Shown here one piece after another: positions 1 through 21,928 of a stretch of 21,928 nt of DNA. How positions within the stretch are numbered: the first letter of the stretch is position 1; every line of letters begins with the position of its first letter. The notes below the pieces were generated by a model. It was given only the letters and a program-made list of their open reading frames with translations, made no database searches and was not told the origin of the DNA. Position numbers and translations under genes: made by a program. The DNA is from an uncultured archaeon (GTDB taxonomy: Archaea > Asgardarchaeota > Lokiarchaeia > Sigyniarchaeales > SOKP01): NCBI GenBank assembly GCA_964632315.1, contig CAZWEM010000027.1, positions 33,614 through 55,541 of the forward strand, read 5' to 3'.

Positions 1-137
1 GGAGGAACAGTTACTTTTAAATTAGAATAAAAACCTTTCTGAATCATTCTTGAGATATTTGGAAGTTTATTTTGTTTAATTAAAGGTAAAATTTGTTCAA
101 AAGAACCTCCATCTATTCCTAATATGATATTTTTCAA
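1..137 (-). CDS. AlkP-superfamily (COG3379-like, nucleotide pyrophosphatase/phosphodiesterase-type) protein, N-terminal part; runs off the left edge
   Basis: Not in the ORF track. My translation of the minus strand from TTG at 137 gives MKNIILGIDGGSFEQILPLIKQNKLPNISRMIQKGFYSNLKVTVP(P). This aligns with the N-terminus of ORF 2658..3956 (MNIVIGIDGGSF...TPNFKRLIENGFSANLRVTNPP). SD-like GGGGA lies just upstream. Confidence 0.9.
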   Translation of the reverse strand, partial: MKNIILGIDGGSFEQILPLIKQNKLPNISRMIQKGFYSNLKVTVP

Positions 138-196
138 TATGATCCCCTTTAGATGCTAGATTTTAAAAAATAATAAAACTTGTAAATTATAAGATA

Positions 197-1348
197 TTAA
201 TGTGCCTCAATACCTAATTGCTCAGTATGATCTTTAAAATATCGCACCCCTTCTTGAATGATATCTAAAATTGTTTTGGTAGGTCTCCAACCTATCTGGT
301 TGACTATTTTATCATTTTTACCAATTAATAAGGGAACTTCACTTGGGCGCAATCGTTCTGGATCCACATAGACAGCAGTATCGAGATTATAAATTTTCTT
401 AGCTAATTTAACATAATTAGCTACTGTAATCCCTTTACCCGAACATACATTGTATGGTTCTCCAAATTTCTTACTTTCACTAACTAAAATATAAGCATTT
501 ACGGTATCTTTAACATGAGTGAAATCTCTTATTGCATTTGGGTTTCCAACAACTATCTTATCCGATTTACCTAGTAAGACTTCTACTATTTGTCTATGGA
601 CAACACTTGTAACAAATTGAATTCCCCGCCTAGGACCCTCATGGTTAAACCCGCGTGTTATGATTGAGGGTACTCCATAAGAATTATGATATAGCCAAGC
701 GATTTGCTCGGTAGAAACTTTAGTTATTCCATATATACTACGTGGACGGAAAGGATTTCTTTTCAATTCTTCCGAAATAGGTACTTCTGACGGGTCTACC
801 AACCCATACTGTTCACTACTACAAGCCACTTGTATGCTCTCTAATTCACTTCCAAACTTCCGAGCAGCTTCAAATATTTTTATCGTGCCTACAATGTTAT
901 TAGTAATGACTCTTGCAGGTTCTCTAAATGAAGTAGGAACAAATGATTCGGCTGCTAGGTGAAATACTGCGTGAGGTTTAATATTTTCAAAAATTTCATT
1001 AATTCTTTCGGAACTGGTGATATCAGCTTCATGTAAGTGAATATGACCTCTAAGATGTTCAATGTTTTCGTGCATGGGAACGGCATGGCGCCGTATTGTT
1101 CCGTGAACTTCACATCCTAAGTCAATTAATTGTTCTGCTAGATGACTTCCGGCAAATCCACTAATCCCAGTTATTAAAACTCTTTTTTCTTCCCATTTTT
1201 TCTTATTTGGCATAACCGAATCCGTGCGTTTAAATTTCTCTAGATAAGAATCAATATTTTCTGGAGTGATTATATATCCAGATCTCTCCAACTCTTCAAC
1301 TCTGGGATTTTCTTCCAAAACTTCTGCAATAGGAATTAGTTCTTTCAT
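197..1348 (-). CDS. gmd: GDP-mannose 4,6-dehydratase-like extended SDR with ~50-aa N-terminal extension
   Basis: GISGFAG Rossmann motif, RR after beta2, HLAAESFVPTSF, SSE catalytic segment, YGITK (YxxxK), NHEGPRRG..FVT, GNPNAIRDF, LRPSEV. Confidence 0.82.
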   Translation of the reverse strand: MKELIPIAEVLEENPRVEELERSGYIITPENIDSYLEKFKRTDSVMPNKKKWEEKRVLITGISGFAGSHLAEQLIDLGCEVHGTIRRHAVPMHENIEHLRGHIHLHEADITSSERINEIFENIKPHAVFHLAAESFVPTSFREPARVITNNIVGTIKIFEAARKFGSELESIQVACSSEQYGLVDPSEVPISEELKRNPFRPRSIYGITKVSTEQIAWLYHNSYGVPSIITRGFNHEGPRRGIQFVTSVVHRQIVEVLLGKSDKIVVGNPNAIRDFTHVKDTVNAYILVSESKKFGEPYNVCSGKGITVANYVKLAKKIYNLDTAVYVDPERLRPSEVPLLIGKNDKIVNQIGWRPTKTILDIIQEGVRYFKDHTEQLGIEAH

Positions 1349-1507
1349 ATTTGTATTTGATAAATCCTCAATCTGATTTTAATTTATTTATTAATAAAAG
1401 TCGCGGATTTTAATAAGTTTTGAATTGATGATTAAAGAGATTAAAATTAACACTATAAGAGAGATTCAAAATTATTATAAGCTAATTATGATTTTAACAT
1501 ATGGAAT

Positions 1508-2572
1508 ATGATTAAGATCCGTACTTTAATTGGACGTAAACTTAATTATGTCAATGGGATTCTAAGGAGACAAATCGAATTAGATCGTTATTTACATACA
1601 CTTGAGGAGGTTCAACTCGAATATCTCTACTATGAAGCACCATTAAATCCTATCGATTTTATCTCAAAAAGATACGTTTTATTTCCATATTATAGTATCC
1701 GTAATATGAATGAAAAAAATGCAGTAAATCATATCACTTTTCAATATCTTGGAGATCTAGGGCATTTTCTGAATAGAAATAACACCATTGTCACGTGTCA
1801 TGATATTTCTACTTTTTTGGAAAAATCTAGTTTTCGAAGTCCATTTTTCGTAAAAGCATATTCAAGAGAAGGGTTAAAAAAATGCAGATATATCATCGCT
1901 ATATCAGAATTCACTAAACAAGAACTCATCTCAAAATTAGGAATTAGAGAGGAGAAAATCATAGTTATTAAAAATGGCATGAATCAAGGGATCTTTAAAC
2001 CAATAAAAAATGAAGATCTTAAATCCATTACTCCCCTATACCCAGAATTCAAGAAGATTTTACATGTGGGTACCGAAATTGATCGGAAGAATTTCCTAAC
2101 TTTATTAAAGGCATTTTATCTTCTTAAAAAAAAGGGTTACAAGATAAAACTTATACGAGTTGGAAAACCATCTTTTAAAGGTGTAATTAAGCAATTAGGG
2201 TTAGAAAAAGATGTACATTATCTCGCCAATATCAGCAATGAAAGATTAAATGAAATATATAATTTATGTGATCTTTTTGTATTTCCATCATTTTATGAAG
2301 GGTGGGGTGCTCCTGGCTTAGAAGCTGCCTCCGCAGGCACTCCAGTAATATGTAGCGATATTCCAATTTTCAGGGAAGTATTTCAAGATTTTCCAATATT
2401 TTTTCCCCCTAAAGACTATAAAGAATTAGTTAATATTATAAAAGACACGCTTAATGATGATTATACTATGAGCAAGATGAGAGAGAGGGGATTAAATGTT
2501 GTTAAAAAATATTCCTGGAAAGAATCTTCAATTAAATATCTCAAGTTAGTTCAAAAAGTGATTAATGATTAA
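1508..2572 (+). CDS. GT4 family glycosyltransferase (GT-B fold)
   Basis: TCHD, AISEFTK, RKN, FVFPSFYEGWGAPGLEA (EX7E motif), PVICSDIP. Confidence 0.92.
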   Translation: MIKIRTLIGRKLNYVNGILRRQIELDRYLHTLEEVQLEYLYYEAPLNPIDFISKRYVLFPYYSIRNMNEKNAVNHITFQYLGDLGHFLNRNNTIVTCHDISTFLEKSSFRSPFFVKAYSREGLKKCRYIIAISEFTKQELISKLGIREEKIIVIKNGMNQGIFKPIKNEDLKSITPLYPEFKKILHVGTEIDRKNFLTLLKAFYLLKKKGYKIKLIRVGKPSFKGVIKQLGLEKDVHYLANISNERLNEIYNLCDLFVFPSFYEGWGAPGLEAASAGTPVICSDIPIFREVFQDFPIFFPPKDYKELVNIIKDTLNDDYTMSKMRERGLNVVKKYSWKESSIKYLKLVQKVIND

Positions 2573-2657
2573 TTAACGGTTTATGAACGTGAAAATATAT
2601 TTTGGTTCATAATTTTTAATAATTATTAATTCACGAAAAAATAGATGGAGATATTTT

Positions 2658-3956
2658 TTGAATATTGTTATAGGTATTGACGGGGGAAGTTTTAAGCATC
2701 TCAATATTGTGTTGCAAAGAGGATTAACACCTAATTTTAAGCGATTAATTGAAAATGGATTTTCTGCTAATCTTAGAGTGACCAATCCTCCAATTACTAT
2801 CCCATCGTGGCCCTGCACATTCTCAGGATTAACTCCTGAAGATCTAGGGTTCTATTATTTTACTCATCCTGATAAAGGCTTATTTAATTCCTCATATTGG
2901 AGAAATAAGTCGATTTTTTCACTAATCAACGAAAAATCTTTTATAATGAATGTCCCAGGAACATTCCCCTCTTGGAAAGTTAACGGAGAAATGATAACTG
3001 GTATGCTTTCTCCATCCATTAGTTGTTTTCCTTCAGAACTTAAACTCTCAATTCAAAAAAATTGGATTATAGATGCTGACAATGTTCCAGAATCCTTTTT
3101 TGCATTTAAGCAAAAATCCTCACTATTTCTAGAGAAAATGAAGGAAGATTTCAAATTTTTAACGTATGTAATAAGAATTCCAGATAATTTAACTCACCGT
3201 TCACATGGGGGAAAAGAAAAAACTTTAAGCTTAATCTATCAAGTATATTTAAAAATTGACAAGTTTCTTGGTAAAATTCTTGAGAATGAACAAGTTGATA
3301 ATATAATTATCGTTAGTGATCACGGTCTGAAACACTATTCTAAAGGATTTTATATCCGAAGATGGTTAGAGAAAAAAGGGATATTATTTATTAATACCCC
3401 AAAACCTAATAAACTGTTAAATGTACTACTAAAATCGTTTGACTTCATCAGGTTGTTTGTTAATAGCAGTTATTTAAAAAAATATTTTAACAAATTTTTA
3501 CATCTGAAGATTATAAAGTCTAAAATAAAGATTCCCCAACATTCTATAATGAAGATTGATCGAAATATAACACGTGTTAAAAATTTTTGTTCTAATATTG
3601 GAGGAATTATCTTGATTGGAAAGGATAAACAAAAAAATGGAATTTTATACAAGGAATTACTAAAGTCTCACTATGTAGATAACGTGATCAGGTCAACCTC
3701 TGAAGATTTTCCTGATTTCATTGTTTCTCTTAAGAAAGATTATTATTTCTGTGAGGAATCTTCCCTATATATAAAGAGAAGGAGAGATATCATTGATCAT
3801 AGCAATAAAGGACTATTTATTGCATATGGAAAAAATATTAAATCCGGGAAAGAGGATTTCGTTTCTTATCAAAATGTAGCTCCAACTTTATTAAAATTGT
3901 TAAACATCGCCAAACCAGACTACATGAAAGGAGAAGCTTTGGATATCATTAATTAG
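2658..3956 (+). CDS. AlkP-superfamily COG3379-like protein (predicted Thr nucleophile)
   Basis: GIDG metal-ligand Asp, PPITIPSW nucleophile motif, NVPGTFP, DNLTH, SDHG, C-terminal DH and VAPTLL..MKG. TTG start with GGAG upstream. No signal peptide evident. Confidence 0.88.
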   Translation: MNIVIGIDGGSFKHLNIVLQRGLTPNFKRLIENGFSANLRVTNPPITIPSWPCTFSGLTPEDLGFYYFTHPDKGLFNSSYWRNKSIFSLINEKSFIMNVPGTFPSWKVNGEMITGMLSPSISCFPSELKLSIQKNWIIDADNVPESFFAFKQKSSLFLEKMKEDFKFLTYVIRIPDNLTHRSHGGKEKTLSLIYQVYLKIDKFLGKILENEQVDNIIIVSDHGLKHYSKGFYIRRWLEKKGILFINTPKPNKLLNVLLKSFDFIRLFVNSSYLKKYFNKFLHLKIIKSKIKIPQHSIMKIDRNITRVKNFCSNIGGIILIGKDKQKNGILYKELLKSHYVDNVIRSTSEDFPDFIVSLKKDYYFCEESSLYIKRRRDIIDHSNKGLFIAYGKNIKSGKEDFVSYQNVAPTLLKLLNIAKPDYMKGEALDIIN

Positions 3957-3973
3957 TCAGTAATTGAAAAGAC

Positions 3974-5200
3974 TCAGAGGTTTTTTCTTTTTCTAAGTTT
4001 TTCTCCTCTGAAAATTAATAATTCAAAAGCTATGTAGAGGTGAACAAAAGCTTCTACATAGATATAAAACAGTATCTTGACAAAAAATAAGATATTCACT
4101 GATATTTGAAACTCCTTTTCCACGGCCTTATTAAAAAAAATTAACCTTCTAATTTTAAGGAGGAAAGAACTAATAAAAATAACAATACCTAAAGAGACAA
4201 ACCCAAAATTTACAAATATTAGGAAGGGATAAATCAATAAATATGCTCCTAAAATTGTTACGATAATTACCTTTAAGATCGTTTTTTTAAGATTAGTTTC
4301 AAATGAGTAAATTCGTGCATTTTCATTCCATCGGATTTTTTGCTTTACCCAAGATCTAATAGTATCTGGTATAACACTGTAAATACCCGCTCGATAATTA
4401 GGTAATCTAAAAATTTTAAATCCTTTTGAAATGATATCATGCCCCCGTGAGCTATCCTCTGCCCAATTTCTATTTGTATTAAATTGACCAACTGCTTTTA
4501 TCACTTTATATGATACTACAGTACTAGATCCTCCTATTGATTTTCCTTTGTATAGACTATATTTATTTCTAAAAAAATAGTAACGATTAAATTTGTGATA
4601 TTTAATAAGATCTTTATCTTTTTGATAATCTAACGGCCTGTGACCCGCTACGACGACATCTTCTCCATTATTGACAATAGGGTAAATCATTCTTAATAAT
4701 ATTTCATCAGTGAAAAGAACGTCAGCATCAACCATAAACACTAACCCTTCAGTGAGGTAACCTAAGCAATCATTTAATGCAGCTATCTTTCCTCGTCCAG
4801 TCTTTTGAATCAAAATCAGAAATACTTTGCTTTCTTTAAACTTGTTAGCTATTCGGATAGTCTCCTCGCTACCACCCGCATTCACAATAACTCTAAGCTT
4901 AGGATAATTAAGTTCTGAGCAAGAGATTAAGGATTTCTCGAAATGTTCTCCTTCGTTCCAAGCGGGAATAAGAATATTAACTAAAGGGAGATCTTTTAAA
5001 TCTTGTAGTCTTATTGTTTTAGGTCCCTGATATTGCTTCAAAGGTTTTAAATATCTTCTGTCTCTTAAGAAAATTAGCACTATATGGATAATTATAATAC
5101 TAGGAATCATAATGATTAAAAATTCAATTGAATTTAGAAACTTCCAGATCTCGTTAACCCAAAAATATAATGAATCAACAATTTCCATATCAACACTCAT
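3974..5200 (-). CDS. Membrane-bound GT2 glycosyltransferase with processive-type signature
   Basis: N-terminal TM, ILIPAWNE, GKIAALN, DAD, ED, QKIRW (QxxRW), several C-terminal hydrophobic helices. Confidence 0.88.
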   Translation of the reverse strand: MSVDMEIVDSLYFWVNEIWKFLNSIEFLIIMIPSIIIIHIVLIFLRDRRYLKPLKQYQGPKTIRLQDLKDLPLVNILIPAWNEGEHFEKSLISCSELNYPKLRVIVNAGGSEETIRIANKFKESKVFLILIQKTGRGKIAALNDCLGYLTEGLVFMVDADVLFTDEILLRMIYPIVNNGEDVVVAGHRPLDYQKDKDLIKYHKFNRYYFFRNKYSLYKGKSIGGSSTVVSYKVIKAVGQFNTNRNWAEDSSRGHDIISKGFKIFRLPNYRAGIYSVIPDTIRSWVKQKIRWNENARIYSFETNLKKTILKVIIVTILGAYLLIYPFLIFVNFGFVSLGIVIFISSFLLKIRRLIFFNKAVEKEFQISVNILFFVKILFYIYVEAFVHLYIAFELLIFRGEKLRKRKNL

Positions 5201-5373
5201 GTTAAATAATAATCTAATAATATAAAACTTTTTTATTTTAAAGCTTCGAGATAGAGAAGAAATCGCTAATAGAAAATCAATTATTTAGTAAAATGAGTAT
5301 ATATGAAATTTTTTATCATACGCAACCTTTTAAAATATCATACAATATCATCATTTTATCTTCAAATAACTAA

Positions 5374-6621
5374 ATGAAACCTAGAAATGTTATCTTAGGG
5401 ATCGATGGCATTCCTTATGAATTGATGAAAAATCTCTCTGATAAGGATATTATGCCGAATTTTAAAGAGTTGTGTAAAAATTACATATTTCTTCGATTAA
5501 AATCTTCAATTCCTCATATCTCATCCGTGTCTTGGAGTTCAATTATCACTGGCAAGAATCCAGGTGAGCATGGTATTTTTGGGTTCACAGACATTATCAG
5601 AAACACTTACTCACTGAGTTTTCCAAATTTCAACACCTTAAAATGCAAGCCCTTTTGGCATAATAAGCCATCTCAAAGACACATAATCTTAAACGTTCCT
5701 TCTACATATCCAGCAAAAGAACTGAACGGCATTCATATTGCAGGTTTTGTCGCCTTGGATTTAAAAAAAGCAACTTATCCCATGGAATATGTTGAATTTT
5801 TGAAAAACTTAAAATATGAAATTGATATTGATACCAGTTTAGCTCATGAACAATCTCAAGAATTATTATTTAACGAATTAAGTCGTGTGTTATCTATTAG
5901 AAAAAAAACATATCAAAGCTTATGGAATGAATTTAAATGGGATAATTTTATGGTCGTCATTACTAGTACCGACAGGTTTGGCCATTTCTTATGGAATACA
6001 TACGAGAATGAAAATCATGAAAATCATGATAGATGTTTATCTTTTTTTAGAGAAGTAGACGATTTTATCGGAGATATTTACAGTAAATTAGGTGAAAATG
6101 ATACTTTTATAATTTTATCAGATCATGGCATGGAAAGTGTTAATGTAAATTTTAACCTAAACACCTTTTTAGAACAAGAAGGATATCTAAAATTAGGTTC
6201 AGAGGGCAAAAATTACAATCGAATATTGAAAGAAACAAAAGCTTTTGTGTTAGATCCGGGTAGGGTTTACTTAAACCGAAGTAAAAGATATCCAAATGGA
6301 AGTGTTAGTGAGTCGGAAGGAAAATCAATTCTTGATGGTTTAAAGAATTCCTTGCTTGACTTGAAATATGAAGGAAAAAAGGTTATAAAGAAGATTTATG
6401 AAAAAGAAAAGATATACCATGGTCCTTATGTAAATCTTGCTCCCGATTTAGTAATTCATGAAGAATCTGGTTATCAACCAAAAGGTAATATTGGAAAGAT
6501 AAATTTATTTGAAAAGGATAATTTTAGTGGCATGCATAATGCTAATGCATTTATTCTAATAAATAAGGATATTGATATTGAATATCCTTCTGTAGAAAAT
6601 ATAATTGAGTTTATGGTTTGA
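5374..6621 (+). CDS. AlkP-superfamily COG3379-like protein (predicted Ser nucleophile)
   Basis: GIDG, SSIPHISSVSWSSIITGKNPGEHGIFGF, NVPSTYP, DRFGH, SDHG, APDLV, SGMH. Its stop overlaps the TTG of the next gene (TTGA at 6618-6621). Confidence 0.9.
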   Translation: MKPRNVILGIDGIPYELMKNLSDKDIMPNFKELCKNYIFLRLKSSIPHISSVSWSSIITGKNPGEHGIFGFTDIIRNTYSLSFPNFNTLKCKPFWHNKPSQRHIILNVPSTYPAKELNGIHIAGFVALDLKKATYPMEYVEFLKNLKYEIDIDTSLAHEQSQELLFNELSRVLSIRKKTYQSLWNEFKWDNFMVVITSTDRFGHFLWNTYENENHENHDRCLSFFREVDDFIGDIYSKLGENDTFIILSDHGMESVNVNFNLNTFLEQEGYLKLGSEGKNYNRILKETKAFVLDPGRVYLNRSKRYPNGSVSESEGKSILDGLKNSLLDLKYEGKKVIKKIYEKEKIYHGPYVNLAPDLVIHEESGYQPKGNIGKINLFEKDNFSGMHNANAFILINKDIDIEYPSVENIIEFMV

Positions 6622-8144
6622 CTTTTATGAAGAAATTACACAATGCAAATAAGACATGTTGGAATTGTCCAGCAGCAAAATTAATGGGAAATATTGACTT
6701 CAGGGCATGTGGACAAGCAGGAAAATTAAATCTAGATGCTGATGAAGATCAAGAGATCGTGATCGAGTGTAGAAGACGCCCAGAATTAGGTTACTTCGAG
6801 CCTAACATCACCTTTGAACAGTGCCCCGAATGGGAAGCAACTGATTTTGGATACATCCTTAAAAACATGAAAGTAATGATACTTGGAATTGATGGGTATC
6901 TGGGATGGACTTTAGCCCTGAAACTGGGAAAATTAGGATTTCAAGTTAGTGGTCTTGATAATTACACCCGAAGAGATTGCGTGATGGAAAAAGGAGCCCA
7001 TACAGTCATCCCAATACCTAGGATGACCGAAAGGTTAAAGGCAGCTAATGATCTCTTGGGAATAAATATTTATTTCAGAAAGATTGATCTTAATGATGAG
7101 GCAAAAGTCCGTGAGTTTGTTGATGAGGTGAAACCAGAATCAATCGTTCATTATGGAGAGATTCCAAGCGCACCCTATAGCATGGCAGATTTAAACCATG
7201 CGGTAAAAGTGCAAAATAATAATGTTTTAGCCACCTTGAAACTTTTATGGATCATGAAAGATATTGTCCCAGAATCTACCTTAATCAAATTAGGTACAAT
7301 GGGAGAATATGGAACACCATTAACCGGAAGACCTCTCTTTGAAGGGTTGTTTCCTGCAGATGCAATGATTAAATGGGACGATCGAGAGTGGAGTTTGGGA
7401 GGAGAAACGACTCCTAGGGATCCGGCAAGTTATTACCACGTGAGCAAGGTTCAAGATACCTTTAATATACTAGAGGCCTGTAAATATTGGTGGCTAAGAT
7501 CTTATGATGTCATGCAAGGCGTCATTTATGGAGTATATACTGAGGAAATTGCATCAGATAAACGTTTGAGAACTCGATTTGATATTGATGAATGGTTTGG
7601 AACAGTGATTAATCGATTTGTTTCACAAGCTGTCTCAGACATCCCATTAACAATATATGGTAAAGGAGAGCAAATTAGAGGTTTTATTGCGCTCAATGAT
7701 GCAATGCAATGCATGGTTCGTTTAATAATATCTCCTCCAGAGCCAGGTCAATATGATGTGGTAAACCAAGTTTCTGGTTTGTATAAAGTGAACGATTTAG
7801 CTGAAACGGTTGCGAGAGTTGGTATTAATAAATTCAACCTAGATGTTAAAATTCAACGATTAGAAAATCCAAGAGTGGAAGCTGACACCCATCCATTTGA
7901 AGTAGTCTCCAAAAAATTACCGAGAGTATTTGGCTTCAATCCACAAATATCCTTAGATGAAGAAATTGAACGAATGATGAGGGTGTTAAGAGAAGATGAA
8001 ATTAAATCTCGAATTGATCAAAAACGACAAACTATCATGCCTGTAACTACGTGGCAAGGCGAAAAACGGAAAATGAAGGAACTCGAGCAATATAATCCAG
8101 GAACTAAAAAAGCTGAGGGATATAATCCTATTTTTGACACGTAA
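6618..8144 (+). CDS. sqdB: UDP-sulfoquinovose synthase (SqdB/SQD1/Agl3 family) with extra Cys-rich N-terminal domain; start may be ATG 6627
   Basis: GIDGYLG, DNYTRR, HYGEIPSAPYSM, KLGTMGEYGTP, SYYHVSKVQD, QGVIYG, FGTVINRF, PLTIYGKGEQIRGF and NPRVE all match SQD1/SqdB motifs. The SDR domain begins at Met84 (6867). Confidence 0.92.
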   Translation: MTFMKKLHNANKTCWNCPAAKLMGNIDFRACGQAGKLNLDADEDQEIVIECRRRPELGYFEPNITFEQCPEWEATDFGYILKNMKVMILGIDGYLGWTLALKLGKLGFQVSGLDNYTRRDCVMEKGAHTVIPIPRMTERLKAANDLLGINIYFRKIDLNDEAKVREFVDEVKPESIVHYGEIPSAPYSMADLNHAVKVQNNNVLATLKLLWIMKDIVPESTLIKLGTMGEYGTPLTGRPLFEGLFPADAMIKWDDREWSLGGETTPRDPASYYHVSKVQDTFNILEACKYWWLRSYDVMQGVIYGVYTEEIASDKRLRTRFDIDEWFGTVINRFVSQAVSDIPLTIYGKGEQIRGFIALNDAMQCMVRLIISPPEPGQYDVVNQVSGLYKVNDLAETVARVGINKFNLDVKIQRLENPRVEADTHPFEVVSKKLPRVFGFNPQISLDEEIERMMRVLREDEIKSRIDQKRQTIMPVTTWQGEKRKMKELEQYNPGTKKAEGYNPIFDT

Positions 8145-8234
8145 TTTTCTTCAATCCCCCCAGAACCCTTAATTTGTTCTTAGATTAGAAAATAAAAAAC
8201 TCTAAAATTTAGTATCAATTAAATTTAATAACTC

Positions 8235-8546
8235 ATGGAAGTGACTGATAAAACCTTTGAAAAGGAGATCCTTCTTTCTAAGAAACCAGTTCTTATTGAA
8301 TATTGGGCTTCATGGTGTGTACCATGTCAGATGATGGATTACGTTTTAAAAGAATTAGAAGTAGATTATGGAGATAAGCTCAAAATCGCCAAACTAAATA
8401 TCGACCGAAATCGTAAAACACCAAGAAAATTCGAACTTACCGGTGTTCCGACGGTCATGACGTTTAAAGGTGGTCATGTCATTGAAACCAGAGTTGGAGC
8501 ACAATCTAAAAAGAATCTTATTCAAATGATCGAAAGGGTATTATAA
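8235..8546 (+). CDS. trxA: Thioredoxin
   Basis: 103 aa, PVLIEYWASWCVPC, GVPT cis-Pro motif, VGA. 1-nt TAATG overlap with the next gene. Confidence 0.93.
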   Translation: MEVTDKTFEKEILLSKKPVLIEYWASWCVPCQMMDYVLKELEVDYGDKLKIAKLNIDRNRKTPRKFELTGVPTVMTFKGGHVIETRVGAQSKKNLIQMIERVL

Positions 8547-9487
8547 TGATGAAAGTATTGATAACTGGTGGATGTGGATTTATCGGATCTAACTTAACAG
8601 AATTTCTATTAAATCAAACTGACTGGGAAATTAACATTTTGGATGATCTTTCTAATGGGAGTTTAGAAAATATTCAATCGCTTGAAAACTACAAAGGAAG
8701 AGTACAATTTTTTAAAGGCTCGATTTTAAATGATAAAGATATTGCTTTAGCGATTAATGAGTGTGATTATGTAATAAACCTAGCCGCTCAAACGAGTGTT
8801 TTGAATTCCATTAAGAATCCTTTAGAAGACTTGCGTCATAACGTTTTTGGATTATTACAATTACTACTGAAATCTAAAGATTCAGGTGTCAAGAAATTAA
8901 TTCAAGCATCCTCAGGAGCAGCTCTAGGAGATCAGGCAATGCCAATTCATGAATTGAAAATTCCACAACCAATTTCACCCTACGGAGCGAGTAAATTGGC
9001 CGGAGAAGGTTACTGCTCTGTATTTTCTGAAACATATGACCTTAAATGCGTGGTGTTACGATTTTCAAATGTTTATGGCCCAAGATCTCAATATAAGAGC
9101 TCAGTAATTGCAAAATTTATAAAAAAATTTCTAAATCATGAATTACTTGAGATTTATGGGGATGGCAATCAAACAAGAGATTTCATTCATGTAAGGGATA
9201 TATGCAGAGGAATCTATGAATCACTGGTTCAAGATACAGGAAAATATAATTTGTTTCAATTGGGTTCCGGAAAAGAAACAATTTTAAATGATATGCTCCA
9301 CATTTTAGTTGAAATAGCCAGAAAAAATGACATTGAAATCCCTGAAATCAAAAATGTTGATCCTAAACCAGGAGAAATCCTTCGAAACTATGCTGATATT
9401 AGTAAAGCTTCAAAAAAATTAGGTTTTTCATGTGAAATAGATTTAAAACAAGGATTGAAAGAAACTCTTAAATGGTTCATTGCTTAG
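8546..9487 (+). CDS. NAD-dependent nucleotide-sugar epimerase (UDP-glucose 4-epimerase-like extended SDR)
   Basis: GGCGFIG, DDLSNG, NLAAQTSV, SPYGASK, RFSNVYGP, GDGNQTRDFIHV. Confidence 0.88.
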   Translation: MMKVLITGGCGFIGSNLTEFLLNQTDWEINILDDLSNGSLENIQSLENYKGRVQFFKGSILNDKDIALAINECDYVINLAAQTSVLNSIKNPLEDLRHNVFGLLQLLLKSKDSGVKKLIQASSGAALGDQAMPIHELKIPQPISPYGASKLAGEGYCSVFSETYDLKCVVLRFSNVYGPRSQYKSSVIAKFIKKFLNHELLEIYGDGNQTRDFIHVRDICRGIYESLVQDTGKYNLFQLGSGKETILNDMLHILVEIARKNDIEIPEIKNVDPKPGEILRNYADISKASKKLGFSCEIDLKQGLKETLKWFIA

Positions 9488-10366
9488 ATTCTTTTTAATA
9501 GCCAAGATTAAATTTGGATATCGTTTTTGAATAAAAACTAAAATTATGTTAATTTTAAAAAAGTTAAAAAGCTTTTTACGCAAATTTAAGATACTTTTGA
9601 ATGTGATTATGAAATAATCCTTATATAAATCACCTTTTGAGAAATTAGGTAAATCAGTATTTAGTCTTCTCCAGTAAGTTTTATGTTTTGCAATATAGTG
9701 ATAGAAAAATGCTTCTGGTTGATTTTCAAATTGTGAAATTCCACTCTGATGCCTTCTATAGTAATACAAAGGCTGATCGATGAATTTGAAATCTGTAACT
9801 TCTTCTAACTTGTAAATTATATCTTTATCCACACTACGTTTCTGAGAAATTTCAAACCCAACAGTATTTTCATATATTTCCCTTCTAAATGACTTTAAAT
9901 GGAAAACTCTATGATTGAAAACAGTGGTTTTTTTAGAATCGATTGGTCCAGCGGTTTCTGAAGGTTTACAATCTTCAAGATTAGAGTCACAAATCCACAT
10001 GTTGCTATAAATAAACCCAAATCCAGAAAATTCAGAATATGCATCTGCTAAGACTTCTAAAGCTTTTTCGTGTAGTTTATCATCAGCATCAACGATACAT
10101 AATATATCTTTTGTAGCATTCATTGATGCCGTTTTTAAAGTACCCCCATAACCTAAATTTTTTTCGTGCTTTATTAGCTTAATATTTTCTCTATCAAGAT
10201 ATTTTTTAATGATCTCTAAAGAATTGTCTGATGAATTATCATCAACAATTACTAATTCCCAAAATTGATAACTTTGTTTTAGAACACTTTCTATCGCAAC
10301 TTCAATGTATTCAGAATTATTGTAATTTGCCATCAAAATTGAAAAATAAAGTTCTTTCTCATTCAT
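9443..10366 (-). CDS. GT2 family glycosyltransferase (soluble GT-A fold)
   Basis: SILMANYN, VDDNSSD, NLGYG, DADD, LYYYRRH. Confidence 0.9.
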   Translation of the reverse strand: MNEKELYFSILMANYNNSEYIEVAIESVLKQSYQFWELVIVDDNSSDNSLEIIKKYLDRENIKLIKHEKNLGYGGTLKTASMNATKDILCIVDADDKLHEKALEVLADAYSEFSGFGFIYSNMWICDSNLEDCKPSETAGPIDSKKTTVFNHRVFHLKSFRREIYENTVGFEISQKRSVDKDIIYKLEEVTDFKFIDQPLYYYRRHQSGISQFENQPEAFFYHYIAKHKTYWRRLNTDLPNFSKGDLYKDYFIITFKSILNLRKKLFNFFKINIILVFIQKRYPNLILAIKKNLSNEPFKSFFQSLF

Positions 10367-10426
10367 ACTTCAATTTTTTTTTAATCGTTTTATTCTTTTA
10401 AAGTGATTGAAATAAATTATAATAAA

Positions 10427-10696
10427 CTATGATTTTTGAAAAACTAAAAGAATCATATGACCACTTAATGTCTTCAATTTATGGTCTAAAAAATTTCTTA
10501 ACTTTTTAATATAGTTTGATTTAGTTTTGGAGAGCAAAACTAAGAATTTTTTAATGAAAAATTTAAACATAAAAACTTCATCTTTAAAACCCTTTATTCC
10601 ACCAAAAGGGGAGATATATTTCAGCTTGAAATTTAACTTTTCAAATGTTTTTATCACGTATTCTTCATCGTTGGTAAATTGATAAAAGTGTTCTAA
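10427..10696 (-). pseudogene. Probable C-terminal remnant of a gene, possibly a class I SAM methyltransferase
   Basis: The frame stays open upstream of the GTG at 10657 (..LEHFYQFTNDEEYVIKTFEKLNFKLKYISPFGGIKGFKDE...GHMILLVFQKS). It ends in a terminal beta-strand pattern resembling glycan-locus methyltransferases, has no SAM-binding motif, and abuts the flippase stop. Confidence 0.45.
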
Positions 10697-10697
10697 T

Positions 10698-12308
10698 TTA
10701 ACTTTTAGGAAATATGCGTTTAAAAATATCCATTATTTTTTGAATAAAGCGATTATTTGAATTTAAAATTGGTGTGATTTTTGCCAGTTGGTCGATTTCA
10801 TCTCGGGTTAGTATTTTTGTGAAATAAATTGTAATATAAATTATTATGGCAAATATCAAGAACCTAAATGCATCGTTAAATAGCATATCTATCAATGTAA
10901 TACCAAAAAATCTAAAGTTAATGAAAAAAGTTGATAAAAAAGTTATTGAGATAGCCACTATAAATATCCCTACTGGAATCAATAAGTTTTTAAGATTAAT
11001 CCTAAAATCTGTATTTTTATTAACTAATATTATTGAATAAATTATAGAAATGTAAGCGATAATTACATAGAACAGAATTAGGAAAAAGAAATCAAAAAAT
11101 ATCAGAGCAATATAAGTAAATACAATCCTTAGAGCCATTTCAAATAAGTTGGATTTTAAATTAATTATGGTATGATTCGTCGAGTTTGCTATTAACATAA
11201 GACCTCTTAACATTATTCGTGAGAAAGCAGTAAAAATAAATATAAGAATTGCGGTTAAAATCCCTAAATAGATTTTGGAGTAGATCAATAATACGTATAC
11301 ATCAGTAAAAAAGAAGACGGCTGCTGTGATTATCCCAAGTAAGATCGCTAATAATTTAAACATCTGATAAAAAATTCTTTCAAATCGTGATTTATCTTCT
11401 TTATCGTGTACATCTGAGAAAATCGTAAGGAATTTTGACTTATCTGATCCAGAAAATTTGAGAATTATATTTACTACACTATTACAAATTGCCAAATATG
11501 TAATATATTCAACTAAACCAAAGTTTAAAAATAAGAAATTCATAAATAAAGTTGCTATTTGACCAACAAAAGTAGCTAAGACCAAATTTAAACCGTATTT
11601 CGTTTGTGACTTGAATATGTATTCTCCACTTTCACTCTTAGGAATTGGAGAATTGCTCTTAGGAATGAGTGGAATAATCATTATTGATGCAACAATAAAA
11701 GGGATCAATCCTGAAAATACGTGTGTAAGTGAAACTAAAAAAATCGCTGGCTTTTGTTGGAAAATAAAAACAAACGTGAGCAGTATGGTCATAGTAACTG
11801 AATTTATTAAACTGATTATAAATCTTGATTTAAACTTCTGAAAACCAATTAGGATTGCGTTATTAATGCTATTTATTACTTGGAAAAAAATCAAGGGAGA
11901 TAAAGTAAAAACTATTAACAATAATAATGAGTTTAAATTTGAAAATGAAAATATCAAAATATATACAATAAACGCAATTATAACGCTTATTAACTTTATT
12001 TTGTAGACATGAATTATGTATTTTCTTAAATGAGATTTTTGTTCATCCGTGTTGGATAGTCTTGGGATGTAATATTGTAACGTTGATTCTATTCCAGGGG
12101 GAAAAAAGTTGCATAGCAAGGCAGTAAAATTTATAAATGACATCGCTAAGATAAGCTGACCCCATATCTCAGGTGATAATAAGCGTGCAATATAAAAAGT
12201 ATAGATTAAAGTAAAAAAGAAACTTGAATATACATCTAAAAAACCAAAAGCACTGCTTTCAACAATCTTTTTATGAAATTTTGACATCTTCTCGTACAGA
12301 TAAATCAA
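10698..12308 (-). CDS. Wzx/MOP-family oligosaccharide flippase; start may be ATG 12287
   Basis: Roughly 12-14 hydrophobic segments, IARLLSPEIWG (ARxLxPxxxG Wzx motif), ILIGFQKFK, glycan locus context. Confidence 0.88.
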   Translation of the reverse strand: MIYLYEKMSKFHKKIVESSAFGFLDVYSSFFFTLIYTFYIARLLSPEIWGQLILAMSFINFTALLCNFFPPGIESTLQYYIPRLSNTDEQKSHLRKYIIHVYKIKLISVIIAFIVYILIFSFSNLNSLLLLIVFTLSPLIFFQVINSINNAILIGFQKFKSRFIISLINSVTMTILLTFVFIFQQKPAIFLVSLTHVFSGLIPFIVASIMIIPLIPKSNSPIPKSESGEYIFKSQTKYGLNLVLATFVGQIATLFMNFLFLNFGLVEYITYLAICNSVVNIILKFSGSDKSKFLTIFSDVHDKEDKSRFERIFYQMFKLLAILLGIITAAVFFFTDVYVLLIYSKIYLGILTAILIFIFTAFSRIMLRGLMLIANSTNHTIINLKSNLFEMALRIVFTYIALIFFDFFFLILFYVIIAYISIIYSIILVNKNTDFRINLKNLLIPVGIFIVAISITFLSTFFINFRFFGITLIDMLFNDAFRFLIFAIIIYITIYFTKILTRDEIDQLAKITPILNSNNRFIQKIMDIFKRIFPKS

Positions 12309-12453
12309 TTCGATAATTAATAAATATTTTTTTGAAAGATTTTACTTGAGCTATCATATTTTAACATTATTAGAACTCCTTATTTATGTGGTTAATTTGG
12401 CTTAAATTCATGACTATTTACAACATGTAAATCTTATCAAATGAATGATAACT

Positions 12454-12517
12454 TAATTATAATTTGAATCTTAAATCATAACACTATAGAGTTTACATTA
12501 AATTCAATTTATAATTA
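12454..12517. repeat. Imperfect inverted repeat in the intergenic region upstream of the flippase
   Basis: taattataatttgaat (12454-12469) pairs with attcaatttataatta (12502-12517) at 15/16 positions, around a central aac-a-ctatag-a-gtt palindrome. Confidence 0.4.
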
Positions 12518-12666
12518 GATTAAATTACATAAAATCCCGATAAAATTATTATGTGATATATTGAGTTACTGAATAAGAATAGGATAAAGAATATTATATC
12601 TATTCTAATCTTTTACAGCAGGATCTTAATGAAAACTTATCTTTACATAGTGAGATAAAAAAATTC

Positions 12667-13308
12667 TCATTCTGATTTTTTCTCAACATGAGCCCAAATT
12701 TCACCAAATTGAATAGAATGGGAAATAATTTTCAATCCTACCTGATTCATCTCCTTTTCAAAAGTTTCATAAGTATATTCAACACAATGTGAATTATCTA
12801 AGCGATATTCTATATTTAATTCTTTTTCATATAAAACAATCCATGATCGATTGATCATTGGGACTCTAATCAATATTGTGCTGGCTAAATTCTTGATATT
12901 TAGTAAAAATTCAATTCTATTCTTAACATGTTCTAAAACATTTGACAAAATAATGTAATCAAAATGTTCCTGAAATTGATACTTTGTAGCATCTCCAACG
13001 ATATATTTAATATTATCTTTTTGAAAATGAGCTTGAGCCATTCTTATTGAATTCTGATTTATATCAATGCCAATAATTGTTTTTGCTTTATTAGCTAATT
13101 GATAGTCTAGTTCCCCATGACCACATCCAATATCTAAAACTTTAGACCCCTCACTGATTAACCTTAGAAAATATTCATAATACGCTAATATCCTGTGCTT
13201 TGGGTGAACTCCACCATTGATTTTTCTTGCTAAGAAACTTATTCTTTTATAAAGATAATTATATAGCTTTAGCAAAAACTTAATTTGAATTAAATCGAAT
13301 GATCTCAT
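12667..13308 (-). CDS. Class I SAM-dependent methyltransferase
   Basis: VLDIGCGHG motif I, IGIDI, GDA, FDYIILSNVLEHV. Confidence 0.9.
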   Translation of the reverse strand: MRSFDLIQIKFLLKLYNYLYKRISFLARKINGGVHPKHRILAYYEYFLRLISEGSKVLDIGCGHGELDYQLANKAKTIIGIDINQNSIRMAQAHFQKDNIKYIVGDATKYQFQEHFDYIILSNVLEHVKNRIEFLLNIKNLASTILIRVPMINRSWIVLYEKELNIEYRLDNSHCVEYTYETFEKEMNQVGLKIISHSIQFGEIWAHVEKKSE

Positions 13309-13497
13309 TGTCTAAAATAACTTTTTATCGCTCTTATTTCTATTAATTTAAACTGTTTTAAATATTATTTATACTTTTTAAATTACACGTCAATAGTTTT
13401 TTAGGAAGCATTAATTGTAAATTTATTAAACATTTTTAGCATCCATATTTTAGGATGCAAATGATAATTTAATTAAAGATAACTAAGAGAATTAAAC

Positions 13498-14655
13498 TTG
13501 AAGGTTCTTTTACTTTTTACTTACAACAGATCTCTCGATTTGTGGAATAAAATCGGAATTTTAAATAGGGAAGTTGCACTATATAAACGATTGCTAAAAC
13601 AAAATATAAATATTACATTTTTAACTTATGGTGGTAAATCAGACTTACAATTTGGCTCATTAATGAATAATATTAGGGTATTACCAATAAAAGATTTAAT
13701 AAAATCTCGGAATCGATGGATTAAGGTCCTTAAGTCTTTACTTTTAGCATTCAAATTAAAGAAAGAAATGAAGGAAATGGATATTATTAAAACTAACCAA
13801 TTAGAAGGTAGTTGGGTGGGTTGGATACTTAAAATCCTATATCGTAAAAAACTAATCGTGAGAGGGGGCTTCGAATGGTTGAAATTCTATCTTCTTAATA
13901 AGGAGGATGAAAAAAAACCTTTAATTAAATTTTGGTTAGGATATTTTTGGAGATTTTTTATTGAGTTTATATCCTATAGATTAGCAGATGAGATTTTCAT
14001 TACAAATCCGGTTGATATTGAATTTATCATAAAAAAATTCAAATTAAAGAATAAGAAAGATAAAATCCATTTAATATACAACTTCATTGACACTGATCTC
14101 TTTAAACCACTCAATTTTGATAAATATAATAAACGAATATTATTTATTGGAAGATTAAATCCCCAGAAAAACCTAATTAATCTGATCGACGCTTTTAAAT
14201 ATTTAGAAGGTTATTCCTTAGATATTATAGGAGAAGGATCGCTTAAATACACTTTAAGTGAAAGAGCAAGAAAAAATGGGATAAATATTGAATTTTTAGG
14301 CGAATTTCCAAATAAACTTCTTCCTGAACTGATAAATAAATACCAGATTTTTATTTTACCCTCATATTATGAGGGAAACCCTAAAGTATTATTAGAAACC
14401 ATGAGTTGTGGCATAGCTTGCATCGGTTCGGATGTTTGGGGAATAAATAATATTATTGAGCATCAATTTAACGGATATTTATGTAAAACCACTCCAGAAT
14501 CAATCGCAAATGCAATTGAATCCGTATACAATGATAAAGCCATGAGGAAAAAAATAGGAAAAAATGCTAGGCAATTTGTTATTACAAATTGTTCTTTAGA
14601 ATCGATATCTAATAAAGAATATTCAATCTATGACAAGCTTTTGAGTAAATTTTAA
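13498..14655 (+). CDS. GT4 family glycosyltransferase
   Basis: NFIDTDLF, LFIGRLNPQKN, LPSYYEGNPKVLLE (EX7E), MSCG, NGYL. Confidence 0.92.
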   Translation: MKVLLLFTYNRSLDLWNKIGILNREVALYKRLLKQNINITFLTYGGKSDLQFGSLMNNIRVLPIKDLIKSRNRWIKVLKSLLLAFKLKKEMKEMDIIKTNQLEGSWVGWILKILYRKKLIVRGGFEWLKFYLLNKEDEKKPLIKFWLGYFWRFFIEFISYRLADEIFITNPVDIEFIIKKFKLKNKKDKIHLIYNFIDTDLFKPLNFDKYNKRILFIGRLNPQKNLINLIDAFKYLEGYSLDIIGEGSLKYTLSERARKNGINIEFLGEFPNKLLPELINKYQIFILPSYYEGNPKVLLETMSCGIACIGSDVWGINNIIEHQFNGYLCKTTPESIANAIESVYNDKAMRKKIGKNARQFVITNCSLESISNKEYSIYDKLLSKF

Positions 14656-14761
14656 AATTTTTATACTTGTACAGCATACAATATATTATCAACGTTAAAC
14701 GTGAAGTTATATTAATTTTGAGATTAAATTAAATCGAAAATATAAGATTTTAATAATAATA

Positions 14762-17700
14762 TTGGTAAGTGTTATTTTTGCTTTTATCTACTTTACCTTT
14801 TTAATTCAAAGCTATATCATTCCTAACGCTTATAATATTCCAATTGTAGTGTTTATTGGATATTCAATAATAATAGGTCTTTATTTTTTTTTCTTTATTC
14901 TCAAAGAACGTGATTTATCAAAGAGTTACCAAATCAAGTTTGTCAGTGAGGATTTGTTTAAGATTACCCTTATTATACTTATGGTAATAACATACTTCAT
15001 TCCTCCAATATCTTTCTCAGATGTTATAGTCGATTGGGGTGAAGTTGGATTTTTAAATTACATTAGAAGCATAACTTTGCTTCTCGGATGCTTATACATT
15101 CCTGGTTCAAGTCTCTATAATTTATTCCTTAGTAAAATTGACATTCCAAGCAAATTGAATGTTGAGCCATTTTTAATTAAAATAACCTTTTACCCTCTTT
15201 TGTCTCTTTCCTTAATAGGGACTTCTACTCTTATTTTTGAAAAATTAGGATTACAGAGAGATTATTTCACTTATCCTCTTTTCTCTATTATTTTAATCCT
15301 ATATTTTATAGAGTACTTTTTAAGAAAAAGATCCTCTGTTTCCACTAAGTTTAAAAAAATATTAAATTTGAATATATCAAAATCTACAATAGTTGTTCTC
15401 TTTCTCTGTCTTTCAGTTATCATTATTGGATTGGGCTTTTTTATAGTCGCCCCATATGGACTCCGAGAAGATCCACATAGAGGTATAATGTATGCTCAAC
15501 TTGTAGGTTTAAAGGATACGCCTTCATATGGTGTGTATTGTATCTTCTGGGGTTATATTTCTTTTGGTTTAAGCGAATTAAGTGGATTACCAGCTATTAA
15601 TGTCAATGCAATACTTTTTCCTTTATTATATCTCTTCATTTCAAGTCTTTATATCTTTTACAAAGCCTTAATGAATAAAAATATACATACACGAACTGCT
15701 ATTTTTGCATTACTATTGTTTGTAACTTTTTCTGAATTTTCTAATTTTATTGATAGCGAAACCGAATTAATTAATATTACTTACTTGTTTATCGATACCT
15801 TATTTATGCTCACGTTTAAAGGAATAGCGTTCTTTTCATTTTCCGTCTCAATCACATTATTTACTCTCCTTTTTAAGACACAAGAGGAAAGAGATTCTAA
15901 ATTCAATCCAAAACAAATTGATTCAATTCATTCAAAAAACGAAAGAAATGCAGAAATTATATTGATATTCGCGGGAAGCTGGTTTCTAATACAAAGTTTC
16001 TTATTATACATTTTTCCTGTTTTAATAGCTTTTATTTTCATGATAATTTATTCGATTTTTTCTAGTAAAAAGGAAAAGAACTTCAATTTTACATCTTATA
16101 GCGTTGTTAGTTTTATATTAATATTCACATTATTCGATATCCTATCGAATTTCTTCTATAGCAATACAATACAAGGGATTTTGGCAACCTTTTTTGGAAA
16201 TTTATATCCATTTACTTATTCAGATAATATTAAAACCATATTTTTTTATTCATTCTTATTGATTTTGGTAATCATATGGTTAGGTACATCAAAGCTATAT
16301 GTGAAGATTTCGAAACATCTCTTTAGAGTTTCCGAAAAAAAGAGGGATTATCGTTTCATCATTATAGTATTGATGATTATTTTTATAGGCTTTTTTATTT
16401 TAGAAATAATTTTGAACCTGATGTTCACCAAAAGAAGACTATACTTGTTTACTTATTCATTGCATTTAATATTTGTAAATCTTGGGTTTTTAGGGATTAT
16501 GGTCTTTCTTTTTATGCCATTGATTTTTAAACATGAAGAGAAGCTCTTTTCAATCCTATTTTCTTGGTTTATCATTATTTTTCTCATTTCTTCAGTATTG
16601 CTAGTTAAATGGATAGTAAGGCCTTATCCATATCTTACTATGTTTTCGGATTTTTTTATTATAGAATACTGGTTTAGTCGTTATAGCTTTTATAGTATTA
16701 TCCCACTATCTATTCTAGGGGCTATATTAATCGTAAATTTACAAAAGATTAAATTTAGAATAAAGATGTCTAAAAAAGTCAAAAATATTTTCCAATACCT
16801 CATAATTTCAACGTTAATTATTTTTTTAGTTTCAAATAATATTCAATCAGCTATAGACAAATATAATACGAAACAATTAAATGATAATGAAGCTAAGATG
16901 ATAGGATGGATTTCTGATAATATTCCCTTTAAAGAATCGATATTGGTTGATAATAGCATTTATTACACGTATGTTCGAGATTTCTTGTTCAATAAAAGAG
17001 CAAGATTAGACTTAGAAGTAGATAATATCCTAAACAATTATGAATTTCTTACAGTAATGAATGAAAAAGATCATAATTGTTCAATAATGCTATACGAAAA
17101 ATTAGGGGAAAATGTGAATGTCTTGGAATTTCAAGATAATAACAATAGCGGAAAAGTTTCGAGCTCTGTTGCTTTTGAACAATCTTACCAATCAGGGTGG
17201 ATAAGTTTTGATTATATGACTTCCAATAGCACAAAAAATTTTAATATTAATTTATATGCAGCTTTATATGCTCAAGTTGCAATTCAGTTATCTATTTCAT
17301 CGAAAGAATTACGTTATTTTAATGGAACGAATTATCAAAAAATTGCAAATATTGATAAGAATAAATGGTATTCATTCAAAATTTTTTTTGAAACATCAGA
17401 TTTAAATAACTATAATCTAACAAAATATCAATGGAAGGTTTTAATCAATGGTACTGATTATGGAGTTTATCCTTTTCTAAATAGTATTCCTAATATTTTT
17501 TTGTTTCAAATTAGTACTTCTAACAGTGACTATAATTGGTCCAATTTTCTCACTAATTTTCATTTCTCTTGGAATGTTCCAAGCATTTTTGAATATAATA
17601 TCATTAAATACCCATTGATAATAAAAGAGTTACGAAAAATGAATATCAATTATTTCATTTTATCAGAAAAAGACTCTCTAATTAAACAGAGAATAAAGGA

Positions 17701-17791
17701 AGACATTGATATTCAAAATGAATTAATCCCTCATTTTTATAATCGAAGCATTTTTCACCAAAATGGAATAACTATATATTCTACTTCATAA
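14762..17791 (+). CDS. Large polytopic membrane protein, putative GT-C-like glycosyltransferase with extracellular C-terminal domain
   Basis: Many TM segments over aa 1-~690, acidic ED in an external loop (REDPH), WFSRY near the last TMs. The soluble tail has 'AKMIGWISDNIP..SILVD ... LRKMNINYFIL', resembling GT-C/STT3-like C-terminal domains. No WWDYG motif. Confidence 0.6.
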   Translation: MVSVIFAFIYFTFLIQSYIIPNAYNIPIVVFIGYSIIIGLYFFFFILKERDLSKSYQIKFVSEDLFKITLIILMVITYFIPPISFSDVIVDWGEVGFLNYIRSITLLLGCLYIPGSSLYNLFLSKIDIPSKLNVEPFLIKITFYPLLSLSLIGTSTLIFEKLGLQRDYFTYPLFSIILILYFIEYFLRKRSSVSTKFKKILNLNISKSTIVVLFLCLSVIIIGLGFFIVAPYGLREDPHRGIMYAQLVGLKDTPSYGVYCIFWGYISFGLSELSGLPAINVNAILFPLLYLFISSLYIFYKALMNKNIHTRTAIFALLLFVTFSEFSNFIDSETELINITYLFIDTLFMLTFKGIAFFSFSVSITLFTLLFKTQEERDSKFNPKQIDSIHSKNERNAEIILIFAGSWFLIQSFLLYIFPVLIAFIFMIIYSIFSSKKEKNFNFTSYSVVSFILIFTLFDILSNFFYSNTIQGILATFFGNLYPFTYSDNIKTIFFYSFLLILVIIWLGTSKLYVKISKHLFRVSEKKRDYRFIIIVLMIIFIGFFILEIILNLMFTKRRLYLFTYSLHLIFVNLGFLGIMVFLFMPLIFKHEEKLFSILFSWFIIIFLISSVLLVKWIVRPYPYLTMFSDFFIIEYWFSRYSFYSIIPLSILGAILIVNLQKIKFRIKMSKKVKNIFQYLIISTLIIFLVSNNIQSAIDKYNTKQLNDNEAKMIGWISDNIPFKESILVDNSIYYTYVRDFLFNKRARLDLEVDNILNNYEFLTVMNEKDHNCSIMLYEKLGENVNVLEFQDNNNSGKVSSSVAFEQSYQSGWISFDYMTSNSTKNFNINLYAALYAQVAIQLSISSKELRYFNGTNYQKIANIDKNKWYSFKIFFETSDLNNYNLTKYQWKVLINGTDYGVYPFLNSIPNIFLFQISTSNSDYNWSNFLTNFHFSWNVPSIFEYNIIKYPLIIKELRKMNINYFILSEKDSLIKQRIKEDIDIQNELIPHFYNRSIFHQNGITIYSTS

Positions 17792-17865
17792 AAGTCCAGT
17801 TTTAAAAAGAAATTTTATAATTTTGTTTTAATTACACTTATAATTAAAGAAATTATAAAAGTAAA

Positions 17866-18894
17866 ATGGAATCAGTTCTAATAACAGGGGCAGATGGATT
17901 CATTGGATCTCATCTTACGGATGAATACCTCAATCATAACTACAATGTAATTGCATTAAAAAGGCCTAAAGTACCTATAAAGAATTTAAATCATTTAATA
18001 AAAAATTCAACAAGTATAAAAGAAATAATTCAAGCTAGAAGATTTAAAGGAATTCCATCTATAAATCCGGATCTTACTCTTCTAGAATGTGATTTAAATG
18101 ATAAAAATTACCTTGAAAGTATCATATCACACTTTAAACCACAAATATTACTCCATTTTGGAGCGCAGTCTTTAGTGCTACGATCATGGGAAGCGCCTCA
18201 TGAGACTTTTCGAACAAATGTGATTGGGACTATAAACATTTTTGAAGCGGTTAAAAAACATAATCTTCAATCTAGAATTATAGTCGCTTGTTCTAGTGCA
18301 GAATATGGGACGACAACAAAACTGAATCGACCTTTGAAAGAAGAAGATCCTTTATTGGCCATACATCCTTATGGAATAAGTAAAGTTGCAGTAGAGTTGT
18401 TATCCCGTCAATATTACATTAACTTTGGTATTGATTCAATAAACCTTCGACTTTTTAATCAGACTGGACCCCGAAAAACAGACGATGCATGTTCAGATTT
18501 TGTTCGAGAAATCGTGAAAATAGAATTAGGATTAAAAAAACCAGAAATTCAAGTGGGAAATTTAAATACGTATCGAGATATCACAGGCATTCAAGATACA
18601 ATTCAAGCAATTTCTTTAGCGGTTAGCAAGGGTACATCTGGTGAGACATACAATGTATGCTCAGGTCGTAAAATTAAGATAAGGGATGTTTTAAATATAG
18701 TTTTAAGTTTTAGTAGTAAAAAGATAAAAATCAAAGAACAATTCAAAGAAAAACTGAGAAAAACTGATGAAGATATTATCATTGGGGATAATGCTAAAAT
18801 CAAAACAGAATTGGGGTGGAAGATTTCAATCCCTTTAGAAACAGTATTAAAACAGATGTATGACTATTGGATGGAAACCTATAAAAATTCATAA
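17866..18894 (+). CDS. Gmd/Rmd-family extended SDR, most like GDP-4-keto-6-deoxy-D-mannose reductase (Rmd)
   Basis: GADGFIG, AQSLVLRSW, TNVIGT, SSAEYG, PYGISK, FNQTGP, SDFVREIVKIE, VGNLNTYRD, YNVCSG. Confidence 0.75.
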   Translation: MESVLITGADGFIGSHLTDEYLNHNYNVIALKRPKVPIKNLNHLIKNSTSIKEIIQARRFKGIPSINPDLTLLECDLNDKNYLESIISHFKPQILLHFGAQSLVLRSWEAPHETFRTNVIGTINIFEAVKKHNLQSRIIVACSSAEYGTTTKLNRPLKEEDPLLAIHPYGISKVAVELLSRQYYINFGIDSINLRLFNQTGPRKTDDACSDFVREIVKIELGLKKPEIQVGNLNTYRDITGIQDTIQAISLAVSKGTSGETYNVCSGRKIKIRDVLNIVLSFSSKKIKIKEQFKEKLRKTDEDIIIGDNAKIKTELGWKISIPLETVLKQMYDYWMETYKNS

Positions 18895-18920
18895 CTTTCA
18901 AAATCATTCTAAAAGGAATA

Positions 18921-18960
18921 TTTTTTAATGATATTTAATTATATTTAATTAAAATTTATT
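18921..18960 (+). promoter_or_regulatory. 10-bp phased direct repeats upstream of the RHH-sat operon (candidate promoter/operator)
   Basis: ttttttaatg / atatttaatt / atatttaatt / aaaatttatt, ending 15 nt before the RHH ATG. The background is very AT-rich. Confidence 0.3.
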
Positions 18961-18975
18961 TTAACGTGAATATTT

Positions 18976-19215
18976 ATGTCAGAAGAAGAACATAAAGTTG
19001 AATATACCACGGTTTCTATACCAAAACCACTAGCAGATAAGGTAAAAGAACGAATGAAGGGTACTGGCTTTTCTTCAGTTTCAAGTTATGTTACTTACGT
19101 ATTAAGGCAAGTACTTTCTTCAATTGAATCCGAGGAAAAAGAAAGAGAAGCTTTTACTGAAGAAGAAGAAGAGAAAGTAAAACAAAGACTTCGAGATCTT
19201 GGCTATATCGATTAA
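18976..19215 (+). CDS. CopG/ribbon-helix-helix protein with acidic C-terminal RLRDLGY tail
   Basis: YTTVSIPKPL beta-strand, helix A, GFSSVSSYVTYVLR helix B, then EEEEEKVKQRLRDLGYID. Confidence 0.88.
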   Translation: MSEEEHKVEYTTVSIPKPLADKVKERMKGTGFSSVSSYVTYVLRQVLSSIESEEKEREAFTEEEEEKVKQRLRDLGYID

Positions 19216-19256
19216 CTTTGAAAAATAACAATAGTTAAAAGAGTGAGAGTTTTAAC

Positions 19257-20405
19257 ATGATTCAACCACATGGTGGAAGATTAGTCAATAAAGAATTACC
19301 TAAAATGGAAAAAGAAAGGATTTTAGGTGAATCAGATGAGTTTTATAAAAAAACTGTTAATCCCCAGACGTTAAAGGTAATAAAGAACATTGCTTATGGG
19401 GTTTTTAGCCCATTAGAAGGATTCATGAATGAAAATGATTTTCATTACGTCCTTGACGAAATGTATCTTCAAAATAATTTAGCGTGGCCAATACCGATTG
19501 TACTTGATGCTGATAGAGAAGAAACCCAACAATATCAAGTGGATGATCGGATCATTTTAACCAATCAATCTGGAATTCCCCTTGCTATCATGTCAATAGA
19601 GGATATATATAGTTATGAAAAGCAAGAATTCGCAGAAAAAGTATATGGAACGTTAGATCAGAATCATCCTGGAGTACAAAGTGTTTACGATCTTAAAGAA
19701 ATACTAATTGGGGGAGAAATATTTTTATTAAATGAACCTAAAGCTGTTTTTCCAAGTTTAGATCTAAAGCCTTTAGAAACACGAGTGCTATTCAAACAAA
19801 AAAAATGGGATAAAGTGGTCGCATTTCAAACTCGGAATCCACCTCATTTAGGACATGAATACGTCCAAAAAGCTGGCCTTACTTATGTCGATGGTTTATT
19901 CATTAACCCTGTAATCGGAAAGAAAAAAAGCGGGGATTTCAAGGATGAAGTTATAATAGAATCATATCAAGCATTAATTAAAGAATATTATCCTCAAGAT
20001 AGGGTAGTATTAAGCACTTTTGAAACAGAAATGCGATATGCTGGACCAAAGGAAGCAATATTTCATGCAATAGCTCGAAAAAATTTTGGATGTGATCATA
20101 TCATTATCGGTCGAGATCACGCCGGAGTAGGAAATTATTATGGACCATATGATGCGCATTACATCTTTGATAAATTTCCTGACCTTGGAATTGAGCCAAT
20201 TAAATTTCGATCTTTTTCAAAATGTAGCAAGTGTAACGCGGTTGTTAATGATAAAATTTGCCCACACCCACCTGAAATGCAAAACTATTTTGCTGGGAGG
20301 GATATTCGAGCCGCTCTTAGTGCAGGAAAACCACCCGACACAGAAGTAATGCGTCCTGAAGTAGCAGAAGTCATTTTAAAGTATAAAAATCCTTTTGTTG
20401 ATTAA
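19257..20405 (+). CDS. sat: Sulfate adenylyltransferase (ATP sulfurylase)
   Basis: PHGG, FSPLEGFM, WPIPI, FQTRNPPHLGH, MRYAGPKEA, GRDHAG, CxxC...CPH zinc site. Confidence 0.97.
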   Translation: MIQPHGGRLVNKELPKMEKERILGESDEFYKKTVNPQTLKVIKNIAYGVFSPLEGFMNENDFHYVLDEMYLQNNLAWPIPIVLDADREETQQYQVDDRIILTNQSGIPLAIMSIEDIYSYEKQEFAEKVYGTLDQNHPGVQSVYDLKEILIGGEIFLLNEPKAVFPSLDLKPLETRVLFKQKKWDKVVAFQTRNPPHLGHEYVQKAGLTYVDGLFINPVIGKKKSGDFKDEVIIESYQALIKEYYPQDRVVLSTFETEMRYAGPKEAIFHAIARKNFGCDHIIIGRDHAGVGNYYGPYDAHYIFDKFPDLGIEPIKFRSFSKCSKCNAVVNDKICPHPPEMQNYFAGRDIRAALSAGKPPDTEVMRPEVAEVILKYKNPFVD

Positions 20406-20434
20406 AACAAGATAATAGGTTTGAGGATGTTTAA

Positions 20435-21823
20435 TTGAGTAATAATAAAAAAGTCTTACTTATTGGGTTAGATTGTGCTACACCACGCACCCTTTTTCAA
20501 GATTTCATAGAAGAATGTCCAAATATAAAAAAGTTGATGGAAAACGGTGTTCATGGAAAACTAAGAAGTAGTGATCCTCCCATTACTGTTCCCGCTTGGA
20601 TGGTAATGGCAACAGGCAAAAAACCAGGCACGTTAGGAGTATATGGATTTCGCCATAGAAAAGGTAATTCTTATAATGATTTTTGGGTGGCTAATTCTCA
20701 GACAATTAAAGAAGAAAAAGTCTGGGACATTATTAGCAAGGAGGGTTTGAAATCAATTCTTTTAGGAATTCCTCCGACTTTTCCGCCTCAACCGATAAAT
20801 GGAAATTTAATTACAGGATTTATTACTCCCGATGCACGATCAAATTTCACCTATCCTCCAGAATTGAAGGAGGAGATTATGAATAACGTGACGGATGATT
20901 ACACTTTCGATGTTTTATTCAGAACCGAAAAGAAAGAAGATTTACTCGTAAATCTATATAAGATGACTAAATTACATTTTGCTACCGTTAAATATTTAAT
21001 ACAGAATAAGGAATGGAATTATTGTCAATTTGTTATCATTGGTTTGGACAGAATACATCATGGTTTTTGGAAATATTATGATAAATTTCACCATAAACAT
21101 GAACCAGGAAACATGTTCGAAAGTGTGATTAAAAATTTTTATAAATTTCTTGATAAGCAAATTGGTGAACTTTTAGAACTAATTGATGATAACACTACAG
21201 TCATAATCGCTTCTGATCACGGTGCTAAGGCAATGAAGGGATGTTTATGCGTGAATATGGCTTTACAAGAATTAGGTTTACTTAAATTCAAAGAAAAAGC
21301 TAAATCAGGAACTCGTTTAGAAGATGCTAAAATTGATTGGAATAAAACCTATGCTTGGGGGTGGGGGGGATATTATGCTCGCATCTTTCTCAACTTGAAA
21401 GGTCGTGAGGATCTTGGAATAATCGAACCAGAAGAATATGAATCATGGAGATCTAAAGTACAAGAGTTATTGAAAAGCGTTCCTGATGATAAGGGAAAGC
21501 CAATGAACACAATCATTCATAAACCAGAAGATTTGTTCCAAAATGTTCGGGGTGATGCACCTGATTTGATGGTTTATTTTGATGATTTGAATTGGAGGTC
21601 GGCGGGTACAGTTGGATATAAATCAATGTATTTAGATGAAAATGATACTGGTCCAGATGATGCTGTTCACGATTATCATGGGATTTTTATCATATCAGAT
21701 CCGAAAAAGAAGATAGGTAAGAATCTTGGGACTAAGAATATATTAGATATCGCCCCAACCATTTTGAATATTTTTGGAGTCGAAATTCCCGCCGATATGG
21801 AAGGTAAATTAATAGAATTTTGA
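20435..21823 (+). CDS. AlkP-superfamily COG3379-like protein between sat and cysC (predicted Thr nucleophile)
   Basis: GLDC, SSDPPITVPAW..MATG, YGFRHR, DRIHHGFW, SDHG, WGWGGYYARIF, ENDTGPDDAVH, DIAPTIL..MEG. TTG start with GAGG upstream. Confidence 0.9.
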   Translation: MSNNKKVLLIGLDCATPRTLFQDFIEECPNIKKLMENGVHGKLRSSDPPITVPAWMVMATGKKPGTLGVYGFRHRKGNSYNDFWVANSQTIKEEKVWDIISKEGLKSILLGIPPTFPPQPINGNLITGFITPDARSNFTYPPELKEEIMNNVTDDYTFDVLFRTEKKEDLLVNLYKMTKLHFATVKYLIQNKEWNYCQFVIIGLDRIHHGFWKYYDKFHHKHEPGNMFESVIKNFYKFLDKQIGELLELIDDNTTVIIASDHGAKAMKGCLCVNMALQELGLLKFKEKAKSGTRLEDAKIDWNKTYAWGWGGYYARIFLNLKGREDLGIIEPEEYESWRSKVQELLKSVPDDKGKPMNTIIHKPEDLFQNVRGDAPDLMVYFDDLNWRSAGTVGYKSMYLDENDTGPDDAVHDYHGIFIISDPKKKIGKNLGTKNILDIAPTILNIFGVEIPADMEGKLIEF

Positions 21824-21856
21824 AAATATAATCAATAAGAAATCAAAAGAATAAAA

Positions 21857-21928
21857 ATGGAGCATAAAGGATTTACATTATGGTTTACTGGATTAGCTTG
21901 TTCTGGTAAAACAGTATTAGCTAATGCT
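21857..21928 (+). CDS. cysC: Adenylyl-sulfate (APS) kinase, N-terminal 24 aa; runs off the right edge
   Basis: Not in the ORF track. Translation MEHKGFTLWFTGLACSGKTVLANA matches the CysC N-terminal WxTGLxxSGKT P-loop and lies downstream of sat. Confidence 0.88.
   Translation, partial: MEHKGFTLWFTGLACSGKTVLANA

Follow-up and report, generated by a model that had tools for sequence, protein, structure and literature searches.

A known PAPS cassette and a putative sulfonated-sugar cassette, each with an NPP-clade AlkP-fold enzyme, in a surface-glycan locus of a Promethearchaeota (Asgard) archaeon

What do four look-alike AlkP-fold enzymes do in a glycan locus that also encodes PAPS synthesis? 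This question is raised by a 21,928-nt stretch of DNA from a Promethearchaeota (Asgard) archaeon, the whole of which is called the window here. The initial annotation proposed that all four paralogs may be APS/PAPS-dependent sulfotransferases, each acting on a different sugar position. Our analysis partly supported this reading. The link between the AlkP fold and sulfate activation was confirmed, and the paralogs fell into three different classes that are not interchangeable new sulfotransferases.

The glycan locus and its AlkP-fold paralogs

The window is a surface-glycan assembly locus of the cytoplasmic side, containing GT2 and GT4 transferases, SDR sugar-nucleotide enzymes, a methyltransferase, a Wzx flippase and a large membrane protein. 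It holds two separate sulfur-input cassettes, A and B, and a soluble NPP-clade AlkP-fold enzyme is central to each. Each sulfur cassette has a phosphodiesterase-like enzyme at its core, so the four look-alikes are of three different kinds. Cassette A, for the PAPS donor, has already been published, and cassette B, a putative sulfonated-sugar cassette, is a second unit. The predicted features are as follows.

3-137, minus strand: fourth AlkP-fold paralog (2658-type), N-terminus of a 374-aa ORF that exits the window leftwards
197-1348, minus strand: SDR, NDP-sugar 4,6-dehydratase-like (PF16363, 274 bits; under the NCBIfam equivalog cut-offs)
1508-2572, plus strand: GT4 glycosyltransferase (PF00534, 106 bits)
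2658-3956, plus strand: AlkP-fold paralog, Thr nucleophile (PF01663, 93 bits)
3974-5200, minus strand: GT2 glycosyltransferase (PF00535, 56 bits)
5374-6621, plus strand: AlkP-fold paralog with invariant Ser50 nucleophile (AlkP_5374), opens cassette B (PF01663, 135 bits)
6627-8144, plus strand: UDP-sulfoquinovose (SQ)-synthase-like SDR (NF041015, 417 bits)
8235-8546, plus strand: thioredoxin, closes cassette B (PF00085, 90 bits)
8546-9487, plus strand: SDR epimerase/dehydratase (PF01370, 175 bits)
9443-10366, minus strand: GT2 glycosyltransferase (PF00535, 99 bits)
10698-12308, minus strand: Wzx-like flippase, about 15 hydrophobic segments (PF01943, 31 bits)
12667-13308, minus strand: SAM-dependent methyltransferase (PF13489, 66 bits)
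13498-14655, plus strand: GT4 glycosyltransferase (PF00534, 129 bits)
14762-17791, plus strand: 1009-aa polytopic membrane protein, about 17 hydrophobic segments; zero matches in Pfam and NCBIfam searches
17866-18894, plus strand: SDR, NDP-sugar dehydratase/epimerase (PF16363, 218 bits)
18976-19215, plus strand: RHH/CopG-like protein, 79 aa, C-terminus ...RLRDLGYID, at the matching position in relatives' cassettes
19257-20405, plus strand: ATP sulfurylase Sat (PF01747, 282 bits; PF14306, 164 bits; NF003166, 487 bits)
20435-21823, plus strand: NPP-clade AlkP-fold enzyme of cassette A, invariant Thr51 (PF01663, 163 bits)
21857-21928, plus strand: APS kinase gene cysC, first 24 codons with the P-loop, ending at the edge of contig C27

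The RHH, SQ-synthase-like and thioredoxin genes were not mentioned in the initial annotation. Of the three paralogs that it listed in addition to the sat-linked one, those at 2658-3956 and 5374-6621 were recovered with PF01663, and the one at the left edge proved to be a minus-strand gene of which the window holds the N-terminus.

Alignments showed the active-site motifs GxD, DxxxH, SDHG and a late His in the paralogs. The nucleophile is a Thr or Ser within PPIT(V/I)P(A/S)W or PHISSVSW, and the sulfatase motif CxPxR was not present, as had been stated before. TM segments and signal-like N-termini were likewise absent from all four. The paralogs are cytoplasmic members of the NPP clade of the AlkP fold, with pairwise identities of 22-31%. 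The enzymes of cassettes A and B form sister families that align end to end (hhalign E 2.7e-60). Close homologues carry the JGI label 'predicted AlkP superfamily phosphohydrolase/phosphomutase', which is the wording of COG3379.

Cassette A and PAPS supply

The reported arrangement of sat, a COG3379-like gene and cysC was present, with cysC truncated. The CysC fragment was 87.5% identical to the CysC of a related locus (L025); the remainder of the gene is absent from the assembly, and relatives carry full-length CysC (177-181 aa) at the equivalent position. The predicted model of the AlkP enzyme (pLDDT 94) gave ENPP1/3 and Xac NPP as its best structural matches, and the enzyme has all two-metal ligands and four invariant basic residues.

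The linkage of this AlkP clade to sat and cysC is near-absolute in archaea and bacteria and far above chance. Of about 50 Asgard genomes with the orthologue, 47 have it on the strand of sat and no more than 1.8 kb away. Among 80 loci spread over many phyla of archaea and bacteria (AlkP identity 47-74%), CysC is directly downstream in 70/79, Sat upstream in 60/73 and the RHH gene present in 49/62. The Thermococcus sp. gene (L110) is 52.5% identical to that of the window, and its order, RHH-Sat-DHH-AlkP-CysC-TauE, matches the published Thermococcales cassette (TON_1707 to TON_1704, PYCH_17520 to 17560; PMC4463584, PMC8268124). Cassette A is a portable PAPS-supply unit known from Thermococcales.

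In this unit, Sat forms APS and PPi, and CysC converts APS to PAPS. The AlkP enzyme most likely destroys PPi where it is formed, which would drive the unfavourable Sat reaction forward. This role is proposed because the Thermococcus orthologue TON_1705 is listed as a pyrophosphatase (kcat 2.1 per s, Km 18.8 µM; PMC9653972 Table 1), and the identity of about 50% across domains is consistent with a small invariant substrate. However, the genome already encodes a family-I soluble pyrophosphatase and an H+-pyrophosphatase, and Ton1914, also of that Thermococcus, has a kcat about four orders of magnitude higher than TON_1705 (PMC9653972). The sister relationship of the two cassette enzymes also argues against this role, since a pyrophosphatase has no obvious use beside an SQ synthase.

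Cassette B and a putative sulfonated sugar

Cassette B (5374-8546) consists of AlkP_5374, the SQ-synthase-like gene and thioredoxin; a literature search did not find it described. The model of AlkP_5374 (pLDDT 93.4) matched PhnA (Z 29.1) and NPPs (Z about 26.5). The SQ-synthase-like gene starts 6 nt past the stop codon of AlkP_5374. Its product matches NF041015 over model positions 1-384 of 384 at a score below the 575-bit cut-off, and the SQD1-type motif YHxSK is invariant in the family. The N-terminal domain of about 80 aa, with invariant C11, C14, C28, C48 and C66 (the Cys5 domain), gave zero matches in a Pfam search.

Among 151 Asgard genomes, five have this long form of the SQ-synthase-like gene; they belong to three families. 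All five carry an AlkP_5374 orthologue (50-61% identity) directly upstream, all five encode sat, and no AlkP_5374 orthologue was found in the rest of the 151. AlkP_5374 accompanies only the long form with the Cys5 domain, never the short SQ-synthase form. In metagenomes, the orthologue lies directly upstream in 58 of 62 assessable loci, and the whole triad is found in 62 of 80, the remainder being mostly cut by contig ends; neighbouring genes are spaced by about -13 to +16 nt. Thioredoxin lies 3' of the SQ-synthase-like gene in L126-L128 and wherever a genome locus is not truncated by the end of its contig. This holds for family f16 too, where the flanking genes differ.

Complex prediction weakly supports a contact between AlkP_5374 and the SQ-synthase-like protein. 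Three runs gave ipSAE values of 0.60, 0.46 and 0.50 (median 0.50), against 0.00 for the best control, with at least 93% contact agreement and partner pLDDT of at least 90. Of 80 solved complexes, 58 attained the mark reached by this pair, as did 2 of 110 mismatched pairs, but just 7 of the 80 lay at ipSAE ≤0.60.

Cassette B would provide the glycan with a sulfonated nucleotide sugar. PAPS_reduct (CysH) was not found in the 99.5%-complete genome, and the same search was positive in 14 of 14 control genomes; we therefore infer that sulfite for the SQ-synthase-like enzyme most likely derives from the PAPS or APS of cassette A. AlkP_5374 would bind the sulfonucleotide, leaving the Cys5 domain and thioredoxin to perform the two-electron thiol chemistry that is the job of CysH elsewhere. 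Cassette B may in this way be a CysH-independent source of sulfite from PAPS. Against this route, the triad genomes in families f15 and f16 encode proteins of 520-670 aa with a PAPS_reduct domain. A further point against it is that, from the established enzymology of alkaline phosphatase and NPP, two-metal AlkP sites are good phosphoryl but poor sulfuryl catalysts.

Sulfotransferases, family-restricted paralogs and alternative readings

The two remaining paralogs belong to the 2658-type and would be family-restricted accessories to the glycan pathway. They are 37% identical over residues 134-431, and the nucleophile region of the left-edge copy is lost to an assembly gap (X run). Orthologues were found in nine of 151 Asgard genomes, all of the window's own family f1 and frequently in two copies, and the gene is syntenic in L126 and L133. 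One genome (G057, 91% complete) has two 2658-type genes, and sat was not found in it.

As initially described, no ORF in the window matched a sulfotransferase or PAPS_reduct family, and no canonical sulfotransferase was found on the examined 55.5-kb part of the contig. This lack of canonical sulfotransferases did not extend to the genome, which encodes three on contigs C9 and C17, and that of CysH did. Within the genus, 11 of 12 genomes have Sulfotransfer_3. Sister clusters hold AlkP genes and canonical sulfotransferases together, so neither kind replaces the other.

Our preferred explanation combines PAPS supply with PPi removal in cassette A, a sulfonated sugar from cassette B and accessory 2658-type paralogs; we favour it tentatively, at slightly less than even confidence. 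That all four paralogs are O-sulfotransferases, each working through a covalent sulfo-Thr or sulfo-Ser on one glycan position before flipping, appears quite improbable. AlkP-superfamily proteins do have such a precedent: Agl30 and Agl31 were identified in 2025 as N-glycan sulfotransferases of Halobacterium by deletion and heterologous expression (PMC11980604). Agl7, named in the initial annotation, is indeed needed for glycan sulfation in Haloferax (PMC3892788). The cytoplasmic location, the retained nucleophile and metal ligands, and the contig part free of canonical sulfotransferases also fit. In 9 of 80 cross-phylum loci, as in the Asgard loci L030 and L031, divergent extra PF01663 paralogs are found no more than 6 kb from the PAPS cassette. 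However, Agl30 and Agl31 are reported to be sulfatase-like, whereas the window paralogs have an NPP/PhnA-like predicted fold with a complete two-metal phosphoryl-type site. The paralogs occupy three unrelated conserved contexts: a published PAPS cassette (PMC4463584, PMC8268124, PMC9653972), a fixed SQ-synthase partnership and two family-restricted copies. The sat-linked paralog has an orthologue measured as a pyrophosphatase and is about 50% identical from Chloroflexota to Thermococcus, a conservation at odds with a variable glycan acceptor. The canonical sulfotransferases of the genome and sister clusters, and the 2658-type pair in G057, also weigh against it.

It is unlikely, but less so, that the cassette A enzyme alone is a non-canonical sulfotransferase that consumes PAPS, with pyrophosphatase activity as a side reaction. 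Its conserved acceptor could be a universal carrier or the ...LGY(I/L)(D/E) tail of the RHH protein, which 53 of 54 cassettes from archaea and bacteria retain. A DHH pAp phosphatase is part of many cassettes, so pAp must arise nearby, and a dedicated pyrophosphatase would be redundant beside the housekeeping ones. One locus (L104) encodes an AlkP-CysC fusion, and another (L043, RHH-Sat-DHH-small canonical sulfotransferase-CysC) is missing the AlkP gene; both count against the pyrophosphatase role, although the L043 replacement is a single anecdotal case. By our tally, Sulfotransfer_3 is unmatched in about 31 of the 51 Asgard genomes that bear the cassette. One complete genome with the cassette (G147, 100%) has zero matches to Sulfotransfer_1, _3 and _4 and no PAPS_reduct, the sulfotransferase search covering these three Pfam families only; G147 likewise counts against the pyrophosphatase role. 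However, the Km of TON_1705 and its kcat/Km of about 1e5 per M per s fit a native pyrophosphatase, and Sat-AlkP fusions of 863 aa in seven Chloroflexota loci implicate the PPi-forming step. We also consider it rather unlikely that the 2658-type paralogs and AlkP_5374 are unrelated to sulfur and serve sugar metabolism as ordinary NPP/PhnA-type phosphoryl enzymes, such as nucleotide-sugar pyrophosphatases, phospho-sugar or phospho-alcohol transferases, or phosphomutases. They share fold and active site with phosphodiesterases and phosphonoacetate hydrolase, the COG3379 name points the same way, and G057 carries 2658-type genes with sat undetected. ENPP3 binds UDP-GlcNAc (PDB 6f30, among the structural matches of the cassette A model), and the pyrophosphate link of UDP-sulfoquinovose is a possible target of cleavage or transfer. 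This reading leaves unexplained the restriction of AlkP_5374 to the Cys5-form synthase with thioredoxin, the sat gene in all triad genomes and the divergent paralogs that recur beside PAPS cassettes of unrelated phyla.

Gene content of the window and its source genome

The right end of the window (G000:C27:33614-55541, where G000 is the source genome and C27 its contig) coincides with the end of the contig. The assembly comprises 4.45 Mb in 119 contigs with 33% GC, and is 99.5% complete and 8.6% contaminated. Close homologues of the window genes were found in Promethearchaeota, Hod-, Heimdall-, Hermod- and Thorarchaeota MAGs, which places the source organism among the Asgard archaea. We mapped the genes by ORF calling and Pfam/NCBIfam scans, and all genes listed in the initial annotation were recovered.

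Genes of the window (position, strand, assignment). Assignments are based on ORF calling with Pfam/NCBIfam scans unless another source is given in parentheses.
3-137, minus, AlkP-fold gene, N-terminus only
197-1348, minus, SDR dehydratase
1508-2572, plus, GT4
2658-3956, plus, PF01663 protein, AlkP-fold paralog (Pfam)
3974-5200, minus, GT2
5374-6621, plus, PF01663 protein, designated AlkP_5374 (Pfam)
6627-8144, plus, UDP-sulfoquinovose-synthase-like protein (NCBIfam NF041015)
8235-8546, plus, thioredoxin
8546-9487, plus, SDR
9443-10366, minus, GT2
10698-12308, minus, Wzx-like flippase
12667-13308, minus, methyltransferase
13498-14655, plus, GT4
14762-17791, plus, 1009-aa membrane protein without a family match (Pfam/NCBIfam)
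17866-18894, plus, SDR
18976-19215, plus, 79-aa RHH protein
19257-20405, plus, sat
20435-21823, plus, PF01663 protein, sat-linked AlkP enzyme (Pfam)
21857-21928, plus, cysC, first 24 codons

The SQ-synthase-like gene, the thioredoxin gene and the RHH gene were absent from the initial annotation, and they change the reading of the locus. It combines a known PAPS cassette (RHH-Sat-AlkP-CysC), a sulfoquinovose cassette (AlkP_5374, SQ-synthase-like protein and thioredoxin) and two family-restricted AlkP-fold paralogs. The PAPS cassette is in a new host and lacks a DHH gene. No report of the sulfoquinovose cassette was found in the literature searched, which does not show that it is absent from print.

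The remainder of cysC was not found in the 119-contig genome by tblastn. The AlkP-fold paralog claimed for the left edge is present, but it lies on the minus strand and only its N-terminus is in the window. Its continuation on C27 to the left of the window (L010:937-2061) contains an N run (X in the translated sequence) in place of the nucleophile region, and the integrity of this fourth paralog cannot be judged for that reason. The 1009-aa membrane protein, encoded in the middle of the glycan locus, has about 17 hydrophobic segments; possible identities are a polymerase, a ligase or a membrane enzyme resembling oligosaccharyltransferases.

Family and fold of the AlkP-fold paralogs

The three complete paralogs matched PF01663 with 163 (20435-21823), 135 (5374-6621) and 93 bits (2658-3956) against a cut-off of 23. 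Scores against PF00884, the formylglycine sulfatase family, were 18.6-25.1 bits (cut-off 25), far below the PF01663 score each time. The motifs described earlier are real: GxD, a Thr/Ser nucleophile where sulfatases carry CxPxR, DxxxH, SDHG and a late His. The C/S-x-P-x-R motif is absent, as the arylsulfatase CAPSR aligns with TVPAW and the paralogs read TIPSW and SSVSW. The nucleophile and six metal ligands were invariant in the alignment of the sat-linked enzyme (D13, T51, D205, H209, D261, H262 and H412) and in that of AlkP_5374 orthologues (D11, S50, D200, H204, D250, H251 and H388). A hydrophobic N-terminus or TM segment was found in none of the four paralogs; for the three complete ones, the initial annotation had noted no obvious signal peptide. 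NCBIfam assigned no family to the paralogs, and the PDB sequence search returned marginal matches only, such as arylsulfatase 6HHM (E 0.0024).

The AlphaFold model of the sat-linked enzyme (pLDDT 94) was closest to ENPP1, ENPP3 and Xanthomonas NPP (TM 0.55-0.6, 12-16% identity). The best 50 Foldseek matches all belonged to the NPP clade (ENPP1, ENPP3, ENPP5-7, snake-venom PDE and Xac NPP), with no sulfatase among them. For the AlkP_5374 model (pLDDT 93.4), phosphonoacetate hydrolase PhnA gave Z 29.1 and NPPs gave Z of about 26.5. The window enzymes share with the NPP clade (ENPP1-7, Xanthomonas NPP and PhnA) a common fold (TM 0.55-0.6; Z 26-29) and an active site with a Thr or Ser nucleophile and all ligands for two metals, but they are only 12-18% identical, are cytoplasmic and contain large insertions. 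Based on PF01663, the modelled fold and these residues, the paralogs are assigned to the NPP/type I phosphodiesterase family and are candidate hydrolases of nucleotide phosphodiester or pyrophosphate bonds, the activity data on this point being the pyrophosphatase kinetics cited for TON_1705. To our knowledge, no characterised NPP has conserved genomic partners like those of the window enzymes.

Orthologues of the 2658-3956 protein (44-58% identity) were found only in the family of the window, in 9 of 151 Asgard genomes; many of these carry two copies, and the clusters are syntenic. This distribution is the pattern of a pathway-specific accessory enzyme. Within the family, 8 of the 9 genomes carrying the 2658-type gene also carry sat, compared with 17 of 26 overall (hypergeometric p of about 0.08, calculated by hand, on related genomes). 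A counter-example is G057, a 91% complete genome with two 2658-type copies and no sat detected.

The PAPS cassette and the role of its AlkP enzyme

We searched the 151 Asgard genomes with the sat-linked protein and with the ATP-sulfurylase family. The neighbourhood statistics proposed in the initial annotation bore out the linkage, as the orthologue of the sat-linked enzyme lies on the same strand as sat and within 1.8 kb of it in 47 of about 50 Asgard genomes with an orthologue. Of the others, two carry the orthologue on a small contig of its own, and in one no match to sat was obtained. The 20435-21823 protein is unusually conserved, with 67-90% identity across Asgard lineages, and the unit of the 79-aa ORF, sat, the PF01663 gene and cysC is kept in three unrelated Asgard contigs whose flanks differ.

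Species-representative genomes were scanned with an alignment of 17 orthologues of the sat-linked enzyme, giving at least 572 relatives. The best 80 of these (47-74% identity) are from Bathyarchaeia, Aminicenantes, Methanomethylicota, Eubacteriales, Archaeoglobaceae, Thermococcus, Paenibacillus, Nitrososphaerota, Zixibacteria, Methylomirabilota, Chloroflexota, Hadarchaeota, DPANN and others. Among these best 80, CysC is directly downstream of the AlkP gene in 70 of 79 loci, 60 of 73 have Sat upstream and 49 of 62 include an RHH gene. A DHH-family gene precedes the AlkP gene in only 11 of the 73 loci that could be assessed, most cassettes being without it. Sat and AlkP are fused into one ORF of 862 or 863 aa at seven Chloroflexota loci (L105, L116, L119, L121, L122, L123 and L125), and AlkP and CysC into one 646-aa ORF at a Nitrosopumilaceae locus (L104).

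A locus of Thermococcus sp. (L110) has the order RHH-Sat-DHH-AlkP-CysC-TauE, and its AlkP protein is 52.5% identical to 20435-21823 over the full length. This gene order, the identity and the published clusters indicate that 20435-21823 is an orthologue of the Thermococcales cassette gene. In T. onnurineus, the cluster encodes an APS kinase (TON_1704), a pyrophosphatase (TON_1705), a DHH pAp phosphatase (TON_1706) and an ATP sulfurylase (TON_1707). In P. yayanosii, PYCH_17520-17560 are copG, sat, a DHH pApase gene, a type I phosphodiesterase/nucleotide pyrophosphatase gene and cysC; the authors speculated that the NPP-type protein degrades PPi, and the published Thermococcales clusters have neither a sulfite-reducing pathway nor an identified sulfotransferase (PMC8268124). 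These clusters and the window have in common the order RHH, Sat, NPP-type gene and CysC on one strand. Unlike them, the window cassette has no DHH gene and forms one margin of a glycan locus, in an Asgard host. A DHH pAp phosphatase was absent from the window, and none was found in G000 by tblastn.

Several other features accompany these cassettes. The tail of the RHH protein, EEEEKVKxRL(R/K)xLGY(I/L)(D/E), is conserved in all but one of 54 cassette RHH proteins from archaea and bacteria (L046-L125); such strict conservation is unusual at the end of a small regulator. In many cases a gene for a TauE/DUF81-type anion permease adjoins the cassette (L025:7530-8324, L110, L035, L037, L039, L042 and L131); in G000 the closest copy (68% identity) is on another contig (G000:C7:64903-65574). 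Longer PF01663 paralogs of 519-657 aa, 23-36% identical to the reference paralogs, are repeatedly encoded within a few kb of PAPS cassettes, both in Asgard archaea and in bacteria unrelated to one another, Paenibacillus campi among them (L030:11704-15280 in G038, L031, L044, L063, L084, L088, L104, L113 and L115).

As the initial annotation had stated, no window ORF matched a P-loop sulfotransferase domain (PF00685, PF13469 or PF17784) or PAPS_reduct. The PAPS_reduct search was also negative in the rest of G000, yet positive in 14 of 14 control genomes. The genome-wide search that the initial annotation had proposed did find canonical sulfotransferases elsewhere in G000, though not beside the window. 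Contig C9 encodes a Sulfotransfer_3 protein (373 aa, 124 bits), and C17 encodes a 276-aa Sulfotransfer_3/1 protein and, in the adjoining gene, a 462-aa protein whose Sulfotransfer_4 domain (125 bits) is confined to the C-terminal half, the N-terminal half having no Pfam match. The two adjacent C17 genes occupy G000:C17:58326-60582 (L021:9327-11583, minus strand). Sulfotransfer_3 is present in 11 of 12 genomes of the genus, indicating that the G000 copies are native genes, not contaminants. In this organism, then, there are ordinary enzymes to use PAPS. Canonical small sulfotransferases adjoin AlkP genes in sister clusters (L126 in G144 and L027 in Thor) and in metagenome loci (L163, L192, L196 and L199), so that the two types coexist and do not replace each other.

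Removal of PPi is the role that we place first for the cassette enzyme, with a PAPS-using sulfotransferase as a serious rival. Sat is the PPi-forming enzyme, so the Sat-AlkP fusions point to PPi removal, and the cross-phylum conservation fits a small invariant substrate. In eukaryotes, sulfate-activating enzymes also occur as fusions with pyrophosphatase, which counts for the same role. Such fusions are alluded to in a review (PMC11210485). The Thermococcus orthologue TON_1705 has a measured activity, for which a published table gives a pH optimum of 9.5, kcat of 2.1 s−1, Km of 18.8 µM and kcat/Km of 0.11 × 10⁶ M−1 s−1 (PMC9653972). The pyrophosphatase role was measured in vitro only, for the Thermococcus protein, and is called "speculated" for the Pyrococcus one; the kcat, as cited there, is low. 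Also against PPi removal, G000 already encodes soluble and membrane pyrophosphatases.

The composition of other cassettes and genomes also speaks against PPi removal and favors the sulfotransferase reading. In an Asgard cassette without an AlkP gene (L043:5057-6686, on G041:C6), the order is RHH-Sat-DHH-195-aa canonical sulfotransferase-CysC; a small canonical sulfotransferase of this type was not found in G000 by tblastn. G147, a 100% complete, cassette-bearing genome of the same family, had no match to the three sulfotransferase families that made up this census and no PAPS_reduct, and by a hand tally about 31 of 51 cassette-bearing Asgard genomes had no Sulfotransfer_3 match. Moreover, the families of AlkP_5374 and of the PAPS-cassette enzyme align end to end (hhalign E 2.7e-60, 25% identity, 419 columns). 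This sister relation cuts both ways: the ligands are suggested to be related, so a role of the PAPS-cassette enzyme as nothing but a pyrophosphatase becomes weaker, and the case for sulfuryl handling stays alive.

A role as pAp phosphatase, analogous to CysQ, was rejected because 11 cassettes have both a DHH pAp phosphatase gene and the AlkP gene, and pApase activity has been measured for the DHH protein.

The sulfoquinovose triad and possible sulfuryl transfer

The stop codon of AlkP_5374 (6619-6621) is followed 6 nt on by the ATG of the SQ-synthase-like gene. The SQ-synthase-like protein gave 417 bits against NF041015 with all of model positions 1-384 aligned, which does not reach the equivalog cut-off of 575; matches in the Haloferax control genome were likewise only below the cut-off. 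T224, Y270, H271 and K274 (SDR Thr and YHxSK) are invariant in 28 sequences, and the Tyr-His-x-x-Lys motif is typical of SQD1. The protein resembles the UDP-sulfoquinovose synthases SQD1/SqdB/Agl3 in its full-length NCBIfam alignment, SDR Thr and YHxSK. It is unlike them in having an extra cysteine-rich N-terminal domain of about 80 aa, with five invariant cysteines and no Pfam match, and in always being accompanied by an AlkP-fold gene and thioredoxin. Archaeal N-glycans are known to include sulfoquinovose (PMC11407970).

The long form of the SQ synthase is present in 5 of 151 Asgard genomes from three families. An AlkP_5374 orthologue (50-61% identity) is directly upstream in all five and occurs nowhere else in the 151 genomes; sat is also present in all five. 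The short SQ synthase, which lacks the N-domain (36-37% identity), has no AlkP_5374-type neighbour and no thioredoxin partner. Thioredoxin follows the long SQ synthase at every Asgard locus uncut by a contig end, and is kept in the triad of family f16 though the surrounding genes are unrelated to those of the window. A metagenome scan gave at least 265 relatives of the long SQ synthase; among the best 80, the AlkP-synthase-thioredoxin order is complete in 62, most of the others being cut by contig ends. The intergenic gaps of the triad in metagenome loci are typically −13 to +16 nt. Locus L203 was considered as a case of a canonical sulfotransferase replacing AlkP_5374 and was rejected because a membrane-protein gene lies between them.

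Complex prediction for AlkP_5374 and the SQ-synthase-like protein weakly supports an association, with ipSAE of 0.60, 0.46 and 0.50 (median 0.50) compared with 0.00 for the best control. Of 80 solved complexes, 58 reach the ipSAE mark, as do 2 of 110 mismatches, but only 7 of the 80 solved complexes are at or below 0.60. At least 93% of contacts are common to the runs, with a partner pLDDT of 90 or more.

SQD1-type enzymes use sulfite, and G000 has no CysH; the most economical reading is that the sulfite source is PAPS or APS. We infer that the triad would draw sulfite from either of these and that its AlkP enzyme, cysteines and thioredoxin would together take the place of CysH. The triad shares with CysH and its thioredoxin a likely sulfonucleotide binder, conserved cysteines, thioredoxin and an adjoining sulfite consumer. 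It differs in that no PAPS_reduct domain is encoded in the window or genome and the proposed catalyst is of an unrelated fold. The resemblance to the CysH reaction would be one of function only.

The initial annotation had proposed that the AlkP paralogs are themselves APS/PAPS-dependent sulfotransferases. This interpretation is partly supported. Agl30 (VNG1056C) and Agl31 (VNG1057C) of Halobacterium salinarum, for which N-glycan sulfation was shown by deletion and heterologous expression (PMC11980604), are a published precedent for the general idea of a sulfotransferase of the AlkP superfamily; against the proposal, canonical sulfotransferases are present in the genome and coexist with AlkP genes. 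Agl31 is soluble, cytosolic and assigned to the arylsulfatase family, and the donor and mechanism are not addressed in that paper (PMC11980604). Agl30/31 and the window paralogs both belong to the AlkP superfamily and are encoded inside an archaeal glycan or N-glycosylation cluster, 2658-3956 and 5374-6621 lying among GT2, GT4, Wzx and SDR genes. Compared by description, however, Agl30/31 are sulfatase-like (closest structures 5G2U and 6HHM), whereas the window paralogs are PF01663 proteins closest to NPPs and PhnA. We know of no sulfuryl-handling chemistry in the NPP clade. No precedent beyond Agl30/31 was found in the literature searched, which does not show that there is none in print. The role of Agl7 (HVO_2046) of Haloferax volcanii in glycan sulfation was confirmed: sulfation of the first hexose in the low-salt tetrasaccharide depends on it, and deletion of Agl7 leads to a non-sulfated dolichol-phosphate-linked glycan (PMC3892788). 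The protein family or fold of Agl7 is not stated in the literature searched.

We consider it rather unlikely that both cassette enzymes handle sulfuryl groups. In such a scheme, the Ser50 enzyme AlkP_5374 would take the group from PAPS or APS and hand it to a cysteine of the five-cysteine domain, and thioredoxin would release sulfite into the SQ-synthase site, making the triad a CysH-independent, three-protein (P)APS reductase; the sat/cysC enzyme would be a PAPS sulfotransferase with pyrophosphatase activity as secondary, and the 2658-type proteins would be glycan O-sulfotransferases, in line with the initial annotation. For most archaea and many uncultured bacteria, little is known of the way in which surface glycans are sulfated or sulfonated, and Agl30/31 (2025), the sole archaeal sulfotransferases to have been identified, show an unexpected fold and act by a mechanism that is not known. 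An uncharacterised NPP-like enzyme sits exactly where sulfur enters glycan synthesis in two widespread, tightly conserved cassettes. Resolving its role would close a long-standing annotation gap, that of the "phosphodiesterase" in PAPS operons, or, if the scheme is true, would bring to light a new path by which organisms without CysH turn activated sulfate into sulfite and sulfo-sugars. The prediction for the Asgard cell surface is sulfoquinovose and possibly sulfate esters.

Anticorrelation of the triad with CysH across the triad genomes is mixed. PAPS_reduct is absent from G000 and G144, and families f15 and f16 encode atypical PAPS_reduct proteins (520-670 aa in G041, G058 and G048). Proteins of 650-670 aa with an N-terminal PAPS_reduct domain (about 150 bits) are encoded at G038:C1:1578916-1579443, G047:C72, G029:C6, G041:C5 and G058:C77; this Asgard type, of which G000 has none, is much longer than ordinary CysH.

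Follow-up and report, generated by a model that had tools for sequence, protein, structure and literature searches.

The closest described relatives of the protein considered here are the UDP-sulfoquinovose synthases SQD1 from Arabidopsis (PDB 1qrr and 1i24), SqdB from cyanobacteria and Rhodobacter, and Agl3 from Sulfolobus acidocaldarius, all of which use free sulfite (PMC13436972). The window, a 21,928-nucleotide stretch of DNA from an uncultured Asgard archaeon, encodes a protein that shares the extended-SDR fold of these enzymes, with ~45% sequence identity and ~38% structure-based identity over residues 81-479, as well as their conserved Thr and Y-H-x-x-K catalytic set. Like Agl3, it is set in a surface-glycan locus. 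In contrast to SQD1, SqdB, and Agl3, however, it carries an 80-residue N-terminal domain with five cysteines, a 26-residue C-terminal tail that is absent from SQD1, and a conserved low-confidence insertion at residues 232-266, and it has obligatory neighbors encoding an alkaline-phosphatase-fold (AP) enzyme and a thioredoxin. The reference enzymes are not known to have AP-fold or thioredoxin partners. The relevant features of the window are as follows.

5374..6621, + strand: AP-fold enzyme (PF01663 Phosphodiest, Pfam 134.9 bits), cytoplasmic, with a Ser nucleophile
6627..6866, + strand: five-Cys domain, residues 1-80 (alternative TTG start at 6618), without a Pfam, NCBIfam, or PDB family
6867..8063, + strand: SQD1/SqdB-like extended SDR core, residues 81-479 (PDB 1i24/1qrr, E 4e-79 over residues 81-479)
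8064..8144, + strand: family-specific C-terminal tail of 26 residues (480-505), including the stop codon; SQD1 and NF041015 alignments end at about residues 477-479
8235..8546, + strand: dedicated thioredoxin with a noncanonical WCVPC active site (TIGR01068, 101.3 against a cut-off of 96.8)
8546..9487, + strand: GalE/RmlB-like NAD-dependent sugar epimerase/dehydratase (Pfam and NCBIfam matches)
19257..20405, + strand: ATP sulfurylase (Sat; NF003166, 487 bits)
20435..21823, + strand: second AP-fold paralog, directly after Sat (Pfam 162.8 bits)

The five-cysteine domain and the synthase fused to it

The fused gene, CysSqdB, forms a single open frame that ends at 8144 and begins at either a TTG at 6618 or an ATG at 6627. 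The ATG is the likelier start codon because homologs are 505 residues long and begin with M-x-K-L-H-N. Counted from the ATG, the N-terminal region reads C11-x2-C14-x13-C28-x19-C48-x17-C66, followed by W69 and M81; counted from the TTG, the same residues are C14, C17, C31, C51, and C69, then W72 and Met84, where the Rossmann fold starts. The cysteine codons lie at 6657-59, 6666-68, 6708-10, 6768-70, and 6822-24. The stop codon of the upstream gene is at 6619-6621, and either start of the fused gene overlaps it or lies no more than 6 nt away. A sequence-only reading of the window had placed each of these residues (in the TTG count) exactly where we find them, and its description of a Cys-rich region fused in frame to an SqdB-like SDR and coupled to the upstream gene holds: the open frame is kept by homologs, and the upstream stop adjoins or overlaps both candidate starts.

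Five of the 80 residues in the domain are cysteines, compared with 0.85% of residues in the window's other proteins (binomial P = 6e-4), but residue conservation is a stronger argument for a real domain than this calculation of chance. The domain follows the pattern C11-x2-C14-P, C28-G-Q, E-C48-x-R-R-P-E-L-G-x-F-E-P, and C66-P-E-W, with a variable linker at residues 26-43. Among 92 full-length homologs, all five cysteines are invariant, as are W12, P15, D24, F25, G29, Q30, R50, P59, F63, and W69. None of the five cysteines is missing from the covered positions of 123 fetched loci, which span about 20 phyla of archaea and bacteria. Column conservation is 0.75-0.80 in the domain and 0.82 in the catalytic core, with conserved basic residues just after C48 (C-x-R/K-R-P). 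A subclade that lacks C28 has a new cysteine at position 9, two residues before the CxxC motif (C-T-C-W-N-C), and this replacement makes it appear that the domain needs a count of five.

The domain matches no described family. Pfam and NCBIfam scans of the domain and of 26 members returned nothing meaningful, and a PDB profile search gave as its best match only the MMOR [2Fe-2S] ferredoxin domain (1jq4; E 0.15, below significance), in an alignment that pairs the CxxC and C48-x-x-x-P motifs. An ESM Atlas feature search with residues 1-80 gave a best score of 0.87, with none at or above 0.9 and no family. A profile search of 1.84 billion proteins found only 48 representative matches, each either fused to SqdB or free-standing. 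NF041015 and the PDB SQD1 structures align only to residues 81-479. The earlier description of the extension as unexplained and missing from reference UDP-sulfoquinovose synthases agrees with the Pfam, NCBIfam, and PDB searches, and residues 1-80 are an autonomous, undescribed five-Cys domain.

The remainder of the protein has the SDR fold with the N-terminal GxxGxxG Rossmann motif, with Pfam Epimerase and GDP_Man_Dehyd matches. In Foldseek searches with the full-length AlphaFold2 (AF2) model the best matches were 1qrr (E 1.8e-36, TM 0.87) and 1i24 (TM 0.86-0.87 for the pair); the search returned only SDRs and nothing for the N-terminal domain. Residues T224, Y270, H271, and K274 are invariant in the 92 homologs and align to T145, Y182, H183, and K186 of SQD1. 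In the C-terminal tail, for which two short strands are predicted (pLDDT 83-88), E487 is invariant and Y489, P491, and G492 are nearly so in the same set. The protein scores 417.3 bits against the NF041015 equivalog cut-off of 575, which places the fused synthase, on sequence grounds, in a distinct subfamily rather than among certified NF041015 equivalogs. Its putative activity is the conversion of UDP-glucose and sulfite to UDP-sulfoquinovose.

The five-Cys domain is predicted to be small and β-rich. Modeled alone with AF2 from a 23-sequence alignment, it gave an unusable pLDDT of 51.4. In the full-length AF2 model, pLDDT rose to 84-95 over residues 51-80 and 87-89 over residues 1-20, values reached only with the SDR present. 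Because the domain is modeled with confidence only in the presence of the SDR, the prediction suggests that it packs on the enzyme.

A cassette with an AP-fold enzyme and a thioredoxin

Rather than being peculiar to this gene, the five-Cys domain marks a widespread cassette. The AP gene lies immediately upstream in 66 of 70 fused loci, and its orthologs, from the same taxa, share 47-66% identity. Across 59 orthologs, D11, S50, D200, H204, D250, H251, and H388 are invariant, whereas no cysteine is. The bimetallo ligands and hydroxyl nucleophile of the NPP-type AP superfamily (PF01663) are all present in the window's protein. The thioredoxin gene follows the fused gene directly in all 66 assessable loci. 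All 69 cassette copies of the thioredoxin have the motif WC[TPVLIA][APV]C and never WCGPC; the window's copy, with WCVPC at this site, scores above the TIGR01068 cut-off for the fold. A sugar epimerase/dehydratase is a frequent fourth gene, less constant than the other three, and the same position is filled in Patescibacteria and ERZ10759834 loci.

The arrangement AP, CysSqdB, thioredoxin has spread among anaerobic archaea and bacteria. Archaeal carriers of the long synthase include Asgard, Thermoplasmatota, Bathyarchaeia, Hadarchaeota, and DPANN genomes, and bacterial carriers include Patescibacteria, Armatimonadota, Planctomycetota, and others. The second AP-fold gene also has company: Sat followed by an AP paralog occurs in the window, in five other Asgard genomes, and in one Theionarchaea genome.

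The domain also occurs as free-standing proteins of 68-108 residues that keep all five cysteines. In 15 of 16 assessable metagenome loci an AP gene lies directly upstream, adjoining or overlapping the small gene, and the same is true of 4 of the 5 representative proteins; the AP-then-five-Cys order is that of the window. The constant partner of the free-standing protein is the AP-fold enzyme and not SqdB. Two free-standing copies are exceptions to this rule: P0142, which sits in an MCM/PDDEXK/dUTPase context, and L129 both lack an AP gene. In the flanks of the free-standing pairs, which are mostly short, we found no SqdB, thioredoxin, or Sat, and the genes that do occur there, for PGA_cap, threonine synthesis, MFS, and Fer4 proteins, say nothing about function. 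In one case a free-standing gene precedes, by 12 nt, a homolog of ComD (sulfopyruvate decarboxylase alpha), which belongs to another sulfite-dependent sulfonate pathway. The free-standing scan used a five-sequence profile, as a profile of ten divergent free-standing forms was too loose. Among 401 genomes of the phylum of genome G028, a search for free-standing forms turned up only four fused copies, one of them in an unpublished genome (G431) that is used for no other result.

A predicted complex of the AP-fold enzyme with the domain had an ipSAE of 0.54 (runs 0.49, 0.54, and 0.60; best of three controls 0.00), which amounts to weak support: of 80 solved complexes 58 attained the same mark, as did 2 of 110 mismatched pairs, but only 7 of the 80 and both mismatched pairs did so with an ipSAE of 0.60 or less. 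At least 71% of contacts agreed between runs, with a partner pLDDT of at least 71. We take the model as a weak pass for a complex between the two proteins.

Sulfur supply and the proposed role of the domain

In the window, the Sat gene, a source of APS, lies 12.6 kb downstream of the cassette within the same glycan locus. Nearly every cassette genome encodes sulfate activation. Sat is present in 22 of 33 cassette genomes (ten of 32 surveyed lack it), and most of the genomes without Sat have CysD-like and CysN-like genes, often within the locus, the CysD-like assignment being from profile scores only. A Sat or CysD-like gene is found inside 15 of 81 cassette loci (mean length 13 kb). CysH scores above cut-off in only 2 of the 33 genomes and sulfite reductase (NIR_SIR) in only 2, absences that, like all others in the cassette genomes, are weakened by MAG incompleteness except in the window's own genome and two complete chromosomes. 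The window's own genome is 99.5% complete and has Sat, with no match to PF01507 and none to NIR_SIR. The gene cysC was not found in this locus, and APS-kinase matches in the genome are weak and on other contigs. The sole complete genome without an AP ortholog, from Thermoplasmatales, also lacks a real Sat but keeps CysSqdB and the thioredoxin. Cassette proteins have no match to PF01507, the PP-loop fold of CysH with its C-terminal E-C-G-[LI]-H. PF01507 matches do occur beside the cassette, and as CysH they would explain the thioredoxin trivially, but we rejected them: the proteins are short and CysD-like, end in a C terminus of CysD type, have no E-C-G-I-H motif, and adjoin a CysN/EF-1α-like GTPase.

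We tentatively favor, as somewhat short of an even case, a reading in which the domain is a thiol-based or metal-binding module that docks to the AP-fold enzyme and, together with the thioredoxin, supplies SqdB with sulfite derived from activated sulfate. This possibility is raised because the AP gene lies upstream, the thioredoxin downstream, sulfate activation is present, and CysH and sulfite reductase are mostly absent. As an adaptor, the five-Cys domain would connect SqdB with its source of sulfur, with the thiols of the domain, possibly organized by a metal, cycled by the dedicated thioredoxin while the domain docks the AP-fold enzyme. APS from Sat or CysDN would be converted to sulfite at the SqdB active site or handed directly to it, and the relay would stand in for the missing CysH-type reductase with no free sulfite. 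More speculatively, the AP-fold enzyme could move the sulfuryl group from APS onto one cysteine of the domain, the guessed acceptors being C48, within the E-C-x-R-R-P loop, and C28, within the flexible linker. Either the CxxC pair or thioredoxin might then resolve the resulting S-sulfocysteine, freeing sulfite.

This delivery of sulfite to SqdB is favored by the conservation of the domain and its cysteines, by the autonomy of a module that may be fused or free-standing, by the weakly supported complex of the AP-fold enzyme with the domain, by the suggested packing of the domain on the SDR, by the AP paralog that comes immediately after Sat in six Asgard genomes and in one from Theionarchaea, by the genome that lacks both an AP ortholog and a real Sat, and by the ComD neighbor of one free-standing copy. 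Against it, the AP-fold enzyme has no invariant cysteine and could act otherwise, for example as a nucleotide-sugar pyrophosphatase or phosphomutase; the free-standing pairs lack nearby SqdB, thioredoxin, and Sat; Sat is missing from a number of genomes; and the sulfur source could instead be environmental sulfite or thiosulfate. We know of no AP-superfamily enzyme that moves a sulfuryl group to a thiol. A bolder version, in which the AP-fold enzyme, domain, and thioredoxin act as one new APS-to-sulfite reductase that does without CysH and whose product never leaves the protein, S-sulfocysteine being resolved beside the SqdB active site, and in which the two-gene AP and five-Cys unit serves other sulfonate pathways, seems to us unlikely; the ComD neighbor is a hint of such wider service. 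The sequence-only reading had left the module type between metal binding and a thiol-based sulfite-carrying or redox role. This proposal is in line with the constant thioredoxin, the association with sulfate activation, and the absence of CysH, and both types remain among the readings weighed here.

Alternatively, the domain could be a structural metal domain, with Zn or a noncatalytic Fe-S center, that serves docking or oligomerization of the AP-fold enzyme and SqdB and takes no part in Cys sulfur chemistry. A CxxC knuckle with scattered cysteines in a small β-rich domain is typical of metal sites, the loss of C28 with gain of a cysteine at position 9 resembles a ligand swap, the faint MMOR ferredoxin match aligns the CxxC and C48-x-x-x-P motifs, and the fold is confident only in the SDR context. 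Plant-type [2Fe-2S] ferredoxins, HiPIP, and zinc ribbons likewise resemble the domain in size, predicted β-richness, and a CxxC followed by distant single cysteines. However, they differ from it in Cys spacing and have four conserved cysteines where the domain has five in every lineage, distant free-standing forms included. Moreover, the noncanonical thioredoxin of every assessable locus would be needless for a redox-inert site, and the domain has no significant match to any metal-binding family, with zinc ribbon, ferredoxin, HiPIP, and rubredoxin looked for in Pfam, NCBIfam, PDB profile, and ESM Atlas searches. We consider a purely structural role doubtful.

The CxxC motif, the invariant thioredoxin neighbor, and thioredoxin active sites that differ from the housekeeping WCGPC would also fit a redox switch, in which a regulatory disulfide of the domain, reduced by thioredoxin, would switch SqdB on or off, as in the control of plastid enzymes, with no sulfur carried. 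Such a switch is improbable: it leaves unexplained the AP-fold enzyme as the older and more constant partner, the free-standing form without SqdB or thioredoxin nearby, the link to Sat and CysDN, and the lack of CysH, and strict anaerobes have small need of oxidative on/off control of one glycan enzyme.

Thioredoxin-dependent thiosulfate sulfurtransferases that yield sulfite, such as GlpE, are established, and the domain might act in a rhodanese-like way, drawing on thiosulfate, or on a different sulfane or sulfo donor, in sulfidic sediment and freeing sulfite at SqdB, with thioredoxin reducing the persulfide and the AP-fold enzyme accessory or unrelated. The complete Thermoplasmatales genome would suit this chemistry, as would the basic residues after C48, which recall anion-binding active-site Cys loops. 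Nevertheless, no rhodanese fold or motif similarity was found, and the AP linkage and the enrichment of Sat and CysDN favor activated sulfate, leaving rhodanese-like chemistry quite improbable.

Finally, an annotation artefact, with the true start at Met81 and the upstream frame open by chance or as a remnant, could point to the ATG and Rossmann motif at 6867, but is already refuted by comparison of homologs, which do not start at that methionine (Met84 of the sequence-only reading, which had named this as the outcome that would overturn it) but keep the upstream frame and residues in more than 100 homologs and 123 loci across domains of life at 58-84% identity, with N-terminal conservation equal to that of the catalytic core.

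Comparison with known sulfate-reducing and AP-superfamily enzymes

New here are the free-standing form behind an AP gene, the constancy of the AP and thioredoxin genes in the fused cassette, and sulfate activation mostly without CysH. The long synthase form comes with a Cys module of its own and two fixed partner genes, in hosts that activate sulfate mostly without CysH and sulfite reductase. The domain and cassette probably show how many uncultured anaerobes feed sulfur to SqdB in the absence of the usual genes for making sulfite. Should the cassette both produce and channel sulfite, sulfate would be reduced to S(IV) by a new route, the alkaline-phosphatase fold would gain a new role, and surface-glycan sulfonation by symbionts with reduced genomes would be explained. 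Were the CysH-independent reductase real, it would answer in concrete terms what can donate sulfur to SQD1-type enzymes in vivo, a long-standing question. On the most cautious reading, what remains is a domain family not described before, whose network of partners is clear and can be tested.

The AP-fold enzyme of the cassette has the fold, metal-ligand set, and nucleophile position of the NPP branch (PF01663). NPPs cleave nucleotide anhydrides, APS and PAPS among them. Unlike NPPs, the cassette enzyme has Ser instead of Thr as its nucleophile, is cytoplasmic, forms its own orthologous group without an NCBIfam name, and is paired with a five-Cys module. CysH and plant APR, a reductase with a thioredoxin-like domain, offer a functional likeness only: the chemistry proposed for the cassette would resemble theirs in passing the sulfo group of APS to a Cys thiol from which thioredoxin frees sulfite, and the cassette would resemble them in having a thioredoxin of its own and perhaps, like APS reductases, an Fe-S cluster. 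In contrast to CysH and APR, the candidate catalyst in the cassette is a metalloenzyme of the AP fold whose nucleophile is Ser, and the cysteines are found on a separate 80-residue domain that is fused to the consumer of the sulfite.

The five-cysteine domain and the SqdB-type core

The SqdB-type gene of the window, CysSqdB, carries two conserved additions to its core besides an N-terminal domain of 80 residues with cysteines at positions 11, 14, 28, 48 and 66.

6618 (TTG) or 6627 (ATG) to 8144, + strand: CysSqdB, one open frame
7320-7424: conserved insertion, aa 232-266, with invariant W250, W255, G259, E260 and R264
8064-8141, + strand: conserved C-terminal tail of 26 residues, aa 480-505

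Because homologues are 505 residues long and begin with M-x-K-L-H-N, the ATG at 6627 is the likelier start, and residues are numbered from it. The upstream gene, which encodes an alkaline-phosphatase-fold (AP-fold) enzyme, ends in a stop codon at 6619-6621, which couples it tightly to CysSqdB whichever start is used. The sequence-only reading had proposed a domain with C14, C17, C31, C51 and C69 ahead of Met84, which are the same positions counted from the TTG at 6618.

The domain has no match in Pfam or NCBIfam and is a member of no described family; literature searches found no description of it or of its gene cassette. Cysteine makes up 0.85% of the window's other proteins, giving a binomial P of 6e-4 for five in 80 residues, but conservation is far more telling evidence for a real domain. 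More than 100 full-length proteins (500-520 aa) span the query end to end with 67-97% identity. In an alignment of 92 sequences all five cysteines are invariant, together with W12, P15, D24, F25, G29, Q30, R50, P59, F63 and W69. Averaged over columns, the domain is as conserved (0.75-0.80) as the SDR core (0.82), and the linker at aa 26-43 is its sole variable stretch (0.54). The five cysteines are all kept wherever the alignment reaches them in 123 loci from species genomes and metagenomes. Homologues therefore do not start at Met84, the extension claimed earlier is conserved in both frame and cysteines, and an annotation artefact is refuted. A subclade that lacks C28 has a new cysteine at position 9, keeping the total at five, which suggests that C28 is located beside the CxxC pair and that all five cysteine roles are required.

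Residues 81-479 form an SQD1/SqdB-type extended SDR. The SQD1 chains 1i24 and 1qrr match exactly this range (E 4e-79), and all 384 positions of NCBIfam NF041015 align to aa 81-477, although the score of 417 bits falls short of the cut-off of 575. The full-length AlphaFold2 model (pLDDT 85, pTM 0.89) has 1qrr as its top Foldseek match (E 1.8e-36, TM 0.87), with low confidence in the insertion at aa 232-266. Modelled alone, the domain folds poorly (pLDDT 51), whereas aa 51-80 reach pLDDT 84-95 in the full-length model; the domain therefore probably packs on the SDR, and the C-terminal tail perhaps shares in this packing. Two long-form homologues of 845-848 aa (P0114 and P0085; locus L045) have an insertion of ~340 aa inside the SDR core with a LAGLIDADG-like match, probably an intein.

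Free-standing domains and the conserved cassette

When 1.84 billion representative proteins were searched with a profile of the domain and no word index, only 48 matched: SqdB fusions and their fragments, two repeat proteins judged spurious, and a set of small but complete proteins (68-108 aa). The small proteins retain the full signature (C-x2-C-P, C-[GS], [EQ]-C-x-[RK]-R-P-[ED]-[LI]-G-x-F-[ED]-P and C-[PS]), and the domain is therefore an autonomous module and not an outgrowth of SqdB. The one constant feature next to their genes is a PF01663 gene (~425 aa) lying upstream in the same direction, usually with a 4-nt overlap; the window has the same order (AP-fold gene at 5374-6621, then the domain). 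Scanning metagenomes with the free-standing profile yielded 16 further loci; the AP-fold gene adjoins the small five-cysteine gene in 15 of 16 assessable loci, and their mostly short flanks contain no SqdB, thioredoxin or Sat. At L129 (1640-2271), a short contig whose end is possibly chimeric, a free-standing 97-aa five-cysteine gene has no AP gene and is followed after 12 nt by a partial homologue of ComD, the sulfopyruvate decarboxylase alpha subunit (TIGR03845, 148.3 bits; cut-off 147.95). ComD is part of another sulfite-dependent sulfonate pathway, and this single case is a lead only.

For the fused form, 102 loci emerged when one genome was scanned for each species, and 80 of these were retained. 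They come from archaea (Promethearchaeota, Hodarchaeota, Baldrarchaeota, Thermoplasmatota, Bathyarchaeia, Hadarchaeota, Theionarchaea, Hydrothermarchaeales, Altiarchaeales, Aenigmatarchaeota, Woesearchaeota and Iainarchaeum) and bacteria (Saccharibacteria and other Patescibacteria, Armatimonadota, Zipacnadia, Lentisphaerae, Krumholzibacteriaceae and Planctomycetota). The in-frame fusion is present in 80 of 80 loci. Where the flanks could be assessed, the gene directly upstream encodes an AP-fold orthologue in 66 of 70 loci and the gene directly downstream a thioredoxin in 66 of 66. The three Thermoplasmata genomes in which no AP gene is adjacent have a strong orthologue at another place (622-631 bits). 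The thioredoxins, at 8235-8546 in the window and in 68 orthologues, are of a special kind: the active site is WC[TPVLIA][APV]C in 69 of 69 (WCTAC 23, WCPPC 15, WCVPC 10, WCLPC 9, WCIPC 7, WCPVC 3, others 2) and WCGPC in none. The AP-fold proteins form their own orthologous group, with invariant metal ligands, a serine nucleophile and no invariant cysteine.

Complex prediction gave an ipSAE of 0.54 for the AP-fold protein with the domain (runs 0.49, 0.54 and 0.60), whereas the best of three controls scored 0.00. The runs share at least 71% of contacts, with partner pLDDT of at least 71. The result is rated 'weak support': of 80 solved complexes 58 attain the mark, as do 2 of 110 mismatches, but at 0.60 or below only seven of the 80 solved complexes do so, along with both mismatches. 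Because gene order had already made the pairing likely, the prediction lends it modest support.

Sulfate activation in cassette genomes

The window also encodes ATP sulfurylase (Sat), directly followed by a second AP-fold protein ~28% identical to the cassette copy.

19257-20405: Sat, 487 bits
19257-21823: Sat and AP-fold paralogue pair

The same succession recurs in five further Asgard genomes and in one genome of Theionarchaea (loci L153-L157 and L160), and conservation of the pair suggests that the whole AP-fold clade acts on APS. Among 33 cassette genomes (32 surveyed and the window's own), strong Sat is found in 22, CysH above the curated cut-off in two and NIR_SIR sulfite reductase in two. 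Nearly all Sat-less cassette genomes have PF01507 matches, which were rejected as CysH: they are short CysD-like proteins (229-274 aa) with a CysD-type C-terminus and without the E-C-G-I-H motif. Many combine this C-terminus with CC...CxxC, an Fe-S motif of APS reductases. A CysN/EF-1alpha-like GTPase (407-430 aa) is encoded beside these genes, which often lie within the cassette locus; in DPANN and Patescibacteria genomes the pair is often found next to the cassette.

L039, 6655-8695: CysD-like and GTPase pair
L041, 12112-14135: CysD-like and GTPase pair
L048, 3420-5453: CysD-like and GTPase pair
L073, 11903-14652: CysD-like and GTPase pair

Of 81 loci (mean length 13 kb), 15 contain a Sat or CysD-like gene, by rough estimate far more than the ~1% at which a single-copy gene would be expected. 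The 706-aa CysD-like gene of L104 and a split PF01507 frame in genome G025 look interrupted, as do the two SqdB homologues of 845-848 aa.

The window's own Asgard-like genome (99.5% complete) has Sat and no match to PF01507 or NIR_SIR; the PF01507 profile was positive in 14 of 14 control genomes. PAPS synthesis there is doubtful because APS-kinase matches are weak and on other contigs, although related loci carry sulfotransferase-like genes. A 1009-aa ORF in the window's glycan locus (14762-17791) has no Pfam match at E 0.001. The complete Thermoplasmatales chromosome CP070798 (L094) keeps CysSqdB and thioredoxin and has neither an AP orthologue nor a real Sat. This single case fits an AP enzyme acting on the product of Sat, and may offer a natural test of the AP/APS link.

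A possible route to sulfite and its relation to known enzymes

The domain is autonomous, fused to SqdB, and has two fixed partners. We propose that the domain serves as a docking site for the AP-fold enzyme on SqdB and that the cassette thioredoxin cycles the domain's thiols, with or without a bound Zn or Fe-S centre, so that activated sulfate would be reduced to sulfite at the SqdB enzyme in place of CysH. More speculatively, the AP-fold enzyme could move the sulfuryl group of APS onto a cysteine, either C48, which lies in a basic loop, or C28 of the flexible linker; sulfite could then be freed by thioredoxin or by the CxxC pair. The weightiest alternative is that the five invariant cysteines belong to a redox-inert structural metal domain. 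Next comes a regulatory switch under the control of the thioredoxin encoded directly downstream, followed by rhodanese-like release of sulfite from thiosulfate.

The proposed reduction of activated sulfate would resemble the chemistry of CysH and plant APR in function only. A 2026 review still takes free sulfite as the donor. CysSqdB has the fold and catalytic residues of SQD1, SqdB and Agl3 but differs from them in scoring below the NF041015 equivalog cut-off and in its three family-specific additions, of which the C-terminal tail and the insertion are absent or different in SQD1.

Follow-up and report, generated by a model that had tools for sequence, protein, structure and literature searches.

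A conserved AlkP2–synthase–thioredoxin cassette as a candidate CysH-independent source of sulfite for UDP-sulfoquinovose synthesis in Asgard archaea and other uncultured anaerobes

Enzymes of the SQD1 (Arabidopsis), SqdB (cyanobacteria and Rhodobacter) and Agl3 (Sulfolobus acidocaldarius) type convert UDP-glucose to a 4-keto-5,6-ene, to which sulfite is then added. Catalytic roles in SQD1 have been assigned to Thr145, Tyr182, Lys186 and His183, and the purified protein exists as a complex, with the mechanism by which sulfite is transferred to SQD1 in vivo described as still unknown (PMC4388408).

The window analyzed here, a stretch of 21,928 nucleotides from an uncultured archaeon of the Asgardarchaeota, contains four co-oriented genes at positions 5374–9487 of the plus strand, encoding an alkaline phosphatase (AlkP)-superfamily protein (AlkP2), an SQD1-like synthase, a thioredoxin and an SDR epimerase (Table 1). 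This arrangement, reported in a first-pass annotation of the sequence, was confirmed from the open reading frames, and the same cassette gene order is found in 80 species drawn from numerous archaeal and bacterial phyla. We found no published description of it. The annotation had also reported two gene overlaps. The sequences in question are present, with TTGA at 6618–6621 in the AlkP2/synthase junction (...ATGGTTTGA) and TAATG at 8544–8548 in the thioredoxin/epimerase junction, but the first need not be a true overlap. The synthase probably starts at ATG 6627, 5 nt past the AlkP2 stop codon, which gives a protein of 505 aa, the length found in homologues up to 97% identical; AlkP2 and the synthase are therefore tightly spaced, but not necessarily overlapping. 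The gap between synthase and thioredoxin genes is 90 nt. At the other side of the window, the contig ends at position 21928, shortly past AlkP3.

Table 1. Positions of the cassette and of the sulfate-activation genes in the window.
Feature	Position	Strand	Description
AlkP2	5374..6621	+	PF01663, COG3379-like; predicted cytosolic binuclear metalloenzyme with Ser nucleophile; first gene of the cassette
Synthase ORF	6618-8144	+	N-terminal domain (6618..6866) and SDR catalytic domain (6867..8144)
Synthase N-terminal domain	6618..6866	+	83 residues; C14-W-N-C17, C31, C51, C69; ECRRR and other invariant residues
Thioredoxin	8235..8546	+	TIGR01068; WCVPC; dedicated to the cassette
Epimerase-like SDR	8546..9487	+	PF01370; predicted NAD-dependent, sugar-nucleotide; optional cassette accessory
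Sat	19257..20405	+	ATP sulfurylase; NF003166 487 bits, cut-off 387 (NF003587-independent call); PF01747 282 bits
AlkP3	20435..21823	+	PF01663 paralogue coupled to sat; 162.8 bits

The SDR domain of the synthase (residues 84–482) matches the SQD1 structures PDB 1qrr and 1i24 with E values of about 4e-79 to 5e-79 (phmmer), and 1qrr is also the top Foldseek match of the protein (TM 0.82 normalised to the target, 37% identity in the alignment). The GTMGEYG and YHVSK motifs are kept, providing T227, Y273, K277 and H274, the last being the counterpart of SQD1 His183; these four residues and the G90-x-D-G-Y-x-G-W motif are invariant in 40 homologues. The synthase scores 417.2 bits against the NF041015 equivalog model, which centres on the Sulfolobus Agl3 type and has a cut-off of 575 bits. 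Based on these features the protein is a predicted UDP-sulfoquinovose synthase of the SQD1/SqdB/Agl3 type, and by analogy the same chemistry would be expected of it.

The synthase is distinguished by its N-terminal domain. All five Cys residues are invariant in 40 aligned homologues, the CWNC motif is present in 80 of 80 synthase orthologues, and conservation of the domain extends far past its Cys residues. When 1.8 billion proteins were searched with a profile, the domain proved confined to this synthase family and its fragments, with no detectable similarity to rhodanese or any other family. A confident structural model was obtained only together with the SDR domain (pLDDT >90 in the full-length model versus 55 when folded alone).

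A thioredoxin gene lies downstream of the synthase in all 76 loci with enough flanking sequence to be testable, and an AlkP2 orthologue lies immediately upstream in 65 of 80. Of five genomes without AlkP2 at the locus, four carry an orthologue at another site, in one case beside a CysD-type gene. In a set of 201 Asgard genomes, six encode the long synthase, and AlkP2 orthologues (at least 625 bits; the next best match scores 386) occur in exactly those six, always adjacent; the conservation of the triplet that the earlier annotation would predict is thus borne out. The cassette is patchily distributed, being present in 6 of 201 Asgard genomes and in none of the 17 other genomes of the window's genus, and it therefore marks variable surface-glycan islands.

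The window thioredoxin scores 101.3 bits against TIGR01068 (curated cut-off 96.8) and 90.4 bits against PF00085, and it carries the WCxxC site of TrxA-type thioredoxins. The canonical WCGPC motif is found in none of the cassette thioredoxins, and further thioredoxins exist in the window's genome. The product of the fourth gene appears to be a generic epimerase/dehydratase SDR (PF01370, 175 bits). Assignment as GalE was rejected (TIGR01179, 161.9 bits versus a cut-off of 262.3), as was assignment as a dTDP-glucose dehydratase (184 bits, under the cut-off). A similar gene is found directly past the thioredoxin gene in roughly a quarter of related loci.

It had been noted that no CysH is encoded in the window. 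This holds for the whole genome (99.5% complete), which contains no PF01507 match, linked or unlinked, and from which AprA and sulfite reductase are also absent. Across cassette genomes, a recognisable APS/PAPS reductase is found in only 3 of 51, namely CysH above cut-off in two of 51 and an AprA-like gene in one of 50, and NIR_SIR in 4 of 51, with the incompleteness of metagenome-assembled genomes making the absence calls weaker throughout. PF01507 genes adjacent to the cassette in DPANN genomes were considered as CysH candidates and rejected; they are CysD-type ATP sulfurylases, and the link to APS is thereby strengthened. About 10 cassette genomes contain PF01507 proteins of 490–680 aa without assigned function, which are possible unrecognised reductases.

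An ATP sulfurylase of either the Sat or the CysD type is present in about 47 of 50 cassette genomes. Sat is found in 38 of the 50, and the CysD type in 9 of the 12 without Sat, usually directly beside the cassette, as in the DPANN genomes. In one Thermoplasmata locus the gene order is AlkP2-SqdB-Trx-GT2-Sat-DHH-CysC. No sulfate-activating enzyme other than Sat was found in the window's genome, and Sat is the probable source of APS there. Sat itself is not cassette-specific, being present in 97 of the 201 Asgard genomes.

From the gene identities, the intact catalytic residues, the strict synteny and co-occurrence, and the lack of known enzymes that form sulfite, we propose that AlkP2, the long-form SqdB and the thioredoxin form one cassette that makes UDP-sulfoquinovose or a close 6-sulfo sugar nucleotide, presumably destined for a surface glycan, and that generates the sulfite for this step itself, out of activated sulfate; we regard this proposal as having an even chance of being correct. 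APS/PAPS reduction, as established for CysH, requires a two-electron thiol donor, and to our knowledge the sulfite-dependent reaction of SQD1 makes no use of one. Most likely, the cassette converts APS or PAPS to sulfite with electrons from thioredoxin and feeds it to the synthase. Sat in the window, or CysD in other lineages, would make APS, and CysC, where present, PAPS. AlkP2, which alone among the cassette proteins has a nucleotide and phospho/sulfo-transfer site, would break the sulfate–phosphate bond and transfer the sulfo group onto a CWNC thiol of the five-Cys domain. A second thiol would then drive out sulfite beside the SDR active site, and the dedicated thioredoxin would re-reduce the disulfide so formed. 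The sulfur donor, the order of the steps, the sulfo-carrying residue and the role of each part are those that we infer. Regarding the CysH-independent sulfite supply originally suggested, the conserved triplet and the lack of cysH in the genome stand as observed, while the chemistry, from sulfo-Ser to S-sulfo-Cys to release by thioredoxin, may or may not take this form. More tentatively, and with some doubt on our part, AlkP2, the five-Cys domain and thioredoxin might constitute a third and so far undescribed kind of APS/PAPS reductase, built on an alkaline phosphatase fold, unrelated to CysH and AprAB, and handing sulfite directly to the synthase.

AlkP2 scores 134.9 bits against PF01663 (gathering threshold 23) and has the full metal-ligand set and Ser nucleophile of that AlkP superfamily, with D11, S50, D200, H204, D250, H251 and H388 invariant in 34 orthologues; AlkP2 has no conserved Cys. 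Its nearest solved structures are ENPP1, phosphonoacetate hydrolase and NPP, in a local match with E of only about 1e-6. Reading the sequence alone, we take Ser53 to stand at the place of the NPP Asn, three residues past the nucleophile. A predicted AlkP2–synthase complex scored 0.55 (best control 0.00), with runs sharing at least 86% of contacts and partner pLDDT at least 90. Of 80 solved complexes, 58 reach the mark used, as do 2 of 110 mismatched pairs, but the passes that score 0.60 or less comprise 7 of the 80 solved complexes and both passing mismatches, and the modeling thus lends the complex weak support. We know of no AlkP-superfamily enzyme that hands a sulfo group to a thiol.

A different role for AlkP2 is suggested by its paralogue. 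The Sat-AlkP3 adjacency is repeated in many Asgard genomes without the cassette, the two are fused in one genome, AlkP3 paralogues also lie beside CysC, and AlkP3 occupies the slot of a DHH phosphoesterase in Thermoplasmata. This pattern fits a helper hydrolase acting on PPi or PAP, and AlkP2 might by the same token have such a role. In that case the synthase would use free sulfite, from the environment or an unrecognised enzyme, AlkP2 would hydrolyze PPi, PAP, AMP or a nucleotide by-product and so pull the pathway forward, and the five-Cys domain would serve as a structural module holding Zn or Fe-S, or as a redox switch controlled by thioredoxin. The full hydrolase-type metal site and lack of Cys in AlkP2 agree with this, as does the complete genome G035, where the synthase and thioredoxin are kept although AlkP2 and an intact Sat are both missing. 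Cys-rich domains with one CxxC are frequent metal binders, and four of the five Cys might merely hold Zn or an Fe-S cluster. However, a helper in sulfate activation would be expected to accompany Sat or CysD, not invariably the synthase; DPANN genomes lacking CysC, which produce no PAP, still have AlkP2; a purely regulatory thioredoxin is unlikely to be kept in every testable locus across phyla; and the source of sulfite would be left unexplained in 48 of 51 genomes. We consider this explanation unlikely, though it is the most serious competitor of the sulfite-generating cassette.

The sulfur could instead come from thiosulfate or another reduced or mixed-valence compound, with a Cys of the N-terminal domain taking up sulfane sulfur in the manner of rhodanese and freeing sulfite at the active site, thioredoxin reducing the persulfide, and AlkP2 unrelated. 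Such a scheme would account for the Cys domain and thioredoxin with no need for new AlkP chemistry; according to their record titles, most hosts are anaerobes of sediment or subsurface, where thiosulfate is available; and no ATP sulfurylase was found in the cassette genomes G021, G031 and G035. It would leave unexplained both the strict partnership with AlkP2 and the recurrent linkage with Sat, CysD and CysC, and the N-terminal domain lacks rhodanese similarity; we consider it improbable. Least probable of all is that AlkP2 acts past the synthase, cleaving UDP-sulfoquinovose or moving sulfoquinovose-1-phosphate to an acceptor, or that the cassette product is another 6-substituted sugar, for instance a 6-thio sugar formed by thiol chemistry. 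Here the nucleotide pyrophosphatase/phosphodiesterase relatives of AlkP2, the low NF041015 score and the suitability of thiol proteins for persulfide delivery are set against the retention of all SQD1 active-site residues including the His183 counterpart, a sulfate-activation linkage that points to a sulfo and not a thio product, and a missing sulfite source that a downstream hydrolase would not explain.

A cassette that generates its own sulfite would offer a compact and testable answer, for many uncultured anaerobes, to the question of the in vivo sulfur source of SQD1, SqdB and Agl3, and may point to a path by which activated sulfate becomes sulfite without CysH or Apr. If so, organisms without a sulfur-assimilation pathway, including DPANN archaea and Patescibacteria, would make C–S bonded sulfonates from sulfate. 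Sulfoquinovose-type surface sugars are accordingly predicted on cells of Asgard archaea, Thermoplasmatota, DPANN, Chloroflexota, Armatimonadota and Patescibacteria, and would add to the sources of sulfoquinovose known for anoxic sulfur cycling.

Compared with SQD1, SqdB and Agl3, the synthase shares the SDR fold, the GxDGYxGW NAD motif and the catalytic Thr, Tyr, Lys and His, and its SDR domain matches SQD1 from end to end. It differs in the invariant five-Cys domain, in being flanked by AlkP2 and thioredoxin, in its hosts, whose genomes lack assimilatory sulfate reduction, and in scoring under the Agl3 equivalog cut-off. AlkP2 has its binuclear metal ligands and Ser/Thr nucleophile at the same positions as NPP/ENPP and phosphonoacetate hydrolase, but the sequence match is very weak, and unlike those enzymes AlkP2 is cytosolic, uses Ser and not Thr as nucleophile, and is dedicated to a sulfo-sugar operon. 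The proposed net logic resembles that of CysH reductases, in which a Cys takes the sulfo group of APS or PAPS and thioredoxin releases sulfite. However, neither the PF01507 PP-loop fold nor the C-terminal ECGLH is found in any cassette protein, and catalysis would fall to a metalloenzyme of the AlkP fold acting together with a separate Cys domain, a functional analogy and not family membership. Native spinach SQD1 is reportedly found in a complex with ferredoxin-dependent glutamate synthase. That complex has wholly different partners from the cassette and no reduction step, but both ideas have the synthase receive its sulfur from a bound partner and not as free sulfite.

All four genes that the first-pass annotation had described at 5374-9487 were found as described (see table). 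They lie in a glycan-biosynthesis island of an Asgard archaeon, within a window of ~30% GC whose nearest homologues occur in Promethearchaeota, Hermodarchaeota, and Hodarchaeota. AlkP2, the synthase, and the thioredoxin are referred to here as the cassette, and the epimerase is an optional accessory. The TTGA (6618-6621) and TAATG (8544-8548) overlaps are present in the sequence, but the first probably does not mark a real start: the synthase is likely to begin at ATG 6627, 5 nt past the AlkP2 stop, because its 505-aa homologues (up to 97% identical) begin there rather than at TTG. An AT-rich spacer of 90 nt separates the synthase from the thioredoxin gene. The island also contains an ORF of 1009 aa that gave no match in Pfam and NCBIfam searches.

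Features of the window, with coordinates and supporting matches
Feature	Coordinates	Strand	Support
PF01663 paralogue	2658-3956		PF01663
AlkP2, alkaline-phosphatase superfamily	5374-6621	+	PF01663, 134.9 bits
Synthase, SQD1-like SDR	6618-8144	+	505 aa if the start is ATG 6627
Thioredoxin, WCVPC	8235-8546	+	TIGR01068, 101.3 bits (cut-off 96.8)
Epimerase-like SDR	8546-9487	+	
GT2, 307 aa	9443-10366	convergent	
ORF	14762-17791		
Sat, ATP sulfurylase	19257-20405		
AlkP3, PF01663 paralogue	20435-21823		PF01663

Residues 84-482 of the synthase match Arabidopsis SQD1 (1i24/1qrr) with an E value of 4e-79, and 1qrr is the top PDB match of the full-length AlphaFold model. The GTMGEYG and YHVSK motifs are retained, and SQD1 Thr145, Tyr182, His183, and Lys186 therefore correspond to T227, Y273, H274, and K277. 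Against NF041015, an equivalog model based on Agl3, the synthase scored 417 bits, under the cut-off of 575. Two forms of 845-848 aa (P0115 and P0089) were rejected as Rosetta-stone fusions, the extra sequence being a LAGLIDADG-type insertion within the catalytic domain, probably an intein, with no partner domain.

The Rossmann fold is preceded by an 83-residue domain in which five cysteines (C14, C17, C31, C51, and C69) are invariant among 40 archaeal and bacterial homologues, as are residues including N9, T13, W15, N16, P18, D27, F28, G32, Q33, R53, R54, P62, F66, and W72. The CWNC motif is found in 80 of 80 orthologues. A profile of this N-domain, searched against 1.8 billion representative proteins, matched only the synthase family and its fragments, and an Atlas feature search returned only sub-threshold unnamed clusters. 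The pLDDT of the N-domain exceeds 90 when the whole synthase is modelled but is 55 when the domain is folded alone (too poor for a fold search), which suggests that it packs against the catalytic domain. Its cysteines may bind a metal, a role that would rival the sulfo transfer considered below.

With one genome scanned per species, the long-form synthase was identified in 328 species, and the best 80 loci were analysed. The triplet whose conservation the first-pass annotation had set as a test is widely retained in these loci: a thioredoxin gene lies directly 3′ of the synthase on the same strand in 76 (the other four are contig ends), and an AlkP2 orthologue lies directly 5′ in 65. Five loci with adequate flanking sequence lack AlkP2; four of their genomes carry an orthologue elsewhere (E ~1e-190), in one case two genes away from a CysD-type (PF01507) ATP sulfurylase gene. 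The exception is the complete genome G035, a Thermoplasmatales chromosome (locus L059) that encodes the synthase and thioredoxin but lacks an AlkP2 orthologue and has Sat only as fragments. Either the proposed sulfite-supply parts were jointly lost here, or this is a variant that uses free sulfite. A search for AlkP2 in longer fusion proteins found none, an observation of little weight.

The archaeal hosts of the best 80 loci include Asgard, Thermoplasmatota, DPANN lineages, Bathyarchaeia, Altiarchaeales, Hydrothermarchaeales, and Theionarchaea, and the bacterial hosts include Armatimonadota, Chloroflexota, Planctomycetota, Saccharibacteria, Fibrobacterota, Acetothermia, and others. Among 201 Asgard genomes sampled, the long synthase is found in six, and AlkP2 orthologues (at least 625 bits) occur in exactly the same six, always adjoining it; the next-best AlkP match scored 386 bits. 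None of 17 further genomes from the genus of the window's host carries the cassette, and archaeal and bacterial copies share ~70% identity; the cassette is therefore a mobile accessory unit. Since other thioredoxins exist in the genome, the cassette thioredoxin is an additional, dedicated copy. Cassette thioredoxins carry WCPPC, WCTAC, or WC[VLI]PC, and in no case WCGPC. Directly after the thioredoxin gene, 31 loci (L013:6730-7341 and 30 others) have a small GT2 of ~200 aa, a candidate for transferring the sulfo-sugar onto a lipid carrier.

The first-pass annotation had noted that the window lacks CysH; the whole genome (99.5% complete, 8.6% contamination) contains no PF01507 protein, and hence no linked cysH, and no NIR_SIR sulfite reductase or AprA. 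Among the cassette genomes, CysH above the curated cut-off was detected in 2 of 51, NIR_SIR sulfite reductase in 4 of 51, and an AprA-like gene in 1 of 50. Sat is present in 38 of 50, a CysD-type gene (NF003587) in 9 of the 12 Sat-less genomes, and a strong match to APS kinase, usually 1-2 kb from Sat, in about 39 of 50. These hosts thus activate sulfate without assimilating it and are devoid of any known reductase, yet retain a sulfite-dependent type of synthase. Sat itself was rejected as a cassette-specific partner, as it occurs in 97 of the 201 Asgard genomes versus six for the cassette. Long PF01507 proteins of unassigned function are found in about ten cassette genomes and could be reductases.

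At the Thermoplasmata locus L013 the genes all run in one direction in the order AlkP2-SqdB-Trx-GT2-Sat-DHH phosphoesterase-CysC. Within the window, Sat is found 11 kb downstream from the cassette; the third AlkP paralogue, AlkP3, comes next, and then the contig end (21928). No cysC or canonical APS kinase was found in the window's assembly. Close relatives carry cysC right after AlkP3, just where the contig stops, so the gene probably falls in an assembly gap.

The Sat-less cassette genomes are mostly DPANN or CPR genomes of 0.7-1.2 Mb, in which a CysD-type gene usually follows the cassette directly. The PF01507 genes of 263-283 aa beside DPANN cassettes were considered as cysH and rejected: they are CysD-type by NF003587 (341-366 bits), with CysH models far under cut-off. 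CysD-type genes adjoin the cassette or AlkP2 at L019:12112-12903, L040:8858-9691, L044:12171-12968, L033:12887-13690, L046:12571-13398, and L088:7643-8479; in all of these genomes except that of L088, Sat was not detected. Their products contain a Cys-Cys pair and GCxxC, end in LGYM as in CysD, and lack ECGLH. The cysteine motifs are similar to those that bind [4Fe-4S] clusters in APS reductases and are not known from E. coli CysD.

The SQD1 reaction involves zero net redox change, and the universal retention of a two-electron thiol donor therefore suggests a reductive step. The sole reductive step of the pathway is that from the sulfate to the sulfite level, which CysH enzymes carry out through an S-sulfocysteine intermediate resolved by thioredoxin. 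In the minimal DPANN arrangement, AlkP2-SqdB-Trx-(epimerase)-CysD, AlkP2 is the only remaining protein capable of both nucleotide binding and cleavage of an ester or anhydride bond of the phospho or sulfo type. It has a full binuclear metal site, an invariant Ser50, and no conserved cysteine. Together these points favour a route in which AlkP2 would activate APS or PAPS and the CWNC thiols of the N-domain would receive the sulfo group from it, either directly or by way of sulfo-Ser50; sulfite would then be set free next to the active site of the SDR, and the disulfide would be recycled by thioredoxin. A predicted AlkP2-synthase complex scored 0.55 (best control 0.00), with at least 86% of contacts shared between runs and partner pLDDT of at least 90. 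Among solved complexes 58 of 80 passed the mark, and among mismatched pairs 2 of 110 did, but passes at scores up to 0.60 comprise just 7 of those 80 solved complexes and both mismatched pairs, and the prediction is weak support for an interaction. The route is in essence that of the first-pass annotation and is partly supported: its comparative side held, in the conserved triplet and the rarity of CysH, but each chemical step is one that we infer.

AlkP2 might alternatively be a helper hydrolase of pyrophosphate or PAP, as its paralogue AlkP3 may be, unless AlkP3 is an APS user. AlkP3 adjoins Sat in the window (19257-21823) and in many Asgard genomes without the cassette, the two form one 859-aa protein followed by cysC at an Anaerolineae locus (L090:4828-8038), and a DHH phosphoesterase fills the place of AlkP3 between sat and cysC in Thermoplasmata (L013:7664-10441). 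These arrangements suit a helper hydrolase, and AlkP2 could be one too; however, AlkP2 accompanies the synthase rather than Sat or CysD, and is retained in genomes without APS kinase, which hence produce no PAP. Thiosulfate is a possible alternative sulfur donor. The closest solved relatives of AlkP2 are ENPP1, phosphonoacetate hydrolase, and NPP, at E values of only about 1e-6. At least ten PF01663 paralogues are encoded in the genome, and four lie in or beside the glycan island (the three in the table and G000:C27:33190-33453, just upstream of the window on the same contig), which suggests a family expansion linked to surface-glycan modification. Haloferax Agl7 was dropped as a precedent for AlkP-type sulfation, the annotation being absent from the main text of the paper.

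Our literature searches found no description of the N-domain, its two fixed partners, or their genomic setting, and PMC4388408 states that how sulfite is transferred in vivo has yet to be established. The catalytic domain of the synthase is of the same kind as SQD1, SqdB, and Agl3. The cassette system would work like the CysH reductases but does not belong to the CysH family, and there is a fair, though less than even, chance that it hides a new class of sulfonucleotide reductase.

What the first reader, a model, noticed from the sequence alone, without database searches (positions are those of the whole stretch)
18976..19215. RHH protein carries the 'EEEEE-VKQRLRDLGYI' tail normally seen on AlkP/sulfatase-like enzymes; the enzymes here lack it
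Seen: the 79-aa RHH ends FTEEEEEKVKQRLRDLGYID (19153-19212). The three complete AlkP paralogs stop right after the catalytic core (...MEGKLIEF, ...MKGEALDIIN, ...SVENIIEFMV). From my recollection of the family, an acidic 'RLxxLGY' helix is a common C-terminus of COG3379 and sulfatase-like proteins. Inference: a split architecture in which the RHH supplies the tail in trans. It could be a docking or activating helix coupling transcription to enzyme state, or a Tyr-based sulfo-carrier, by analogy with the C-terminal Tyr acyl shuttle of DltX.
Basis: partly seen in the sequence, partly recalled or inferred. Interest (0 to 1): 0.78.

Follow-up and report, generated by a model that had tools for sequence, protein, structure and literature searches.

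The report
Regulator tail that plugs a sulfation enzyme
A small DNA-binding protein that heads a widespread "activated sulfate" operon ends in the same 20-residue peptide that related enzymes carry on their own ends, and modelling places that peptide in the active site of the tail-less enzyme encoded two genes downstream, which suggests an undescribed way of coupling gene control to enzyme state.

Summary
ORF 18976-19215 encodes a 79-aa ribbon-helix-helix (RHH) protein ending FTEEEEEKVKQRLRDLGYID.

- **Tail conservation:** L72, G76 and Y77 are the only invariant columns of a large family (909 clusters at 50% identity).
- **Same tail on enzymes:** A profile built only from RHH tails hits the extreme C-terminus of PF01663 (COG3379-type) and sulfatase proteins in other Asgard genomes. 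In addition, 84 of 120 homologs of one such enzyme end in it.
- **Gene context:** The RHH is the first gene of a cassette RHH-sat-AlkP-cysC, found in Asgard, Bathyarchaeia, Thaumarchaeota, Aminicenantes, Firmicutes and others. The cassette AlkP carries no tail in 0 of 80 loci, while 68 of 80 loci have a tail-bearing small protein.
- **Predicted binding:** A complex prediction puts RHH residues 58-79 in the AlkP cleft, with Tyr77 on the nucleophile Thr51. The score was 0.89 against 0.01 for the best control. This is a model, not a measurement.
- **Candidate operator:** TAATTA-N4-TAATTA at 18936-18951 is conserved across archaeal phyla.

Best reading: an antitoxin-like or TnrA-like regulator whose tail docks on the enzyme. 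Counter-examples exist, because some cassettes lack the AlkP gene. First readers noted the same idea on other genomes in this scan.

The parts
18936..18951 (.). Candidate operator: two palindromic TAATTA hexamers 10 bp apart, ending 24 nt before the RHH start codon
   Evidence: One exact site in the window against 0.05 expected and 6 in the 4.45-Mb genome. In 80 related loci (731 kb), 32 of 33 exact sites lie within 160 bp upstream of an RHH ORF; the 33rd is upstream of a TauE gene beside the cassette.
18976..19215 (+). 79-aa RHH-type regulator with a C-terminal tail; first gene of the cassette
   Evidence: Single copy in the genome.
19003..19116 (+). RHH core (residues 10-47): extended strand TTVSIP, helix 17-27, and the start of helix 35-59
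   Evidence: AF2 pLDDT 94-95 over this part. NikR RHH domain E=0.019. 5 of 79 family members hit PF01402.
19153..19212 (+). Tail FTEEEEEKVKQRLRDLGYID (residues 60-79): acidic run, amphipathic helix 62-75 and LGY cap. Tyr77 is 19204-19206.
   Evidence: L72, G76 and Y77 are the only invariant columns of the family. Predicted contact residues are 58-60, 63-65, 67-69 and 71-79.
19257..20405 (+). sat, ATP sulfurylase
   Evidence: PF01747 and PF14306; NF003166 at 487 bits
20435..21823 (+). Tail-less AlkP-superfamily enzyme (462 aa), the predicted docking partner. The nucleophile Thr51 is 20585-20587.
   Evidence: PF01663 E=2e-47. Predicted interface residues: 50-52, 71-73, 83-90, 116-117, 129-136, 159-163, 294-295, 310-313, 390-392, 403-408.
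21857..21928 (+). 5' end of cysC (APS kinase), cut by the end of the contig
   Evidence: Translation MEHKGFTLWFTGLACSGKT.... Full-length cysC follows the AlkP gene in related loci.
2658..3956 (+). Second tail-less AlkP paralog (432 aa)
   Evidence: PF01663 E=3.5e-26
5374..6621 (+). Third tail-less AlkP paralog (415 aa)
   Evidence: PF01663 E=6.7e-39

Best explanation
The 79-aa protein is the autoregulator of the sulfate-activation cassette RHH-sat-AlkP-cysC. Its N-terminal RHH domain is inferred to bind tandem TAATTA hexamers spaced 10 bp apart, which overlap its own promoter and, elsewhere in the genome, the promoter of a TauE/TSUP permease. Its C-terminal 20 residues are the same peptide module that many COG3379-type and sulfatase-type enzymes carry on their own C-terminus. 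In this cassette the enzyme lacks the module and the regulator carries it. The tail is predicted to fold into a helix and lie in the active-site cleft of the cassette AlkP enzyme, with LGYID over the metal site and Tyr77 against the nucleophile Thr51. The inferred consequence is that enzyme and regulator titrate each other. Free enzyme captures the tail, and substrate or a covalent enzyme intermediate would release it, so operon expression follows enzyme occupancy and thus PAPS supply. The enzyme may in turn be capped when idle. The architecture (RHH plus an enzyme-binding tail) is that of RHH antitoxins, and the logic is that of TnrA/GlnR with glutamine synthetase. Shown here: the shared tail, the gene linkage and the conserved DNA motif. 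Predicted: the docking. Inferred: the regulatory logic and its direction.
For: Family and tail:
- 909 clusters have E<1e-3, and 128 of the best 150 end in GY plus 1-3 residues.
- The only invariant columns are L72, G76 and Y77.

Same tail on enzymes:
- The RHH-tail profile hit 10 long ORFs at their very C-terminus. All 10 are AlkP superfamily, PF01663 or PF00884.
- 84 of 120 homologs of the tailed enzyme P0285 carry it.

Linkage:
- RHH-sat-AlkP-cysC is found in 3 of 3 close genomes, in 16 of 20 Asgard loci chosen by tail hits, and in 68 of 80 loci found through the AlkP gene across archaeal and bacterial phyla. The cassette AlkP has a tail in 0 of 80.
- The RHH is 85-89% identical where Sat is 73-77% and the AlkP 67-71%.

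Docking:
- ipSAE was 0.89, 0.90 and 0.89; the best of 3 controls was 0.01. This mark was reached by 58 of 80 solved complexes and 2 of 110 mismatched pairs. Runs share at least 94% of their contacts, and partner pLDDT is at least 71.
- Y77 touches T51, G71 and F72.
- No COG3379 structure is solved; the nearest are NPP and phosphonoacetate hydrolase at 13-16% identity, so the pass cannot come from a remembered solved complex.
- In the AF2 model of a cis-tailed enzyme the C-terminal extension is confident: pLDDT 97-98 for residues 471-500 and 80-90 for the tail.

DNA:
- A triple repeat precedes a small ORF plus a TauE permease in the same genome.

Analog:
- The TnrA and GlnR C-tails fold into a helix on glutamine synthetase; the TnrA site abuts the active site (PMC4335299).
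Against: There is no experiment, and the docking is a model of a 35-residue piece, not of the RHH dimer on DNA. I could not read coordinates of the cis-tailed enzyme model, so 'same pocket in cis' is inferred.

The partner cannot always be the cassette AlkP:
- In G041 and G058 the slot between sat and cysC holds a DHH phosphoesterase and a P-loop sulfotransferase, yet the RHH with its tail stays.
- In a Komeilibacteria contig the RHH heads cysD-cysN plus an ABC transporter, with no AlkP gene within 5 kb.
- A second copy in G038 lies next to ABC, CobW and FeS genes.
- In L039 the RHH sits next to an AlkP that has its own tail.

Many genomes hold both RHH-tail proteins and cis-tailed enzymes. 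L-x-x-L-G-Y is a general helix C-cap (my knowledge) and also ends many cassette CysC proteins (32 of 65). The bacterial cassettes show no TAATTA repeats.
Confidence: 0.55

Rival explanations
1. The tail is an oligomerisation or cooperativity helix of the regulator, joining RHH dimers bound at neighbouring TAATTA sites in the way the C-terminal coiled coil of Mnt does. The enzymes use a similar helix for their own assembly, and there is no regulator-enzyme contact in the cell.
For: Operator hexamers come in arrays of 2 to 4 at 10-bp spacing, which suits cooperative binding. The tail is an amphipathic helix with a standard LGY cap. The RHH with its tail persists in operons that have no AlkP gene. 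The tail gives weak matches to coiled-coil and PG_binding helices.
Against: It does not explain why every long ORF with the tail at its very C-terminus is an AlkP-superfamily enzyme. It does not explain why the cassette enzyme never has the tail. It also does not explain the strong, control-separated docking prediction at the active site.
Confidence: 0.2
2. The tail senses a small ligand. The acidic helix and Tyr, in the RHH dimer or tetramer, bind PAPS, PAP, APS or a metal directly. The enzyme tails are lids that bind the same ligand.
For: The RHH always accompanies sulfate-activation genes, whether the route is Sat or CysDN and whether or not an AlkP gene is present. RHH regulators with C-terminal effector parts are known, such as NikR and MetJ (my knowledge).
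Against: Twenty residues are too few to make a nucleotide pocket. An acidic tail is a poor binder of anionic nucleotides. No tool here could test ligand binding.
Confidence: 0.1
3. Tyr77 is a substrate or carrier. The AlkP enzyme sulfates Tyr77 using PAPS, either to mark the regulator as a PAPS gauge or to make an aryl-sulfate carrier that serves the other tail-less AlkP paralogs.
For: Tyr is invariant and is predicted to touch the nucleophile Thr51. Aryl sulfates are classic substrates of this superfamily (my knowledge). AlkP- or sulfatase-fold proteins act as N-glycan sulfotransferases in Halobacterium salinarum (PMC11980604). The genome has about 10 tail-less paralogs and a single tail.
Against: A subclade of enzymes has tails ending ...LGKI or ...LKGKI without Tyr. 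The conserved operator points to a transcription factor rather than a carrier. There is no chemical evidence.
Confidence: 0.1

Closest known systems
RHH antitoxins of type II toxin-antitoxin modules (RelB, ParD, CcdA, FitA type)
   Same: A small protein with an N-terminal RHH operator-binding domain and a C-terminal tail that folds on and covers the active site of the enzyme encoded downstream. The operon is autoregulated according to the ratio of the two proteins (my knowledge of these systems). The architecture and predicted contact here are the same.
   Different: The partner is a metabolic AlkP-fold enzyme inside a PAPS-synthesis operon, not a toxin. Two genes, not one, separate... rather, sat lies between the RHH and the enzyme. 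The tail is also found fused to paralogous enzymes in cis. The window's protein gave no hit to an antitoxin Pfam model.
TnrA and GlnR with glutamine synthetase in Bacillus subtilis (PMC4335299)
   Same: A roughly 15-residue C-terminal tail of the transcription factor folds into a helix on a metabolic enzyme; for TnrA the site abuts the active site. The contact sets both DNA binding and enzyme activity, so expression follows metabolite load.
   Different: TnrA and GlnR have a winged helix-turn-helix fold, not an RHH. The enzyme is unrelated. Glutamine synthetase has no paralogs that carry the tail in cis.
C-terminal tail of COG3379-type PF01663 and sulfatase-like enzymes
   Same: The same 20-27-residue module: [ST]-x-E-[DE]-E-E-x-[VI]-[KR]-x-R-L-[RK]-x-L-G-Y-[ILV]-[DEG] at the extreme C-terminus.
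   Different: Here it is attached to a DNA-binding domain and encoded as a separate gene. I found no paper on the tail's role in the enzymes.
Agl30 and Agl31, N-glycan sulfotransferases of Halobacterium salinarum (PMC11980604)
   Same: They are AlkP- or sulfatase-fold proteins that add sulfate to glycans, encoded in a glycosylation cluster. This is the likeliest kind of activity for the AlkP paralogs of this window.
   Different: No regulator or tail is described for them. I could not fetch their sequences to check for the tail.
NikR, an RHH regulator with a C-terminal sensor part
   Same: It is the best solved-structure sequence match to the RHH core, with E=0.019 over profile positions 9-50.
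   Different: NikR has an ACT-like nickel-binding domain of about 80 residues, not a 20-residue peptide. It is not a family member.

Membership tests
Ribbon-helix-helix (CopG/Arc/MetJ) superfamily | Strand-helix-helix topology in about 45 residues | tested here: met
   AF2 model: extended 10-16, helix 17-27, helix from 35, with pLDDT 94-95.
Ribbon-helix-helix (CopG/Arc/MetJ) superfamily | Significant match to an RHH sequence or structure profile | tested here: inconclusive
   The window's protein has no Pfam hit at E<0.01. 5 of 79 family members hit PF01402, best 2.7e-5. NikR scores E=0.019. Foldseek's top rows include RHH proteins (Reg576, PutA DNA-binding domain, PcfF), but all have E>1.
Ribbon-helix-helix (CopG/Arc/MetJ) superfamily | Binds repeated operator half-sites as a dimer or higher oligomer | not testable with these tools
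   Indirect support only: conserved TAATTA-N4-TAATTA arrays upstream of the gene.
COG3379/sulfatase C-terminal tail module | Acidic run followed by R-L-x-x-L-G-Y-[ILVM] within 3 residues of the C-terminus | tested here: met
   The window protein ends EEEEEKVKQRLRDLGYID. The same pattern ends 84 of 120 enzyme homologs.
COG3379/sulfatase C-terminal tail module | A profile built from one carrier class finds the other | tested here: met
   The RHH-only profile A1 hits enzyme C-termini at per-genome E-values of 8.9e-10 to 2.5e-3. Against the 120 enzyme homologs, 75 matches score 15 bits or more and 73 of them are terminal.
Type II antitoxin (RHH class) | A toxin gene immediately adjacent in the same operon | tested here: not met
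   The neighbours are sat, an AlkP enzyme and cysC.
Enzyme-titrated transcription factors (TnrA/GlnR-GS kind) | The transcription factor's tail binds a metabolic enzyme at or near its active site | tested here: inconclusive
   Predicted only: score 0.89 against 0.01 for the best control, with contacts to T51 and the 403-408 loop.
Enzyme-titrated transcription factors (TnrA/GlnR-GS kind) | Binding depends on the enzyme's ligand state and changes DNA binding | not testable with these tools
   Needs biochemistry.

The most novel reading that the evidence does not exclude
Tyr77 of the tail is sulfated by the AlkP-fold enzyme. That would make the RHH either a PAPS gauge read out by tyrosine sulfation of a transcription factor, or a protein-borne aryl-sulfate carrier that feeds the other tail-less AlkP paralogs of the glycan locus. 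Cis-tailed enzymes would then carry their own carrier arm.
Probability: 0.1. Interest if true: 0.92.

Novelty: new variant of a known kind. Interest (0 to 1): 0.78.

Why it matters
If the docking is real, it would have four consequences.

- It gives a function to a conserved C-terminal peptide found on many uncharacterised COG3379-type and sulfatase-like enzymes in glycan loci of archaea and bacteria.
- It shows that an antitoxin-like design (an RHH plus an enzyme-plugging tail) has been used to regulate a metabolic pathway.
- It offers the first handle on how PAPS synthesis for glycan sulfation is controlled in Asgard and other uncultured archaea.
- It gives a concrete operator (TAATTA repeats) and a small regulon (the sat cassette and a TauE permease) that can be tested in vitro without growing the organism.

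Tried and rejected
- A word-based search for longer proteins sharing the exact tail of this protein found only one short-contig chimera with a DnaB N-domain (P0210). This looked like 'no enzyme tails', but the profile search of genomes overturned it.
- The search for related loci with the full RHH alignment failed because no stretch was conserved enough.
- Foldseek of the RHH monomer against PDB gave nothing significant.
- A Halomarina homolog could not be placed on a contig.
- The literature searches I ran found nothing on the tail or on an RHH in sulfate-activation operons.
- I looked for TAATTA repeats in bacterial cassettes and saw only an ordinary sigma-70-like promoter.
- I considered HbYX-type proteasome docking and PDZ-type recognition of a C-terminus, and dropped both. 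Tyr sits at -2 or -3 from a variable end and nothing in the context points there.
- I did not try a covariation test between tail and enzyme. The tail hardly varies, and kinship would confound the result.

Full report
**What is in the sequence**

ORF 18976-19215 (+) encodes 79 residues ending AFTEEEEEKVKQRLRDLGYID. It is followed by three genes:
- sat (19257-20405; PF01747 and PF14306);
- a 462-aa PF01663 AlkP-superfamily gene (20435-21823);
- the first 24 codons of cysC (21857-21928), cut by the contig end.

Two more PF01663 genes lie at 2658-3956 and 5374-6621. In the whole 4.45-Mb assembly the RHH is single-copy. It is the only real ORF with L..LGY near its end. None of about ten AlkP-superfamily ORFs has the tail.

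**The small protein and its tail**

The word-based search found 777 homologs. The best 120 are 84-99% identical, nearly all are 79 aa, and sources label them with several Asgard lineages. The exhaustive search found 909 clusters at 50% identity with E<1e-3. Almost all are 65-100 aa and match over residues 9-79. Of the best 150 representatives, 128 end in GY plus 1-3 residues; the rest look truncated or frameshifted.

In an alignment of 79 full-length members, the only invariant columns are L72, G76 and Y77, all in the tail. The RHH assignment rests on several lines of evidence:
- topology: AF2 pLDDT 87, with an extended stretch 10-16 and helices 17-27, 35-59 and 62-75;
- a weak match to the NikR RHH domain, E=0.019;
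- PF01402 hits for 5 of 79 members;
- the source annotations.

Foldseek gave only non-significant RHH neighbours.

**Is the tail the tail of AlkP and sulfatase enzymes?**

Yes. A 27-column profile built only from RHH tails (A1) was run over 201 Asgard genomes. Besides short RHH-sized ORFs, it hit long ORFs. I fetched eleven regions. Ten ORFs of 419-567 aa carry the match at their very C-terminus, for example ...LTKGEEDEVIERLRDLGYLD.

- Eight are PF01663 or PF00884 by Pfam, and two by BLAST to these.
- An eleventh hit is a split PF01663 gene (L016).
- One hit is internal, in a 1228-aa protein of unknown kind (L019).
- Two weak hits were not examined.

In the other direction, 84 of the 120 best homologs of the tailed enzyme P0285 end in the motif. 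JGI names several of them 'predicted AlkP superfamily phosphohydrolase/phosphomutase'. The RHH-tail profile scores 75 matches at 15 bits or more among these homologs, and 73 of them are terminal. A subclade has Tyr-less variants (...LKELGKI).

L-x-x-L-G-Y is also a common helix C-cap (my knowledge). It ends 32 of 65 cassette CysC proteins. The shared stretch here is much longer than the cap.

**Gene context**

In three close genomes the order is RHH-sat-AlkP(460-462 aa)-cysC. Of 20 Asgard loci picked by tail hits, 16 show the cassette, often with two RHH paralogs.

Starting instead from the AlkP gene, 80 loci were kept from 563 relatives. They come from Asgard, Bathyarchaeia, Thaumarchaeota, Archaeoglobaceae, Methanomethylicota, Aminicenantes, Eubacteriales, Desulfotomaculum, Omnitrophota and Actinomycetota.

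- 68 loci have a tail-bearing small protein.
- 9 of the other 12 are cut at a contig end just upstream.
- None of the 80 AlkP genes has a tail.

Enzymes with their own tail lie in glycan clusters with glycosyltransferases and without an RHH.

There are exceptions:
- L039 has an RHH next to a tailed, split AlkP.
- In G041 and G058 a DHH phosphoesterase and a P-loop sulfotransferase replace the AlkP gene.
- A Komeilibacteria RHH heads cysD-cysN and an ABC transporter.
- Another RHH precedes a short sulfatase-like gene.
- A second copy in G038 is in an unrelated context.

The constant partner is therefore sulfation, not one particular enzyme.

**Docking**

AF2 of the cis-tailed enzyme (86-row alignment) gives pLDDT 93 and pTM 0.92. 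The C-terminal extension is confident: 97-98 for residues 471-500 and 80-90 for the tail helix 511-523. I could not read the coordinates.

The one complex job paired the cassette AlkP (18-row alignment A4) with RHH residues 45-79 (alignment A2).
- ipSAE was 0.89, 0.90 and 0.89, and the best of three controls was 0.01.
- This mark was reached by 58 of 80 solved complexes and 2 of 110 mismatched pairs. These counts hold only roughly, because my own alignments were used.
- The runs share at least 94% of their contacts, and partner pLDDT is at least 71.
- The interface covers RHH 58-60, 63-65, 67-69 and 71-79.
- On the enzyme it covers 50-52, 71-73, 83-90, 116-117, 129-136, 159-163, 294-295, 310-313, 390-392 and 403-408.
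- Thr51 is the invariant residue at the nucleophile position (PPITVPAW), and Y77 touches T51, G71 and F72.

No COG3379 structure is solved. The nearest are NPPs and phosphonoacetate hydrolase at 13-16% identity, and none covers the tail. The model supports binding; it does not show it.

**DNA**

Upstream of the gene lies TAATTA-TATT-TAATTA (18936-18951).
- It occurs once in the window, against 0.05 expected.
- It occurs six times in the genome.
- Across the 80 loci (731 kb) there are 33 exact sites. 32 lie within 160 bp upstream of an RHH ORF, in Asgard, Bathyarchaeia, Nitrosopumilales, Hydrothermarchaeota, DHVE2 and Methanobacteriota.
- The 33rd lies upstream of a TauE gene beside the cassette.

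In the window's own genome, a triple repeat sits just before a 51-codon ORF and a TauE/TSUP permease on another contig. Bacterial cassettes lack the repeats.

**Reading**

The regulator role is well supported. The trans-docking is supported by every computational test available, but it is not measured. The direction of control, and whether the tail caps, completes or is modified by the enzyme, are inferences.

AlkP- and sulfatase-fold N-glycan sulfotransferases are known (Agl30 and Agl31; PMC11980604). The nearest mechanistic parallels are RHH antitoxins (my knowledge) and TnrA/GlnR with glutamine synthetase (PMC4335299).

Earlier notes of this scan raised the same idea on other genomes from memory, and one follow-up described the cassette. 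They were leads only.

Noticed in passing
G000:C7:64658-64683 (L125:3059-3084); ORFs L125:3094-3249 and 3262-4050: Three TAATTA hexamers at 10-bp spacing lie directly before a 51-codon ORF and a TauE/SafE (TSUP) permease gene. In another genome, TauE and a 43-codon ORF lie right upstream of the RHH cassette (L002:4971-5943). This points to a small regulon that includes an anion transporter.
   Followed up: partly
L093:6372-6962, L094:6387-6932, L099:6526-7092 and others: Cassette APS kinases often end in a tail-like ...RLNDLGYID or ...KLRNLGYID. 32 of 65 complete CysC proteins have L..hGY in their last 14 residues, and one hits the tail profile at 8.5e-6. This could be a helix cap shared by chance or a third carrier of the motif.
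   Followed up: partly
L031:7996-9625 (and the equivalent stretch of L032): A variant cassette: RHH-sat-DHH phosphoesterase-P-loop sulfotransferase-cysC. The AlkP slot is filled by a classical sulfotransferase plus a likely PAP phosphatase, which fits a sulfotransfer role for the AlkP enzyme.
   Followed up: partly
P0404 (757 aa, Patescibacteria): A fusion of a PAPS_reduct (CysD-like) domain, PF01663 and the LGY tail in one protein.
   Followed up: no
P0301, P0302, P0308-P0312, P0325, P0344 and others; L026:6704-8281: A COG3379 subclade whose C-terminus is a Tyr-less variant of the tail (...KERIKELKALSKI, ...RRLKELGKI, ...KLKLKGKI).
   Followed up: no
P0136, P0147, P0180, P0186, P0204; L081:1492-2139; L101:3075-3815: Proteins of 203-246 aa that have an extra N-terminal RHH_10/DUF7557 domain before the RHH and tail, sitting in the regulator's place upstream of sat.
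   Followed up: partly
L019:799-4485: A 1228-aa protein with an internal copy of the tail motif (EEEEVKEQLEDLGYID at about residue 230) and a DUF4379 zinc-finger match. Its kind is unknown.
   Followed up: no
L016:538-2080 and L039:4166-5747: Tailed PF01663 genes split into two adjacent ORFs (333+182 aa and 253+269 aa). These may be frameshifts, assembly errors or real splits.
   Followed up: no
L126:3078-3093, L124:3000-3015: Further exact TAATTA-N4-TAATTA sites in the own genome. One lies 46 bp before an FeS/ferredoxin gene followed by a molybdopterin oxidoreductase; the other lies between a ferritin-rubrerythrin gene and a ferredoxin gene.
   Followed up: partly
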